Assembly: GCF_004010195.1 (NCBI RefSeq)
Contig: NC_057718.1
Location: 90,687,353-90,751,352, forward strand
Source: Chiloscyllium plagiosum
Taxonomy: Eukaryota
Length of the DNA stretch: 64,000 bases
Reading direction: 5' to 3'
The stretch's first letter is position 1. The number at the start of each line of letters is the position of its first letter. This document shows, one piece after another, positions 1 to 64,000 of the stretch. Below the pieces are notes generated by a model. It did no database searches. It saw only the letters and a list, made by a program, of their open reading frames with translations, and was not told the origin of the DNA. The position numbers and the translations under genes were made by a program.

Positions 1-145
1 GGGTGTGAGTGTAGTTGTGTATGAGGAGCTGTTGGAGAGGTTGTGGCAGTTAGTTGTGTATGAGGGGCTGTTGGAGAGGGTGTGAGGGTAGTTGTGTCTG
101 AGGGGCTGTTTGAGGGGTGGTTGGGGATGGTTGTGTCTGAGAGAC
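1..145. repeat. Degenerate G/T-rich minisatellite, ~38-39 bp unit, ~3.5 copies, probably cut by the window start
   Basis: Recurring gtagttgtgt(a/c)tgagg(a/g)gctgtt(g/t)gag. Confidence 0.75.
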
Positions 146-1639
146 AGTAAGGGTGGTTGGTGATCATGAGGTGAATTGGGTTGGCATGGATGGACCATGT
201 GGAGTCTGTTGGTCGGCTGAGTGCGTATTTGGCATCAGCGGTGGTTGGGTTTGGGCTGTGGAGGGTTTGTAACCTTTATTTTTTTTCTCTATCATAGAAC
301 ATCGAGTCAATCTGTTGCCCAACTCTCCTCAGCACCTAATGCCCTCGAAAGTGTTTATTATAGGATTGCAGACACAAAGGAAGAATTCAATTGTGTGACA
401 TTTCTTACAATGGGAGACTATTGTTCAGTGATAAAGCCAAATTAAATTCAATTATTTGTAAATTTTCATATCAATTTCAATCATTCTGAGGTCTCCTTCC
501 CTTCTCCCAAACTTGTGCCATTATTGATATTTTGCAATTTTTCATTCATTCTTTGCAATGGTGCGACGTACACACAGGTTTGGTTGTAAAGTGATTTGAA
601 AATTTGCTGCGCGTGCAAACTTCAGAGCTCTGGAATTCTCTGCACATCAATAAACCATCAAGCTCCCCTTCCTCCAACACAAAACTCCTACAGCATCAAC
701 AAACGCATCAAATTTAGTGAGGTTTTGGCTGAGTTTATCTGAAGGTGCAGCAGAATATTATGATGAATTAGCAATGTCATGGCTGAGGAGTTCAATTTGT
801 TGTACTGTAATGTTTACTGTAGTGTGCGATTAATCAAACCCCTCTCCCTTTCGAGCACCTCTCTGCCCTGATTGAGATCTAAGTGCTCACCTCAGTGACG
901 GATGTCAATTGTTGTGAAATGAAAAGCTTTCCAGTTTGAGTGTCCCGGGATCAAGCATGATGCAAAAACGTCACAGAAAAACTCCTGCTCTACCTCAGAA
1001 ACACAGTCCGTGGCACTAATTTTACCCTTTCCAAGATAGGAGATGGTGGTGCCAATGGGCACGGGGAATGCAGTTTGGGTTAAGCCTGATGTTTTGTTAT
1101 CTCCATCCATTCCCATTATGCGCTTGTCCGGATTTATGTGGAGTTAGGTTTTAGATGACCAAGTCTGTTTTGTTATTGCACAAATTCAAAGACCAGGCAG
1201 GCAATGTGCCTTTAAGATGCTGTGTCATGTCATGTTCCAGTACCCACCTTGCCTTTAGCCACCCTCTCTGCACTATTGAGTCAGTGCAGTGTGTTCAGTC
1301 AGTTCAGTCAAAATTTGATACAGAGCCCAGAGTAAGTCTGTAATATTGTAGCAATGTTAATAAACTTATAGACATCTATCTTAACAAGAATCTGATCTTC
1401 GTGGTTTATGTCTCATGACCTAACATATAAGCCAACATTCAACCCATCTTGTGTCTGTGGTGTCTGTCTTAAGAAACCATGTCACGGGGTTTTCATATTG
1501 GGGGCTTGATATTCCGATATGTTTCTCTGTTCCTTTCACATCTGCTAGCTATCAAATTATTATCACCACTTGGTTATTGCTGCATCATGGCGTTAATAAT
1601 TGGAGCCAGTTCCAGCGTTTTGTCGATCATAATCAGAGA

Positions 1640-2130
1640 ATGGTTGCAATAAAGGAGAAAGCTTTTCAACCCATCGTATCCCTGCCAGCTCTCTGCAACT
1701 TCAACTCACCTGGTCCCCGCTTGGCCGCCTTTCCTCCATTGTCCTGCAAATTTATTCTTTTCAGAATCTGAGTGAAACTGAATCTCTTTTGAGATTTATG
1801 TTCGGACTTGCTTCTACTTCATTCTCAGGTAGAGCATTCTACATGCTAACCATTTGTTGTGTGAAACTAGGTTTTCCTCAGTCACCATTGCTTCCTTTGA
1901 CAGGTGCCTCAAATTGACTTTCTTGATCCTTCCACCAATGAGAATGGTTCCTCCCTGCCTATCGAGTCCACACCCTTCAAGAGTTTGAACACCTCAATCA
2001 AATCTGCTGTCAAGTTTCTCGTCAATGACAACGGTCCTGACTTCTCCAGCGAATAGGCTTCCTTGTTTCTGGAATCATTCTTGTAAATCTTTTCCATGTC
2101 CTCTCTAATGATTTTGCACCCTATAGTCTG
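1640..2130 (-). mobile_element. Degraded CR1-group LINE 3' fragment
   Basis: ORF 1909-2256(-) contains ADLIEVFKLLKGVDSIGREEPFSL, the CR1 ORF2 C-terminal motif (RGDLIEVYKI). Confidence 0.7.
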
Positions 2131-2344
2131 TTTGATGCGATACTGTCTTGGGCAGCGTTGATTATAATCAGTTTGCCTGGACTGAGCTTGAATTTGGTTC
2201 CCGTGACCAGTCTGATACAGGAACCTCCTGCTCCAAACTGAACCTAATACTTTCACAGAGGCAGGGTTACTGTAAATATTGCAGCAATTTAAGAAAATTG
2301 GGCACTGCCAACTTCTAAGAGCAAAAAGCTAGGCAGTCAAGTAT

Positions 2345-2610
2345 TGGTGGCTCAGTGTTGGCACTGCTGTCTCACAGCACCAAGCACCCAGGTTCAATTC
2401 CACCCTTGGGCAACTGTCTGTGTGGAGCTTGCATGTACCCTTTGTGTCTGTGCGGGTTTCCTCCAGTTCCTTCCACAATCCAAAGATGTGCAGGTTAGGA
2501 TGGATTAGCCATGGGAAATGCAGGGTGAGTCTGGGTGGGATGCTCTTTAGAGAGTCAGTGTGGACTCAATGGGCTGAATGGCCTGCTTCCACACTGTTGG
2601 GATTCTATGT
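2345..2610 (+). mobile_element. HE1-type tRNA-derived SINE
   Basis: ggtggctcagtg head, ggttcaattcc B-box, ctgtgtggag body, ccacactgttgggattctatg tail. Confidence 0.85.
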
Positions 2611-3059
2611 CCTGAGAACAAATTTTAACAATTGTCTGTTCTCGTGCAGTCAGGATGTATGGTTGGTATTTGTTTAAAATTAACGGAAATGTGCTAGTGG
2701 TCAGCCTTGCCAGTTGGCACAATATTAAATAGCTCTTAGATGTATGAGGAAGTTGATGAATGTGCGATATAAGCATCCATTATCATCTTCATCTTGGGTT
2801 GGAGAACCATTAGGTTTCCCGAAGATGCAAACAGCTCCATGGTAGTGACCTCTGTATTCCTACACATATTAATGATGGTGTTGGATTCTGAGCAGTAGCT
2901 GGCAATTGAAATGATTAACAGATAGTAAACAGTCAACCTTGCCAAAAAGAAGCTAATTGCGGGCAAAATTGTGCCTTGCAGCTTCTTGGCTGATGGGATC
3001 TAGATGGAAGGCTATTTAACTTAAAAATCTTATCGTTAACATCCCATCTTATGAAGAGA

Positions 3060-3235
3060 GTTAAAAGTCACACAACACCAGGTTATAGTCCAACAGGTTT
3101 AATTGGCAGCACCAGCTTTTGGAGCACTGCTCCTTCATCAGGTAGTAGGCTAGTGCTTCCAAATAAACCTGTTGGACTAAACCTGGTGTTGTGTGATTTT
3201 TAACTTTGACCACCCCAGTCCAACACTGGCTCCCC
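3060..3235. mobile_element. Short fold-back Penelope-like (PLE) derived insertion with hammerhead-like core
   Basis: Arm aaaagtcacacaacaccaggttatagtccaacaggttt pairs with aaacctgttggactaaacctggtgttgtgtgattttt; 17-bp TSD cccatctt(a/g)tgaagaga at 3043-3059 and 3236-3252; minus strand reads ctgatga-a-ggagc-agt-gctcc-aaaa. Confidence 0.75.
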
Positions 3236-3911
3236 CCCATCTTGTGAAGAGATATTTTAACCCACTGCAACACCCAATGTGTATTGTCTTTTCAATTTAA
3301 CGAATTCTGTCCTAACAAGACTGCTTGAAAATTGAACACTTGAAGAATCAAGAATTGGAATTTGCTGTTGCTGCATGACTTCAATGAGGAGTTCCGAATG
3401 GTGAAAGCTGGAGATACAAATGGACGTGACTCTGCCCCAGTCAGAGAGCGTGTGCCTCTGAAGAACTCTACTCAGATTTACTGTTGATTATTGCAAGTAC
3501 AATTTCTGCAGGAGTCTTCTTCCTTAATCAACTCTTGTCCTGCTGGAGCGCTCACTTAATCAAACATCAATATTCAATAAAAGCCTGACAATGTCTTACC
3601 CTCTAATCCTTGCATGCTTTTTTGAGAGTCAATTAAAAGGAACCTTTGTAAGACCTTCTGTGGCAATTTTGAGTTGAAATAAAGAATGAGAGGTGGGTTC
3701 TGTCCTTGATTGTACTTTGTTTAGTTGGACTGTGACCTGGTTTGTGCAAAGCCTTCGGAAATGAACTAACGTTCATCCCCAGCTTTGCATTATTGACATA
3801 AAATGTTAGAAAGATGTGATGTGACTGTCCTGGAATGTGAAAGATAGGAAATTAAACTCAGTGCCCAGTAAAATGTTGATTTGCAGCAGTGTTTATCCTC
3901 CCTTTTATTTC

Positions 3912-4135
3912 ACAGAATCCCTACAGTGTGGAAGCAGGCCATTCAGCCTACACAGACCATCCAGACCCACCCCATATTTCCCTTGGCCAATCCACTCTAT
4001 CTGCACACCTTTGGACTGTGGGAGGAAACCCATGCAGACACAGGGAGAACGTGCAAACTCCACCAGAGAGTGGAATTGAACCTGGGTCCCTAGCATTATG
4101 AGGCAGCAGTGCTAACCATTGAGCCACTGTGCAGC
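3912..4135 (-). mobile_element. HE1-type SINE
   Basis: Reverse complement of HE1 head, body and tail (agaatccctacagtgtgg ... gcagtgctaaccattgagccac). Confidence 0.88.
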
Positions 4136-4189
4136 CCATTTAATTCACTGGTGCTGGTGGTCTTGTTAAGTCACATGACATAATTTCAC

Positions 4190-4465
4190 AGCAGACAGTT
4201 AGAAGCTCAGTGCTTAAGGTAGGTCTTAAGGAGCACCTTAACGGAAAAGAGTATAAAGGCCGACAGCTGGGGAGGGTATTGCAGAGTCTGGCCAGGTGTT
4301 GGCGCAGGTGCCAATGACGGAGTCATTCAAAGTGGGTATGCACAAGAGATCGGAATTGGAAAAGCACAGATCTCTCAGGATGTTGTCCGTCTGGAGGAAG
4401 GTTTGGAACAAAGAAGTCTGAGGAGCATTGTGAAAACGAGGAGGACAATTTTAAATTACAGGCAG
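4190..4465 (-). mobile_element. Degraded L2-like LINE 3' fragment
   Basis: Resembles the L2 3' region also seen at 23330-23740 (gggagggtattgcagagt, ttttaaatt motifs). Confidence 0.45.
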
Positions 4466-4724
4466 TGATGTATTTATTGATGCCACCATATCAGAATGAG
4501 CGTTGTGATGCTCTGGAAGCTGGCAGGGCGGAGCTCCCACCAAACCAACCTTGAGACAGCTGGGTTTCTGTGGCCCTGCATAAACCTAGACAAGGAAGGT
4601 TCAGTCAGTAAGTTGGTGAGAAGAGTGTTGGAGAAACACATAAGAGAGCTAGGATTGTCCATGCTTCCCAGAGGAATTCCAATGTGCCTCTTCGCATGAA
4701 CATCTGCCTCTCCACCCCAACCCC

Positions 4725-5080
4725 ACCCCACATGTAAGTCCTGACCCAATGTGGAAGACTCTTAACTGCCCTCTGAAATGGCCTGACAAGCCATTTGAGG
4801 GAGACTAGACATGGGCAAGAACTGGGCAAGACGTTCCCTCTATACCAGGCAACATCTTTGTAAATCTCCTCTGAACCCTTTCTAAAGCTTCCACATCCTC
4901 CCTGTATTGCAGTGACCAGAACTGCATGCAATACTCCAAGTGCGGCCGCACCAGAGTTTTGAAATAATGTAGGTTAGATGGGCTTCAGCTTGGTTTCACA
5001 GGTCGGCATAACATCGAGGGCCAAAGGGCCTGTAATGTTCTATGTTTTACGCAATGCCCACGTTCCATGAAAGAAAGAGC
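4725..5080 (+). mobile_element. SINE family B 3' part, interrupted by a 5'-inverted CR1 fragment (about 4835-5048)
   Basis: gactcttaactgccctctgaaatggcct before the insertion and gcccacgttccatgaaagaa after it; the insertion is a minus-strand ORF2 piece plus a plus-strand tail ending tgtaatgttctatgtt. Confidence 0.65.
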
Positions 5081-5181
5081 TGTCTAGAATTTGGCTGCCG
5101 GAGAATGAGAAATTCAATACAGCCACTTCCTCTGGCCTTTTCAGAATCTCAATTGACTAATTGCTACTCAAGAGCAAGTAG

Positions 5182-5332
5182 ACAAACAGGAGGCTGGAAG
5201 AACACAGCAAGCCAGGCAGCCTCAGGAAGTTGTATCCAAAACGTTGACTACTCCAGCTCCTGAGCTGCCTGTTGTTCTTCCAGCCTCCTGTCTGTCCAGT
5301 TTGGATTCCAGCATCAGCATTTTTTTTTGTCT
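5182..5332. mobile_element. Short fold-back PLE-derived insertion
   Basis: caggaggctggaagaaca pairs with tgttcttccagcctcctg; 18-bp TSD ctact(c/t)aag(a/g)gcaagtag at 5164-5181 and 5333-5350; residual aaaacgttgac. Confidence 0.7.
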
Positions 5333-5529
5333 CTACTTAAGGGCAAGTAGCCATCTCCCAACCTGACACCTTACCAACCCCTCTCCTCCCCAATTAACGA
5401 TTCGTTTTATGAAATGGCACGGAGAGAGAGGAATAATCCAGCACTAATCTCAGAGGTCAGTTTTGTAGCCCTCCCGATTCCCATTCAACCTCCTCCACAG
5501 AGATAGTTGCTCTAGTCCTACTTCCTGAT

Positions 5530-5705
5530 TAGAGAGAGACAGCTCATGGTGGCTTAACCTGAGGGTCACCACATCTCAGGTGAAGCGAGAGGTTGAGCTG
5601 GAGAGTCCTTCATGGTAACCTCAACCAATGTGGGATTTGAACCCACTCTGTTGGTATCAAGCTGCGTCACAAACCAGCCATGCAGCCAACTGAGCTAACT
5701 AACCC
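5530..5705 (-). mobile_element. tRNA-headed SINE, family C
   Basis: Minus strand has agttagctcagttgg (A-box) and gggttcaaatccc (B-box), followed by a non-tRNA body. Confidence 0.6.
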
Positions 5706-5824
5706 CAGTGCAAATCATAAGCTGAAAAAGAAATCCTGCCCTGTGTACCTGCCTGAACGCTAAATGTGAGAAACTTTCCAGATCGCATTGAAAGCTTCCC
5801 AAATTATCAGAGAGCGAAGAAAAA

Positions 5825-6240
5825 GAGAACCTGCATTTGTGTAGAACCTTTCACAACCACAGAAAGTCTCAGTCACTCCACAGCCAGTGAAATACCTTGT
5901 GATGTGTAACTATTATTGTAATGTAAGGGAATGGTGTGTCCAGTATTTCTACACAAGAAGATCCTTACAATAAATGGCCACACATTGCTTGGTGGGTGAA
6001 TATTGCCCGGGGATCTTGAAGGACTGTCATGATCTTGAGAAGAACTAGATCTTTCAATCCCACCCAAGAGATGGTTAATCATCTCAAGTGAAAGGCAACA
6101 TCTCCATCTCCCCCCCCCCACCGCCACTGCTGCAGCATTAAGTCGACAGCTTAGACTTTGTTCTCAAATTTCCAGATCGAGGCTTGAACTCACAACTTAA
6201 GAGAACGAGGTGCTGCCCGCTGAGCCAGTGATGACACCAC
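5825..6240 (-). mobile_element. Old Deu-domain SINE (SacSINE1/AmnSINE-like)
   Basis: L2-type tail ctgcatttgtgtagaacctttcac and Deu-like motifs gaatattgcccgggga and catctcaagtgaaaggcaac; related copies near 41900 and 60085. Confidence 0.6.
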
Positions 6241-7169
6241 GGAAGCGTGACCAAGTCTGATCCAATTTGTCCATCTTTGCTTCAAATAAACATTCCAATT
6301 CTCAATGGTGTTGGCTGCCTCATTTGCAAAAGCAACCACCCCTCCCTCCCGCCACTCCGTGGCCATCACTCATCATTAGAGACTGGACAGTTGCAGGTTC
6401 CAAATGTTTGGGATGTGTAGAGTCAGTTGGAATCAAATGGAGTCACCATTGATGAGAAACGATTGCATTGTTCCAAATCACCTCAATGGCTCTGCAGTGA
6501 CCCCTGCTGGAGAATGTTTGCATGTGGATGCCCAGGGAGAGCACTTGGCTGGACCAAACGCACTTGCCTGAAGTTAAGGAAGGTCAAGGTTTACTAAAGC
6601 AAGTGACTGTCTGCATCACTTCAGGAAATGATGGGAGGAAGTTAGGACTCAAACGGGAACTACCATCTGCGCTGACATTATTCTTGGATGTGTGAGATGA
6701 TATAGTCCCTATTAGGAACCTAACTCTTTCTTGCATTTTAACTATCGAGGACACTGAACTGTACCATCCCGGGATTACAAGTTGACCTCAGCCAGAGCAG
6801 TGCTGCTGAGTCAGACTGATTTCCCATCATCCCTCACCATACCATGACTCTCAGAGGGCGAGTGCCATCTGTGGAGGTAAACTGATAAGATATTATGTGG
6901 CCTTTTTATTCTTTCTATGTCAATGTTTGAATGACCACTACATGAAATCACAGAGGAGATAGCACAGAAGCAGGCCATTCAGCCCAGCAGCTCCAGACTG
7001 GTGTTTATGCTCCATACGGACCTCCTGCCACACCTTCATCTCTTCCTACCGGCAAATCCTTTTCCCCTTGTGTTTATCCAGCTTCCCGTTTAATTGCTCC
7101 AGACTACTCACCTCACTAAGTTGTGGTAGTGACTCCCACATTCTAACCACTGTCCAAGTTAAGACATAA

Positions 7170-7440
7170 TCCCACCATGACAGATGGTAAAATTTGAAAT
7201 TAATAAAACACCTGAGTTGGAAATCTAATGGCTACCAAGAAACAAGATTGTTGGAAAAATCTGGTGGTTCACTAATGTCCTTTAGGGATGGAAACAGCCA
7301 TCCTTACCTGGTTTGGGTCTATATGCGACACCAGACCCACACCAACGTGGTTGACTCCTAACAGTCCTCTGGGTACTTAGCAATGGGCAATAAATGCTGG
7401 CCCGGCCAACACCGTCCTTATCCCGTGAGCAATTAAATAA
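7170..7440 (+). mobile_element. SINE family B
   Basis: ggttcactaatgtcctttagggatggaa, ccttacctgg, gtggttgactc, gggcaataaatgctgg. Confidence 0.8.
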
Positions 7441-7719
7441 TTATTCCAACAATTTGCAACTTAAAGCCCCTGCAACACCCAATAGGGGAGCCTGTTTGAA
7501 GTCATCACTGAGTTGGAATGGTCCTGTTGAGCTTGGGTGGTATCTCATGTGTGAATCATGACCTTTTCTCCCAGTGACAGAATTTCGGAATTGGGGACGA
7601 GATATCTGCACACTATTTGTAAAGCTCCACCAACTCTTCCTGACTTTGTGAAGGTCTAGCCCCCAGACACAAAGGTTTATATTCTGTGGAGAGATTGAAC
7701 GACAATGGGGTTGTCCCAC

Positions 7720-8100
7720 TTTGGAATTTAGAGCTTAATGAGGTGAATTGAGGAATGTTCCCAAAGTGTTAAGATGGACAACCATGGGGTTTGATTGGGA
7801 GAGACCGTGTCTCATTTTGGATAGTTGTGTGTTTTTTTTAAAAAAACAGATCTTTGAGGAGTGAAATTAGAAAATACTTCTTCAGCCAACGGATAGAAGT
7901 TTAAAATTCTCTTGCACAAATGGTAATTGGTGCTGGATCAGTTGTTAATTTTAAAACTGAAGTTTGTAGAGTTTTGTAATTCATAGCATATTAGGGAACA
8001 TGGGGCAAAGGCTCAGTGTCAGGTTACAGATGGTGGTTTACTGACTTGTCAGGAAAAACTGAAAGCAGTGGATGGTCTCCTCTTGTTCAAGTGTTCCTAC
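7720..8100 (+). mobile_element. Highly degraded CR1 3' fragment
   Basis: Remnants atgaggtgaattg, gaggagtgaaattagaaaatacttcttcagccaa and a CR1-like tail. Confidence 0.5.
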
Positions 8101-8216
8101 ATCCCAGCTAGATTTGAGCACTGCAATCTTGACTTGTAAAGAGGGTTGAGTAGTCACCTCTTCCTCTGGCTCCAACCGTGACACAATGTAATGTCTCCTA
8201 AAAAGTGCTGGACGAT

Positions 8217-8375
8217 CAGATCCAGTCTATAATGCATTCTTGTGCAACCCCCACGTGATAGAAAAATCACGCTTGAGAAACAGCGCTTAAAGTTATAGCC
8301 AGCACACCTTTTAGAAGTTCACACTTTAGAAACAGCGTCCCCAATTCGTCATTCGCGTTATAACAGGATGACCTG
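8217..8375. mobile_element. Probable Tc1/mariner-pogo (Tigger-like) MITE
   Basis: Imperfect TIRs cagatccagtctataatgc and gcgttataacaggatgacctg, with TA directly after the right end; internal repeat agaaacagcg. Confidence 0.45.
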
Positions 8376-9199
8376 TATTTGAAATGGATTTGGCATATCA
8401 AAGTTATAATGGCACATCTGAAAATCCTAATGTTGGTTTCCGGCCCTTTTGTGGATATTTTGCTGAAATTCCGTTCCTATAAAATAGTAACATTTCATCG
8501 CAAGTCTTAAAATGTCTCCAGTTGGATGGTGACTTTGGGGCATTGTATTGTCAAATCATAACTTGGTCAAGAGATGGTGATGAATCAATGCTCATTGTTT
8601 GGCATATCTATGTGCATTAAGCAAATACAAATCACACGAATGAAAAATTACCGTGTATCTTCCAAAACTGATTTTGTGTTTTCTTTCATTAAAAAACCTT
8701 CTGGCGATGTTCAAATAATTTACAGGCGTGTGAAAATGATTTTCAGAGGAAGGCTGTGCGGTGGTCTTGTAAGATTATGTCATATCAGTGCCTGGAGTTC
8801 AGCTTATTCACACAAATAATTGGGTAATAAATCATGCAGGCAGACTCTCACAAACTGCCCTGACTCCATACCCCTTCTGAGGTTCCCTGGGTGAGCTTTC
8901 ACCATTAAATTGCAAACGCTAATTTATAATGCAAGCTCTCCAGGTCTCGATCAGATTGTGCTTCTATACAGAAAGATAATAGGTCAGTCCCCCTGGGCCA
9001 GTGGGGAGAAACAATAGGACTGAACACACATTCTTTCCCTTAATGTTAACCTCCTACTACCCATGCATGTGTCCCATTGCCGGGTGAGGATCAGCCTGGT
9101 TGTAACATGTTCATGGTCAGACATAACGTTGATGTTCCTTGTCCAGTCTCTCACATACAGGTGTATGTGTGACACCAAGTCTGACTTTCACTTCTGTCT

Positions 9200-9526
9200 T
9201 ATGGAATCCCTATGGTGAGGAAAGAGGCCATTTGGCCCGTTCGAATCTGTGCCAACTCTCCCAGGAGCATCCCACCCGACATAACACCCTAGCCACTCAT
9301 TTTCCAACATTCACTCACCTAACCTGTGCGCAATGGGGCAATTTGGTCTGTTCATAACGGGCCAATCCATCAAACTGACTGTGGGTATAAACTGCTGCAC
9401 CCAGTGGAAACTCTCGCAGACATGGGGAGAATGTGCAAACTCCACACAGTCACCCAAAGTTGGAATTGAACCTGAGTCCCTGGTGCTGTAAGGCAGCAAT
9501 ACTAACCACTGAGCCACCATGCCATC
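9200..9526 (-). mobile_element. HE1-type SINE
   Basis: ggggagaatgtgcaaactccacacag ... ctaaccactgagccaccatgcc. Confidence 0.85.
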
Positions 9527-10049
9527 CTTGAACTGAGAGAAGCTGATTGAAGAGTTTTGATGTCTTTCTCTGTATTTCATGTCTAAACACTAAATTCTCT
9601 TAGCCAATTAATATTGTAACTACAGTACGGCATCTGGCCATAAATCCAGCTGATATTTTGGCAGCTCTATTCCCTGTAAGTAAAATGACTTTAATTCCCA
9701 CCAAAAGGATTGTCCAAACTGTGAAGAAAATCTTCCTCTGAGTTGAAAGCTTGACGTTGTACCTGAGAGTAACCACTGTAGCAACCGCACATTTGGTTAA
9801 TCTGCCCCAGAGCTAACTCTGATTTTTAATAAGCGTAAATACAATGCAGTATTTGAATGCAACCATGACCTTGGTGGGGGTTGAGGGGTCACGAGCCAGG
9901 ATTGCTATGGACTGACGCAAGTTCAAGAGTAGATCCAAACTGGAATTATGGGTAAAGTTTTAGTTCTGGGATCTCAATCCTGATTCTAGTTCAGGAAGCT
10001 GGAAGTCATCTCAGTGGGACGCAAAAGATTTCTGAGGAGATGACCTATC

Positions 10050-10270
10050 GTGATGGGAGCCAGGTTGACCCCATTGGCTATGGGATTGTTGATTGGCCCA
10101 GGTTAACAACCCAATCTGGAAAGCCCTGGCTGACCAATAGAACCAGGAGATTAGAATCTCCTCAGTTCAGGCCACTGACTCTGAGCTGGCTGGCCACAGC
10201 CAGTGTACAGTGCACAAGTAAATAAAGGGTGACTTGGCGACAGGACACCAGTCTCTGTGCCGTTTCTTCA
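10050..10270 (+). mobile_element. Probable solo-LTR fragment, same family as 48315-48521
   Basis: Shared ccaatc-agccctggctgac-gtgacttgg(c/t)gacagga motifs; aataaa and terminal ttca. Confidence 0.45.
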
Positions 10271-10594
10271 TGACCCATCAGCAGGCCACAACCATCTGCC
10301 CCCACCCACCCCTCAAAATGAGCCAGGGGAGGGCCAGTTGGAGGCGTGGGGGACAAAAATCTGGTGGACAGCCTCACCAGAAGTGGTTGGCAGTGCCACT
10401 GTTGCCGGGAGACTAAGAGGTCACCTGATGATGGAGACACTCTCTGACAACCTGTTGCCATCACAACATCTGCACTTCCTGAAGACCACTCCTTGGCACA
10501 GAGTAGTCTTTCCATGACTCCCCAGCCTAATAAAAGCCTCCTTTTTTTGGCTACTTAAGGGCATCAATTGGAAGCTGGGTGGGAAGGTCAACCA

Positions 10595-11517
10595 TGCCCA
10601 GAGCCTCTAAGTCTGGTAGATGGCAAGGTTAGGTACTGCCTGATTAAATAGTCCTCCCCAGTTCACCGCCAACGAGAGCAGGAGCTTCATCCCTGCTGTG
10701 GGCCTTCACTTACCAATGGAATTCCTGCTAGAATATGCTGCCCTGCTTTCCATAGGATGCCAGGTCCAGTTGAATGGGCATCAGCAGCCAAATGGTTCTT
10801 ACTGGCTCAGTCTGGATGGTTAGTATTGTTAACCTCTTCAATTAGAGTTGGCATCATTTTAGCTTCTAAAGTACTCATAGAATCCCTACAGTGTGGAAAC
10901 AGGCCATTTGGCCCAACAAGTCCACACCGACACTCCAAAGAGTAACCCACCCAGGCCCATTCCCCTATCACTTGACATTTACGCCTGCCTAATGCACTTA
11001 ACTTGCACATCCCTGAACAATATGGGCAATTGAGCACAGCCAATTCACCTGATCTGCACATCTTTGGATTGTGGGAGGAAACCCACGCAGACATGGAGAG
11101 AATGTGCAAACTCCACACAGACAGTTGCCCGAGGTTGGAATCAAACCTGGGACCCTGGTGCTGGGAGGCAGCAGTGCTAACCACTGAGCCATCATGCCTG
11201 TTTCTGCATTGCAGGGATTCTATGAGTACATTGGGAACTGAAGTGATGACAGCCCTATTGGAAGAGGTTGTCAATGACAAACATCCATCTGCAGCAGTAA
11301 GAACAGCCACTTGGCTGCTGATGCCCATTCACCTGGACCTGGCACCTTCTGGAAAGCAGGGTAGCGTGTTCGAGCAGGAATTCCATTGATAAATGAAGGC
11401 CACAGTAGGGAATGATCTCTTGCTCTCATTGATGGTGAACTTGGGGAGTGGGGGAAGGGGCTGTTTAATCAGGCAGTACCTGACCCTGCCATCTCCACCA
11501 GAATTAGGCTCTGGGCA
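10595..11517. repeat. Inverted duplication (arms about 10595-10904 and 11196-11517) around an HE1 SINE
   Basis: aggtactgcctgattaaa vs tttaatcaggcagtacct; aatggaattcctgct vs agcaggaattccatt; gaatgggcatcagcagccaa vs ttggctgctgatgcccattc. Confidence 0.92.
10875..11197 (-). mobile_element. HE1-type SINE
   Basis: Full tail-to-head reverse complement of HE1. Confidence 0.9.
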
Positions 11518-11849
11518 CAAGGCCAATGGGTTAAGGTTCTTGGATAACAACCAGGAGAGAAATCTTGACTGATTAGCTCCCCCTCCTCACTATCCCAGAG
11601 GTATTGAGGCACATTGAGTGCAGAATGCTTGTTGGAATATGTTCTTGTTGTACCCCGAATTCTATCTCAGCACAATTTGGAACCCTCTCGAGTCGAGATC
11701 CACACCCGACTGCAAGAGGCCTGTTGTGGACAAAAATAACCCAGCCTCTGCGTGACTTTTGGTCGACATTTGAGAAATGAGAGTTGAGTAACATGTTGCT
11801 TTACAAGACATTCCAATTGTTTTCATTGCCTCTTGGATTAGATTCCCAG

Positions 11850-12120
11850 CAGTGTGGAAATAGACCCTCTGGCTCAACCAGTCCACACCAACCCTCCAAA
11901 GAGTAACCCACCCAGACCCATTTCCCTCTGACTAATGCACCTAACACTACGGGCAATTTAGCATGGCCAATTCACCTGACCTACACATCTTTGGACTGTG
12001 GGAGGAAACCCACGCAGACACAGGGAGAATGTGCAAACTCTACACAGACAGGCACCCGAGGCTGGAATCGAACCAGAGACCCTGGTGTTGTGAGATAGCA
12101 CTGCTAACCACTGAGCCAAT
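11850..12120 (-). mobile_element. HE1-type SINE
   Basis: gtgggaggaaacccacgcagacacagggagaatgtgcaaactc. Confidence 0.9.
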
Positions 12121-13454
12121 TGGCTTTAGGAGCAGGGGGTTGGAGAATGTTTGGTAGCAAAAAGAACCCGTAAAGTTACAAGTGGTGACCTTTTTATTTT
12201 AGTTTAGTGTCCTGAACAGGTTTAAACTGTAATAATATGCGCATCTTCGAACATTCTTCACGCTCATCTCTGTGAGTTTTACCAAGTGGGAAAGTGCCCA
12301 AGGTGAGAGAATTTTGCAATCATACTAAGCGGGATCCAGAAATTATCCCAAGTAATTTTCCAACATCAAGCAACGTGATTTGTACTGAATAAATTCCAAC
12401 CCTGCTTTCAAATCAGTCTTCTGATGGGACACTGAAGACATCCCTCCTGTGTTATTCTTTAATATCATTTTGAGCTAAACCAGTTGCAATTAACATTTCA
12501 GGAAGAGGTGAACAGTGTTTAACTTCAGAATGGGCATCTGTCGCAATGCGAGTCTTTTCTGATTAAAATTGCCATTCCCATGTGACAGGGGCTGATAACT
12601 TGAAGCCTGCAAGACATTATTTTGACCTCATTAGCATGTCAGCACTTATTTCCAGGGGCCCGTGGTAATAGGAGGCAATTGTTTGCAAAGTCTCGAGACT
12701 GAGGTGTTCTTACAGATCACCCGCAAAATAACAATTGTGCAGCAGACTTCTCTCATTGCTTGATCGTTCTCTGAACTGCACAGCTGTCAAAATATCAGAC
12801 ATTTGGGTGACACTGCATGTCGAGGCTGCATTGCTGGACAGTTTGTTCTGGTCTGATTTCACTCAGTAGAAGGTGGGTTCAAATATCTCCATGGTGGTTT
12901 GGAGCAAACGGAAATAGTAAAAGTGACTGCGAATTGTCATTTAAAGGCACCCCCACCACAAAAAATCAGGGAAAATATAAAGTGAAGGATCAAAATAAAA
13001 TGAAAGGGCTAAAATAAGCTGTGTTCAAAGTCGTTGATGTTGACTCCCTTTTCCTTAGTCTGTTACTCTTGAGTTATTTTTCTTTCGGTGTGTGTGTATG
13101 TTTGGAGATGGAGGAATTTCCAGTCACAAACCATACGGTTCTGGATTTTGCAATGGTTTTTCACAAGTGCGTTTTCATCAATTAAAAATTAATGAATGGC
13201 TTTGTTGTGGGGGAGGGCAAGGGTCATCTGAAACAATGCAATGGCAGGGATTTTGTGGAACCCACGCACACGTTTGGGCAGACCTTTGACTTGTAATTGT
13301 ACTTTTTTTTCTTCTTCATTCATGGAGTGAGGGCATCCCTGACGAGGCAGCATTTATTGCCCATTCCTAATTGCCCAGACGGCAGTTAAGAGTCAACCAC
13401 ATCACTGTGGGTCTGGAGTCACATGTAGGCCAGACCAGGTAAGGATGGCAGATT

Positions 13455-13579
13455 CATCAGGAAGGCTTTTGCCCGAAACGTTGACTCTCCTGCTCCTCGG
13501 ATGCTGCCTGACCTCCTGTGCTTTTCCAGCACCACACTGTCGACTCTGATTTCCAGCATCTGTGATCCTCACTTTCTCC
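13455..13579 (+). mobile_element. Short PLE-derived insertion with a split hammerhead-like core
   Basis: 14-bp TSD aag(g/a)atggcagatt at 13441-13454 and 13580-13593; inverted tcatcagg fused to ggcttttgcccgaaacgttgac. Confidence 0.75.
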
Positions 13580-13773
13580 AAGAATGGCAGATTTCCTTCC
13601 CTACAAGGAATTAGAGAATCAGCTGGGTTTTTCCAACAATCAACAATGGATCTGTGGTCATCGTTAGACTCTTAATTCCAGTATTTTAAAAAATTGAGTT
13701 CAAATTCCACCATCTGCCATGGCAGGATTCAGACCCAGGTCCCCAGAACATTCCCTGGGTCTCTGGATGAACA

Positions 13774-13826
13774 ATAGATAATAGACAATAGGTGCAGGAG
13801 TAGGCCATTCTGCCCTTCGAGCCTGC
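13774..13826 (-). mobile_element. 53-bp 5'-truncated CR1 tail with a perfect 22-bp TSD
   Basis: tccctgggtctctggatgaaca at 13752-13773 and 13827-13848; same tail as the insert near 44406. Confidence 0.85.
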
Positions 13827-14189
13827 TCCCTGGGTCTCTGGATGAACAGTCCAGCGATAATACAATTAGGCCATCGTCTCCCTCACTGTGCATGTTTGAT
13901 TCATGGTCATCAACAAGTGTGTGAAAGTGGGTTCACTGACTATCCTTCATTTCTCCCCAATCATTCCTTTTCCTGGCAGAAACGATGCTACCATCCTCAC
14001 AGCATGGCATGTTGCCCTGTGAGGGATGATGGCAGTAAAATGATTTGTGCCATCTTGGATTACAGGTGCACACTGAACCTCTGGTAGATATTCTTAAAGT
14101 GACACTTGATACCTATTGTCTATGTAAAATCCGAATTGGAGTCAGAAAGCAACATGTATTAACATGACCATAAAGACAAGACGTTTGAC

Positions 14190-14300
14190 CTCTCGCTGTC
14201 TCTCGCACTCTCTCGCTTGTTCTCTCACTAACTCTCTCACTCACTCTTTCTCTCTCTCTCTCTCTCTCTGCTCTCTCTTGCTGTCTCCTTCACTACTTCT

Positions 14301-14345
<45 letters not shown>

Positions 14346-14375
14346 GTTGTCTCCTTCACTACTTCTTTCTCTCCT
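14190..14375. repeat. (CT)n microsatellite containing a ~66-bp tandem duplication
   Basis: tgctctctcttg(c/t)tgtctccttcactacttctttctctcct at 14269 and 14335. Confidence 0.9.
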
Positions 14376-14395
14376 GAGGTAGACCAAGAAACCTG

Positions 14396-14562
14396 AAACA
14401 AACACAGGCAATGCTGGAGAAACTGAAGAAGAGGCATACTGGACTCAAAACGTTAACTCTGTTTCTCCCTCCACCGATGCCACCAGACCTGCTGAGTTTC
14501 TCCAGTATTCTGCATTTGTTTCAGATTTCCAGCATCTGCAGTATTTGACTTTTAATTAAGGA
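14396..14562. mobile_element. Short fold-back PLE-derived insertion with hammerhead-like core
   Basis: 10-bp TSD aagaaacctg at 14386-14395 and 14563-14572; aatgctggagaaact pairs with agtttctccagtatt; ctgaaga-a-gaggc-atactg-gactc-aaaa-cgtt at 14423-14454. Confidence 0.7.
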
Positions 14563-14639
14563 AAGAAACCTGTTCCCTAATTTGCCTCCACAGTGGGTAC
14601 TTTTAAGCAAGTAAGATAAGGGTGGGATCTAGGTTGGAC

Positions 14640-15670
14640 CCTCTGATATCAGACAGTCTGTACCAAATGAAGAACATGACAAAAATTCAGGATGTGTAAA
14701 ATAATATCAAGGATGCAAATGAAAGGGGAGCATATAGAGCTAGGATATAGGTGCAGAGCAGATTGAGAAAGTAGATAATGTGGTATGTGGAATATTTACA
14801 AATATTTTGTTGCTGTAACACACAAAAGAAAGGTTATGAATAATCATTATAACACACTAGAGTATTGTATCCACTTCTGGGCACCGCACTTTTGGAAGGC
14901 AGGGTAGCACAGTGGTTCAGTGGTTGGCACTGCAGCCTCACAGTGCCAGGGACCCAGGTTCGATTCCCACCTTGCGCGACCGTCTGTGTGGCGTTTGAAC
15001 ATTCTCCCTGTGTCTGAGTGTATAGGTCAGGTGAATTGGCCATGCTAAATTGACCATAGTATTAGGTGCATTAGTTAGGGGAATGGGCCTGGGTGAGTTA
15101 CTCTTCAGAGGGTCGGTGTGGACTTGTTGGGCCGAAGGGAATCTAATCTTAAAAAAAAGGGTGTGAAGGTGAGGGAAAGATTTATGACAATTATTACGGG
15201 GGGCAGAGGCTTCAGTTCCTTGGATAGATTGGAGAAACATGTGCAGATCTCCTTTGAGAAGCATAGGGTAAAGAGGAGATTTGATAGAGTTGTTAAAAAC
15301 CATGAGGGGCCTGTGCAGAGCAGGTTAGGGGAAATGCTCCCAAGAGCAGAAAGGGAAGTAGGAACTGGAGTAGACCAATCAGCTCCTTGAGGTGGAAGAC
15401 CAGAGGATAGTGCTTTAAGTTGAAAGGCAAAAGAGCAGCTGGACGAAATTTGCAGTGACTGGTTAGGATGTGGAATGCATTGTCTGAGAGTGTGATGAAG
15501 GCAGCTTCAATTGTAGCTTTCTTAACGAATTGGATAATTGCCTGAAGGTAGAAAAGAATGCACAACCTCGGGGTGGGGGACAAAGAGGAGTGGTGTTAAC
15601 TGAGGCAAGATTCAGCATGGACATGTTACATTGAATTACTTTCTTCTGTGGGATAACCATTCTACAATAG
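14640..15670 (+). mobile_element. Degraded CR1 LINE interrupted by an HE1 SINE
   Basis: ctagagtattgtatccacttctgggcaccgcac (LEYCIHFWAPH) before the SINE; agaggagatttgatagag (RGDLIE) after it. Confidence 0.65.
14900..15150 (+). mobile_element. HE1-type SINE
   Basis: gcacagtggttcagtgg, gggacccaggttcgattccc, aatctaatct tail. Confidence 0.88.
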
Positions 15671-16387
15671 TCAAGCAACTAGGAAGTCTCCTAGATAATG
15701 GCGAGTGACAGCTGATCATCGTTTTACTTCAGTCAGTGTCACTGGCTTTATGCAGGAGACAGCACTGCCAGTGGCCACCATCAGGAAGTAGAAGCAGAAA
15801 CAATTGAAATACGAGCAACATCCAAGTCCCAGTCCATCAAGGTCTGGGAGTGTGCAATAAAGGATAGCAGGATCAATAGAATTTTATTAAAGATCACTGG
15901 TGTCACAATCACAGATCACAACCAACCATCACTGAAGGACAGTCTCAGTTCTGTTTCTTTTAAAGGCGGACTGAGATAGTCGGATGTATGTCCAGTGGCT
16001 GCCTGGAGAGGAGCCGTAGAATGTCTCACCTGCGTGCGTCAAGAATATTTCAAAGAGAGAAAATGCATGACACACTCCTGGAGGTTCTCTCAGACTGTGA
16101 AACTGATGCAAAAAAAGGCACCAGTCTGGTTGGGAGTCAGATTTATATTTTCGCCCTTTCAAAAACACACAAAGACCGGTATATAATGTGAGCTTCAACC
16201 CTGGTCTGTGTGTGTTAGTGGCCTGATATCCTACTGTATGGACAAATGGGCTGTGAGGGTCCCAGTTTTGAGAGCATTCAATAGACGCTCATGCAGCACA
16301 GGTGAACAAAGCGAAAAGATGGCCTAGCCACTGTCAAAAGGAATGAAGACACAATCATTTCAATTAACCAGCCAAACCAAAGATTTC

Positions 16388-16430
16388 AATCAACTATTCA
16401 ACAATCAACTATTCAATAATCAACTATTCA
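16388..16430. repeat. 15-bp tandem repeat x3 inside an LTR-like segment
   Basis: aatcaactattcaac aatcaactattcaat aatcaactattca. Confidence 0.8.
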
Positions 16431-16682
16431 CCTGCCAGAGGCAACAGCCACCAAAACCACCACAACATTCTTCCATCCATTCTTCATAAATGACTCAGCG
16501 ACTGACCTACATATTTGTCTTAATCTTTATCTTATTTTTGCATTTGTGTGTACTGTGTTATTATTTCTTCCAAATTTGGTACTAATAAACTCTTTTGTTA
16601 GCTCAACTCAAGAAAGTTTGGTTAAATTGGTTTTTATGTCCAGGAGAATGATATCCACAAGGGAAGGAAGTCTTTATAAATG

Positions 16683-16835
16683 TTAAAAATCCCACAACAC
16701 TGGGTTATAGTCCAACAGGTATTTTTGGATTTACTAGTTTTCGGAGTGCTGCTTCTTCATCAGGTGATTGTGGGGCAGATTCATGAGACACAGACTTTAT
16801 AGCAACAGGATTGCAACATTTACAAATGTTGTAAC
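16683..16835 (-). mobile_element. PLE 3' terminal fragment with hammerhead-like core
   Basis: Same family as 3060 and 29309; minus strand reads ctgatga-a-gaagc-agc-actcc-gaaa at 16763-16739. Confidence 0.7.
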
Positions 16836-17624
16836 CATCCGAGGGGGCAAGTGAATAAAGAAAGGGGGGAATTTCATCCCTCCTCACTCCAAAACTTGAC
16901 AACTCGGAGTATCCGCTTTGGAGATGTGATAACATGCAGAACCTCACGTGGGATCTGGTCAAATCACTAGCGTCTGGTGGCTAAATAAGGTCAATTTCAT
17001 TTCCATTCTGCAAAAGGCTTGGACTTTTTTTCACTTTCCATAACTCGGCCATTTATAATCCCTGTGCTAATCTCAGCTGGCTCAAATACATCAGATCTTG
17101 TTACTGAAAGTGATAATGATTTTTTGTCAGTGATCGTATTTAGTCTATCTTTTTGTGAGATGTGCAAGCCAGTGACCCTGAGTAACGCGTGTTGAAATTT
17201 TCTGAAACCACAGAAGCCGACATTGCAGAAAGTAGGGGAGAAGTCAAGCTTCCTTTCATTTGCAGAACTTACAAAAGTTCTGTCACAGAACTATCATGGT
17301 GAGGCTAGCCCGGTGATGATACCAGCTATGAGGACTCTCACTTCGCGTTGTGGTTTCACAAAATGTCAACACATTGCACGAAAGATCACAAGTTTGCAAC
17401 TTTCACGGGGACGAGAAATGGTCTGATTGTGAATTGCCAAATATGGCTATTGCTTAAAAACAATTATAACCTCATGAATTTGGTCGACCCAGTTGTTCAT
17501 AATCCCATGATATTAATTGCAGATTTTTAACTTTATTTTCATTCTTTGCTCTTGCAATGTAGACATCATTGGCGAGGCCAACATTTATTCTCAACCCTCG
17601 TTTGATAAAATTGGTTAAGATCAA

Positions 17625-19065
17625 AACTGGAGGCTGGCTAACATGGTGCCACTATTTAAGAAAAGGGGTAAGGAAAAGCCAGGGAACTATAGACCAGTGA
17701 GCCTGACATTGGTGGTTGGCAAGTTGTTGGAGGGAATCCTGAGGGACAGGATTTACATGTATTTAGAAAGGCAAGGACTGATTAGGGATAGTCAACATGG
17801 CTTTGGGTGTGGGAAATTGTAACTTACTAACTTGATTGAGTTTTTTCAAGTAACGAAGAGGATTGATGAGGGCAGAGCAGTAGACGTGATCTCTATGGAC
17901 TTCACTAAGGCATTTGACAAGGTTCCTCATGGTTAGCCCAAGGTTAGATCACATAGTATGCAGAGAGAACTAGCTATTTGGATACAGAGCTGGCTCAAAG
18001 GTAGAAGACAGAGAATGGTGGTGAAGGGTTGCTTTTCAGACTGGAGGCCTGTGACCAGTGATGTGCTACAAGAATCGATGCTGGGTCCACTGCTTTTCAT
18101 CATTTATATAAATGGTTTTGATGTGAACGTAGGATATATGGTTAGTAAGTTTGCAGATGACACCAAAATTGGAGACGTAGTGGACAGCGAAAAAGGTTAC
18201 CTCAGATTACAACAGGATCTTGACCAGATGGGCCAATGGGCCAATGAATGGCAGATAGAGTTTAATTTAGATAAATGCAAGGTGCTGTATTTTGGAAAGG
18301 CAAATCAGAGCAAGACTTATGCACTCAATGGTAAGGTCCCGGGGCGTGTTGCTGAGCAAAGAGACCTAGAAATGTAGGTTCATAGCTCCTTGAAAGTAGA
18401 GTCGCAGGTAGACAGGACAGTGAAGAAGGCATTTTGTATGTTTTCCTTTATTGGACAGAGCATCAAGTGTAAGTGTTGGGAGGTCATGTTGCGGCTGTAC
18501 AGGACATTGGTTAGGCCACTTTTGGAAAACAGCATGCACTTGTGGTTTCTCTCCTATCGGAAGGATGTTGTGAAACTTGAAAGGTTCAGAAAAGGTTTAC
18601 GAGGATGTTGCCAGGGTTGTAAGTTTTATCCTATAGGGACAGATTGAATAGGCTGGGACTGTTTTCCCTGGAGTGTTGGAGGATGAGGGGTGACCTTACA
18701 GAGGTTTATAAATTGTTGAGGGCCATAGGTGGGGTGTATAGCCAAGGTCTTTTCCCTGGGGTCGGGGTTTCCAGAACTAGAGGGCATAGATTTAAGGTAA
18801 GAGGGGAAAGATTTAAAAGGGACCTGAGGGGCAATGTTTTCATGTAAAGGGTGGTGAGTGTATGGAATGAGCTGCCAGAGGAAGTGGTGGAGACTGGTAC
18901 AATTACAGCATTTAAAAGGCATCTGGATGGGTATATGAATAGGAAGGGTTTAGAGGGATGTCCAAATGCTGACAAATGGGACTAGATTAATTCAGTATAT
19001 CTGGTCAGCATGGACAAGTTGGACTGAAGGGTCTGTTTCCGTGCTGTACATCTCTTATGACACTC
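17625..19065 (+). mobile_element. HER1/CR1 LINE, 5'-truncated (~1.44 kb), disrupted RT ORF
   Basis: PGNYRPVSLT, DFTKAFDKVPH, SKFADDTK, RGDLTEVYK and VWNELPEEVV motifs with stops and frameshifts; 3' tail similar to HE1. Confidence 0.93.
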
Positions 19066-19382
19066 TGACTCTTTCACCTCTGGACTGAAGTCACGTTGGC
19101 CAGACCGGGTGAGAATGGCAGGTTTCTGTCCCCCAAGCACATTCCTGAACCAATTGGGGTTCGACAACTCACTGACTTTGTTGTCACTTTTACAGGTATC
19201 AGACTTTGAAAAATAAATCATTTATTCAAATTCTTCACTGCCAAAGCTTGGATTTAATGCTTGCATTCTCTGGATTGTGTAACCAGTGTTATAACTATTA
19301 CTCTTCAGTAATGTTCAATTATAATTGACATTTGGAAGAAGACGGTAAATATCTCCTTAGCCCATACAGGAAGCATTTAATT

Positions 19383-19712
19383 CATAGAATCCATATAGTG
19401 TGGAAACAGGCCCTTCAGCCCAACGAGTCCACACCAATCCTCTGAAGAGTAACCCACCCAGACCCATTCCCCCTACCCTATTACTTTGCATTTACACCTG
19501 ACCTACACGTCCCCAAACACTATGGGCAATTTAGCATGGCCAATTCACCTAACTTACACATCTTTGGATTGTGGGAGGAAACCAAGGCACCCAGAGGAAA
19601 CCCACGCAGACACGGGGAGAATGTGCAAACACCACACAGTCACTCGAGGTTGGAATTGAACCTGGGTCCCTGGTGCTGTGAGGCAGTCATGCTAACCACT
19701 GAGCCACCGTGC
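19383..19712 (-). mobile_element. HE1-type SINE
   Basis: Full-length reverse complement. Confidence 0.9.
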
Positions 19713-19899
19713 TGATGTTCTATTGACAGAAGGCAATGGGTCCCCTGATTGTCTTGTTGCCTGTACAATAATCCTCAAGTGGTTAGCATTCTGGGACATT
19801 GGAGGATTGGTTGGCTTGAATTGACGTCATAGTCATAGAGTTATGGAGGTCTACAGCACAGATAAAGGTGTTTTGGCCCATCAAGCCTGTACAGGTCAT

Positions 19900-20430
19900 A
19901 AATACTACAGTGAGTAATTCACTTCCTGACTCCCGAAAAAAATGTTCACCATCTACAAGGCACAAGTCCGATGTGTGATTGAATGCTCCCCAACTGCCTG
20001 GATGAGTGCAGCCCCAACAACACTTAAGAAGCTTGACACCGTCCAGGACAAAGCAGTCCGTTTGACTAGCACCACATCCACAAGTATCCACTCCCTCCAC
20101 CACCCACGCTCAGTAGCCACATTATATGCTATCTACAAGACGCACTACAGATATTCATCAAGGATCATTAACAATACCTTCCAAACCCATGACCACTTCC
20201 ATCTAGGAGGACAAGGACAGCAGATACTTGGTAACATTACCGCTTCCGTGTTCCCCTCCAAGCCACTCGCCATCCTGACTTGGAAATATATCTTTTACTG
20301 TCGCTGGGTCAAAATCCTGGAATTCCCTACCGAAGGGCATTGTGGGTCAACCCACAGCAGGTGGACTTGCAGCGGTTCAAGAAGGCAGCTCACCCCCACC
20401 TTCTCAAGGGGCAACTCGGGACGGGCAATA
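19900..20430 (+). mobile_element. CR1/L2-group LINE family B, 3' fragment
   Basis: TIYKAQVRCVIECSPTAWMSAAPTTLKKLDTVQDKAVRL; ends in gggcaactcgggacgggcaata, like the SINE B tail. Confidence 0.8.
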
Positions 20431-20754
20431 GATGAAACAAACACCTTACTGTTCCAGTCCCATTTCCCAGCATTTGTCTTGCATGTCTTGGCATCGCAAG
20501 TTCTGGAGGAGGTAACAGTAGGTGAGGCCACAAGGGATTTCAACACAAGAGTGATGACATCAAATTTGAGATGGCGGGTGACTGAAGCAAATGAAGGTCG
20601 ATAAGATAGGAGTGATCATCAAGTGTAACTTTGTACATGAGCATTGCTGAAGGCAGTGGAAGGTGAAGGATGGGGACTATCTAAGAGAATACTGGAGAAG
20701 AGTTGGCAAAAAATGATCAACTGAGGGCAGGGCTGAGGACATTGTACCCTTTAA

Positions 20755-21050
20755 TAGATGCACTGCAGAAACTCCTTTGGCACCCCTGCCACTTAGAAGG
20801 GCAGCAAATGCTTGGGAACACCATCACCTGCAAGTTCCCCTCTCAACATAAGATATTGCCGTTCCTTCGTTGTTGCTGGGCCAAAATACTGAAGCGCCCT
20901 CGGCAATGACACTTATGGAGGTGTATCCACAACCAGATGGACTGCGGCAGTTCAAGAAGACAGCTCACTATCACCGCCTTTCAAAGGCAGTTGGGGTGGT
21001 ATCGAATGCCAGACTTGCCAAAGATGGCCAAACCTTGATGAGTGGTTAAA
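20755..21050 (+). mobile_element. LINE family B 3' tail fragment
   Basis: Similar to 20200-20430 (cagttcaagaagacagctcac). Confidence 0.65.
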
Positions 21051-22124
21051 AAAAATGTTTCTGAAAAGGAAGGAGGTAATCAGTGTAGGTGAAAGCACAG
21101 TGTCCTCAGCAACTGATACAGTGAGGGAGTTGTTCTGTGTACTGAATCCATTTCAGAAGCAATGGGTTTGACAGCTAACACAAGCACCAGCTCCTCAGTG
21201 TCACGCCTCAAGAAACTAAGAAGGCCAAGCCATGCAAAGCAAGTGCTGGAAAATGGGATTGGAATGGTTAGGTATTTGTTTCATTTATTGCCCGTCCCTA
21301 GTTGCCCTTGAGAATGTAGTGGTGAGCCGTCTTCTTGAACCACACATCCTTTGCTTATTCAGTGAATCCTACTCGATTTGTTCCTCACACTTTTGTGCTT
21401 ATTATGTTGCAGTTCGTGTGCGATGGGGCACACAGTTGTCAGCGACTCAATTGTCAAGCTGCTGCATGCTCAATGCCAGCCTGCAGATGGGCAGTGACGT
21501 TGTGCTGGGTGAAGCTGAGAACTCAGCTCTCCAGGACTGTTGATGCAGGGGGTGCAGGGGGTGCATTTTGAGCTGAAATGACTGTGACATATTTGCATTG
21601 CGCGTCACGCAGGAAAGTGGAAGTAGGTTAAGCTGCTTTTGAGTCATTGCTTAAAGAGTATTTCACTAGGCCACACTGAGGTCCACAGTCTGTCTCGAAT
21701 AATTCAACTTAAGTTGATGCTTGTTTGTCCCCTTCCTCCCAACATGCGCAAACCACCTCATAATGTGGTGTATTCCAGTTCTGTCATGTTCACACGAGAC
21801 CTATTTTAGAAGTTTACACTGTGAAATCAAACATATGGCCCATTTGTTCGGTGCTTGGTGTTTTTGAGCCGTATTGATGGAACCTTTTTTTTATCAAAAC
21901 TGGGGACCTAACACACTGCATGAGAGCTCTGGTGTCAGATTTCCCTTCATCCCCACAAAAGCAGAGTGTTGTATCACTGGATCTAATAAATTATGCGTCT
22001 TCCTGTACTTTCGAACAACGCGGATCGCCCAGTTTGAAAAGCAATGAAGCACAATTAAAATCTGATTTGATAAAGTGATTAGCAAAATGTGCGCGATTGG
22101 CCTATTACATCCCGAATAAAGCAG

Positions 22125-22295
22125 TAGAACATAGAACAGTAAAGCACAGGAACAGGCCCTTCAGTCCACCATGTTGTGCCAAACATGACGTCAAAGTAAA
22201 CTAATCCCCTTCTGCCTGCCCTTGGTCCATATCCCCCCATTCCTTGAACATTCACCTGCATATCTAAAAGCCCATTAACGCCCCTATCGTATCTA
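22125..22295 (-). mobile_element. CR1 3' tail
   Basis: tagaacatagaacag ... caggaacaggcccttc; YGPRAGR on the minus strand. Confidence 0.7.
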
Positions 22296-22554
22296 AAATG
22301 GTAGTCATTTTGTGACGAAGGTTCTGTGTAACTGAGCTGTACTCACTTTATGTAACAAAACCACAGCCTGTTACATTGCTTTTTTTAAACTGAAGTCGAT
22401 GAACTTATACAGAAACGAATTGTGCCCTCCCTGTGTCTAAGGGCAGGGATTAACCTTTAACCGAGATCTGTGCACCTATAGACGGTGATAGTTAGCATTC
22501 AGAGAGCACAGTTATTCCTGGCCAATTTGCTATCAGGTCTCTGTTATCTTGGAC

Positions 22555-22880
22555 ATGATCCCTATGGTGTGAAAAGAGGCCATTCAGTCCATTAAGTCTA
22601 CATTGACCCTCCAAAGAGCATCCAACCAGGCCTAGTCTTCCATCCTAACCCTGCCTTTCCCATGGCTAATGTACCTAGCCTGCACATGCCTGGATACTGT
22701 GGGTAACTTAGCATGGCCAATACACCTAACCCGCCCATCTTTGGACTGTGGGAGGAAACTGGAGCATCTAGAGGAATCCCACACAGACACGGGGAGAATG
22801 TGCAAACACCACACAGGCACCCCAGAGTGGAATCGAACCCAGGTCCCTGGTGCAGCATTGTTTACCACTGAGTCATCCAT
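22555..22880 (-). mobile_element. HE1-type SINE
   Basis: HE1 body motifs. Confidence 0.85.
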
Positions 22881-23059
22881 AAAGATATATAGATTAAAGC
22901 CATTTTATTCTTCTGTTAGGTAGCACAGCAGCAGATTTATTTTAGTTTTGCAGTAAGGAATAAGAATTTTATCTTGTGCTTCTAACCACCCTCTGTGATG
23001 TTGGATTTTCAGGTGGATCCCTGTTGGAATATTTGAGTCAATGTAATATGGCCACACTA

Positions 23060-23275
23060 GGCGAAAGTGAGGACTGCAGATGCTGGAGATTAGAGTTGAG
23101 AGTGTGGCGCTGGAAAAGCACAGCAGGTCGGGCAGCATCCGAGGAACAGGAAAATCGATGTTCCAGGCGAAAGGCCTTCATAAGAAATGAGGCTGGGAGC
23201 CTTGGGGGTGGAGATGTAAATGGGAGGGGGTGGAGCTGGTAGCTGAGAGGGCGATAGGTGGATGGAGGTGGGGGT
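23060..23275 (-). mobile_element. PLE 3' UTR/terminal fragment
   Basis: Closely similar to 26300-26520; hammerhead core degenerate. Confidence 0.75.
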
Positions 23276-23329
23276 AATATAGCCGTACACCCCTCAGGGC
23301 TATATTCAGTTCAGGAAAACATTCTGCGC

Positions 23330-23740
23330 AGTGAGCAGAATAGATCTTCACCAACAACAGCTTATGCAGCATGCTTATTGCAAGAAAATGTGCCAGGCAC
23401 TTCAAAAGCACAATAAAACAAAAAATGACCATCTAATGACATCATCAGGTGACCAAAAGGTTGGTCAAAGAGGCAGTTTTTTTAATAAGCAAAGAAAGAA
23501 GGCAAGCTTTGGGGAGCCTAAAGGAGGAAATTCAGGCCTTCAAGCCCAGAGACCTGAAGGGCAAGGTTACACCCAGTGGAGCAACGTCAGTCCCATTGAA
23601 TATCAGGGAGGTTTGTGAGGCCAGAACTGAACGTAGATGTCTGAATGGTTGTGGGACTGGAAGGAATTGCAGATTTTGGAGAGCTGAGGCCATGGAGAGA
23701 TTTGAAAGCAAGAGTAAAGATCTTAAAGTCAAAATGTTGT
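23330..23740 (-). mobile_element. L2-like LINE 3' fragment
   Basis: HFDFKIFTLAFKSLHGLSSP on the minus strand, an L2 C-terminal motif. Confidence 0.7.
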
Positions 23741-23744
23741 TTTG

Positions 23745-23965
23745 GCCAGTGGTCAGGATCGGGAATTCTCTGCCTGAGAGTGTGGTGGAAGGAAGATTCA
23801 ATTGAGGCCTCCAAAGGGGACTTTGAATAACTAAATGAAGAGAGAGGATTTGGAGGCCATTTCAGCAAAAAGGTGGCAGAGTGGGGACGTGTGACCTTGC
23901 TCACTTAGAGGGCTAGTACAGACACAACTGGCCAAGTGACCTCCTGTGTTGCAATGATTCTGGTT
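23745..23965 (+). mobile_element. Degraded CR1 3' fragment
   Basis: VVRIGNSLPESVVEG. Confidence 0.6.
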
Positions 23966-24074
23966 CTCTGTTCTAGCTGCACACAGGAGTGAGATTGAGG
24001 AATTGCACTTTGGCGAGATGCTTCTAGCACTTTCTGCATATATTTGAAAACCTGCTTCCGGTGCTGGAGGTATG

Positions 24075-24392
24075 CCAGTACTGCTGCCTCAGCACCAGGG
24101 ACCCGGGTTCGATTCCAGCCTCGAGCGACTGTCTGTGTGGAGTTTGCACATTCTCCCCCGTGTCCATGTGGGTTTCCTCCGGGTGCTCCGGTTTCCTCCC
24201 ACAATCCAAAGATGTGCAGGTCAGGTGGATTGGCTGTGCTAAATTACCCATGTTGTTCAGGGATGTGTAGGTTAGATTGATTATCCATGGGAAATGCAGG
24301 GCTACAGGGATAGGGTGGGGGTGCAATTTGGAGGGCGGTGTGGACTCAATGGGCCGAATGGCTTGCTTCCACACTGTCGGGATTCTATGACT
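24075..24392 (+). mobile_element. HE1-type SINE
   Basis: gggacccgggttcgattccagcc ... gggattctatg. Confidence 0.9.
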
Positions 24393-25209
24393 CTAATCCT
24401 TCACTGGTTGATGTTTGACACAAGAGAGACCAGCGCATTGGTATAATATATAACAGTCTCCATCCAATATTAGTAGGTTTTTAATGGACACTGCAGAATA
24501 GTGATTGGGTGTGAGGCACTAAGCTGGGATGCTTTATCTCTGTTTAGTTTTGGAGTTGAGCTCAGCATATGGAACCTTCCTGGTTTGGATGTGTCATTAC
24601 CACAGCACATAGGCCTTATCAACTCTGTCAGCACTCCTCTGTCAGGGAGATATGATCTTAAAAAACATGGAGAAGAGTAAGTGATAATTGCAGCCAGCGG
24701 GAGTGTGAAGTGGAGGAAAACAAAATGGTTTTAATAAAACCGATGGTATCTTCTTCGGCCTGCACAGGCAGTGTTTAGAACCTGCCAATGAGCTGGAATA
24801 CCCATCATTTTTTTTCTCTCTTCTTATGTCGTTTGTGCCTTCAGAGTGCTGGTAATTCAAGGAAATAAAATTAAGGAGGCATTGCTTTTGTAATCAAATC
24901 TTCCATAACTCTTCATTGTGTTTATAAATCACTCCGAGTTCATTATCCATTGGGTAATGCAGCAGTGATTTGTACTCTCACTCGTCATGACCAGCTCAAA
25001 AGATTTATTGCTTCTATCTCTCTTTTAATAACGAAAAAGCTAAGACTCAGAAAAAAGGCACGCAATCAAAAATAAACATGAGTGGAGGAGAGGATACAGT
25101 TGCCAACTCTGCTTGGATGTTTGCCTGCACATTTCAAAATATCCCACCCTCAAACGCTGTCCCCAGCCCCTAAACACCATTGATCACCCACAATTGCCAC
25201 CCTTGCCAG

Positions 25210-25392
25210 TCATAGATTCTGTACGGGGGGTGGAAGCAGGCTATTCGGCCCATCAGGTCCCCACTGACCTTTTGAAGAGCATCCCATGACCCCTACCCTA
25301 TCACTGTAACCCTGTTTCCCCCTGGCTAATCCACCAGCCTGCACTTCACTGGAAACTATGGGCAATTTAGCGTGGCCAATCCACCTCACTTT
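25210..25392 (-). mobile_element. HE1 3' half
   Basis: Tail plus ctatgggcaatttagcgtggccaatccacct. Confidence 0.75.
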
Positions 25393-25552
25393 GTACAATG
25401 ATTCTTAACTCTCAGCTTTTTAAAGCTAGCTCCCGTGATTTCCCGAACAAATGGTCAAAGGAACTGAGAGGAAAAAGTGCTACATTGATGAATGCCCTGA
25501 GGGCTTTTCTACTGAGTGCGACCATGGAGATTACCTTCTGTTTTGGAGCATT

Positions 25553-26060
25553 ATCATAGAATCCCTACAGTGTGGAAACAGGCCCTTCGGCCCAACAAGT
25601 CCACACCAACCCTCCGAACAGCAACCCACCCAGACCCACTCCTCCACCCTATTATCTTATATTGACCCCTGAATAATGCACCTAACCTACACATCCCTGA
25701 AAACTACAGGCAATTTAGCCTGGCCAATCCACCTGACCTGCACACCTTTGGATTGCGGGAGGAAACTGGAGCACCCAGAGGAAACCCACGCAGACACGGG
25801 GAGAATGTGCAAACTCCACAGTCGCCCGAGGCTGGAATCGAACCCAGGTCCCTTTGCTCCTGTCTCAGCTCATCTGCTCTTGAAGCTCTCACACATGCCT
25901 TCATTAGCTCCAGTCTTCACCATTCCAATATCTTCCTGGTCTGCAGCACTCCACCCTCTGTAAAACTGAGATTATCCAAAACCTTGCTGTCCATCTCATC
26001 TTGTGGATTCCTGGCACGGTGAGGCAGCAGTGCTAACCACTGAGCTACTGTGCCAACCCA
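25553..26060 (-). mobile_element. HE1-type SINE carrying an internal 143-bp L2-derived insert (25854-25996)
   Basis: HE1 sequence breaks at ggtccct and resumes at ggattcctggcacggtgaggcagc. Confidence 0.88.
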
Positions 26061-26094
26061 GGGGTAACCCAAAAGGTTGAGCAACCTTTTCAAA

Positions 26095-26275
26095 CTATTT
26101 CATCCACCAGATGTGGGCATTGCCCAAATCTTATTACCTTTCAGTGACAACTGAGTGCCATCCTCAGCCAGTGCAGAGGGCAGTTAGGAGTCAACCACAT
26201 TGCCCAGGGTCTGGAGTCAGGTGTTGGCCAGACCAGGGAAGGATGGCACTTTCCCTTCCCTAAAGGGCACTGGGC
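26095..26275 (-). mobile_element. SINE family B 3' part
   Basis: gagggcagttaggagtcaaccacattg, gccagaccagggaaggatggca. Confidence 0.75.
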
Positions 26276-26294
26276 AAAGATGATTCAAAGGCTA

Positions 26295-27240
26295 AAGTCA
26301 AGACTGCAGATGCTGGTGATTAGAGTCGAAAGTGTTGTGCTGGAAAAGCACAGCAGGTCAGGCAGCATCCGAGGAACAGGAGAGTCGACGTTTCAGCCAA
26401 AGGCCCTTCATCAAGAATGAGGCTTGTGAGCCAAGAGAGTGGAGAGATAAAGGGAGGAGGGTGGGGCTGGAGGGAAGGGAGCTGAGAGTGCAATAAGTGG
26501 ATGGAGGTGGGGGTAATGGTGATAGGTCGGAAAGGAGGTTGGAGTGGATAGGTAGGAAGGAAGATGGACAGGTAGGACAGTTCATGAGGGCAGTGCCGAG
26601 TTGGAAGTTTGGAACTGGGATAAGGTGGGAGGAGGGGAAATGAGGAAACTGGTGAAGTCGACATTGATGCCATGGGGTTGGAGGGTCCCAAGGGGGAGGA
26701 TGAGGCATTTTTCCTCCAGGCATTGGGTGGTTAGGGAGTGGCGATGTAGGAGGCCCAGAACCTGCAAGTCCTTGGTGGAGTGGGAGGGGCAGTTGAAGTG
26801 TTTGGCCATGGGGCTGTGGGGTTGGTTGATGTGGGTGTCCCAATGATGTTCTCTGAAGCGCTCTGCGAGTAGGTGTCCTGTCTCCCCAGTGTAGAGGAGA
26901 CCACATCGGGAGCAATGGATACAGTAAATGACATGTGTGGAAGTGCAGGTAAAGCTCTGATGGATGTGGAAGGCTCCTTTGGGGCCTTGGATGGAGGTGA
27001 GGGGGGGAGTGCGGGCGCAGGTTTTGCAATTACTGCGGTGGCAGGGGAAGGTGCCAGGACGGCAGGGTGGGTTGGTGGGGAGCCTGGACCTGACAAGGGA
27101 GTCGCGGAGGGATTGGTCTTCACAGAAAGCAGATAGAGTTGAGGAGGGAAATATATCACTGCTGGTGGGGTCTGTTTGTAGGTAGCGGAAATAGCGGAGG
27201 ATGATACAATGTATGCGGAGGTTGGTGGGGTGGAAGTTGA
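26295..27240 (-). mobile_element. Penelope-like retroelement, 5'-truncated: GIY-YIG endonuclease C-terminus plus 3' UTR
   Basis: Hand translation of the minus frame ending at 26582: GTFPCHRSNCKTC..FTCTSTHVIYCIHCSRCGLLYTGETGHLLAERFREH..MAKHFN..LEEKCLI..GTLQPHGINVDF; hammerhead-like motif at 26383-26420. Confidence 0.9.
26383..26420 (-). ncRNA. Minimal type I hammerhead ribozyme-like motif (C3>U variant)
   Basis: attc-TTGATGA-agggc-cttt-ggct-GAAA-cGTC-gact, with palindromic ACGT stem III and a GUC cleavage triplet. Confidence 0.55.
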
Positions 27241-27749
27241 GGTCCGAAGCTCAGTGGTGTCCCAAGCATATGTAGGGAGTTCCTGAACCGGGGGGAATAG
27301 GACAGTATCGAGGTATGTGGAAATGAGTTCAGTTCAAGATATGTGGAGATGAGAGGGGCATTTATTTTTATTTGCCATGAAATAATAAAACCCATACCAG
27401 GTTAAACTGGCTTGTTCAGTTTTACTTCTGATGGAACAGCATCTGCCCCTCATATGGACTCTGGTTCACAATGAACAAGACTTCTTTAAAGTCAATCTGT
27501 ACCTATTGTCATTACTATCCCCCTTTATATCTCTTTAACTGCCTACTTTGCCCCTTCACTCCTTTCCCATTTCCTTTCCACATAAACAGCAACATCACCA
27601 CCTTCCGGGAGATAGGAACAGTCTCAGTTCCTGACAGAGTCATTTCCAGGTGGTGTCTGCACTCCCAGTGTGGATGGGAATGGCATGAAACAGGTCTGTG
27701 AGAGATAGCAGCTGTGGCTTGGGAAAGCAGAGTGGGGGGGGTCTGCATT

Positions 27750-28070
27750 TAGGGCAGCACAGTGGTTAGCACTGCTGCCTCACAGTGCCAGGGACCCGGG
27801 TTTGATTCCAGCCTCGGGCGACTGTCTGTGTGGAGTTTGCACATTCGCCCTGTGTCTGCGTGGGTTTCCTCCGGGTGCTCCAGTTCCCTCCCACAGTCCA
27901 AAAATGTGCAGGTCAGGTGGATTGACTGTGCTAAATTGCTAAATGGGTTAGTCATTGGAAATATGAGGTTATAGGTCAGGAGGGTGGGTGTGGGTGGGAT
28001 GCTGTTTGGAGGGTTGGTGTGGACTCAATGGGTCGAATGGCCTGCTTGCACACTGAAAGGTTTCTGTAAC
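27750..28070 (+). mobile_element. HE1-type SINE
   Basis: HE1 head, body and tail. Confidence 0.9.
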
Positions 28071-28634
28071 AGTGCATAACCATTGTGGACCTTGACCTAT
28101 ATTCAAGCTTTTATCACGATAGCCTGTCTTCAACCAGTCCTTGACCCATCCTACTCCAATCCCCACCATATGAATCCTCCAAGGCTGCTGCCTTCCCACG
28201 CCAAGTGGAACTAGAACAGACATGAATTTTCTCAGCCTGTTGACAACGGGTTGAGAAAGGGTCTTGAATGTGGGCAGAGGGCGGAGTATATTGGTGGGAG
28301 AGGAAGGAAAATGGCAAGACGAGGACATCACGAGGGGAGTCCGATGAAGTTTGCCGTCTGGAGAAGGGTGGCTGTTCATTGATTCACAAAGTGGTCACTC
28401 GAGAGCAATGGGCATTTTGATCACCCAGTGAGGGGAGGGGGAGGACCGCCCAGTGAAAACTGGCACCTCCCGGCAGTTTCCAGGCACCCCGCCAACCCCA
28501 GAAACAATGACCACGTTCCCAGCAACAGCGTCACTACCGCTCATCAATTCCTTTGTTCCCAAGCATGTCAGCAATAGCGTTCAAAATTGTCTCAGCTCAA
28601 TTTTCTAATGGTTCGATTTTATTTCCTCTCCCAG

Positions 28635-28700
28635 GTTTGCTCACTGCGGCACCTTGGAGATTTGATTTTTGTTTGAAAAAACGTAGTTACTTTTTGTTTG
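28635..28700 (+). other. Candidate 66-bp cassette exon (unverified)
   Basis: ttctaat branch-like motif near 28603, attttatttcctctcccag| acceptor, TTG|gtaagc donor; open in phase 1/1 (LLTAAPWRFDFCLKKRSYFLF). Confidence 0.3.
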
Positions 28701-29254
28701 GTAAGCCTATCCGGATTTGCCGGCACCACAGGTGAACTGGAATGTTGCGATTCATGATGGAGCCACTGTTTTAATAAACATTAGACGTGAAACAGTCATC
28801 GTATAAACTATTATGAGCGACAATAAATATAATTGCATTTTATTTTATCGTTTCCAAGCTGTTTAATTTGAGTGGTTTATGACGCTGAGAGAGAGAGAAT
28901 CACTGCAGCAATTCTCAGTCTCTTTGTTCCATTCTTCCCTCAGAAACTGTCTTCAGTTGAAATGTTTGTCTCCTGGACTCAGCCCGCTCACACCCCATTG
29001 CCATTTGATTTCCATCATCATGACTTCCTATCCTCAGTAAATATTAACAAAAGGACTCATGCTATAAATAATGTATGCGCTCAATTGGATCTACAGCACT
29101 TTTGGTCAGTCTTGAGATCACCCAAGGAACAACGCACAGTTAGGTTCTCTCTATTTATTTTTCCTTTCTCTTTAGAGGCGCAGTGAAACCAAAAAGGTGC
29201 AGGGAATGAGGGAGAGATGAATTGAAAATGGTTATGAAGGGGGATGTGAAGCGT

Positions 29255-29985
29255 TCCATCACTTCTGAAGTACTGCGAGCAGTTTTGGTCCCCTTACTTT
29301 AGCAAAGACGGTAGCCATGATGTGGGGGGAGCCGGTGTTGGACGGGCATGGACAAAGTTAAACATCACACAACACCAGGTTATAGTCCAACAGGTGTATT
29401 TGGAGGCACTAGCTTTCGGAGCGCCGTTCCTTCTTCAGGTAGCTATAACCTGGTGTTGTTTGATTTTTAACTGTAGCAAAGATATTATTTCATTGGAGGC
29501 AGTTTGGAAGAGGTTCACTAGGATGTCCCCCTGCCCGTGTATGGAGGGATTGTCCTATGAACTAAAAGCCGACCAACGTTGGGAATCTACTCAGTGTAGT
29601 TTCCGAGGAATGAATGGTGATTTCATTGTAACATACAGGTTTCTTAAGGGGCTTGACAAGGTAAATGCTGAGAAGGTTCTTCCCCTCCATGGGAGAGTCT
29701 GGGAACAGAGGGCACAGTCTCAGAATAAAGTGGCACCAATTTAAGATTGTGATAAGGAGGATTTTTTTCTCTCAGTGGTTGAGTGTTTGGAATTCCTTAC
29801 CACAGAGAGATTTGGTGGCAGAGTCCTTGGGTATATTTAAGATTCTTGATGAAGAAGGGGAGTCCAGGATTATGGGGAAAGGGCACGAAAACACACAAGA
29901 AGAATGTCATCTTGTTGAATGGTGGAGTAGACTCAAGGGGCTGAATAGCCTCCTCCTGTTCCTGTTTCTTGTGGTCTTGTATTCT
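29255..29985 (+). mobile_element. CR1 LINE 3' fragment interrupted by a PLE-derived insertion
   Basis: YCEQFWSPYFSKD before and IISLEAVWKRFTRM after the insertion; VWNSLPQR. Confidence 0.85.
29309..29473. mobile_element. Short fold-back PLE-derived insertion with intact hammerhead core nucleotides
   Basis: TSD tagcaaaga at 29300-29308 and 29474-29482; acaacaccaggttatag pairs with ctataacctggtgttgt; minus strand reads ctgaaga-a-ggaac-ggc-gctcc-gaaa at 29438-29414. Confidence 0.75.
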
Positions 29986-30462
29986 TGTAGCCCCTGCAGT
30001 GCCCACCCCTCTCTAAATGCCTTGAGGGCATTGGTTCTTCTGCTATTTTCAGAGTTCTGTTTCTGCCTCGCATGGTTTGTGGTGGAATGCAGCCTTCATC
30101 CCCGATGAATGAGGCACCTTGTGGAGTTGCCGCTCCACCTCCCAGGCACTGGCACCCAGCGACACGCCAACCGGCCTTCCACCCATTCCACGTTGGAAAT
30201 ACATTCTCTGTGCGACGGCTCAAAAGGCCAATAAATAAGTCTTAACCATCAAAAACAAAATGGAGGAGGGAGAAGCTGGATAAAGATTGGCAGTGGGGGA
30301 GAGTTCAGTTCTTTGGGACATGTTTAATTGTACTTACCATTTTAAATGTGTTCCTGGGTATTGAAAGGTTATCAATAATCAATATCTACATCCCTTTCAA
30401 TGTTCAGACAAGGATACAGGTTACCATGTGCCAAGAAAGTGCCAAGGGCTAGCTGGCAGACA

Positions 30463-30760
30463 TAGGGTGGCACGGTGGCTCAGTGGTTAGCACTGCTGCC
30501 TCACTGCGCTAGAGACCTGGGTTCAATTCCCACCTCAGGCAACTGTCTGTGTGGAGTTTGCCCATTCTCCCCATGTCTGCGTGGGTTTCCTCACCTAGTC
30601 CAAAGATGTGCAGGTTAGGTGAATTGGCCATGCTAAATTGCCCGTAGTGTTAGGTGAAGGGGTAAATATAGGTGAATGGATCTGGGTGGGTTGCTCTTCG
30701 AAGGGTCGGTGTGGAGTTGTTGGGCTGAAGGGCCTGTTTCCACACTGTAAGAAATCTAAA
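30463..30760 (+). mobile_element. HE1-type SINE
   Basis: Full HE1 motifs. Confidence 0.9.
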
Positions 30761-30895
30761 AATTTCAGCCAGGAGCAGTCGACTCAAATCAGTTTTCTTT
30801 TGGGGCTCTGTATAGGTCCTCCAACAATTTAGCCGGGGGGAGTGTATTCTTAATGGTGTGAGTTTGTGGGGCTGCAGCAGAGATGTATCCACAAA

Positions 30896-31380
30896 GGGCA
30901 GCACGGTGGCTCAATGGTTAGCACTGCTGCCTCACAGTGCCAGGGACCCAGGTTCAATTCCCACCTCAGACAACTGTCTGTCTGGAGTTTGCACATTCTC
31001 CCCGTGTCTGCGTGGGTTTCGTCTGGGTGGGCAGCACGGTGGCTCAGTGGTTAGCACTGCTGCCTCACAGTGCCAGGGACCCAGGTTCAATTCCCACCTC
31101 AGGCAACTGTCTGTCTGGAGTTTGCACATTCTCCCCGTGTCTGCGTGGGTTTAGTCTGGGTGCTCTGGTTTCCTCCCACAGTCCAAAGATATGCAGGTTA
31201 GGGTGAATCGACCATGCTAAATTGCCCATAGTGTTCAGGGATGTGTAGGTAAGGTGTATTAGTCAGGGGTAAAGGAAGAGTAATAGGTTAGGGAATGGGT
31301 CTAAGTGGGATACTCTTTGGAGGGTTGGCGTGGACTTGTTGGGCTGAAGGGCATGTTTCCATACTGTAGGGATTCCACTC
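30896..31380 (+). mobile_element. HE1-type SINE with a 133-bp tandem duplication of its 5' head
   Basis: 30896-31028 vs 31029-31161, 3 mismatches by hand. Confidence 0.92.
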
Positions 31381-31797
31381 TAAGTCACCAATTGATGGAT
31401 CTCACCTGATTAAGGCCTGCTCCCTCTGAAATGCAGCGTTTCATGGGCTTGTGCAACAGAATGTGAGCTGGTTATGTATATGGCTGGCCCCTAATTTTCC
31501 TGACTCTGTTTTGTGCTTTCATGATGGCAGAGAGTACGTTCCATGGTGTGTCAGTTCAGTGGCTCTTCCTTCCTCGATCAGTGACCGGTGGAGAAGGGGT
31601 TTCTGAATGGGCAGGGAGAGGGAAAGGGGCAGAGTGGCGGACAGAGACTCCATCAATCCTAAACCACATGAGAGCTGGAGCTTTCAACCTTGCGTTACCC
31701 TTCGGGCCCTCTCCTTCGAAATCAGTGAATTGGTGCTGTTTGCTTTTCCACAGGGTTTAAGTGAAATGAATTCACCGTTTTTTTCATTCTTTTGCAG

Positions 31798-31874
31798 CTC
31801 TTCGTGAATTCCCCAATGACATCTTTACAAACGAGGAAAGAAGACATGGGGCTATCGCTCTCCATCTGCTCTGT
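31798..31874 (+). CDS. SLC24A3: Internal coding exon (77 bp, phase 1 to phase 0) of K+-dependent Na+/Ca2+ exchanger NCKX3
   Basis: Polypyrimidine tract and acceptor (ttttttcattcttttgcag|CT) and strong donor (TGT|gtaagt). Translates as (A)LREFPNDIFTNEERRHGAIALHLLC, matching the recalled NCKX3 segment ALHEFPNDIFTNEDRRQGAVVLHVLC just before the first TM block; closer to SLC24A3 than to SLC24A4 (EFPTDLFSNKERQHGAVLLHILG). Not in the ORF track. Confidence 0.92.
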
Positions 31875-31917
31875 GTAAGTCATAGCTTCCTTTTGTCACC
31901 ATCATTCTAATGTTAAA

Positions 31918-32031
31918 GTTTTGGATGGAATCGTCGACTTCTCCACCTCCTGGTGCTGTCTGGCTTGCTGTGTTCTTCCAGCCTCCTGCCTGTCTACCTT
32001 GGATTCCAGCATCTGCAGTCTCTTTGTCTCT
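31918..32031 (+). mobile_element. Short PLE-derived insertion 44 bp downstream of the SLC24A3 exon end
   Basis: 14-bp TSD attcta(a/g)tgttaaa at 31904-31917 and 32032-32045; same family as the right arm at 5235-5332. Confidence 0.75.
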
Positions 32032-33699
32032 ATTCTAGTGTTAAAAGCTGGTGTTGCCCAATGCAAGTATATAGGAGGTGTAAAACAGGTTAGATCCCTT
32101 TGATTGCAAAGGATTATGTTCGCAACTCAGTGACACTTCAACAGGGGGCTAAAAACAAAAGGTTTTGTTGCTGGTGTTTGATCTGGATGGAATCAAAGTT
32201 GACCAAAATGAATGAACCTGCTTTCCATGACTTTCTGAACCAATGATTTTGGATGAGTAACTAAGTTCTTACACTGAAAGTTTCCTCCAAATCTGAAGCT
32301 TTTCCTTGCCAGCAGTTATTCACTTGCAACCTTTGCAAATGTTCAGTTGACAATTTACTGCAATTCAGAGATTTTGGCTCTGAATGTCTGATCCCGCACT
32401 TGGGTGTACAGAGTCGAAAATTCCTGCCTCTGCCATCTAGACTCCAGTGAGCATTCCCCAGACATATGGAGTTCAGTTCCAGGCCAGAGTTGGAATTGGT
32501 CGCCTCGGTGTAGACATCGGAGGCAACCACATGGGGGCAGTAGAGCCGAGACTTGGTCACAGTTGACAGGAAATCTATGAAATAAAAAGGAACAGCCATC
32601 ATCCCTCCTACCCCACACAATCCCCATACCACTTCCTCCTACCACCTCACCACCCTTTAAGGCCCTTTATAGCCTCTTACTTCCAAGTCATACCAACTCA
32701 TGAACCCTCACCCATCACTATTTACCCTTATACCTACTGTGCCAACTCACACATGAACAAACTTTAGAACCTTTGCTGAGATGAAATAATGCAATGTTCT
32801 AAGTGTCCGTTGAGAATTAAATTTTTTGTCTAAAAACATTCATTGATTTAAGAACTCCTTCACTACATTTCACATCCTTCGACTGCTTGATCCATATAAA
32901 AACAAGCATTTGTATTCACCGATCCACTTCAGAGACTTTATAAGTCTTAGAGCTGTCAGTCAAACTGTAAACTGACAGGCAGCCCACTGCGCTAACATTA
33001 GGTTGTGGAATCAGTCATGCTGTATGGATCTTTTTAATGGTAGCCCTCGAATTTATGTGAACAGACTTAACTGGCAAGAAGAGACTTTTTTTAAAACACT
33101 GTAAACCATTTTCTCAAAAGTTTAAAGGCCAGGAGTTTTACATGATTGACACTTTGATTATTCCCATTCAGTGACACTTCCCTTGATGACTTGACATTTT
33201 CTGTGACAGCTTGACAGCTCCAACGAGTTTAAGACTTCGTTTCTCACACATTTGTGTCTACTTTTAACAATCCCAAATGACACCTGAGCTCTCCAAAAGG
33301 GCACTTGACCGCCTTTAAAGGTGTTGCCAGATCTATCCAAAAGGATGTCACACCATGCCAAAAGGGTATTCTACCTTCACAAATAAATCTGTCCGTTGTA
33401 GATCTTCTCTTGGGCAGAGGCAGCATCCTGGGTCCTGTCAGCAACAGTGGAGGCTGCTTCAAAGTGTTTCCTCCTCGGTGCTGGCATCTCAAAACAGTTT
33501 GGTGGCTGCAGAGTCACTTAGGAAATCGAGGAGATGCGGATGGAGCAAGAATGACATTTGTCCTAACTTTATATGATTTATTTCTTTTTATAATTTACAC
33601 AATTAAAATGGCTTCAGCATATGGTAACTTATATATATGTATATATTACTGTATTTACATAGATATGTGGAACAATAAATTATTATTTCTATATCTGGG

Positions 33700-34520
33700 A
33701 GGGTTGTGTGGTTGGAGGTGGCAGATACTGGATGAGACAAGGACATAGAGAGACTTGAATCTGAAGCCTGAGGATTGGAAAGTCAAGCTGATGCAAGGTA
33801 GCAAGTATCGGGGGTGAAAGGGGAATAGGATTTGGTGCGGGTTAACAGATGGGCAGCAGAGTTTTGAATCACCTCGGTTTTACAGAGGGTGGAATGTTGC
33901 AGACCAGGAAGATATTTGAATGGGGAGGACAGGAGCTAACTGAGGCATGCGTGAGGGCTTCAGCAGCAGATGAGCTGATACAGTGGCAAAGGGACCCGGG
34001 TTCGATTCCAGCCTCAGACGACTGTCTGTCTGGAGTTTGCACATTATCCCCTTGTCTACATGAATTTCCTCCGGTTACTCCACTTTCCTCCCACAGTCTA
34101 AAGATGTGCGGGTCAGGTGGATTGGCCATGCTAAATTGCTAATCGCTTATAGTGTTCAGGGATGTGTAGATTCGGTGTATACAGGATAAATATACACCTA
34201 ATATAGGATAATAGGGTAGGGGAATGGGTCTGGGTGGGATACTGTTTGGAGGGTCGGTGTGGACTTGTTGGGCCGAAGGGTCTGTTTCCGCACTGTAAGG
34301 GTCCTATGATTTTATGAAAGTCGGAGGATGTTGTGGAGTTGGAAATAGGCAGTCGGATTGGTAGCGTAAATATGAGGACAGATGCTCACCTTGGGAGCAA
34401 ATGTGGCACTAAGATTGTGAACGGACTGGTTCAATCACAGACTGGGACAAGGGAGAGGGATGGAGTCAGTTGCTTCAGACTGGAGTTTAGAGCAGAGACT
34501 GAAAACTGTGCCTTGGCATC
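33700..34520 (-). mobile_element. Old L2 LINE fragment split by an HE1 SINE
   Basis: Minus-strand translation VHNLSATF..TAYFQLHNILRL, then CHCISSSAAEALTHA, continuous across the SINE; matches the L2 motif AYFHLRNIARLRP.LS..AAETLIHAF. Confidence 0.75.
33990..34315 (+). mobile_element. 5'-truncated HE1-type SINE
   Basis: Begins at agggacccgggttcgattcc (B-box); A-box head absent. Confidence 0.88.
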
Positions 34521-34774
34521 GTACAACCGTGTCTGCTATTTGCAGAATCCTCTTGAAATCTCATCTCATCATTGTTGCTTCGGAGGCCTTTTCAAGAACG
34601 ATTTAAGAGAGAGTCTGGCTGATCAGACCCTTTGAAAGATTACTGCTGAGAGTTGCAGTGAAAGGTAAAATCCTTTCGCTTTAGCTTTCCTGTTGTCTTG
34701 TGAGAAACAGAGAGTTCAGATCATTGGGCGATCAGAGGGACTGGGTCTGAACTTGAGGAAAATTGGATCAATTA

Positions 34775-35280
34775 GAGCATCATACAGTACAGAAACAGAC
34801 CTTTCAGTCCAACTCATCCATGCCAATCAGACATCCCAATCTGACTTAGTCCCATTTGTCAGTACCTAGCCCATATCCCTCTAAACCCTTCCTATTCATG
34901 TACCCATCCAGATGCCTTTTAAATGTTGTAACTGTACCAGCCTCCACCACTTCCTCTGGCAGTTCATCCCATACACGCACCACCCTCTACATGAAAAAGT
35001 TGCCCTTTGGGTCCTTTTTAAATCTTTCCCCTCTCACCTTAAACCTATGCCCTCTAGTTTTAGACTCCCCTCCCAACCGTAGAAAAAAGACCTTGTCTAT
35101 TTATCCTATCCACGCCCCTCATGATTTTATAAACCTCTATAAGGTCACCCCTCAGCCTCCGATCCTGCAGGGGAAACAGCCCCAGCCTATTCAGCCTCTC
35201 CCTATAGCTCAACCCCTCCAACCCCTAGCAACACTTGTAAATCTTTTCAGCACCCTTTCAAGTTTCACAACATCCTCCAT
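34775..35280 (-). mobile_element. HER1/CR1 3' fragment
   Basis: Reverse complement of the 18560-19065 region. Confidence 0.9.
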
Positions 35281-36004
35281 CAAATGACAGCAAAGCTAAT
35301 TGTCTTTTTTGGTGATAGATTTTCTGTCTTCTGAGGTCAGTTATTCATTTGGGTGCCACAAATATTAGTTGACCTTTTGATAACTCATCCAATTGGTAAC
35401 TCTAAAGTGAAACTTGAGTCAGTGATGAGACAGTACTCCCAATGGCAAGAACACGTACCTGTGCAGTGCCTTTTAATGAAGATAAACTAGCCACAAGAGG
35501 GAACCATCCACAACATGTCCAGAGGAATGGGGAGAGGTACAGATCGCACATCTGCAGACTCTGGAAAAGAGTCGTGCTTTCGGAAAAGTCTTCAAGGTGG
35601 AAGGAGATTTGGAGGAGCAGATGGGAACTCCAGAGATGATTCTCCATCAATGATGAGCTGATGGTTTGGGGATGGCGGTGGAGAGATGGTGAAGAGAAGG
35701 CCCAAGTTACTACAAGATGGAAGTAGCGAAAGAAGCATTGACGAGAATCTGAATGCAAAGAGGAAGATTTAAAATTTATTACGTTGGGTGTCCAACCACC
35801 AGTTGCAATCTGTGAGGGGTTAAGCAACTGGACTGAGGTGTGGGGCAGCTGTATTTAGCAGATATTTTCCTAATCAGTCTGCTCAGAGGTATGCTGACAG
35901 CAAATGATCTGACCCAGTCAGGATACTGAACGTACTCACAGTTAGCACTGATGTGGTTCGACTTCCCACTCTTTCTAAAATGCAAGGAAGTGATTTCAGG
36001 GGCA

Positions 36005-36412
36005 TCTGAACTGGAGGAAGAACGCCTCATCTTCCACCTCAGGAGGTTACAACCCAGTGGCTTTAACGTAGAATTCACCAGCTTCCAAATCCCCCCCACC
36101 CTGCAACCTCATCCCAGGTCCATACCTCCCTCTCCACCCCGCCCTCTTGACCCGATCTAACCTGTCCATCTTCCTTCCCACCCATCTGCTCCACCCTACC
36201 CACTGACCTAAAATCACCTCCAACCTGCATCCACCGATTGCCATTCTACGTACCTTTCCCCAGCACCCCGATTTTTTTCTCAGCCCCCTTCCTCCTCACC
36301 TGTCCCGATGAAAGCTCCCTGACTCTGATACTGCTCGACGTGTTGTGCTTTGTCCAGCTCCGCACTTTACTGCCTCTTAACTTGCCAGCATCTGCAGTCC
36401 CCAGTATCTCCA
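36005..36412 (+). mobile_element. PLE 3' fragment
   Basis: LEEERLIFHLRRLQPSGFNVEF, C-rich UTR, ccagcatctgcagtc terminus. Confidence 0.8.
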
Positions 36413-37534
36413 AGCATCTGAGTGTTGCCCTGTTAGCCTTGTCATTAATCCCAGGCTGGATTCTTGGCAAATGGGGCCTATGAACTAGGCCAAACTGTGC
36501 ATAGAATAGGAATGATCAATCTGCCACACATTTTAGCATTTAATTTCTCTCTCTCTCTCTCGCAACAATCCCCTGGACTTGATGCTGATTGTGGCTGCTT
36601 TTCATCAATTTACACTTCACAATTTACCTTTCCACCCGACAGAGGAGCCTTTGTGCCTCACTGTACTTATGACGCAAAATAATTAAACTGTGATGCTTGG
36701 TGCCTTCCATTTGAAACTGTTTCATCACAATCAGGCATGACATTAAAAAATTAAGGCTTATTGTCTATAGCTGCAGGAAGCCCATCTGTATGTATTCCAG
36801 CGAATGTGATGATTGCTGATTTTTGGCTCATGTTTAAGTGGAAGATAATTACGTATTGTTGAAGCACTCTTGTGCAGTCAGCGTTTGGATATTCCCAGCT
36901 CGGATTTAACCTAGTCCATGTGTAAAGCAAAGCGTCTCCAGCTGTGCACACCGCTTCCAAGTCCTGAAGAGCACCCTTCACAATAGGGGTTTCTAAACAT
37001 CTGTGGCTAGATATCTTAACCCTCCTCTCCCCCAGACGTGGCCTGGAGTGGACAAAATTTTGCCCGTTGATTTTCCCAGTCCCATATCCCCATATCACCG
37101 CCACCCCACCTCCACAACCCCCAGGCCCGATTCTCCTAGGTAGCTTGAGTTCATGTGGGCTAGGATTGGCAGCACCAACCTGTCTGTAGCTAGCCACCCA
37201 GCTAAGGTGAAGTCCCACTATCGAAGCCTGACAGGAACTCCATGATCCTGAAGCAGGCAAGGGACGGTTTGGCCAAGTGGAAGTGGCCTCACGGTGTGGA
37301 GGGGTGGGGACAGACTGAGGGGCCCAGCACCCCCAGGAAGTACAGGAGACCAGTTTTGCTCACCCGAGTGAGGCAGCAGCTGTAGCCAACCTGCAGAGGG
37401 GCATAATTCCCCCTCGATTAGGTGCTAAAGGCTACTTCTTAAATTAAAAGTTTTGAAAAATGCTGGTGGTGGAGATGTTCGCCTCCATTTTGAAACATTC
37501 TCTCCGTTCCTTACTCTTGGAAACAGCTGTCTTT

Positions 37535-37845
37535 TTTTTATTCATTCATGGAATGAGGGCCTTACTTGCTAGGCCATGATTTGTTGCCCATCCCCAGTTG
37601 CCTAAAGGGCAGTTAAGAATCAACCACATTGTTGTGGGTCTGGAGTCACATGTAGGCCAAACCAATGAGGATGGCATTTTCCTTCAGTAAAGGACATTAG
37701 TGAACCAGATGGGCTTTCCCTTCTCAGTCAATTCACGGTCATCATTAGACACTCAGTTCCAGATAGTTTTTGTTTTGAATTTGCCATGGTGCAATTCGAA
37801 CCCAGGTCCTCGGAACATTACCTGGCACTCTGGATTGAGAGTCCA
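37535..37845 (-). mobile_element. SINE family B
   Basis: gtgggtctggagtcacatgtaggcc, ggacattagtgaaccagatgg. Confidence 0.85.
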
Positions 37846-38074
37846 CTGAGCAACAGCGAGTCCAATGTCTGGCCACTCATTCAGGGAAGATCATGGGTGA
37901 GGGACTGTCGCAGTGCGGCCTACTCACCCACAGTTGAGCCTAAAGCAGCAGGCTCTAAATGTCTGCCCAGTCTTTGGTCTCTGAAGGTCAATCTAGTTGT
38001 TGGGAGATGACCGTAGTGGTTTTGCCCTCATGTACAAAGCTTCTTTGCTAAGGTCTCAGATAACAAAAGCAGCC

Positions 38075-38425
38075 AGGTGCTAGTGGCCTAATACTATTGC
38101 TAGATTACTAATCCATGGACCCAGTAATGGAACTGGATTCAAATCTTGCCACGGTACAGGGTGGAATTTGAATTCAATTAAAAAAAAACAGTCTGGAATT
38201 TAGAGTCTAATGATGACCATGAAACCTCTGCCAACCATCAGAAAAATCCATTTGGTTCACTAATGCCCTTCAGGGAAGGAAACTGCCATCTTTACCTGGT
38301 CAGGCCTACATGTCACTCCAGATCCACAGCAATGTGAGTGACTCTTCACTGCCCTCTGGACAAGTAGAGATGGGCAATAAATTCCTATCTAGCCAGTTAC
38401 ACCCACATTCTTGTGAATGGAAGAA
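38075..38425 (+). mobile_element. SINE family B
   Basis: tRNA-like head, ggttcactaatgcccttcagggaaggaaactgccatc, gatgggcaataaa. Confidence 0.85.
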
Positions 38426-38774
38426 AATGTAATCCGAGGGGGATCTACGTTTTTAAAGAATGACCTTGCTGGCTTCCAACAATGCGGAACAGTCAGAGTC
38501 ATCTGCAAGAACAGAATGGAGATGCCCGGTCCCCACTCCACCTTAGCTGCCCTCGTCCTCCCATCCCACCTAGGCCCGGAGCAATTAGAGAACTGATTCA
38601 AGTCCCGAATGCCAATCCTGACAAATATCAAATTTATCCTTCTGAGAGATGTGGAATACAAGAGGAACGTTTGTCAAAGCTCCAAATCCATCAATTGCAA
38701 ACAAGATGGACATCAACTAAATAAATAAAAATCAAAGTGTGAGCAGAACTGATTCACCAAGACTTCAGGGTCTT

Positions 38775-39920
38775 GGCATTTTTCTCGTCCTCCCTGTACC
38801 ACACTTCTTTTTCCTCAGGATGAATCTCTGCTGTGTCTCCTGGATTACTCCCGGAAACCCCTGCCATTGCTATTCCACTGTGTTTCCGGCTCAGCTCCTC
38901 TCCCAGTCAATTCTACACAGCTCCTCCCTCATGCCTCTGTAGTTGCCTTTATACATTAACCATCTAGATGAAGGAACTGGTGGCATTCTGGCTAAGTTTG
39001 CAGATGATAAAATGATAGGTGGAGCGACAGGTAGCATTGAGGAGGCAGGGAGGCTGCAGAAGGATTTGGACAGATTAGGAGATTGGACAAAGAAATGGCA
39101 GATGAAATACAATGTAGGAAAATATGAGGTCATGCACTCTGGTAGGAAGAATAGAGGCATGGACTATTTTCTAAATGGGGACAAAATTCAGAAATCTGAA
39201 CTGCAAAGAGACTTGGGAGCTCTAGTCCAGGATTCACTCAAGGTAAACTTACAGGTTGGGTCAGTAATTAGGAAGGCAAGAGCAGTCATGGCATTTATTT
39301 CAAGAGGACTTGAATATAAAAGTGGGGATGTACTTCTGAGGCTATAAGGCTCTGGTCAGACCACATTTGAGTAATGTGTGCAGTTTAGGGCCCATTTATC
39401 TCAGGAAGGATGTACTGATCATGGAGCGTGTTTAGAGGAGGTTCATGAGAATGGTCCCAGGAATGAAAAGCTTAACATCTGAGGAACGTTTGAGGACTCT
39501 GGCTCTATACTCAATGGATTTTAGAAGGATAAGGGGGGGTCAATCTAATTGAAACACAAAGAATACTGAAAGCCCTGGACAGAGTGGATCTTGGGAAGTT
39601 GTTTCCACTGGTAGGAGAGGCTAGAACCTGAGGGCACAGCCTCAGAGTAAAGGGAAGACCTTTTAGAATGGAGATAAGGAGAAACTTCTTCATCCAGAGT
39701 GTGGTAAATCTGTGGAATTCATTGCCACAGAAGGCTGTGGAGGCCAGGCCATTGTGGATACCTAAGACTGAGATAGATAGGTTCATGAGTATCAAGGGGA
39801 TCAAGGGTTATGGGGAGAAAGGGGGAGAATGGGGTTGAGAAACTTATCAGCCATGTTTGAATGACAGAGCAGATTCGATGGACTGAATGGCCTAATGTCT
39901 GCTCCTATGTCTTATGATCT
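38775..39920 (+). mobile_element. CR1 LINE (~1 kb RT C-terminus and tail) with an inverted 5' segment (about 38775-38950)
   Basis: Plus strand LYINHLDEG..AKFADDKMIGG..LQKDLDRL; minus-strand piece KGNYRGMREELCRIDWE from further upstream in ORF2. Confidence 0.88.
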
Positions 39921-40589
39921 AATACGGTCTTTGTCAGAACAAATCTCATTGTGCGTTATTCAAAATGAAACAATTGGCACCTATTGGCAGCCATTCCCTT
40001 TGACCAGGCCCGACAGTGAAGGGACAATGTTGGAACGTCAGGAGAATGAGAATTGATTCCTGTCCTCTGCTCACTAGCAATATTTATGAGAATTGGAGGT
40101 CAGTTGTAAAGCACTCTGAAAGAAGTCAAAGTGGCAAACATTCGAAGAAAAAGTTCACACAGAACTTCAATTTGGAACAAACAAATTAGAATTGGCAGTC
40201 AACTCGCTGTTTGCTGACTTTGGCCACTGAGGTCCAATGCTGGTTTGTAACTGATGCCAAAAATTCCAAACAACCCTTTGGTGGCAAGGGATTGACTCTT
40301 AACAGCATGTTTGTTTTCTGCTTTCACCAGTCTGTTCTCTGGTCGTGAAGAAAGGGAAGAGAGAGAGGCAGTGTGCCAGCCTCCTTGTCCATTAAATCCA
40401 CAATCTGTCCGCCAGAGCACTTTCTCTGTAGTACCAGCCCCGATGAGACTGATTATTCTGCAGAAAGGAACAGCCAGCAGCCTCTGATAGATCCAGACTG
40501 GGTCCATGTGCAATGAGGTCTTCCTCCAGCTATTCAGAGATGTTGCTGGTTTATCAAGGACTGCAGATGTCAAGGCCATTCTGATATTT

Positions 40590-40942
40590 CATAGAATCCT
40601 AGAATCCCGATAGTGCGGAAACAGGTCCTTCAGTCCATCAAGTCCACACCTACTCTCTGAAGAGTAGCCCGCCCAGACCCATTCTCCTATCCTATCGTCC
40701 TATATTTACCCCTGACTAATGCACCTAACCTACACATCGCTGAACACTATGGGCAATTTGGCCTGGCCAATCTACCCTAACCTGCACATCTTTGGATTAT
40801 GGGAAGAAACCAGAGCACGTGGAGGAAACCCACGCAGATACGGGGAGAATGTGCAAACTCCACTCAGGCAGTTGCCCGAGGCGCGAATTGAACCCAAATC
40901 CCTGGCACTGTGAGGCAGCAGTGCTAACCACTGAGCCATACG
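40590..40942 (-). mobile_element. HE1-type SINE
   Basis: Full reverse complement. Confidence 0.9.
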
Positions 40943-41899
40943 TTTGAGAAGGTGGGGGTCCATCTGATGTTGGGCTGAACTCTGAGTGGCATGCAGAAGG
41001 CAGTGAGCCACACTGGAGCATTCCACAGTGGGCGCTGTGTGGGTCAGGACGTCGTTGCGTGCCTTTGAGATATCCAGGAGCAGTTTGCAGCCCTGCCTGT
41101 TAGGAGATGGCACGCGTCGTCGGTAGGTCATGGGGAAAGAGTCGGATGGGCTGGTGGATGGACCAGTAGCTTGCTCCTACACGCTGTCCAATCATTGCAT
41201 GTTGGTTGGCCTGTGTCCTCGGATCTGCAAGTTGTGAAGCTCAAATCGCTCCCCTCAAAAACACTGTTCGTGGACAGGCCTTAGCTGGACACAAGATGCT
41301 GTGCTCTCCATTTAGTTGCCAGTCCTTAGCACAGGTCTGAGCTTTGAAAGGGCAACTCGAAGACAATCTGTGGACAATGTCACCGTCCCAGGGACCAGCA
41401 AGGTTGGATTTAGTCGTGTTAATGTCTTCAGACACAGGACAAAGAAACCTGCCTACCAATTTTTTGTGTTCAAACTAGGCAACAGCATGGAGGAGAACAG
41501 GTGCATTCTCCATGGCAACACCTTGACCCCATCAGGACCAATCAGCACCCTTTCCTTCAGTTGTATGAATTGTTGATATCCCTTTGGAGTTTTGCTATTC
41601 TTGTGTGTGTCCTGATGAAACAAGAATCTCCAACAATACTTAAGTCATACTATAAATTCTGCTAGAGTAAGGGGGTGGGGTAGGTGGGGAAAGAGGAAGG
41701 ATAGTGAATTCAGCATTGTAAAGGCTGGCTTTCGACCAGATATTGATTAATAACAAAATGTCATTGTTACCATCCTCACACAGTGCCCACACAGAGCAAG
41801 CCAGTGTAAAAGAGGAATCTCAGCGTCGGAACTGCGAGAGGCTGAGCATGTTGCTAAGAAGCGAATTGTGATGTTTTACAATGGACCAAGAGAAAGTAA

Positions 41900-42275
41900 A
41901 ACATTCCCTTGTAAAGGATTATCGTGGCTTCAGTCATCCCAAAGGGTTTCACAGCGACTGAAGTACATTTGAAGGGACACTGCTGTTTTGTAGGCAGAAG
42001 CAGCGGCTGACTGAGGGGAAATCTTGTACTAACAATGAGGTGGTTGATCAGATGATTAGTGTCAGTGACATTGGCTGAAGGATAAGTAATGCATTAGGTA
42101 TAAATCTCTGTTCTTCTTTAAAGGAGAAAGCTCTTTTTGCATCTGCAAGGCTTCGGATTTAACAAAGGGGAGGGCACCACTCACTCAAATGTCAGCCCAG
42201 GTCATGCCGTTGAGTCTCTGGAGCGGGAGTCGAGCTCACAGCTGTCTGTCTCGGAGGCAAGAGCGTGACTGACAG
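41900..42275 (-). mobile_element. Old Deu-domain SINE
   Basis: Similar to 5825-6240 and 60085-60470. Confidence 0.5.
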
Positions 42276-43124
42276 GGAATACCAAATTGGCTGGGGGTGG
42301 TCACACCCTCACCACTAGCAAATCGGAGTGAAGCAGCCAGTTGCCATGCTGATGGCAAAGATCAGATGGCCTGGCTGGTTGTGGGAGCTCCCTCTAGCAC
42401 GTCTCATGAATTATTGTGTTCGGCTGTACGTGTCCTCCAGGACTTTGCTGCTTGGAACGAGGTGAAAATTTGAGATTCCCGAGCAGGAGCTGGCATCAGA
42501 AGCAAAGCCTTTGGAGGGACAGGAACATCGACACAAAGAGAAGCTCACAGTGGGGTCAAGGACAGCTGCTGCGAGGGCAAACTAATCAGAGAAATTCTCA
42601 CCACCGATTTTAAAACTGTAACATAACAGGACAAAACTTGGACAAGCCAACGTAGTCTAAGTCCATTGCTCTCGCTGTCACGAAAAGTACTTGATTCCTC
42701 AGCAGAAACAGAATTTGAATTGAACTCCCCTCCCCCTCCCTGAAAGGAAGCGTTGTAACCATCAGCCTCAGATTTCGGGGTCAGAGAAGCCCGGATTTGT
42801 GTTGGCGTTTGGAGGTGTGTGGAAGAGGCAAAGGTCTGGCAGAGTTACAGGGTAATGGGAGGATGGGCACATGGTGCCAGGGTACTGGGAGTCCTTGAAT
42901 GGGTTGGTAATACTGGGAATATGGAACAGCAGCTTGGAACATTAGGAGAGGCATTTGGGATGTGGGAATACCGAGAGGAAATCAAGAGTCAAGAATGCGA
43001 GAAAGAAGGGGGATTGGGAATGTTTCTGGGGTTCTAGAGATGGGGAGCAAAAAGTGGGCCCAAGATTGTTTGAGCACTGCACAGGGCTGAATTTGAAACA
43101 CCAAAAGAGGTGCAAATGGTAAAT

Positions 43125-43670
43125 AGAGTCATAGAGATGTACAGCACAGAAACAGACCCTTCAGTCCAACTCGTCCATGCCGACCAGATATCCTAACCTA
43201 ATCTAGTCCCATTTGCAAACACTTGGCCCATATCCCTCTAAATCCTTCCTATTCATATACCCATCCAGATGCCTTTTAAATGCTGTAATTGTACCAGCCT
43301 CCACCGCTTCCTCTGGCAGCTCATTCCACACACGTACCACCCTGTGCGTGAAAACGTTGCTCCTTAGGTCCTTTTTAAATCTTTCCCCTCTCACCTTAAA
43401 CCTATGCCCTCTAGTTTTGGATGCCCCCCCCCAACCCCAGGGAAAAGACCTTGGCTATTTACTCTATCAATGTCTCTTATAAACCTCTATAAACTTCAAC
43501 CTCTCCCTATAGCTCAACCCCTCCAACCCTGGCAACATCCTTGTGAATCTTTTCTGCACCCTTTCAAGTTTAACAACATCTGTCCTATAATAGGGAGACC
43601 AGAACTGAATGCAGTATTCCAAAAGTGGCTGTACAGCCACAACATGACCTCCCAACTCCTATATTCAATG
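43125..43670 (-). mobile_element. HER1/CR1 3' fragment with internal deletions
   Basis: LLEYCIQFWSPYYRTDVVKLERVQKRFTRMLPG; VWNELPEEAVEAG. Confidence 0.92.
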
Positions 43671-44290
43671 GGAGCAGGATGTCAAAAATCTGTGAAGGAG
43701 TACCTTGGAGTAGCACACTCAATGAAAAGTAGACAACACAAATTGGGAAGCTAACAGGAAAGGCATGATGGGAAGTTGGTGTGTGACACTCACAAACAGT
43801 GAGCTGTACACAGCAAGCCAGGTATAGTGATGCACATATATGATCCACAAAGCATAGCTGTCAAACTTCATCTGTAATTAGAGTTGGCATCCCTAATGGA
43901 ATGGCTGGGTGTCTACAGGAATCAGCATCAACCTCCTGATGGCTATTGAAAGAATCTGGGAAATTTTCAACTGAAGGAAATAAATTATTGCACATTTATC
44001 ATCCATCGGGTAATTACACAACGCTGATCTAATTGTGTACTTGGCAGGATGATGTAAAATGTAAAGCAGTACAGAGCTCATGATTATTGTTCCCTTCCAT
44101 TTAAACTACAGATGAACGCAAGGTATAAAAGGGCTGTACTAGTATTAGCATGCAGTACATTGAAAGTCATACAGATCGATTGAGGCTAGCTTATATTTTT
44201 ATAAATTGAAACTATTCGGAGAATTGGTGAGAATTTATCCAGGAGGCTTTAGTTGGCATGAAGTGGTGGATAGAGGTCCTTTGAGTATTA

Positions 44291-44780
44291 AAGACTGAAA
44301 GAACTGCAGATGCTGTAAATCAGAAACAAAAACAGAAGTTGTTGGAAAATCTCGGCAGGTCTGGCAGCATCTCTGGAGAGAAATCAGAGTGAACATTTCA
44401 GATCCAATAGACAATAGGCAATAGGTGCAGGAGTAGGCCATTCGGCCCTTTGAGCCAGCAACACCATTCATTATGATCATGGCTGATCATCCTCAATCAG
44501 TGTCCTGTTCCTGCCTTATACCCATAACCCTTGATTCCACGATCTTTCAGAGCTCTATCCATCTCTTTCTTGACCTCCACTGCCTTCTGGGGCAGAGCAT
44601 TCCATATATCCACCACTCTCTGGGTGAAGAAGTTTCTCCTCAACTCTGTTCTAAATGGCCTTCCCTAGAATGGAGGTTCAGTTCTGAGGAAGGGTCACCG
44701 ACCCGAAACACCAATTCTGCTTTCTCACCACAGATGTTGCCAGACCTACTGAGCTTTTCCAGCAACTTCTGTTTTTGTTC
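44291..44780. mobile_element. Fold-back PLE-derived insertion with hammerhead motif and a nested CR1 tail (about 44406-44665, minus)
   Basis: Perfect 13-bp TSD cctttgagtatta at 44278-44290 and 44781-44793; aacaaaaacagaagttg pairs with caacttctgtttttgtt. Confidence 0.82.
44680..44716 (+). ncRNA. Hammerhead ribozyme-like core with a perfect stem II
   Basis: agtt-CTGAGGA-a-GGGTC-acc-GACCC-GAAA-cacc-aatt; stem III/cleavage site differs from the cgtt/cgtc seen in sister copies. Confidence 0.55.
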
Positions 44781-44934
44781 CCTTTGAGTATTATCCCATT
44801 TCAAGCTCCCTGAGAACCCAACTACCCCACATCACCAACTTTTTGTGGCATCATTACTGCCAATATCTCCAGCCCAATTTGATAACCCTTTTACTTCATT
44901 TATTAAGGCTATGAAAGGTTTGCTAGCAGGTCCT

Positions 44935-45435
44935 TCTCCAGTTGCTCTTGAGAAAGTGGTAATAAGCTGTCTTCTTCAAACATTACCACCTTTTTGGTGT
45001 AGATAGACCCACAGAGCGACTAGAGGGAGACTTTCAGGATTTTGACCCAGCAATGCTGGTGTGTATCTTGCAGGAGAACTTGCAGGGGATGGTTTTCCCT
45101 TGTTCTGCTGCCCTTGTCCTTCCAGATGGAAGTGGTCATGGGTTTGGAAGCTGTTGCCTGAGGATCTTTGGTGAAGTTCTGCAGTGCATCTTGTAAATGG
45201 TACACACTGCTGCGACTGAGCGTCGGTGGTGGAGGGAGTCGATGTTTGTGGACGTGGTGCCAATCAAGTGGACTGCTTTGTCCTGGATGGTGTCAAGCTT
45301 CTTGAGTGTTGTTGGGGGGCTGCACTCATTCAGGCAAGTGGGAGGGTATTCCATCATATTCCAGACTTGGACAGGCTTTTGGGAGTCAGGAAGTGAGTTA
45401 CTCACCGTAGTATCCCTAGCCTCTGACCTGCTCAA
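44935..45435 (-). mobile_element. LINE family B 3' fragment
   Basis: PTTLKKLDTIQDKAVHLIG, SLHHRRSVAAVCTIYKMHC. Confidence 0.85.
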
Positions 45436-45519
45436 GAATGTGGCCGTGCCATGCCACAGGAACTTGTTGTCTCAGCCAGACTGCTGTTCCTTTGTTTATT
45501 TAGATTTTCAGGAGAAACT

Positions 45520-45900
45520 TGAGAATTGTAATTGTAACAGTGAAAAAGAGGCTGTTCAGCCTATCATGTCTATACGAGCTCTCCGACTGAGTGCTTCTCC
45601 TTGTGCCATTCTCCTGCCTACGCCCCTCAACACTGCATGTTGTTCATTTCAATAACAACGTTCCAAAGGGAATTACACATTGATTGGAGCTGACTCCAGC
45701 ACACTCTTGAGTTGTCCATTCCAGGCCCTAACCACTCATGGCATGAAACTGCTTTGTCTCATATCACCTTTTCTATTCTTTTAGAAATGGCTTTAAGTCC
45801 ATGCTCTCTCACTCTCAGTCCTTTCACAAACGGGAATGGTTTCTCCCAATCTACTTTCTCCGTGCCCCTCGTGATTATGCTCTGGAAACCCAGCTCGGAA
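45520..45900 (-). mobile_element. Degraded CR1-group 3' fragment
   Basis: aaaagaggctgttcagcc tail and aaacgggaatggtttctcccaatctac motifs. Confidence 0.45.
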
Positions 45901-46099
45901 GCTTCCCAGAATGGAAGTAGTGCCTCAGCTTATTTCTCCAAACCTCGCCATCACCCACTTCCCTCTTCATTTGCTCGTTAGAGACTTCCCCAATTTTAGC
46001 TTCAATGAGCAGCGAATAATTTGGCCAGGGAAAAGAATGACGGCCATTTCCATTAGCCTGCTCATGTTTGTTTAAAGAAAACAGGAGTCCACTTCCTGA

Positions 46100-46480
46100 G
46101 ATTTGATTTGATTGATTATTGTCACATGTACCTAGGTACAGTGAAAAGTTTTGTTTTGCAGGCAGATCATAACGTAGGATGATTGAGGAATACAAAGTTA
46201 CGGCTGCAAAGAAGGTTCACAAAAAGTAAGATCGAGAAATTTGAGAGCTCCATTCACAAGTCTAGTAACAGTGGGGAAGAAGCTGTTCTTGAACCTGTTG
46301 GTACATGTGTTTAAGCTTTTGTATCTTCCGCCCGATGGAAGAGGTTGGTAGAGATTACTACCGGGGTGGGAGGGGTCTTTCATGTCAGCTGCCTTCCTGA
46401 GGCAACAAGAGGTGTAGATGGAGTCAATGGATGGAAGGTTGGGTTGCGGGATGGTCTGGGCTATGTTCACAACTGTTTGC
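46100..46480 (-). mobile_element. Rex1/Babar-like LINE 3' fragment
   Basis: LPSIDSIY..KDPSHPG..LPSGGRYKSL..RFKNSFFP; short tandem tail atttgatttgatt. Confidence 0.75.
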
Positions 46481-47204
46481 AATGAGATACTCATCTCGTA
46501 AGCAGACCGTTGCTCATTAAGATTCGAGATATTCCAGCATTGCCATTGGAAATTCACTAGCTCCTCCAATGGCCACATAACCTTGAATCTTTTTGCCAGG
46601 CAGAGAGATTCCTCTTGAAAAATAACTTCTTACAGTGGCGATAGTAAAAGGCCCTCATGGTGGATTCTCTCGCAAAAGTAAATATTGAGACATGTTTGAC
46701 TATAAGTGCTTTGAGTGAATATTTAGGAAACCTTTAAGTAGCTCAGACAGTTGTGCTGATTAAAATAAAACATTGTTTATAGTAATGAAATATTTTAAAG
46801 AAAGGCACCGGTTTTCATTTGTTTCTAAAGAACAGACTTTATTTTTCTGAAACACACAAATTGCTGGAGAAACTCAGCAAGTCAGGCAGCATCTGTGGAG
46901 AGAAAGCAGAGTTATCAATTTGCATCTAGGTGAGTCAGAGAGGAGTCTGAGTCAGAGACTGAGAGAGAAGCAGCACTCTCAAGTATCCTGTAGTCACATA
47001 ATATAAGTATGATTAAAACATTGGTCCATTTTACTGGGAGAGTAGAACAGATGGGGGTTAGCAAGCAGATCACCCCTTATCAGGGGTCTGGGGACAAGCC
47101 TAAGATTAAGAGAATACTGGATGATGCAGGGGTGCAGACATCCCTTCCATGGTTAACCCCATCCTAAATAAAATCAGCCTTGCTACATTAGAAACGACAT
47201 ATGA

Positions 47205-47700
47205 CATAGAGTCATACAGCACGGAAACAGAATCTTTGGTTCAACCAATCCATGATGACCATAATCCTAAACTAGTCCCACCTGCCTGCGCTTGGCCCAT
47301 ATCCCTCCAAACATTTCTTATTCAGGTGCTTCTCTAAATTTCTTTTAAATGTTGTAACTGCACCCGCATCCACCACTCCCTCTGGAAGTTCATTCCACAC
47401 CCGAACCACCCTCTGTGTAAAGTAATTTACCCCTCATGTCTTTTTTAAATCTTTGTCCTCTCCCTTTAAAAATCTGCCCCATAGACTTGAAATCCCCCAT
47501 CCAAGGGAAAAGACAATTACCCTTAACTTTATCTATACCCCTCATTATTTTATAAACTTTTATCAGGTTGCCTCTCGACCTCCTACACTCCAGCGAAAAA
47601 AGTCCCAACCTTTCTTTATAACTCAAACCTTCCCTACCCAACAACATCCTGATAACTCTCTTCTGGACCCTCTCCAACTTGATAACATCCTTCCTATAAC
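47205..47700 (-). mobile_element. HER1/CR1 3' fragment
   Basis: SPSYRKDVIKLERVQKR..RGNLIKVYKIMRG. Confidence 0.88.
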
Positions 47701-48314
47701 TGGGCGACATGTTGCATTGATCTGAATGAGTTAGTCCAATTGGTTTGTTGAGTTCCGGCATTCTGTCAGGTAATTGCTGACCCTTTTAGCTACACAGTGT
47801 AGTGAGTAGCCTTTGAGTCAACATGTACTTTGAATATCTATTTGGATAGGTCATCCCCCTACTCGATGTAGGTTGGCTGAACCTGATTTTGTTTAAATGT
47901 TATAGCTCCAGCAAGCATGAATTTATGTTCCCATCAGATCCAGCCGTCAACGAAGCAGGGAATTTGAAGCTGTGCTGGCATCTGCTATTAATTATCCTCA
48001 GTCTGTCTGTTAAAAATAATTCCACCCTGGGGATTTAGGTGCTGCAGTGAGACAGTGGGGAGCAACGATGAAAGGAAAGGGCAAAGGTTAACATTAGGCA
48101 TCAGGGACAGCACAAGACTGCTTCAGAAAACTTCTTCATGGCCAGAAAGAATTCATTATTATTGCTAGCGTATTTTGTGTGTGTGTGCACATAACATACA
48201 GGGGGGCTGTTTACAGTATGTCTCTGCTCTACTTTTCCCATATGTAAGGAGGATTGGAAGATTGTGGCTCATGTTTCGGCAGTGACCGCTGTAGTGATTG
48301 CCAGCCGTGGTGGG

Positions 48315-48521
48315 GGTGTGGCGTGGAGACCTCATAGAATATGAGTTCTCTGATTGTGGCTGTTAATCTGGTCCAATCAGAGAGCCCTGGCTGACAGACA
48401 AGAACAGGAGGTGTCAGAAGTCCTGTTCGCTCTGACAGAGGTGGATTGGTGTCAAAGACTCTCCACATGTCAATGAAGTGTGACTTGGTGACAGGATACC
48501 GGTCTCGGTAGATTTGTTTCA
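48315..48521 (+). mobile_element. Probable solo-LTR fragment, same family as 10050
   Basis: ccaatcagagagccctggctgac, gtgacttggtgacaggatacc, terminal ttca. Confidence 0.45.
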
Positions 48522-48697
48522 TCTAGCTTTGCTTCTCTAAGCAGCCTGCTGTTCAGACTGGGGGAACTGTCTTATGTTGAGCACCTTGAATATTTTAGGT
48601 GTCTCTTTTTTGACATTCTCTCCTACATCCACCACCATATCATTGGCAACAGTATATTCTTTCTCTGATGAGTGGGTCTATTGTGCCTTTGACCATG

Positions 48698-48970
48698 TGG
48701 GGCGGCATGGTAGCTCAGTGGTTAGCACTGCTGCCTCATAGCGCATGTGACCCGGGTTTGATTCCAGCCTCGGGTGACTGTCTGCGTGGAGTTTGCACAT
48801 TCTCTCCGTGTCTGTGTGCAGATTGGGTGAATTGGCCATGCTAAACAGCCCATAGTGTTAGGTGCATTAGTCAGGGGTAAATGTAGGGGAATGGGTCTGG
48901 GTGGGTTGCTTTTCAGATGGTCGGTGTTGGGCTGAGGGGCCTGTTTTCATACTGTAGGGAATCTAATCTA
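48698..48970 (+). mobile_element. HE1-type SINE
   Basis: Head, B-box and aatctaatct tail. Confidence 0.9.
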
Positions 48971-49269
48971 AAAGACCATTTCCCTTTCAGTACCTACTTC
49001 AGTAGTTCCGTGTTGGTGGAGGCATGTTTTGTTGTACCCTGTTGAATTCTTGGATGTCAGTTCAACATGATGGATGGCCTTCCAGACATTTGTTCCCTGT
49101 TTATCAATTTGTACAGGTGTCCTGGCAATGCTTGAGCTATATTGATGAAAAAAATCTGCATTGACTGAATCTGATATTTGCTGCAACATAACAAATACTT
49201 CTGGTAGCACGTGGAAACGTGCTCTGCTCTGATCCAGGGTATCAGCTTTGTGGCAGACAATCCAACAAG

Positions 49270-49563
49270 GGGTTCAGTGATTAGCACTGCTGCCTCATAG
49301 CTGCAGGGGGCCCGGGTTTGATTCCGCAACTGTCCGTCTGGAGTTTTGCATTCTGCCCACATCAGTGTGGGTTTACTCCGGGTGCTCCGGGTTCCTTCCA
49401 CAGTCCTGACATGTGCAGATTCAGTGGAGTGGCCATGAAAAATGCAGGGCTACAGGGATTGGGGATGGGAAGGGGGGGGGGTTTGAGTGGGATATTGTTT
49501 GGAGGGTTGGTGCAAACTTGATGGCCCGGCTGACCTGCTTCCACACTGTCGAGATTCTATGAT
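49270..49563 (+). mobile_element. HE1-type SINE, diverged
   Basis: HE1 motifs. Confidence 0.8.
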
Positions 49564-51584
49564 TGTGTATGCAGTTGACTTTCTTCATGTTCTTGGATGA
49601 CAATAGTGTTTCGCTGTTTACAACAGAACAATTAAAAACATTAATTTGTTTTAAAAAAAAGGCAGATGTCACATTGAAAATAACTGGCATGACAACTAGA
49701 GGAGAAAGAAGGCAAAATGATTTAATGATGGTGGTCTGAATCAGATTCCATTGGAAATTTTACTGAGGAGATGGGACTGGATGATCGTATTGAATGGTGG
49801 AGCAGGCTGAAGGCCTACCCTGCGTCTATTTCGAATGTTAGTGCTCCATTATGTCTTCGAGGCCTTTGTAAAAACACTGCAGGGCTAGATTGTTGAGGAG
49901 ATGGCTTGGAAAAGGAGGTCTCTGAAAATTATATTGTTGCCGTTTTTTTCAGCACATCAATTAGCAGCTAAAAAGCATTGGAGTACAAATCCTGGTCCAG
50001 TGACATTGATTGATGCAAGGCAGAGAAGTGTTGACATTTCTATATGCATTTGCAAACAGGAAATGGAGCCACTGCTGTCTCCTGTAACTCAAGATTCAAA
50101 GATAACACAAATGTATCCACTTCAAAGAGATGGTATTTAATGGGCTTCTTAAATGTTTCACAGGGGAGGTTAACTCTGGACTGTGAGCTGCAGGGGAAGA
50201 GAACTACATTCTCAAATAAGACCTTTTAAAAGTTCTTCAGAGTGCTTGCAATCTGCGGTTACTTCGGGGCCCGAGGTTGAACATTTATCCTGGGTCTGTG
50301 CTGTAATTTGGCCCTTTCTGTCCCTCCCGCCTCCACCCTCTCCAGGATGCATTTTCTCCCAGATTTCTCCCATCTCTGCCTACCTGATTTGATTTTAACC
50401 CCTTCCCATCCAAATCCCTCGGACATTAGTTAGCCGAGTTCACAAAGTCCAAGTGGTTCATTGGGCCCACGTTACTGTGTGGGTGGGAAATTCCAAACTT
50501 AACCCCTATATCAGGTTTGGGTTACAAAGGGTTGGGGTGGGTCTACTGGTTACTTTAATGCGTGGTATAGGGAAACCCTGACACATGGTACTCAGAAAAC
50601 AGGAGCAGTGAGCATCAATGAGAATCCCTCAGAGTTCAGAAGCTTGCAACAGTGGTCATTATTGGTTGTCGTGTGAAAGGACTGCCTTTAAAATTCTCCC
50701 ATAGGCTCTGAGCTGAAGATAAAGGCTAGTTTTTCAGTTCTATACAATGGCAATGTAAGACCACATAGTAGCTCAATATCAATACTTGAATGCAAAATGA
50801 TAGCTCGATATCCTAAGTCAATAATACCTATTCCAATGAATCAAGTGGTGGGAATTTTCTCCCCAGAAGTATTTTCTCACTTTGATGCAATTAATTTTAA
50901 AATAAAAATACAGTTGACTCCACTGGTTGAATGCTTGTTTGCGAGAGAGTCCCAATCCTGACACAGATCCCGAATCCCAAATCCCTGAAAGGTTTGGCAG
51001 AAGATGGGCGGACATGTTTTCTTAAACTCTCTGAATTGTCATTGCAGTATTTTCCCAGAAGACCACTGCTGGCTTGTTTGTGGTATTTGGTCCTCTAACA
51101 GTAGATGACACTAGGGGAGGGTTGTTCAAGTTAGTTCACTGCCACCAATCCACCTTTTGGTTTGGATCGAGTGGTAGTGAACATGCCACTATAGGTCATC
51201 TACAGAAGAGACATTGTACATAGAGAATAAGATGGTTTTGTGCAATAAGCACAACCACATTTGATCAGGCATAATTACTGAGACCTTAGAAAACTAATAG
51301 TGATGCACCTGTTCCATCCAAACTCTAGACTAGAACTCCTTATCTCCACTCGCAGACTGTAGTTGATGGCAGTATGAATGATGGAGCCAGTGTAATATGA
51401 ATCATGACCTTATCCACAATCTGGAATATCCGATCTAAAAGGGAAAGGGAAGCAGGGTCGACCTATAATTTTCAAAAGGGAATTGAATCCACTTGAAAAG
51501 CCAATGTTTGTAGAGTTGGGGAGTGGATCTGTCAGAAAGCTCATTTGAAGATCTAGCACTATCACAATGTTCCACAACATGATT

Positions 51585-53230
51585 AGAATTAGGATCAGAT
51601 GTCAGCCATTCAGCCCATTGACTCTGCTTCAATATTAAATGAGATTAGGGCGGATCCGAATCCTCAACTCCCCTTTCCTGCTTTTCCCTAACCCTTGATC
51701 CCTTTACTGATTAAAAATCTGTCAATCTCAACCTTGAAAATGAGCCAATCTCAACAGCCCTGTGTGGTAAGGAATTCCACAGATTCACTACTCTTTGAAA
51801 GAAGAAATTCCTCCTCATCTCCAACATAAATATGCAGCCCCTTGTTATGAGATTGCACCCTTGGATCCGACATTCTCCCACGAGGGGAAACAACCTTTTC
51901 ATATCTACCCTGTTAAGCTCCCTAAAAATCTTGTATGTTTCAATAACCTCTCATTCTTCTGAACAACAATGAGTACAGACCCAGCCCACTCAACATCTGC
52001 TCATAAACCTGTCTCTCTATATGAGGGATTGCCCCAGTGAATGCTGCTTCCAGTGCCTGTACATCTTTCAGTCAATAAGAAGCCCAAAACTGTTCATGCT
52101 GTTCAAGCTGTGGACTGCCTTGTGTGTGTACAGTTTTAACAAGACTTCCCTATTTTATATTGCATTCCCTTTGAGATATAGTCAATATTTCATTTGCCTT
52201 CCCTATTGCCAACTGAACTTGTGTGCTAGCTTTTTTTATGATTTATGCAGACTCCTAAATCCCTCTGCAGTGTTTCTGATTAAATAAAATTCAGCTCCTC
52301 TATTCTCCCTGTCAAAGTGCATAACCTCACATTGTCTCCATTATATTCCATCTGCCAAGCTTCTTCCATGCGCTTAGTCCAAAGATGTGCAGGGTCAGAT
52401 GAATTGGCCATAATAAATTGCCCGTAGTGTTAGGTTAGGGGTATGGGTGGGTTGCGCTTCGGCGGGTCAGTGTGGACTTGTTGGGCCGAAGGGCCTGTTT
52501 CCACACTGTAATGTAATCTAATCTAATCTTAACCTGCCTATATTTGTCTGCAGACTCCATGCCATCCTTGTTACCTGCTTTCCCAGCTGTTATTGTGTCA
52601 TCCATAAACTTGGTGATTGTGAATTAATGACTTGAACAAGGAAAGTTTTTATGTATTGTGAATAGTTGTGGCCTCAGCACTGATCCCTGTAGCACTCCAC
52701 AGGTTATCAACCTGAAAGTGCCTCCTCATCCCAACTCTGTCTTCTACTGGTTAGCCAATCCTCTGTTCATGCTAATTTACCACCACCACCAGGCACTATT
52801 ATCTTATTAAGTAGCCTAATGTGTGATATCAAATACCTTTAGAAAATCTGCATACATGACATCCAATGCTTCCCCTTTATCTTGTTGTCTCCTCAAAAAA
52901 TTCAAATAAATTTGTTCGGCATGATTTCCCCTTTATGAAACTATGCTGACTCTGCTTAATCAGGTTACATATTCCTAAGTACTCTTCTCCTCATCCTTTA
53001 TAACAGACTCCAAATTTTCCCAGACTAATTGGCCTATAGTTTCCTGTTTTTATGTCTCCCCTTTTGAAATGAAGGTATTGCTTTGGTAGTTTTCCCATTC
53101 TCTGGGAGTCTAAAGATTCTTGGAGGATTACTACAAGTGCATTAAATTTTCAGCTACATCCTTTAATATCCTAGGATGCATCTCATAAGGTCCAGGGGAC
53201 TTATCAGTTTTGAGTCCCATTAGTTTCTCT
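51585..53230 (-). mobile_element. CR1 LINE (~1.6 kb, degraded) with a nested HE1 3' fragment (about 52372-52530, plus)
   Basis: LFPLVGE..FFFQRVVNLWNSLP; gtgtcatccataaactt (FMDDT) and gcactgatccctg (QGSVL) on the minus strand. Confidence 0.85.
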
Positions 53231-53669
53231 GGCATGTTTTCCCTAGTGATAGTTATTGTACTTGTGTCGTGTCCTCTTTTTGACCCTTGATTATTTAATA
53301 TCTCCTCTCTGCTACAAGATCAATTATATTAGAATGTAGTGCCTGTTGTTCCATAGGCAAGGAGAGTCCAAAGACAAGTTTAAATTTCAAGTCATGCAGT
53401 TTTCCATCACATGGTTGTTATTTCGTTGTTATTGCTCTTATGTTGTAATGGAACAATGTACAGAGTATGCACTCACCAATTCTTGTTGATTGAAGAGATT
53501 GTTTATAAACCTACCAGTTAGCCTCCACCATTCAGGAGTAACGTGGGGAGAGGGGATGTTCCCTGGAAACAAATGGCACTTCTTTTAGGAATAATGGTGA
53601 GCAGTGCTGTTGATTATGACCTTCCCATTCCTCCAGGGTCCAAAATATATCCAAGCGTCCCTCACGATC

Positions 53670-54015
53670 AAAGAGAGATTGGAGTGCAGGTTCATGGTTC
53701 CTTGAAAGTGGAGTCACAGGCAGACCGCATAATGAAGCAGCAGTTTGCCATTAATGGTCAGTGCATTGAGAATACGAGTTGGGAGGTCATGTTGCGCCTG
53801 TACATGATATTGTTCAGGCCACTTTTAGAAAACTGCATTCAATTCTGGTCTCCCTGCTATAGGAAAGATGTTGTGAAACCTGAAAGGGTTCACAAAAGAT
53901 GTACAAGGATGTTGCCAAGGTTGGATGGTCGGAGCCATAGGGAGGAGCTGAATAGGCTGCTGCTTTTTCCTTGGAGTGCCAGAGACTGAGAGGTGACCTT
54001 CTGGAGGTTTAAAAA
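53670..54015 (+). mobile_element. HER1/CR1 fragment running directly into the minisatellite
   Basis: LENCIQFWSPCYRKDVVKPERVHKRCTRMLP, then RGDLLEV. Confidence 0.88.
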
Positions 54016-54024
54016 ACCAAGATC

Positions 54025-56585
54025 ACCCTTCTCCACCACTGACCAGGACCAGCCTTCCCCGCCACTGACCAGGACCAGCGTTCCCCACCACTGTCCAGGA
54101 CCAGCCTTCTCCACCACTGACCAAGACCAGCCTTCCCCACCACTGACCAGGACCAGCCTTCACCACCACTGACCAGAACCAGCCTTCACCATCAATGACC
54201 AGAACCAGCCTTCACCACCACTGACCAAGACCAGCCATTACCACCAGTGACCAGGACCAGCCTTCCCCACCACTGACCAGGACCAGCCTTCACCACCACT
54301 GACCAGGACCAGCGTTCCCCACCACTGACCAGGACCAGCATTCCCCACCACTGACCAGGACCAGCGTTCACCACCACTGACCAGGACCAGCATTCTCCAC
54401 CACTGACCAGGACCAGCCTTCACCACCACTGACCAGGACCAGCATTCTCCACCACTGACCAAGACCAGCCTTCTCCACCACTGACCAGGACCAGCCTTCA
54501 CCACCACTGACCAGGATCAGAGTTCCCCACAACTGACCAGGACCAGCCTTCTCCACCACTGACCAGGACCAGCCTTCCCCACAACTGACCAGGACCAGCG
54601 TTCACTACCACTGACCAAGACCAGCCTTCCCCACCACTGACCAGGACCAGCCTTCACCACCACTGACCAGGACCAGCCTTCCCCACCACTGACCAGGACC
54701 AGCCTTCTCCACCACTGACCAGAACCAGACTTCACCACCAATGACCAGGACCAGCCTTCCCCACCACTGACCAGGACCAGCCTTCACCACCACTGACCAG
54801 GACCAGCATTCTCCACCACTGACCAGGACCAGCCTTCACCACCACTGACCAGGACCAGCATTCTCCACCACTGACCAAGAGCAGCCTTCTCCACCACTGA
54901 CCAGGACCAGCCTTCACCACCACTGACCAGGACCAGCATTCCCCACCACTGACCAGGACCAGCGTTCTCCACCACTGACCAGGACAAGTCTTCTCCACCA
55001 CTGACCAGGACCAGCCTTCACCACCACTGACCAGGACCAGCGTTCCCCACCACTGACCAAGACCAGCCATCACCACCACTGACCAGGACCAGCCTTCACC
55101 ACCACTGACCAAAACCAGCCTTCTCCACCACTGACCAAGACCAGCCATCACCACCACTGACCAGGACCAACCTTCTCCACCACTGACCAGGACCAGCCTT
55201 CACCACCACTGACCAGGACCAGCATTCTCCACCACTGACCAGGACCAGCCTTCACCACCACTGACCAAGACCAGCCTTCTCCACCACTGATCAAGACGAG
55301 CCATCACCACCACTGACCAGGACCAGCCTTCTCTACCACTGACCAGGACCAGCCTTCTCCACCACTGACCAGGACCAGCCTTCACCACCACTGACCAAGT
55401 CCAGCCTTCACCACCACTGACCAGGACCAGCCTTCTCCTCCACTGACCAGGACCAGCCTTCACCACCACTGACCAAGTCCAGCCTTCACCACCACTGACC
55501 AAGACCAGCATTCTCCACCACTGACCAGGACCAGTCTTCACCACCACTGACCAGGACCAGCATTCTCCACCACTGACCAGGACCAGCCTTCACCACCACT
55601 GACCAGGACCAGCCTTCTCCACCACTGACCAGGACCAGCCTTCACCACCACTGACCAGGACCAGCATTCCCCACCACTGACCAAGACCAGCCATCACCAC
55701 CACTGACCAGGACCAGCCTTCACCACCACTGACCAGAACCAGCCTTCTCCACCACTGACCAAGACCAGCCTTCACCACCACTGACCAGGACCAACCTTCT
55801 CCACCACTGACCAGGACCAGTCTTCACCACCACTGACTAGGACCAGCATTCTCCACCACTGACCAGGACCAGCCTTCACCACCACTGACCAAGACAGCCT
55901 TCTCCACCACTGACCAAGACCAGCCATCACCACCACTGACCAGGACCAGCCTTCTCTACCACTGACCAGGACCAGCATTCTCCACCACTGACCAGGACCA
56001 GCCTTCACCACCACTGACCAAGACCAGCATTCCCTACCACTGACCAAGACCAGCATTCCCCACCACTGACCAAGACCAGCCTTCCCCACCACTGACCAGG
56101 ACCAGCAGTCCCCACCACTGACCAGGACCAGCATTCTCCACCACTGCCCAAGACCAGCCTTCACCACCACTGACCAAGAACAGCCTTCTCACCACTGCCC
56201 AAGACCAGCATTCACGTCCACTGACCAACCTTCTCACCACTGCCCAAGACCAGCATTCACGTCCACTGACCAAGAACAGCCTTCTCACCACTGACCAGGA
56301 CCAGCATTCCCCACCACTGAATAAGACCAGCCTTCACCACCACTGACTAAGACCGGCGTTCCCCACCACTGACCAGGACCAGCCTCTCCACTTCTGACCA
56401 AGACCAGTGTTCTCCACCACTGACCAGAATCAGCCTTCTCCACCACTGACCAAGACAAGCATACTCCACCACTGACCAAGACCAGCGTTCCCCTCCACTG
56501 ACCAAGACCAGCGTTCCCCTCCACTGACCAAGACCAGGCTTTCCACCACTGACCAGGACTAGCCTTCCCCACCACTGACTAGGAC
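54025..56585. repeat. Minisatellite, 26-bp unit ccaccactgaccaggaccagcctt(ct/ca/cc), about 98 copies
   Basis: Period of 26 read directly (54033 to 54059); the minus-strand ORFs repeat every 26 aa (3 units). Confidence 0.97.
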
Positions 56586-57569
56586 CTCTGGTGTCATTTA
56601 GTGCACTCATCCAAACTTCTGAAAGAGTTTGTTGTTCCAAGATGAGAGTAAATTGGTTTCTGTTGGCTGAGAACCATTGATCGGGGTGGGGGTATCCACT
56701 AATAAATGGGAATAAACCTCTTCAAAAGAATGGTGAAGGGCACATTTGGAAATCGGGAGAACAGCTGGATTCAAAGGATATTCTGTTAAGTGAGTGCTTT
56801 CATCTGCCACCACTGGACAGTGGTCAGTCCAGCACATCTGCATGTCTCCTCAATGTAAGTTTAAACACAAGGCTGTTGATTCAATGAGGACTGCCAACTC
56901 CTGTTGATATGAGGGAGGTAATATTTTAGCCCAGTTTCAAGTGGTCAGCTATTGACTTGCATTTGGAGGCATCCCTGGCTGAATTGTGACATATCAGTGG
57001 GATAGCTCTGAACAACTGTAATATATTCATTAATACATGCAGGCTGTCAACAGAGTGATGTAGGGATGACCTTTACTTCAACTTGTTTCATTTGTGTGTT
57101 TCTTAGCACATTTTTAACAGAGCTGTCAACCTTGAGGCAATGTCAGCTGGGAGATGGATGATTGTAGAGAGTGACGCAGTTTGTAAACCTATCTGGATAT
57201 GTGGGGCTGCGTTTATTTTTCACAGTGATGTACATCCAAATAGGTTACATTTTTCATTCACCATCCTCCGCAGCTTGCTCCTTGTGCTGGAATAGAGCTG
57301 CACCAGTTTTGGCAGCTTGTCAGTAGCTCTCCCGAGTGTATATCTCCATTCCCTCAACTAAATAATGTGGGAAAGCCGTCTATAGCAGCAGCTGGGATGT
57401 TGTGGTGGAGTCTGAGGTTAGTCCACCATTCCTACAAAGTGACGGTGATGGGTAAACAGTAAAACTTCTATTCTGAATAATTCTGTCTTTCCCTCAGTAC
57501 AGGGCTAAAGGCAATTACTCCAAAACACACCATAGCTTTGGCTCAGCACACACATTCCAGCTCAAAGGG

Positions 57570-57868
57570 ATTCGTAGAATCCCTACAAAGAGGCCATTCA
57601 GCCCATCAAGTCTGCACCGATCCTCTGAAGAGCACACCTCCCTGTCCCTCCAGAGATCCACATCCCCACATTTCCCGTGGCTAATCCATCCAGCCTGTGC
57701 ATCCCTAGACGTTGCAGGGCAATTTAATATGGTCAGTCCACCTAACCTGCAGATCTTTGGACTGTGGGAGGAAACCCACACAGAACAAGAGGAGAACGTG
57801 CAAACTCCACACAGTTGGGTCCCTAGCACTGTAAGGCAGCAGTGCTAACCACTGAGCCACCATGCCCC
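57570..57868 (-). mobile_element. HE1-type SINE
   Basis: HE1 motifs. Confidence 0.85.
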
Positions 57869-58244
57869 CCATTTGCCTGGAGCATAAATATACCTGTGGA
57901 TTTCTGAGCCCCAGCATCAGGCTTAGGCTGGAGGTCAGAGGTCTGCTCCGTGTGGGGAAACATTTGCTCACTGGGCTGGATTACACTCCATCTCTTTCCC
58001 CCAGCTTCACTCCATATTGCCATGCATCTTCTGGGCAGAGGGACAATATAGGACCAGTGACTAGCCCAATCCCATCCAGGTCTCCAGAAAATGGTAGGCA
58101 AGCAGACAGGCCTAAAATCAGCAACCCATACATCATTTGTATTATGTAATTAAAATTAGCTTAAATTTAACTTAAAATATTTAAGTTTAATTTTGTGCTT
58201 TTGTTATTGTCCCCCTCTAAAGGATTTTTTTTTTAAAATAACCT

Positions 58245-58520
58245 ATTTTTCCAATCAACCTGTTCAGAAATATTATTACCTACCTCTGCAGCAGGTGGTT
58301 CTTGAACCTGGAACTCCCAGATACTACCACTGAACCACAAGAGGGCCCCAAGGACAGTTTCTTCTTAAAAAATGGGAAAGTTCCCTGGCTTTTATTTTTA
58401 AAATCAACCTGTTCAAAGATATTCTTACACACCTGGAGTCCAGGGGGGACCTGAACCCAAGCCTCCCAGTTCAGGGGTAGGGACACTACCTCTGTACCAC
58501 AGGAGGGCCCCCAGGACAGG
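58245..58520 (-). repeat. Tandem dimer of a ~150-bp tRNA-like unit
   Basis: aatcaacctgttca..tgaacc..actacc..accaca(a/g)gagggcccc..ggacag occurs twice; A- and B-box-like motifs on the minus strand. Confidence 0.6.
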
Positions 58521-58789
58521 CTCTTAAGTGAATTAGTTAATTCAGATCTTGAAAAGGCTATGAAGAGAGACTGCTGAGAGACCGGGTTTGTGCTAGCTAA
58601 GGAACAGACGTACGTAGGTATTGCATTTTGTGAACAAAACCATTCTCAAGTAGGTGTGTTTCCTTTCATACTTCACCCACTGACTTGGAATTGTTTTAAT
58701 AAGCAATTCCTGAGACTTTGGACCTATTGATGGAATGGCAATGCATATCCAAATCAGAATGGCTTGAGATTTGGGGGCGACATTGAGGA

Positions 58790-59528
58790 GAAGTGAGGAT
58801 TGTTCTGCTTAAAGGAAACAAGTTTAAGGTGGGATTTATAGAAGTATGCAAAATTATATGGGATTATAAAGGCCTATGTAACAATGCTGTGGGTTTAAGA
58901 AGTCTATTTTATACTTTTTCTGAAAGAAAGATTTCAAGTCAGAGATGCCAAGATGTTTATTGAAAACTCGTAAAGTAAACAGCTTATGAGGCCTTGGGTT
59001 TTTTTTATAGAGGTTGGAACAATAGAAGCAGCCTGAATGGGGGTGGTCAAGCTGTCACAGCACCAGGATTGTTAGTTTTTGTACTTTTCAATAGTAGCAG
59101 TTGCTGCTGGGTCTGTTGCTACAGTACATCTCTCCCTGATACATTCTCTCAGAGTTGCTTGATGTTTTTTCCCCCAGGGCTACTGGATTTGCATGTGAGA
59201 CAATCTGTTTTCTGAACTTGCCTTTTGCCATGGGTTTGGTTATGGAATGTCACTATATTGGAAGAGTTACTGTTTAGTAGCTAGCGAATCTATTATTCTG
59301 TTAAGTTTTCCAATAGACTTACAGCTAAGACAATTCCTTTTTCTTTCTTTTGTTGTACTTTAACTGGGGTGGATGAATAAAGTGTGTTTTGCTTCAAATC
59401 TGGTAATTTGACCAATAGAATTGCATGTGGAACACCACATCTAATGCTTACCTTTAAAATAAGAAAATGTTAGGGTCTAGACTATCTTCGTAATATATAT
59501 TTGAGGGGGTCTGGTCTTGTTCGTTAAC
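58790..59528 (+). mobile_element. Probable solo LTR
   Basis: Non-coding, aataaa near 59376 followed by a T-rich tract, LTR-like end ggggtctggtcttgttcgttaac; left boundary uncertain. Confidence 0.4.
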
Positions 59529-60084
59529 TGTTAAACAGGGAAAATCTGTTTCCACTGGTGTAAGATTGCTTAAATTTCCTCAAAAGATGTGCTTTGGGCA
59601 GAATATCTGTAGAGATGTAAAGAGAACTCTTGATTAAGGCTGTGCAGGTATTACATGATTGCATTTCATATCCTCACGATGAATAGACTTTGAATGAGAA
59701 GTCTGGTTCACAGTGAAAACTTAAGGTAGGAGAATTGATTTTCTTTGGGATTTCTTTATGATTTGCCCTTGTCACAGCGTTTGTTCTTGCTGGTGTTTTC
59801 CTGCCTTTTTTTTTGGATCTTGATTTACATTTACAGCCACCATTCTCTACAGGATTTCCCCAGGTACATTCTCAAGTCTTTCAGTCAAGCTCAAAGTGAG
59901 CTGAAATTTCACTTACCTCAACTCGTCTCTCACACTCAGTTAGAGACATCTAGATGGTTTGAATTTACTTTGCCTTTTAGATGTGGCTGAACAAGCTCAT
60001 TGCCGTCAATTCAGATGCATTCCAGGCATTCAGGCTCACTGAATTCTCAACATGGTGAATGATAGGATTTCAACAGATAGAAAC

Positions 60085-60470
60085 AAAGACTTGCATTTAC
60101 ATAGCACCTTTCACAAACCACAAAACATCCCCAAGCACAGCACAGTCCACCAATAACTAGTGATAAGCAACCCCTTCAGTAAATTTGGGAAATATGACAA
60201 TTTTACCGACAGTGCAGTCCCACAGTCAGCAATATGATAGTGACCAGATTTTTTTAACATGATGTTCGCTGCAGGATAGCATTGTCCAGGAAAGTGGGCG
60301 AACTATATTTTGTGAAGTAGCACTGTGGAACTGTCCTCGTTCACTTGGGAGGACATGTGAGTTAACACCACATCCAAAAGATGCTATCACTGACAGTAGT
60401 GCTTTGGAAAAGGTCTGATCTTGTATGGAGTCCTATCCTAGATTTGACTTGAATCCAGCTAAGTGAGACT
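60085..60470 (-). mobile_element. Old Deu-domain SINE
   Basis: acttgcatttacatagcacctttcac tail; catccaaaagatgctatcactgacagt Deu-like motif. Confidence 0.6.
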
Positions 60471-61167
60471 TTGCAGGCTGTTACATTTATGTTTATTGAG
60501 TGCCTCACAACTGTTTAATCCAGTTCTAAACAGATACAACATCCAGTGTCAACACAGCCTCTGTTGGTGCCAGTAGGCATTAATTAGGAATGTTGGTTTG
60601 AAGAGGCTGTGGTACAGTGTGTGACAGATTCAAACTGAAATGTGTACATAAGCAAGCAAGTCGTAAGAAAAGTACATTACATGCTTCTGTGGACTTTTTA
60701 TTAATATTAACAAAGTAAAAAATCTATTCATCTTATTCAGTCCCCAGAGAAAGTTCAGGGTAACCTCTACTCAAAATCCAACCAGCAAAAAGGATGGACA
60801 TTACCTGCCTAGACATACTCTTGCTCAATTCGTGCCTGGTGACAACATTGTGTCAATGGAGTTTCCATGATCCAGCATCGTATGAAGTAATTTCACTTCC
60901 TGCACAAAACTTATCCCTTCCAGTTCCAATCCTAACCAAGGATTGAATCAGCTCTCATTTCAAGACTTGTCCTGACTTTGCTGGGTTTCCAGGCACCCTC
61001 TCCCTTTTCTCCTCTCTCCTCGGTAGCCATGGCCTCAGAGTATTGGCAATTCTGGCTTTCCATTGGATCAGTCCACGGTTTTACTTGGCAAAATACATTT
61101 ATTATTTACTCATGGTATGTGAACATCCCTGGCAATACAGCATTATTTTTCCCCATCTGCAGTTACG

Positions 61168-61695
61168 GAGTCATGGAGGTGTACAGCACAGAAACGGACC
61201 CTTTGGTCCAACTCATCCATGATAACCAGGTATCATAAATTAATCTAGTCCCATTTGTCAGCACTTTGCCCATATTCCTCTAAACCCAGTTTATTCATAC
61301 ACCCATCCAGATGCCTTTCAAATGTTGTAATTGTACCAGCCAACATCACTTCCTCTGGCAGCTCATTCCATACATGCACCATCCTCTGCATGAAAAGGTT
61401 GTCCCTTAGCTCCCTTTTAAATCTTTCCCTTCTCACCTTATGCCCTTGAGTTTTGTACCCCCCTACCTTGGGGAAAATACCTTGTCTATTTATCCTATCC
61501 ATGCCCCTCTGTGATTTTATAAACCTCTATAAGGTCACCCCTCAGCCTCTGCACTCCAGGAAAAACAGCTCCAGCCTGTTCAACCTCTCCCCATAGCTTC
61601 AATCCTCCAATCCTTGTAAATCTTTTCTGAACCCTTTCAAGTTTCACAACATCTTTCCTATGATATGGAGACCAGAATTGCATGCTGTATTCAAG
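61168..61695 (-). mobile_element. HER1/CR1 3' fragment
   Basis: QFWSPYHRKDVVKLERVQKRFTR..RGDLIEVYKI; VWNELPEEV. Confidence 0.9.
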
Positions 61696-62440
61696 TTCTC
61701 CTTATGAAGGTGGTGGCGAGCTGCTGTCTTGAACAGCTGCAGTCCTCAAGGTATAAGAACATCCACAATGCCTTAGAAGGGAGGAACAGGATTTTGACCA
61801 GTGAAGTGAAGAAATAACAATGTTTTTCTAAGTCAGGGTGATGACTGGCTTGAAGGGGAACTTGCAGGTGGTGATGTTCCCATGGATTTGCTGACCTTGT
61901 CCTTTGCGATGGAAATGGTGGAGGGTTTTGGAAGGTGCTGTCTAAGGAGTTTTAGACTATTCTGCAGATAGTCCATACTGCTGCTACTGAGTATTGGTGA
62001 TGGAGGGAATGAATGATTGTGGATGTGATGTCAATCAAGCGGGATGTTTTGTCCTGTATTGTGTCAAGCTTCATGAGTGTTATTGGAGCTTCCTGCCTTG
62101 TGCCTTGTAGATCATGGACAGGATGTTTTTTGGGGGAGAGATTGGGGAGGAGGGGGTGTTGTTGGGAGTCAGGAGGTGAGTTACACACTGCAGAATTCCT
62201 ATCTGTGACCTGCCTTGTGGCTATAGTATTCGTATGGTCAGTCCAGTTCGGTTTCTGGTTAATAAGAAGTATGTTGGTAATAGGGGATTCAGCGGTAGTA
62301 ATGCCATTGAATGTAAACAGACAGTGATTAGATTCTCTCTTGTTGGAGATGGTCCTTGCCTGGTATTTCCTGGTGTGAATGTTACATGCCATTTGCATAT
62401 TGCTATGTCTTGCTGCATTTGAACATGGGCTGCTTCATTA
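61695..62440 (-). mobile_element. LINE family B fragment
   Basis: APITLMKLDTIQDKTSRLI..SLHHQYSVAAVWTI. Confidence 0.8.
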
Positions 62441-62614
62441 AGGAGTCATGCATTGCCTTCTGAAGGATGGTTAATCAGGAATCTCTCCTGTTCTTACTAC
62501 CCCAGCATTGTGTGTATTGGCAGGACTACAGACATACAATCAGTCTACTCGACCGTGTTAGAATTGCACCTTCCTTAGCCAGCAACCTCTGAAGTGGGAC
62601 TTGGACACGGAGCT

Positions 62615-63435
62615 TACATAAGAACATGATAACGAGGAGCTGGAGTAGGCCATCTGGCCCCTTAAGCCTGCTCTGCCATTTAATAAGATCAAGGCTGATC
62701 GTTTCATGGCCTCAGGTCCACTTACCCGCCCTCTCACCGTAATACTTACTTCATTTGCTGTTCAAAAAATTATCTTTGCTTTAAAAGCATTCAATGAGGA
62801 AGCCTCAACTACCTCACCGGGCAGGGAATTGCATAGATTCACAACCCTCTGGGTGAAGAAGTTCCTTCTCAATTCAGTCCTAAATCTGCTCCTGCTAATT
62901 TTGAGGCTGTGCCAGTGGAAACATCCTCTCTAGATCTATCTTATCTAATCCCTTCTTAATATGTTTCTATAAGACCAACCCCCCCCCCCCCCATTCTTCT
63001 GAATTCCAATGTATATAATCCCAGTCTACTCAGTCTCTCCTCATAAACCAACCCCCTCAACTCCGGAATCAACCCAGTGAATCTCCTCTGCATCCCCCCT
63101 AGTGCCAGTACATCCTTTCTCATGTAAGGAGACCAAACTTGCACGCACTACTCCAGGTGTGGCTTTACCAGCACCTTGTACAGCTGCAACATAACCTCCC
63201 TGCTTTTAAACTCAATCCCTTTAGCAATGAAGGACAAAACTCCATTTGCCTTCTTAATTACCCATTGTACCTGCAGACTAACTTTCTGTAACACATGCAT
63301 GAGGACACCCAGGTTCCTCTGCACAGCAGCATGCTGCAATTTTTTACCATTCAAATAAAAGTCCTTTTTTACTGTTATTCCGACCAAAATGGATCAATTC
63401 ACATTTATTAACATTGTACTCCATCTGCCGGACAT
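62615..63435 (-). mobile_element. CR1 LINE 3' fragment
   Basis: VIKKANGVLSFIAKGIEFKSREVMLQLYKVLVKPHLE; QVWSPYMRKDV. Confidence 0.9.
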
Positions 63436-63919
63436 TATGATCTAGATGGTGGCCACTGCACTCCAAGATCTCCCCATTCTATCATTAGGCAACCCAACCC
63501 AACAGGCTTGTAATCACATACACTTTTCTCTCTCAGTATTCAGCATTGCAACTCTGTGCAATTAACATCTCCACAATTCTGACTGTGATAATTTACCACC
63601 ATAATAACATCGGACTGCAATTAATGGTCATGGAATACCGTACATTGTGTTAGACTCAAGACTATTCCCAAACAAAGAACATATAGTCGATTATGAATTC
63701 TGGCCACACATTGTACTGGGCTGCTCCAAGCATGAAGTTAGCCAGTTGTCTTGCAACTTTGCAAGCTCTCGATTTCAGTTCAGTCAGATGCAATAAAGTT
63801 GTCTTCTCTCTGACAGCTACTCAAATTGATTTAGTTCGTGTCTGGCTGCAGTCAGACTGAATTTTACCACAATACAGGTCAGCCAACCCACCCAAACAAA
63901 TATGGGGGGAACAATGGTT

Positions 63920-64000
63920 TCCAAAGATCCATCCCACCCTTTTCTACAGCCTCTACCATTGGGTAGAAGATACAGAAGCCTGAACACACGCACCAGCCGG
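63920..64000 (+). mobile_element. Rex1/Babar-like LINE fragment cut by the window end
   Basis: KDPSHP and LPLGRRYRSLNTRTSR, same family as 46100-46480. Confidence 0.65.

What the first reader, a model, noticed from the sequence alone, without database searches (positions are those of the whole stretch)
3043..44793. Recurrent mini-insertions of Penelope termini with hammerhead-like cores, fold-back arms and 9-18 bp TSDs
Seen: seven short insertions (3060-3235, 5182-5332, 13455-13579, 14396-14562, 29309-29473, 31918-32031, 44291-44780) from several sequence families. Each is bounded by a 9-18 bp direct repeat and lacks any ORF. Five have inverted arms. All contain all or part of CUGANGA-A-stemII-GAAA. 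The 13455 insertion matches the 3' UTR of the GIY-YIG element at 26295-27240. Established: Penelope-like elements carry minimal type I hammerheads in their terminal repeats and often insert with an inverted terminal segment. Inference: these form an abundant class of non-autonomous, ribozyme-bearing hairpin elements mobilised by PLE RT/endonuclease (SINE- or retrozyme-like) that resembles MITEs but is retro-derived. About one per 9 kb here.
Basis: partly seen in the sequence, partly recalled or inferred. Interest (0 to 1): 0.8.

Follow-up and report, generated by a model that had tools for sequence, protein, structure and literature searches.

The report
Penelope retrotransposon stubs in a shark
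The seven short inserts are real, mostly mirror-image end-pieces of a known kind of jumping gene (Penelope-like retrotransposons) in shark DNA, likely dead one-off insertions rather than a new self-spreading ribozyme element, though where they stop and where their RNA is polyadenylated may show how these elements copy themselves.

Summary
All 7 inserts and their 9-18 bp target-site duplications are real. Five have inverted arms, each flush at one end with a 31-47 nt one-sided tail at the other: the published Penelope-like element (PLE) insertion layout. Only 1 of 7 keeps an intact hammerhead core. Five further PLE ends in the window extend the series to 80-1000 bp, up to a Neptune-type GIY-YIG fragment whose best hits are shark proteins. 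No two window copies share a junction or lie in tandem, so a SINE- or retrozyme-like family is not supported. Truncation is not random either: 6 of 10 arms that reach the hammerhead stop 0-12 nt in front of it. Poly(A) reads end about 15 nt after an AATAAA/ATTAAA inside one family's terminal repeat, short of the insertion ends. Likely mechanism: both cut DNA strands prime copying near the 5' end of the autonomous element's RNA and run off its start. The scan noted these stubs before (163 notes, at least 19 genomes); my one look-up for the poly(A) point returned none. Real, largely known; interest 0.3.

The parts
3043..3252 (.). Family B fold-back insertion 3060-3235: tail-less arm on minus strand 3060-3146 with decayed hammerhead core (C3 at 3141), 2-nt filler, plus-strand arm 3149-3235 with 31-nt tail; 17-bp TSD 3043-3059 / 3236-3252
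5164..5350 (.). Fold-back insertion 5182-5332: inverted tail-less arm 5182-~5227, sense arm ~5228-5332 starting inside hammerhead stem II, 37-nt tail; 18-bp TSD
13441..13593 (+). Family A (Neptune-type) stub 13455-13579: 9-nt inverted piece (reverse complement of TTCCTGATG, the 5' half of the core) joined by 2-nt microhomology to a sense arm that starts at stem II; 14-bp TSD proven by four empty paralogues
14386..14572 (.). Fold-back insertion 14396-14562: inverted arm 14396-14424, sense arm from hammerhead C3 (14423; one core mismatch), 41-nt tail; 10-bp TSD
16673..16830 (-).
23043..23284 (-).
26291..27290 (-). 5'-truncated PLE, about 1 kb: GIY-YIG endonuclease fragment with Neptune-type linker cysteines (frame 26582-27250), 3' UTR, decayed hammerhead (C3 position 26414) and terminal repeat; no TSD found
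29300..29482 (.). Family B fold-back insertion 29309-29473: minus-strand arm 29309-29442 with tail and the only intact core (29438-29410, predicted cut 29410/29409), poly(A) hexamer position 29400-29395, short plus-strand arm 29443-29472; 9-bp TSD; sits in a dispersed host repeat
31904..32045 (+). Single-arm stub 31918-32031 starting inside stem II; 14-bp TSD
36002..36421 (+).
44278..44793 (.). Fold-back insertion 44291-44780: minus-strand arm with 34-nt tail, split near its core by about 260 bp (~44405-44660) of another dispersed repeat; plus-strand tail-less arm with core 44684-44712 (one mismatch); 13-bp TSD
46846..46925 (-).

Best explanation
These TSD-flanked pieces are the terminal repeats of several Penelope-like retrotransposon families, and each is likely a dead-on-arrival insertion built once at its site from the autonomous element's RNA, not a copy of a mobile hairpin. 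Shown: PLE identity for family A, TSDs, one flush end plus one 31-47 nt tail, different junctions, a size series, a pile-up of stops just 5' of the hammerhead, and poly(A) reads ending inside the family B repeat. Inferred: the GIY-YIG endonuclease makes a staggered cut 8-18 bp apart. One or both 3' ends prime reverse transcription internally, at two sites 31-47 nt apart, about 85-140 nt from the RNA's 5' end. Each cDNA runs toward the 5' end and stops early or runs off the RNA start a few bases before the hammerhead core. Two such cDNAs joined head to head give the lopsided hairpin; one gives a single stub. Longer copies would need a jump to the RNA's 3' repeat or a read-through tandem transcript.
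For: Protein: best hits are shark proteins at 68% and 60% identity that carry RT and GIY-YIG matches; linker CxxxxCxxC present. Layout: 5 of 5 fold-backs have one end flush (0-1 nt) and a 31, 37, 41, 47 or 34 nt overhang, matching the published inverted pLTR + 30-40 bp tail + TSD (PMC3846280, PMC8557442). Biochemistry: an Anolis PLE cuts and extends both strands and starts at two internal RNA sites that bracket the tail (PMC11167929). At 3060 each arm holds sequence the other lacks, so neither is a snap-back copy of the other. Stops: 6 of 10 arms reaching core C3 end within 12 nt upstream; 0.069 stops per nt against 0.003-0.005 elsewhere; P about 3e-5, 6e-4 after allowing 20 windows. Raw-read depth on family A is about 1000 in the repeat and about 80-125 in the body. 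Poly(T) loose ends at 29380 (567 reads), 29383 (144) and a second variant (156), 13-15 nt after AATAAA/ATTAAA and about 23 nt short of the nearer insertion end at 29357: those polyadenylated 3' ends cannot template the insertion ends.
Against: 4 of the 16 listed contig pieces span a junction like 29442/29443 at about 84% identity, so similar junctions recur. The family A step is confounded by a dip where the reference diverges (26430-26470), and RNA reads are no genome census. The poly(A) reads may come from a few host transcripts or A-rich copies. The RNA start is inferred only; the cap-G test was ambiguous at 29442/29443 and absent at 3060. Family B and the 14396/44291/46846 group were not tied to an ORF here.
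Confidence: 0.72

Rival explanations
1. Plain random 5' truncation of copies primed at the RNA 3' end, as for LINEs, with occasional inversion; the hammerhead edge has no special role, or its stem merely stalls the polymerase.
For: Sizes grade 80-1000 bp. 8 of 18 arms stop at scattered points 3' of the core, three of them in or near stem II. PLEs are described as 5'-truncated on insertion (PMC8969392 passage).
Against: Stop rate is about 14 times higher in the 13 nt before the core than downstream, and those stops lie beyond the stem, not in it. Family B poly(A) sites lie short of the insertion ends. Internal initiation is shown in vitro (PMC11167929).
Confidence: 0.12
2. One reading: non-autonomous hairpin or solo-pLTR elements (SINE- or retrozyme-like) transcribed from their own internal promoter and re-mobilised in trans.
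For: PLE promoters are internal to the pLTR (PMC2377424), so a stub that begins at the RNA start could be re-transcribed. pLTRs suffice in cis for trans mobilisation (PMC3846280). Monomeric retrozyme derivatives of pLTRs are reported in vertebrates including one chondrichthyan (bioRxiv 2026.07.22.740005). A few contigs share a 29309-like junction.
Against: No shared junction among 5 window hairpins; no tandem units among 12 loci; 1 of 7 intact cores; at most 1 of 18 arms could begin at the ribozyme cut; listed opposite-strand joints fall at three different places in 1-2 contigs each.
Confidence: 0.12
3. Hairpins arise by self-priming (snap-back) of one cDNA or of an antisense RNA, as proposed for rotifer PLE palindromes.
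For: Proposed in PMC3846280 (passage). At 5182, 14396 and 29309 the short arm is wholly contained in the long arm.
Against: At 3060 the tail-less arm has core sequence that the tailed arm lacks and the reverse. 13455 has a non-overlapping inversion. The flush end is always 31-47 nt from the tail end, which two priming sites explain directly.
Confidence: 0.04

Closest known systems
Insertion units of endonuclease-positive Penelope-like elements (Pen2a_Av, PMC3846280; Craig et al. 2021, PMC8557442; D. virilis Penelope, PMC2377424)
   Same: Head-to-head inverted terminal repeat, one-sided 30-40 bp tail, 8-18 bp TSD, heavy 5' truncation, hammerhead in the repeat, C-terminal GIY-YIG with Neptune-type linker.
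   Different: Here most units are only the repeat (115-230 bp); the passages read do not describe a pile-up of stops before the core or a poly(A) site inside the repeat.
Poseidon element of Anolis carolinensis (PAc; Frangieh et al. 2024, PMC11167929)
   Same: Two reverse-transcription start sites bracketing the tail, downstream of a hammerhead; both DNA strands cut and extended.
   Different: In vitro, in a lizard, Poseidon clade; junction formation and truncation points were not examined in the parts read.
Minimal hammerheads of metazoan PLEs (Cervera and de la Pena 2014, PMC4209133)
   Same: CUGANGA, bulged A, 5-bp stem II, GAAA, palindromic 15.2-16.2; mostly single dispersed motifs ascribed to truncated PLEs, some pairs 100-700 bp apart on opposite strands.
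   Different: No shark was named in the parts read; most cores here are mutated or cut.
Non-LTR retrozymes (PMC7229834; bioRxiv 10.64898/2026.07.22.740005)
   Same: ORF-less, PLE-related, type I hammerhead, long TSDs; dispersed monomers exist.
   Different: Defined by head-to-tail tandems with a complete ribozyme in each unit; here none is tandem and arms are head-to-head.
L1 twin priming and retroviral minus-strand strong-stop DNA (both recalled, no call)
   Same: Second target strand primes a second cDNA; copying from near the RNA 5' end to the cap followed by a jump to a 3' repeat.
   Different: L1 inversions do not overlap (only 13455 is like that); retroviruses prime with tRNA, off the chromosome. 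Analogy only.

Membership tests
EN+ Penelope-like element | C-terminal GIY-YIG endonuclease after RT | tested here: met
   26585-27250 frame: Pfam GIY-YIG E 0.003 (below the curated cut-off); 60-68% identical to shark proteins with RVT_1 and GIY-YIG matches. Applies to family A; the RT itself is not in the window.
EN+ Penelope-like element | Inverted terminal segment plus one-sided 30-40 bp tail | tested here: met
   5 of 5 fold-backs, tails 31-47 nt
EN+ Penelope-like element | Variable-length TSD | tested here: met
   10 of 12 loci, 8-18 bp
EN+ Penelope-like element | Minimal type I hammerhead in the terminal repeat | tested here: met
   1 intact and 2 one-mismatch cores at these loci; 0 intact cores in 4 shuffles; three one-mismatch hits elsewhere, against 0-1 per shuffle. 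Stem II differs between families yet pairs (GGAGC/GCUCC, GGGUC/GACCC).
Neptune clade | [quoted passage not shown] | tested here: met
   GTFPC-xxxx-C-xx-C invariant in 7 of 7 aligned proteins; no RT tree built, so Nematis is not formally excluded
EN+ Penelope-like element (family B and the 14396/44291/46846 group) | Link to an RT-EN ORF | tested here: inconclusive
   No ORF-bearing copy in the window. The 14396 group is 67-71% like family A downstream of the core; family B shows no likeness to A.
Non-LTR retrozyme | At least two tandem units, each with a complete hammerhead | tested here: not met
   0 of 12 loci tandem
Non-LTR retrozyme | Self-cleavage and circular RNA | not testable with these tools
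   Poly(A)-anchored reads cross the predicted cut without loss (depth 1265 against 1290), but short cleaved products would not be recovered
SINE-like non-autonomous family | Fixed unit with shared ends and interior in many copies | tested here: not met
   All 5 window hairpin junctions differ; sizes 80-1000 bp. A genome-wide census was not possible.
MITE | Terminal inverted repeats at both ends and fixed short TSD | tested here: not met
   One end always overhangs by 31-47 nt; TSD 8-18 bp

The most novel reading that the evidence does not exclude
The Penelope terminal repeat is organised like a retroviral R-U5: RNA start just before the hammerhead, poly(A) site about 60 nt later, reverse-transcription starts beyond it. 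The abundant stubs and hairpins would then be integrated strong-stop cDNAs, primed by both strands of the cut target, whose jump to the RNA's 3' repeat failed. This would explain pseudo-LTRs, inverted ends and the tail in one scheme.
Probability: 0.4. Interest if true: 0.6.

Novelty: new member of a known kind. Interest (0 to 1): 0.3.

Why it matters
As a new element class it does not hold, so annotation should treat these as PLE end-pieces rather than MITEs, miRNA hairpins or retrozymes. The PLE transposition cycle is still open (the papers read call its later steps unvalidated). At 12 loci in 64 kb (about 4.6% of the window) shark genomes offer a very large fossil record of priming sites, stop points and junctions with which twin priming and a strong-stop jump can be tested by counting alone.

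Tried and rejected
Whole-genome census: no genome held. Rfam: no hammerhead family hit; the MIR860 match (43.5 bits, gathering 89) just reflects the 3060 hairpin. Exact-pattern scans for family B in metagenome and viral contigs: 0 and 0. Plasmid BLAST: none. First TSD scan of the five extra loci used too high a cut-off and found nothing; redone. Monomer folding of 10 arms: none better than shuffles. A conserved AUGCUG/CAGCAU helix downstream of the core pairs in most rows but shows no two-sided change (my bracket string was one pair off), so no structure claim. Contig depth is not copy number and was not used. Loose ends at 26393-26396 come from this copy's own mismatches in stem II and are not breakpoints. 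Run X22 laid 0 reads: no test. No RNA holder was listed on record by the run search. Cap-derived G: inconclusive. Target preference: TSDs are 65% A+T against 54% for the window, no motif. Literature: searches returned no paper on shark PLE hairpins, PLE twin priming or PLE strong-stop; subscription papers, Repbase and Dfam are not covered, and Lunse et al. (PMC5785218) was not held. The bioRxiv preprint's supplements could not be seen and may list these shark families.
Full report
Setting. The window is animal DNA rich in dispersed repeats. The open frame at 26582-27250 (minus) is 68% and 60% identical to proteins named from Chiloscyllium punctatum and Rhincodon typus (14 hits among 616 candidates). 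Those proteins match RVT_1 and GIY-YIG, and the window frame matches GIY-YIG weakly (E 0.003). The linker cysteines and GIY-YIG residues are invariant in 7 of 7 aligned proteins. PMC8557442 (passages) gives that linker motif as the mark of Neptune and Nematis. So this is shark DNA with a 5'-truncated Neptune-type Penelope-like element (PLE). No whole genome was held.

Observation. All 7 inserts are flanked by direct repeats of 9-18 bp that beat at least 99.6% of 1500 random controls. Four in-window paralogues of the host repeat around 13455 hold the 14-bp target once. Of 15 listed joints in DNA contigs laid on 29266-29515, 10 skip the 29309 insert (51 further rows not shown). 5 of 7 have inverted arms. 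The hammerhead claim is weaker: one core is intact, two have one mismatch, 3060 has two, and three lack the first half on the sense arm. Rfam found none. 44291 owes about 260 of its 490 bp to another dispersed repeat.

More copies. BLAST with 13 seeds found five more PLE ends, at 16682, 23059, 26291, 36011 and 46846, three with 8-12 bp TSDs. Lengths run from 80 to about 1000 bp. Two unrelated groups exist: family B (3060, 16682, 29309; 79-91% alike) and a looser group (family A at 83-85% among 13455, 23059 and 26291; the others 63-82%).

Anatomy. In 5 of 5 fold-backs one end is flush and the other overhangs by 31, 37, 41, 47 or 34 nt. That is the published PLE signature: an inverted, 5'-truncated repeat, a 30-40 bp tail on one side and a TSD (PMC3846280 and PMC8557442, passages; PMC2377424 abstract and passages; PMC8969392 passages). 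Cervera and de la Pena already report mostly single dispersed minimal hammerheads ascribed to truncated PLEs, and pairs 100-700 bp apart on opposite strands (PMC4209133, parts 1-2 of 4). Frangieh et al. show a lizard PLE cutting and extending both strands and starting at two internal RNA sites that bracket the tail, with ribozyme cleavage not needed (PMC11167929, parts 1-2 of 4).

Do the hairpins move as units? The five window junctions all differ, including the two family B hairpins, which put the tail on opposite kinds of arm. Raw-read depth is about 1050 just before the 29442 edge and 8-10 beyond it. The three listed opposite-strand joints fall at three places, 1-2 contigs each. Against this, 4 of 16 listed contig pieces (the tool keeps the longest of about 61,700) span a similar junction at about 84% identity; recurrence at a hot spot or old relatives would both give that. 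No locus is tandem, whereas non-LTR retrozymes are defined by tandem units with complete ribozymes (bioRxiv 10.64898/2026.07.22.740005, parts 1-3 of 5; PMC7229834 passages).

Where copying stops. Of 18 arms, 8 stop at scattered points 3' of core C3. Of the 10 that reach it, 6 stop within 12 nt upstream and 4 run 55-880 nt on; the stop rate is 0.069 per nt at the edge against 0.005 and 0.003 (P 3e-5, or 6e-4 allowing 20 windows). Positions were read by eye and the zone was chosen after seeing the data and earlier notes of this scan, which suggested an RNA start there. On family A, raw-read depth is about 950-1040 in the family-specific bins of the repeat and about 80-125 in the body, the fall lying at 26408-26430, but a dip to 10-17 where this copy diverges blurs it. 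Initiator-like words (TCATTCC in the family A read majority, TCAGTTC at 44291) place an A at -4 (consensus recalled). A cap-derived G could not be shown.

A poly(A) site inside the repeat. In the one raw-read run that laid (X21, poly(A) single-cell library, 2002 reads), first mates start on the plus strand at 29380-29383 behind poly(T) (567 and 144 reads), and a second sequence variant does the same (156 reads). Most reads restore AATAAA at 29400-29395 (1171 of 1220), and the second variant has ATTAAA; the window's 3060 arms carry one of each. The site is 13-15 nt after the hexamer, about 30 nt after the predicted ribozyme cut and about 23 nt short of the nearer insertion end (29357). 586 reads continue past 29440 into upstream sequence like that in DNA contigs. 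So RNAs that carry sequence upstream of this repeat end inside it, and such 3' ends cannot template the insertion ends; a 5' copy or a read-through can. These reads may come from few loci or from host genes, and genomic A-tracts are not excluded. No poly(T) row was listed for family A. The reads cross the cut site without loss of depth, which is no test of cleavage.

Mechanism. Inferred: a staggered cut; both 3' ends can prime internally at the two start sites near the RNA's 5' end; cDNAs stop early or run off the RNA start; joining gives a stub or a lopsided hairpin. 3060 argues for two separate copying events because each arm has sequence the other lacks. 13455 looks like L1-type twin priming (recalled): a 9-nt inversion that does not overlap the main arm and ends at -3. 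Long copies would need a jump to the 3' repeat, as with retroviral strong-stop DNA (recalled analogy).

Verdict. Real, but a new example of a known insertion layout, and one this scan has noted often (163 notes in at least 19 genomes). My paper searches found no account of shark PLE hairpins, PLE twin priming or PLE strong-stop, within an open-access library only; PMC6155905 and PMC6765202 were seen as passages and added nothing on sharks. The stop peak and the poly(A) geometry are the parts worth following. Interest 0.3.

Noticed in passing
window 29380-29400 (family B repeat): Poly(A) site 13-15 nt after AATAAA/ATTAAA inside the repeat, seen in 567 + 144 + 156 raw reads; dispersed copies could act as portable poly(A) signals in host genes.
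   Followed up: partly
window 14455-14480, 44713-44735, 44380-44400(-), 46897-46920(-): Just after the hammerhead, the 14396/44291/46846 group has a pyrimidine tract, in three of four arms ending in AG before ATG, like a splice acceptor; PLE repeats are known to hold introns.
   Followed up: no
window ~44405-44660: About 260 bp of another dispersed repeat, LINE-3'-end-like by eye, with 11 other matches in the window, splits the left arm of 44291 next to its hammerhead core.
   Followed up: partly
window 26294/26375 (table 5c): A few contigs join the family A 3' end back to 26375, i.e. head-to-tail units of about 90 bp that lack the hammerhead.
   Followed up: no
window 54016-56586: 26-bp minisatellite, 99 copies, 87% matches.
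   Followed up: no
window 30896-31162: Tandem duplication of a 133-bp piece of a SINE-like repeat, 97% matches.
   Followed up: no
window 3068-3195(-): The 3060 hairpin scores 43.5 bits on Rfam MIR860: such stubs can be mis-called as microRNA precursors.
   Followed up: no
window 14190-14375: A CT-rich microsatellite ends about 10 bp before the 14396 TSD; microsatellite bias is reported for some PLEs, but only 1 of 12 loci shows it here.
   Followed up: no

Follow-up and report, generated by a model that had tools for sequence, protein, structure and literature searches.

Insertions of EN+ PLEs have been described as a unit comprising a pLTR, an adjacent inverted and 5'-truncated copy, and a one-sided tail of 30-40 bp (available parts of PMC8557442 and PMC3846280). 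Metazoan PLEs carry minimal hammerheads, for which the accessible sections of PMC4209133 present a cleave-and-circularise model and opposite-strand pairs lying 100-700 bp apart. The function of the PLE hammerhead is called unclear in the available text of PMC8557442, and the regeneration of the pLTR and of its promoter has been called unexplained (PMC2377424). In vitro, PAc (a Poseidon element from Anolis) used two internal starts in the tail and primed on both target strands, and cleavage by the ribozyme was unneeded (available part of PMC11167929). Capped full-length L1 insertions are marked by an extra G at the 5' junction, according to the accessible portion of PMC11702581, and non-LTR retrozymes form head-to-tail tandem units with a hammerhead in each (bioRxiv 10.64898/2026.07.22.740005). 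In the literature outside subscription papers, no report was found of strong-stop products in PLEs, of a poly(A) site in the pLTR or of an edge marked by a cap G.

The window studied here comprises 64,000 nt of Chiloscyllium plagiosum (NC_057718.1, GCF_004010195.1, positions 90,687,353-90,751,352 of the forward strand), and its short copies (minis) belong to elements of a known kind. ORF remnants directly upstream of long copies of families A, B and E contain YIGET or YIGQT with CCHH-like residues, and one of five remnants matched Pfam GIY-YIG, at E=0.01 and below the curated cut-off. RYIDD-bearing remnants adjoin family B copies; the single one tested had no Pfam match. A C-x4-C-x2-C motif stands just before EN in L052 and L083 (family A) and in L085, L115 and L174 (family B), and a zinc-finger-like Cys motif in the RT-EN linker is ascribed to the Neptune clade in the available text of PMC8557442. 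No Cys motif was found between LPY and EN in the family E copies L090 and L042. Families A-D are treated as Neptune-type PLEs, C and D being assigned there solely by their likeness to B, and family E as Poseidon-type. Given the GIY-YIG-type remnants, membership of the LTR retroelements is not claimed.

All five families show the core, stem II and stem I complementarity of a minimal type I hammerhead, and they share with the PLEs in the available part of PMC4209133 the same core, a long stem II with a bulged base and a palindromic two-base helix III. An Rfam scan of the window returned no hammerhead family; a match of the palindrome at 3068-3195 to a miRNA hairpin lay below the gathering score and was dismissed as chance.

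Mini-copies in the window

Ends are given as offsets from the C of CUGANGA (position 0), with negative values upstream; the 5' end left by the predicted cleavage falls at +27 to +30, depending on the family. Sixteen arms were mapped in the window, of which five start within -10 to +10, six at +17 to +36 and two beyond +50, while three are long. The copies are solo or head-to-head, unlike the tandem units of non-LTR retrozymes, and target duplications were found at six of seven insertions.

The first-pass annotation had placed a series of breakpoints at the ribozyme core. Mapping confirms the one near 3145 and gives the arm ends at those near 5230, 29441 and 31920. At 3145, a minus-strand family A arm (3059..3146; 5' end -5, short 3' end +82), whose CUGAUGA core begins at 3141 and whose GAAA is mutated, meets a plus-strand partner (3149..3241) that runs from +25, directly behind GAAA and 4 nt short of the cut, to the tail 3' end at +118; the pair lies in an 18-nt target duplication with copies starting at 3043 and 3236. 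Near 5230, close to stem II, a minus-strand family C arm (5178..5230; +36 to +88) faces a plus-strand partner (5236..5326; +17 to +115) within a target duplication at 5164/5333. Near 31920, also by stem II, a plus-strand family C arm (31928..32024; target duplication 31904/32032) starts at +19 to +23 with filler before it. The join at 29441 unites a minus-strand family A arm (29317..29442), which starts at -4 (to -7 with microhomology), holds an intact core at 29438-29414 and reaches the tail 3' end at +120, with a plus-strand partner spanning +53 to +82 (29443..29472; target duplication 29296/29470).

Two further joins stood in part. The core reported as inverted at 13455-13461 does contain an inverted piece, which is best explained by a 5-nt micro-inversion at 13456-13460, flanked by TTC/GAA inverted repeats; it lies in a plus-strand family B arm (13452..13576) that starts at -4, the predicted +1 A, and is inserted in another repeat (target duplication 13441/13580). 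At 14420-14423, where the arms were said to join through aact at the core, the plus-strand family D arm (14423..14536) does start at 0, but the overlap is CT (2 nt), and the short minus-strand partner (14389..14424; +69 to +104; a weak alignment with a score of 22) begins far from the core. The plus arm placed near 44665, some 20 nt before the core, has to be moved: homology of this family D arm (44678..44779, plus strand; intact core 44684-44708, 3' end +96) begins at -6 (TCAGTT), at 44678, and the preceding bases are filler and a later inserted repeat. The earlier placement arose because other repeats (44400..44677), probably a later insertion, sit between this arm and its minus-strand partner (44298..44399; +22 to the tail 3' end at +123), with which it shares one target duplication at 44278/44781. 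A solo family D arm on the minus strand (46862..46914; 5' end +29) is the sole window arm starting at the predicted cut.

Three long minus-strand copies are contrary cases and had been omitted from the first-pass annotation. A solo family A copy (16679..16815) starts at -51, has the short 3' end and retains a TATA box (16801-16796), the predicted start (16771) and an intact core (16763-16739). Two family B copies start at -101 (23063..23275) and at least as far upstream as -260, in the end of the endonuclease coding region (26294..26673).

Arm ends across the genome

Arms were collected from 160 random 10-kb stretches (1.6 Mb) and detected via their 3' part alone, blind to their 5' ends. An initial homology search favoured core-containing copies and was therefore excluded from the hazard counts; it served for the long-copy yardsticks, the pooled end-base table and the 3'-end histogram. 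In families A-D, 193 of the 285 arms reaching +10 end within -10 to +10, and the hazard in that interval (193 ends over 4358 at-risk nt) was 10.6 times that upstream (36 over 8650) and 8.1 times that downstream (72 over 13108). The uniform spread that would have refuted the first-pass annotation was thus not seen: genome-wide, junctions peak next to the ribozyme core. No false peak arose when uniform truncation was simulated. A peak can be mimicked if a subfamily consensus is missing (49 vs 15 of 150), though among solo peak arms the upstream flank was shared in 4 of 74 and unshared in 70. Many family A ends lie at -4 to -2, the furthest 5' reach of family A pairs has its mode at -9, and among 57 young family B arms 34 have their called end at -7 to +4.

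These ends are probably produced by RT running off the capped start of the RNA, the hammerhead being simply adjacent, and the minis would then be the integrated equivalents of retroviral strong-stop DNA. Under such a mechanism, reverse transcription would begin in the tail of the 5' pLTR, and both cut target ends would prime a cDNA, one per tail start, as PAc does in vitro. Both cDNAs would run to the same capped RNA end, 4-8 bases before the core, and may be trimmed by a few bases; joined to each other they would yield inverted pairs and, joined to the target, solo copies, frequently through microhomology. The RNA would carry the ribozyme in its first 30-40 nt and would have been copied uncleaved. 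Run-off of this kind would account for the many hammerhead stubs of 90-130 bp in such genomes.

Paired arms carry further information on the template. Two 3' ends occur, at +80-100 and +115-124, with one of each in 75 of 80 pairs; the tail on one arm, the head-to-head arrangement, the target duplications, the pLTR hammerhead and the GIY-YIG remnants all resemble EN+ PLEs as characterised in the available accounts. Those accounts give 5' truncation as variable, whereas here two thirds of the arms reaching +10 share one edge, with a G, in the Neptune-type families only. Hand counts among the pairs listed put the gap between inverted arms at 44-85 nt in 16 of 20 family B pairs and at 35-74 nt in 11 of 16 family A pairs, and under 140 nt in none of 18 family E pairs. 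The ceiling in A and B is the length expected of a double run-off. Both arms were short in 74 pairs and long in 4, with 2 mixed pairs against 9.4 expected (n=80; mixed pairs with one very long arm are missed by the pair detection), and this concordance indicates a property of the template. A directional fold-back, in which the tail arm would consistently reach further, found no support (27 vs 40, with 8 ties).

Exact anchor matches in the genome numbered 17,212 and 18,460. Such very high copy numbers, together with the few recurrent junctions, might suggest that the minis are fixed-length, SINE-like non-autonomous elements derived from short masters starting near the hammerhead. However, the junction varies copy by copy among near-identical young copies, the upstream flanks of solo peak arms are overwhelmingly unshared (as counted above), and the minis are without the upstream box while the same subfamilies include long copies reaching the ORF; this origin is improbable. 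Alternatively, the inverted repeats of the hammerhead (TTC/GAA, stem II and the palindromic helix III) could alone cluster the ends by fold-back or cDNA-cDNA annealing. A recurrent join with a 72-nt gap passes through TTC/GAA in young family B pairs, the micro-inversion at 13456-13460 involves the same motif, and in family E palindromic joins are found at -28. Copies that stand alone nevertheless peak at the same edge as paired arms, the hazard is low across stem II and helix III, and inverted repeats leave the G and the hard upstream limit unexplained, so that they are very improbable as the whole cause. The ribozyme palindromes may fine-tune junctions through microhomology.

The predicted cut, the fold and the putative start

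At the predicted cut, families A-D pooled showed no significant peak (ratio 1.57 at +26 to +32, p=0.07; p=0.24 at +28/29), and while the edge collected 193 ends, the vicinity of the cut had 18. A self-cleaved RNA serving as template, with cDNA running off at the cut, would fit a small bump in family B at +26 to +32 (15 ends; a hazard of 0.0105, with 0.004-0.006 in the adjoining intervals) and the window arm at +29, and is possibly a minor route. Most arms, however, hold the whole core, which means that their template was uncut, and PAc hammerhead mutants inserted normally in vitro, with no RNA-seq reads ending at the cut in the available part of PMC11167929. Self-cleaved templates are refuted as the main cause, and we consider this explanation exceedingly improbable. 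The RNA libraries, which are ill suited to the question, showed no accumulation of read starts or read ends at the predicted cleavage site. A different hammerhead topology, with its cut on the 5' side of the core, was rejected on inspection, as no stem can form. In contrast to the circularisation model in the accessible sections of PMC4209133, the templates would be linear and uncut and would end immediately upstream of the ribozyme, and circular RNA could account for no more than the minority of long copies.

It is also conceivable that the hammerhead, folded or bound by protein, determines the boundary and does so without cleaving, through release of RT after unwinding or through trimming by a 5'-3' exonuclease as far as the fold. 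In four families the peak is no more than 10 nt away from the core, and stem I begins at -3/-4, which is the edge position in B, C and D and close to many of the family A ends. Read placement in the RNA runs, including those over family A and B copies, showed no site where many molecules begin. A family B copy did have a step in read depth at about -9 to +6 on both strands, which mirrors the structure of the genomic copy and is therefore uninformative on the start. Against a role for the fold, family A has its G-marked edge at -8, which is 5 nt further out than stem I. If RT stalled, ends would be expected to gather 3' of the fold, where the hazard is low, yet the pile-up is on its 5' far side, beyond the passage of RT through it. 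A stall at each pass also predicts mixed pairs, of which 2 in 80 were seen.

Family E speaks against the fold as well, since it has an intact hammerhead core and stems and lacks the peak: 3 of 23 arms ended there, compared with the 193 of 285 in A-D (Fisher p=3e-7), and 30 further arms had no ends at the edge. Family E arms were measured with a sense-only yardstick; pairwise blast extension was misled by inverted partners. Two PLE clades thus contrast clearly within one genome. Taken together, a boundary set by the fold is unlikely. Run-off at a capped start has its own difficulty here: family E has TATAAA at -48/-53, and its lack of a peak needs the extra assumption of read-through templates. 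At the one candidate start examined in family E2 (-18) neither a peak nor a G was seen in 229 matches, mostly mutated long copies. Of the first-pass proposal that the ribozyme defines the insertion boundary, the pile-up adjoining the core and an RNA end as its likely cause are thus supported, whereas self-cleavage or a stall at the fold is not supported as its maker and is probably the wrong cause.

The run-off reading is further supported by the sequence at the edge. Its upstream limit coincides with a CA dinucleotide (-8 in A, -4 in B and C), and a TATA-like box precedes this dinucleotide by 30-33 nt, the spacing from box to predicted +1 being 30-32 in A, 31-33 in B and 31 in C; the box of B and C is a non-canonical TTTATC or CTTATC. 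No TATA-like box was found in the two long copies of family D. On this sequence, the edge would be an RNA polymerase II start. For matches in which the base preceding the predicted +1 A departs from the consensus C, that base was tallied by hand (first 100 genome matches per test). It was G86/A6/T8 in family A, against G38/A27/T35 at the control position -6 (p=2e-12), and G56/A27/T17 in family B, against G39/A23/T38 at the control position 0 (p=0.023), a modest excess. In C and D, G stood at the edge in 43 of 100 (raw, with no matched control base); setting aside 22 long copies with mutations and 4 rows of a single recurrent sequence left 37 of 74. Three listed pairs have G on both arms. Many of the 86 G in family A could be templated by the partner arm; hand sorting left 31 that could not, vs 14 non-G.

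The edge G may thus represent a copied cap, although it could be a non-templated addition at any RNA end. A 5' G reflecting the cap and inverted microhomology joins from two primed ends are likewise described for L1 in the accessible portion of PMC11702581. L1 differs in its poly(A)-tail priming and its adjacent, non-overlapping inverted parts, whereas the two arms of the present pairs are copies of one and the same region, made from internal starts. A splice-acceptor origin of the edge was rejected, since B and A1 lack an AG at this position and the upstream flanks, shared in only the 4 of 74 arms noted above, contain no common exon. A D. virilis intron does end at helix I (available part of PMC4209133). 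If run-off is correct, tens of thousands of genomic junctions record the template as a linear, uncut and likely capped RNA copied near its 5' end.

The poly(A) site and layout of the pLTR

Family A reads were sense-biased in one RNA run (X22), in which 396+475 reads had poly(A) loose ends at +57/+60, 12-15 nt past ATTAAA. Among genomic family A arms, 3 of 176 end at +55 to +64, and none is then followed by an A-run. The poly(A) site precedes both reverse-transcription starts (+85 and +120). A polyadenylated 3' end would accordingly be without either start site, and reverse transcription would be forced to begin in the 5' pLTR, an argument that holds for family A only and in one sample. No poly(A) hexamer was found in the pLTR consensus of B1-B3, C or D. 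Run-off thus yields single-base predictions: a start at -8 or -4 and, in family A, poly(A) at +57/+60.

In LTR retroelements, the terminal repeat is organised as U3-R-U5, with the start and the poly(A) site inside it and the priming region beyond the poly(A) site; these elements rely on tRNA priming, an integrase and strand transfer. Family A would work like this layout, with a promoter box upstream, a stretch from the predicted start to the poly(A) site that would stand at both RNA ends, and a priming region at the 5' end only. It differs in having no tRNA primer, integrase or true LTR; priming would take place at the cut target, so that the short cDNA would be integrated at once.

A tentative extension, to which we give less than even credence, is that Neptune-type pLTRs are functional U3-R-U5 units whose 5'-start strong-stop cDNA is mostly integrated as minis. 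The mRNA would run from the capped start before the hammerhead to the poly(A) site after the 3' hammerhead; RT would start at the 5' end only, and its first product would be a target-primed strong-stop cDNA. Long and partial-tandem copies would then need either a jump of the cDNA to the 3' R, or pairing of the R hammerheads, cleavage and an RNA circle. If true, this would supply a mechanism for regeneration of the pLTR and its promoter, and a role for a dimer-dependent ribozyme.

In the two internal RT starts bounding the tail, in the extension of both target strands and in the uncleaved template, the copies would resemble PAc as described in the available part of PMC11167929. They differ in that the pile-up occurs in the Neptune-type families and not in the PAc-like one; that part of the study contains no mapping of in vivo 5' ends, start or poly(A) site. 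Family E shares one further feature with PAc, namely an ATG frame within the hammerhead, which begins at +6 and stays open through the E1 tail.

Penelope-like arms in the window

Self-comparison of the window revealed short repeats, many of them head to head, at every place cited by the first-pass annotation, which had proposed that folding or self-cleavage of a hammerhead ribozyme sets the insertion boundary of mini-Penelope-like elements (mini-PLEs). These repeats sort into four Neptune-type families (A-D); one more, the Poseidon-type family E, was detected in a genome sample. Each of families A-E carries a minimal type I hammerhead motif comprising CUGANGA, stem II, GAAA, a two-base palindromic helix III and a short stem I; positions below are relative to the C of CUGANGA (0), minus being upstream. 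Remnants of an ORF with GIY-YIG-type motifs lie upstream of long copies, with weak Pfam support. A Cys linker precedes the endonuclease in families A and B, which the available part of PMC8557442 describes as a mark of Neptune/Nematis. Family E does not have the linker, and its ATG frame begins inside the hammerhead, as in the Poseidon element PAc from Anolis. Overall, the repeats are built as the PLE insertion unit already described. In the consensus of families B and C, an ATG at +44/+46 is a candidate ORF start, with the frame open through the tail in subfamilies B1, By and B3 and in family C. Four identical sequences upstream of a D-type core (G000:C1:17780684, 22201798, 27151096 and 85387059) suggest either a further subfamily or a different repeat with the same motif.

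Sixteen arms were mapped in the window, where five begin at -10..+10, six at +17..+36 and two downstream of +50; the remaining three are long copies. Target duplications were found at six of seven insertions. Most junctions cited by the annotation matched their description among these arms. At 14420 the arms do overlap, but by 2 nt and not by aact, and the inverted CUGAUGA at 13455 is a real inverted piece, best read as a 5-nt micro-inversion within an arm beginning at -4. The plus arm placed about 20 nt before the core at 44665 did not hold up, as homology there begins at -6, after other repeats. Contrary long copies in the window had been left out of the annotation.

Arm ends across the genome

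A sample of the 3.56-Gb genome was drawn as 160 fixed-position stretches, each of 10 kb. Arms were detected solely by the region 3' of GAAA, subfamily yardsticks were made from long copies, and 5' ends were then called. The 403 initial hits yielded 398 arms after a score threshold of 50 and de-duplication (372 in A-D and 26 in E), with 40 and 9, respectively, censored by N, stretch end or yardstick end. In A-D, 193 events fell at -10..+10, giving a hazard of ending of 0.044 per nt, compared with 0.0042 at -145..-11 and 0.0055 at +11..+50. This peak was seen separately in each of the four families, and clustering beside the hammerhead core is thus borne out across the 160 stretches. Simulated uniform truncation was recovered and produced no false peak; omitting one subfamily can fake a peak in simulation (49 vs 15 of 150). 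This artefact is disfavoured because just 4 of 74 solo (unpartnered) peak arms have a common upstream flank and because the peak has the same position in inverted arms, which have unambiguous junctions, as in solo arms. A recurrent end of this kind might also come from copying fixed-length masters, which we regard as improbable.

A young B subfamily has 17,212 exact anchor matches in the genome; of 57 arms, 34 were called at -7..+4 and 11 were longer. Two further arms were called at -11 but end at -5, the aligner having run past the true end. Family E showed no pile-up at -10..+10 (3/23 vs 193/285 in A-D, p=3e-7), and none of 30 additional E arms ended in that interval.

Cleavage with standard hammerhead geometry would give a 3' product beginning at +27..+30. 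No significant peak was present at +26..+32 in A-D (ratio to flanks 1.57, p=0.07), and family B by itself had a small bump there (15 events). Self-cleavage at the predicted cut is thus not borne out as the cause, and self-cleaved RNA is a highly improbable template. The annotation's observation was largely real and its interpretation partly wrong. A hammerhead fold that sets the end without cutting would keep the boundary beside the core; the peak sits past the fold on its 5' side, with a hard upstream limit, and we consider this reading unlikely.

Two independent young B inverted pairs (L203/L204 and L282) have an identical long-arm junction and a 297-nt anchor gap, pointing to a hot spot of microhomology or to a unit that was copied again. 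Junctions of family E in L238-L240 lie at a 10-base palindrome (-28..-19), near the start position predicted from the TATA box. At L208:about 1390-1620, a family B copy runs from -3, and the preceding piece continues ~20 bases past the tail with its frame open, an arrangement that is as expected of a template jump once the RNA 5' end is reached.

The upstream edge and a candidate route of copying

The upstream limit is a CA dinucleotide whose A occupies -8 in family A and -4 in families B-D. At 30-33 nt above this dinucleotide stands a conserved box (TATAAA in A; TTTATC or CTTATC in B and C); no such box was found upstream in the two long copies of family D. Bases preceding the edge were counted by hand and compared by Fisher test, using patterns whose leading letter leaves one quarter of the sites uncounted. 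In family A, G preceded arms ending exactly at the edge A in 86/100 (first 100 of 1367 genome matches), compared with 38/100 at a control two bases away (first 100 of 627). Among the matches listed, the corresponding counts in family B were 56/100 and 39/100, and G was found in 43/100 for families C/D, without a matched control. For many of the family A G rows the partner arm could be the template; hand sorting leaves 31 untemplated vs 14 non-G rows. Three listed family A pairs have G on both arms. The extra G resembles that at the 5' junction of full-length L1 insertions, where it is a cap signature according to the accessible text of PMC11702581.

The mini-copies of A-D probably arise by run-off of cDNA at the RNA cap. 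A promoter in the pLTR would give rise to a capped RNA beginning 4-8 nt upstream of the hammerhead; the PLE protein would cut the target and prime cDNA within the 5' pLTR, from two sites in its tail, and the cDNA would run 90-130 nt to the cap and add a C. Once trimmed, the cDNA ends would be attached to one another or to the target, often through microhomology that the ribozyme palindromes may help to supply. Palindrome-driven joining could by itself bring junctions together near the core, although we judge it a poor candidate for producing the cluster alone. The upstream box is missing from the minis, which would therefore be dead ends. For family E, the assumption is that copying mostly uses the 3' pLTR of read-through RNA, which would give ordinary spread truncation. 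A pLTR-resident promoter is known in D. virilis Penelope (PMC2377424), and for Adineta pLTRs PMC3846280 mentions TATA/Inr-like motifs, in the portions of both papers available.

Tail end was paired with short end in 75/80 inverted pairs. Both arms were short in 74 pairs, both long in 4 and mixed in 2, and there was no bias as to which arm, tail-end or short-end, reaches further. This pairing matches what the available part of PMC11167929 shows for PAc, where RT starts at two internal sites and both target strands are extended.

Polyadenylation of family A and other repeats

RNA was represented by one sample, the single-cell poly(A) run X22, with 3300 reads placed on a long family A copy; its species label matches that of a run in which every sampled word of the window occurs. 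Read depth had a strong sense-strand bias up to ~+60, and reads ending in poly(A) numbered 396 at +57 and 475 at +60, 12-15 nt past ATTAAA and ahead of a GU-rich stretch. Thus, polyadenylated family A RNA stops before both RT starts. No transcription start was visible in the RNA reads examined, including X22, and these family A transcripts may include host read-through. AATAAA or ATTAAA is retained in 128/166 spanning family A arms; no hexamer of this type was found in B1-B3, C, D or E. Only 3/176 genomic family A arms end at the poly(A) site, none with an A-run. The site corresponds to L262:1529-1532, with window equivalents inside 3149-3241 and 29317-29442, and scattered family A copies could provide host transcripts with a poly(A) signal.

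This analysis adds the measured hazard, family E as a negative control, the spacing of the promoter box, the G signature and the poly(A) site. Taken together, they give family A the look of U3-R-U5 with strong-stop products that have been integrated. A search of the open literature found no such description of PLEs; Fig. S2 of PMC11167929 (genomic coverage of PAc), a paper available in part, may bear on novelty.

The window also contains a GC-rich tandem array at 54016-56586, which repeats every ~52 (26) bases and is strongly skewed between strands. An abundant dispersed SINE-like repeat of ~300 bases occurs in both orientations (2345-2609, 10855-11198, 19370-19712, 30460-31384 and ~15 more places). 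Another dispersed repeat, 500-600 bases long (18354-19064, 34773-35276, 43125-43670, 47205-47708 and 61168-61692) probably represents LINE 3' fragments.

Follow-up and report, generated by a model that had tools for sequence, protein, structure and literature searches.

A 143-bp inverted copy of LINE flank inside a shark SINE as a readable scar of repeat-guided copying

One SINE in the 64-kb window (the window being the whole stretch of DNA analysed) carries a 143-bp piece of a decayed LINE, copied in inverted orientation from the flank of a second SINE. The locus is a readable scar of repeat-guided copying, of a kind already known from human Alu repeats, and it shows no sign of function. We consider it fairly probable that the piece arose by germ-line DNA copying with two switches between young, near-identical inverted SINEs 7.85 kb apart, in effect a miniature of Alu-type template switching. 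The recipient and donor SINEs are referred to as HE1-A and HE1-B (Table 1). We follow the earlier note in provisionally naming the SINE HE1 and the LINE L2.

The inverted copy and its donor site

The piece matches the reverse complement of the donor tract without a gap at 120 of 143 positions, which reproduces the count in the earlier note, and shifting the register by 1-5 bases cuts the identity to 32-44 matches. The inverted alignment runs unbroken from the piece into the SINE body (25553-25996 against 34310-33847, 467 columns, 80.5%), bearing out the claim that both copies adjoin the SINE at the identical base. Piece and donor tract have a 4-nt frameshift in common and, when translated, 35 of 46 residues. 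The shared frameshift indicates that both descend from one dead LINE copy, and the proposed descent of the 25.9-kb piece from the 34-kb copy stands. Two T4 runs lie in the piece on the SINE strand, and the donor has both too. With mismatches at 23 of the 143 positions, an assembly artefact is ruled out. An independent retrotransposon insertion into HE1-A was also rejected, because the piece is an internal ORF2 fragment that ends at the donor SINE junction and contains the donor frameshift.

These are the sole two copies in the window, with no third. The two were recovered by nhmmer at E 3e-48 and 6e-47, the next match having E 0.71; the next-best blastn match (word size 7) had E 0.29; and a 24-letter pattern allowing up to 3 mismatches matched twice, compared with no match in 100 shuffles. 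The piece is missing from every other SINE copy in the window, and a single chimera was seen. A metagenome scan for the piece gave one match, on an unrelated AT-rich contig; no shark DNA was evident there, and the scan is hence uninformative. Part of the region 25000-34900 occurs in 18 of 24 sequencing runs, as unaligned data that are uninformative on the junction; four runs hold at least half of its words, and two related organisms appear at 0.14-0.33.

Table 1 Features of the recipient and donor sites (window coordinates)
Feature	Position	Strand	Remarks
HE1-A, the recipient SINE: 3' tail and body, forming the left arm of the inverted pair	25553..25853	-	alignment
The copied piece (143 bp), from the ORF2 of a decayed LINE; antisense to the SINE	25854..25996	+	120/143 to 33847-33989; has the 4-nt frameshift of the donor
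7-base filler at the return junction	25997..26003	+	opens by repeating the last five bases of the piece
Decayed duplicate of SINE bases 25845-25853; return point	26004..26012	-	
HE1-A head with A box	26013..26059	-	5' end approximate
LINE 3' part, decayed (presumably L2)	33776..33989	-	frameshift-aware alignment, P0008 residues 124-192; donor tract 33847-33989
6-base SINE match by the return point, 3 bases beyond the copied tract; candidate microhomology	33838..33843	-	
Target-site duplication AAAG, left copy; shared junction	33988..33991	+	
Donor SINE HE1-B, truncated at the 5' end; carries two short private insertions that HE1-A lacks	33990..34316	+	
AAAG right copy (34317-34320) and LINE 5' part	34317..34500	-	P0008 residues 83-120; far end approximate
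Candidate second template of the filler	34562..34581	+	only window site within 3 edits of 25992-26010

The native site is the one at 34 kb, and the junction was made there by a 5'-truncated SINE entering a decayed LINE. The LINE frame spans HE1-B: on the 34.3-kb side it stops at residue 120 of protein P0008, and on the 33.99-kb side it resumes in frame (the P0008 alignment there starts at residue 124, residues 120-123 having been taken from the sequence directly). This in-register split, together with the 4-bp target duplication on both sides, identifies the site as the donor and upholds the earlier observation that the LINE reading continues past the SINE. The donor is intact, with the LINE continuous on both sides of HE1-B, and copy number was gained.

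The LINE piece is a C-terminal fragment of a non-LTR reverse transcriptase, which aligns to the reverse-transcriptase protein P0008 and to a fragment in shark protein P0005. A tblastn comparison of the P0005 fragment with the LINE 5' part gave E 1.6e-16 and 48% identity. P0008 matches RVT_1 at E 5.9e-5 with 23.3 bits, under the curated cut-off of 29.6, and RVT_1 occurs in 10-25% of members among its Atlas neighbours. The protein search returned five matches, of which P0005 was kept and the other four (27-45% identity over 4-10 stretches) were discarded as noise; one further protein search was empty and another returned only its query. The SINE is of the tRNA type, its A and B box motifs being separated by 44 nt in an intact copy, and Rfam yielded no match for it. 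HE1/HER1 elements are tabulated for sharks and rays in the accessible part of PMC3747384.

The return junction and the age of the copy

The body of HE1-A corresponds to positions 46-346 of a full SINE copy in the window (82.8%), and its head to reference positions 5-54, so that head and body overlap in the duplicated bases. The near-duplicate of the break site reported in the earlier note is present, and seven filler bases precede it before the SINE resumes; its last 8 bases agree with other SINE copies at 6 of 8. Read as slippage, the filler requires 4 edits. A second template at 34562-34581 requires 3, a match expected at 0.5-2.3% under four nulls for a site chosen after the fact; if the filler came from there, the duplication would shrink to about 3 bases and there would be three switches in all. 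A return through the microhomology at 33838-33843, the only 6-mer that the tested 16 SINE bases have in common with the donor flank (390 nt compared; P ~0.01), fits the register but needs 9 edits, compared with 3-4 for the other readings, and was not adopted.

The return in HE1-A lies 8-9 bases before the donor truncation point. For a random break, the chance of so near a return is 8/301, or about 3%, which suggests that the end of homology fixed where copying returned to HE1-A; a randomly positioned break leaves this proximity unexplained. Around HE1-A, the search for a target duplication found only chance 5-mers, and in consequence the insertion of head and body as one unit cannot be demonstrated. 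Neither the SINE tail nor the far flank of the donor was inserted at HE1-A, and there is no remnant of another SINE body next to it.

The piece is as diverged from its donor (23/143) as the two SINE bodies are from each other (38/282 leaving out the rearranged patch of HE1-B, 49/301 including it; Fisher p 0.47), which dates the copying to a time when both SINEs were young. In the SINE tree, built without two short copies, HE1-A and HE1-B share a clade of 10 copies (95/94), yet they are not sisters. They have two pair-exclusive states, a number that three other pairs among 45 equal or exceed (4/45 pairs with at least two), although, with piece and SINEs of equal age, this comparison is of low power. 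The SINE body of HE1-A shows no detectable conversion tract and has neither private insertion of HE1-B, and whole-body conversion is unsupported given the tree position and the two exclusive states. Of the SINE-primed ectopic event proposed in the earlier note, entry through HE1 homology and copying beyond the truncated end are retained, and conversion of the body is not shown. Copying from a template via the inverted HE1 likewise survives from its repair scenario, whereas the preference for a break over retrotransposition does not, the piece being as old as the SINEs.

Competing explanations for the copy

Under the two-switch reading, the copy would have formed in four steps: (i) HE1-B, truncated at its 5' end, landed in a LINE that was dead by then, a step observed at the donor site. 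(ii) A 3' end in the body of HE1-A, arising via a break, a nick or a stalled fork, would have paired with HE1-B and been extended on it. (iii) Synthesis would then have overrun the truncation point of HE1-B by 143-150 bases into the LINE flank, as observed in its product. (iv) The strand would have gone back to HE1-A where shared homology ends, with re-annealing along the SINE body holding the unpaired tail or with a cut made there, and the closing join would have left the 7 filler bases and the 8-9-base duplication. The product consists, in order, of a tiny duplication, 7.85 kb of unaltered sequence and the source of an inverted duplication. On this reading the scar is neutral and, judging from its sequence, HE1-A has probably been silenced as a Pol III template.

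The two-switch reading, which would make the event a repeat-mediated templated duplication of the FoSTeS/MMBIR type, is supported by the identity, common junction and common frameshift of the two copies, by the in-register donor with its target duplication, by the count of two in the window and by the lack of an inserted SINE tail or far donor flank. It is further supported by an entry junction within ~300 bp of inverted homology and an exit junction with filler and a short duplication, the same pattern of first and second junctions as is described in the available text of PMC4352052. Its timing would also fit, as the copy appears to have been made when HE1-A and HE1-B were most alike, at an age equal to that of the SINEs. 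However, equal age fits formation at HE1-A's own insertion equally well, and the lack of a detectable conversion tract in the body, the candidate microhomology that was not kept and the lack of a recognisable target duplication at HE1-A all count against two switches in DNA. HE1-A might instead have been born with the piece, if cDNA synthesised from tail to head switched from SINE RNA to the inverted HE1-B (as DNA or transcript), overshot into its flank and returned where homology ends. We regard this as rather unlikely, even though the copied piece matches the SINE copies in age, both SINEs belong to one clade, and the window contains another inverted flank copy (10595-11517, 40/303 diverged) that begins at a SINE 5' end. 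It requires two switches by reverse transcriptase, the second back to mid-template, and known U6/L1 chimeric retrocopies involve one jump. Moreover, young near-identical copies favour DNA recombination too, so that age is non-discriminating.

A host transcript through HE1-B could also have served as template, either as cDNA from the HE1-B tail into the upstream flank that recombined with an existing HE1-A, or directly in repair. Transcript-templated break repair exists in human cells according to the accessible part of PMC12065846, and RNA sources of templated insertions are discussed in that of PMC5110952. It is nevertheless improbable: a Pfam comparison covering 149 of 260 non-repeat open frames gave only transposon matches and one weak transporter match (E 0.006), and with no host exon among the scanned frames, such transcription is unsupported; nor does a second SINE body remain beside HE1-A, and the two bodies are not sisters. 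It is highly improbable that a chimeric SINE subfamily carries the LINE piece, with HE1-A near HE1-B by chance or as the family source. The target duplication and in-register LINE place the origin of the junction at HE1-B, so any family derives from there, and a random daughter would fall within 10 kb of it with P ~0.006 even with 1000 copies (genome taken as 3.6 Gb). HE1-A would also be a poor Pol III source, given its two T4 runs and A and B boxes lying 203 nt rather than 44 nt apart, and the piece is confined to it among the SINE copies of the window.

It is conceivable, though doubtful, that the end of homology itself was the trigger. Young inverted SINEs would fold back or form a D-loop, a structure-specific nuclease would nick the recipient slightly within the duplex at the boundary, and the nick would be extended on the flank of the partner and rejoined, which would amount to a natural cut-and-extend reaction. 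ERCC1-XPF nicks at distances of 2-8 bases. In the available text of PMC3488251, it nicks the matching strand of a stem-loop two bases from the junction. If such triggering is true, then, given another SINE-anchored inverted flank copy within the 64 kb, these events could be a common, datable origin of short inverted duplications in sharks.

Significance and comparison with known systems

As a lone event, a dead SINE with a dead LINE fragment inside is of little weight. Its value lies in its clarity: donor, direction, entry, exit and age are all readable. Because the 5' truncation of a SINE shows exactly where homology ends, return-to-truncation distances across such scars could separate mechanisms, as random-break repair predicts a broad spread, whereas boundary nicking or re-annealing predicts a peak near zero.

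Our literature search, covering mostly open-access papers without supplements, found no shark or HE1 case of such copying. Chimeras from jumps of LINE reverse transcriptase, such as U6/L1, are likewise SINE-like insertions that include another sequence with no long gap at the join; HE1-A differs in that the foreign stretch is internal, lies between a head and a body of one family, and comes from neighbouring genomic flank. The mechanism of one-sided invasion (gene conversion coupled to end joining), reportedly described by Belmaaza and Chartrand in 1994 and by Richardson and Jasin in 2000, has in common the invasion of a repeat, synthesis past homology into the flank and closure by end joining. 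In such events the duplicated length is set by how far the break lies from the end of homology and is arbitrary, whereas in HE1-A it amounts to 8-9 of ~300 bases. Class 2 templated sequence insertion polymorphisms, as far as the accessible part of PMC5110952 describes them, are also short patches that were copied from another part of the genome and lack poly(A), but they insert seemingly at random and their sources are distant, while the copying into HE1-A was primed by ~300 bp of homology with a source 8 kb off. Alu-mediated template switches in humans (insertional duplication, DUP-NML-DUP and DUP-TRP/INV-DUP, in the available portions of PMC13041450 and PMC4352052) resemble the HE1-A event in the homology-led first switch within an inverted pair, the inverted copying of flank, and probably the second switch to the original template through microhomology or filler. 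The HE1-A event is far smaller, 143 bp compared with 254 bp for the smallest triplication in the accessible text of PMC4352052, and it is fixed, ancient and in a shark SINE, whereas the Alu cases are patient alleles. Its copying also entered the spacer and came back within 9 bases of the end of homology, with hardly anything else duplicated.

The copied piece and its source

A decayed 143-bp LINE ORF2 fragment (the piece) interrupts a SINE near 25.9 kb (A), and its inverted counterpart, the donor tract, flanks a 5'-truncated SINE near 34 kb (B). We take the SINE to be HE1, and the LINE is presumably L2. PMC3747384 lists HE1 among the V-SINEs of tRNA origin present in sharks and rays. The gap-free inverted copy claimed in the earlier note is borne out: the piece is identical to the reverse complement of the donor tract at 120/143 positions, compared with only 32–44 matches in shifted control registers. 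A single inverted alignment of 467 columns runs from the piece on into both SINE bodies, and the inverted arms of A and B lie 7,850 bases apart. The window is animal DNA rich in repeats, for which a match to part of a shark protein supports a shark origin, and blastn, nhmmer and pattern searches found no third copy of the piece in it; a scan of metagenomes, themselves without sign of shark DNA, returned nothing relevant. Reads of two relatives contain 0.14–0.33 of the locus words, pointing to a divergence of a few per cent; such relatives are probably too close to reveal the pre-insertion state.

The direction of copying was read from frameshift-aware alignment to P0008, a reverse transcriptase C-terminal protein serving as reference for the LINE frame. 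On the 34.3-kb side of B the frame stops at P0008 residue 120; it resumes in register on the 33.99-kb side, and AAAG flanks B on both sides. The LINE/SINE junction thus arose at 34 kb, through the 5'-truncated insertion of B, and the earlier note was right to place the native site there. Judged from sequence, A's piece is a descendant of B's own flank: the junction made at B is also present in A, a 4-nt gap in the LINE frame is common to the two pieces, and 35/46 of their residues are identical, as against about half identical between the donor's adjoining LINE part and another shark's copy. That gap may be characteristic of a LINE subfamily; the junction argument for direction is independent of it. 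The LINE target just upstream of B may explain its truncation point and may add about 10 bases of effective homology. A LINE ORF2 fragment also occupies residues 278–356 of P0005, a shark database entry labelled disulfide-isomerase A6-like, where it is probably a gene-prediction error.

Features of the window discussed in the text
Feature	Position	Observation
Second SINE-anchored inverted copy	10595-11517	tail/flank junction common to both arms; 40/303 bases differ; switch point at a 3-base GCC match
SINE within it	10875-11197	directly after the head, an inverted copy of its own final 30 bases and of about 290 bp of 3' flank
LINE fragment	23683-23751	short, same LINE type, from a more 3' part of ORF2 (weak tblastn match, E 0.15)
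Piece in A	25854-25996	
Open frame	26585-27250	222 codons, minus strand, GIY-YIG similarity weak (E 0.003); probably of Penelope type, a family name we infer
SINE head	30896-31162	133 bp duplicated in tandem, young, 97% identity
Donor tract	33847-33989	
LINE target of B	33980-33991	similar to the SINE head that B lacks (ACAGTG and two further bases, offset 2)
Inverted repeat in B	34174-34198	8 bp (34174-34181, 34191-34198), in place of the usual sequence
Second-switch candidate	34562-34581	only window site within 3 edits of the filler region
Satellite	54016-56586	about 99 copies of a 26-bp unit, strong strand skew, long minus-strand open frames

Return junction and age

Seven filler bases follow the piece before A resumes. 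The resumed SINE opens with a decayed repeat of the 8–9 bases preceding the entry junction, confirming the near-duplicate of the presumed break site described previously. Since a break anywhere in the 301 shared body bases has about a 3% chance of so short a duplication, and a longer one would be equally visible, the return point was probably set by the homology boundary. For the filler, three readings were compared by number of edits: return at a 6-base match 3 bases beyond the tract end (unusual, P about 0.01) takes 9, slippage of the final five bases 4, and a brief second switch to 34562-34581 3. Nulls for the second-switch match gave 8/1500, 2/282, 4/282 and 35/1500, all picked after the match was seen; each reading is a candidate only, and none is established.

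The piece differs between the two sites at 23/143 positions and the SINE bodies at 49/301, or 38/282 after leaving out B's rearranged patch (Fisher p 1.0 and 0.47, respectively). With the piece as diverged as the bodies, the copying and the SINEs are of about the same age. A differs by 14–18% from its nine nearest other copies in the window. Among 14 copies, B's nearest neighbour is A (0.163 vs at least 0.195), although A is close to all copies; the two are not paired in a tree of 15 copies, and their two pair-exclusive states are equalled by 3 other pairs of 45. The inverted repeat in B resembles the product of a very small local template switch; a 7-base insertion lies some 30 bases before it, and A has neither change.

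Mechanism and known parallels

The most likely reading, which we favour with somewhat better than even confidence, is two-switch copying between A and inverted B. A 3' end within A's body would pair with inverted B, then nearly identical, and be extended beyond B's truncated end, after which the extended strand would rejoin A at the homology boundary. The chief rival has identical geometry but sets the event in the reverse transcription of A itself; equal ages of piece and SINE and the second SINE-anchored inverted copy at 10.6–11.5 kb keep it in contention, and we regard it as possible, if doubtful. It is rather unlikely that a SINE fold-back was nicked at the homology boundary and the nick extended on the partner's flank, a route that fits with ERCC1-XPF cutting near stem-loop junctions, as set out in part of PMC3488251. 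Host RNA as template has precedents in PMC12065846 and PMC5110952, but the 149/260 open frames scanned yielded no host exon, and this origin is improbable. Membership of A in a chimeric SINE family is very improbable, given that A and B lie close together and that A, as a Pol III template, has two T4 runs and an A box–B box distance of 203 nt.

Two-switch copying would be an event of a type already known from Alu repeats; no shark case was found in the literature searched. Portions of three papers describe an Alu-primed insertional duplication 24 kb from its source (PMC13041450), templated inserts at junctions (PMC5120786) and the MMBIR model (PMC4888836). The favoured reading follows a human inverted-repeat two-switch pattern, presented in part of PMC4352052, in which the first junction is driven by homology and the second is formed by microhomology or end joining.
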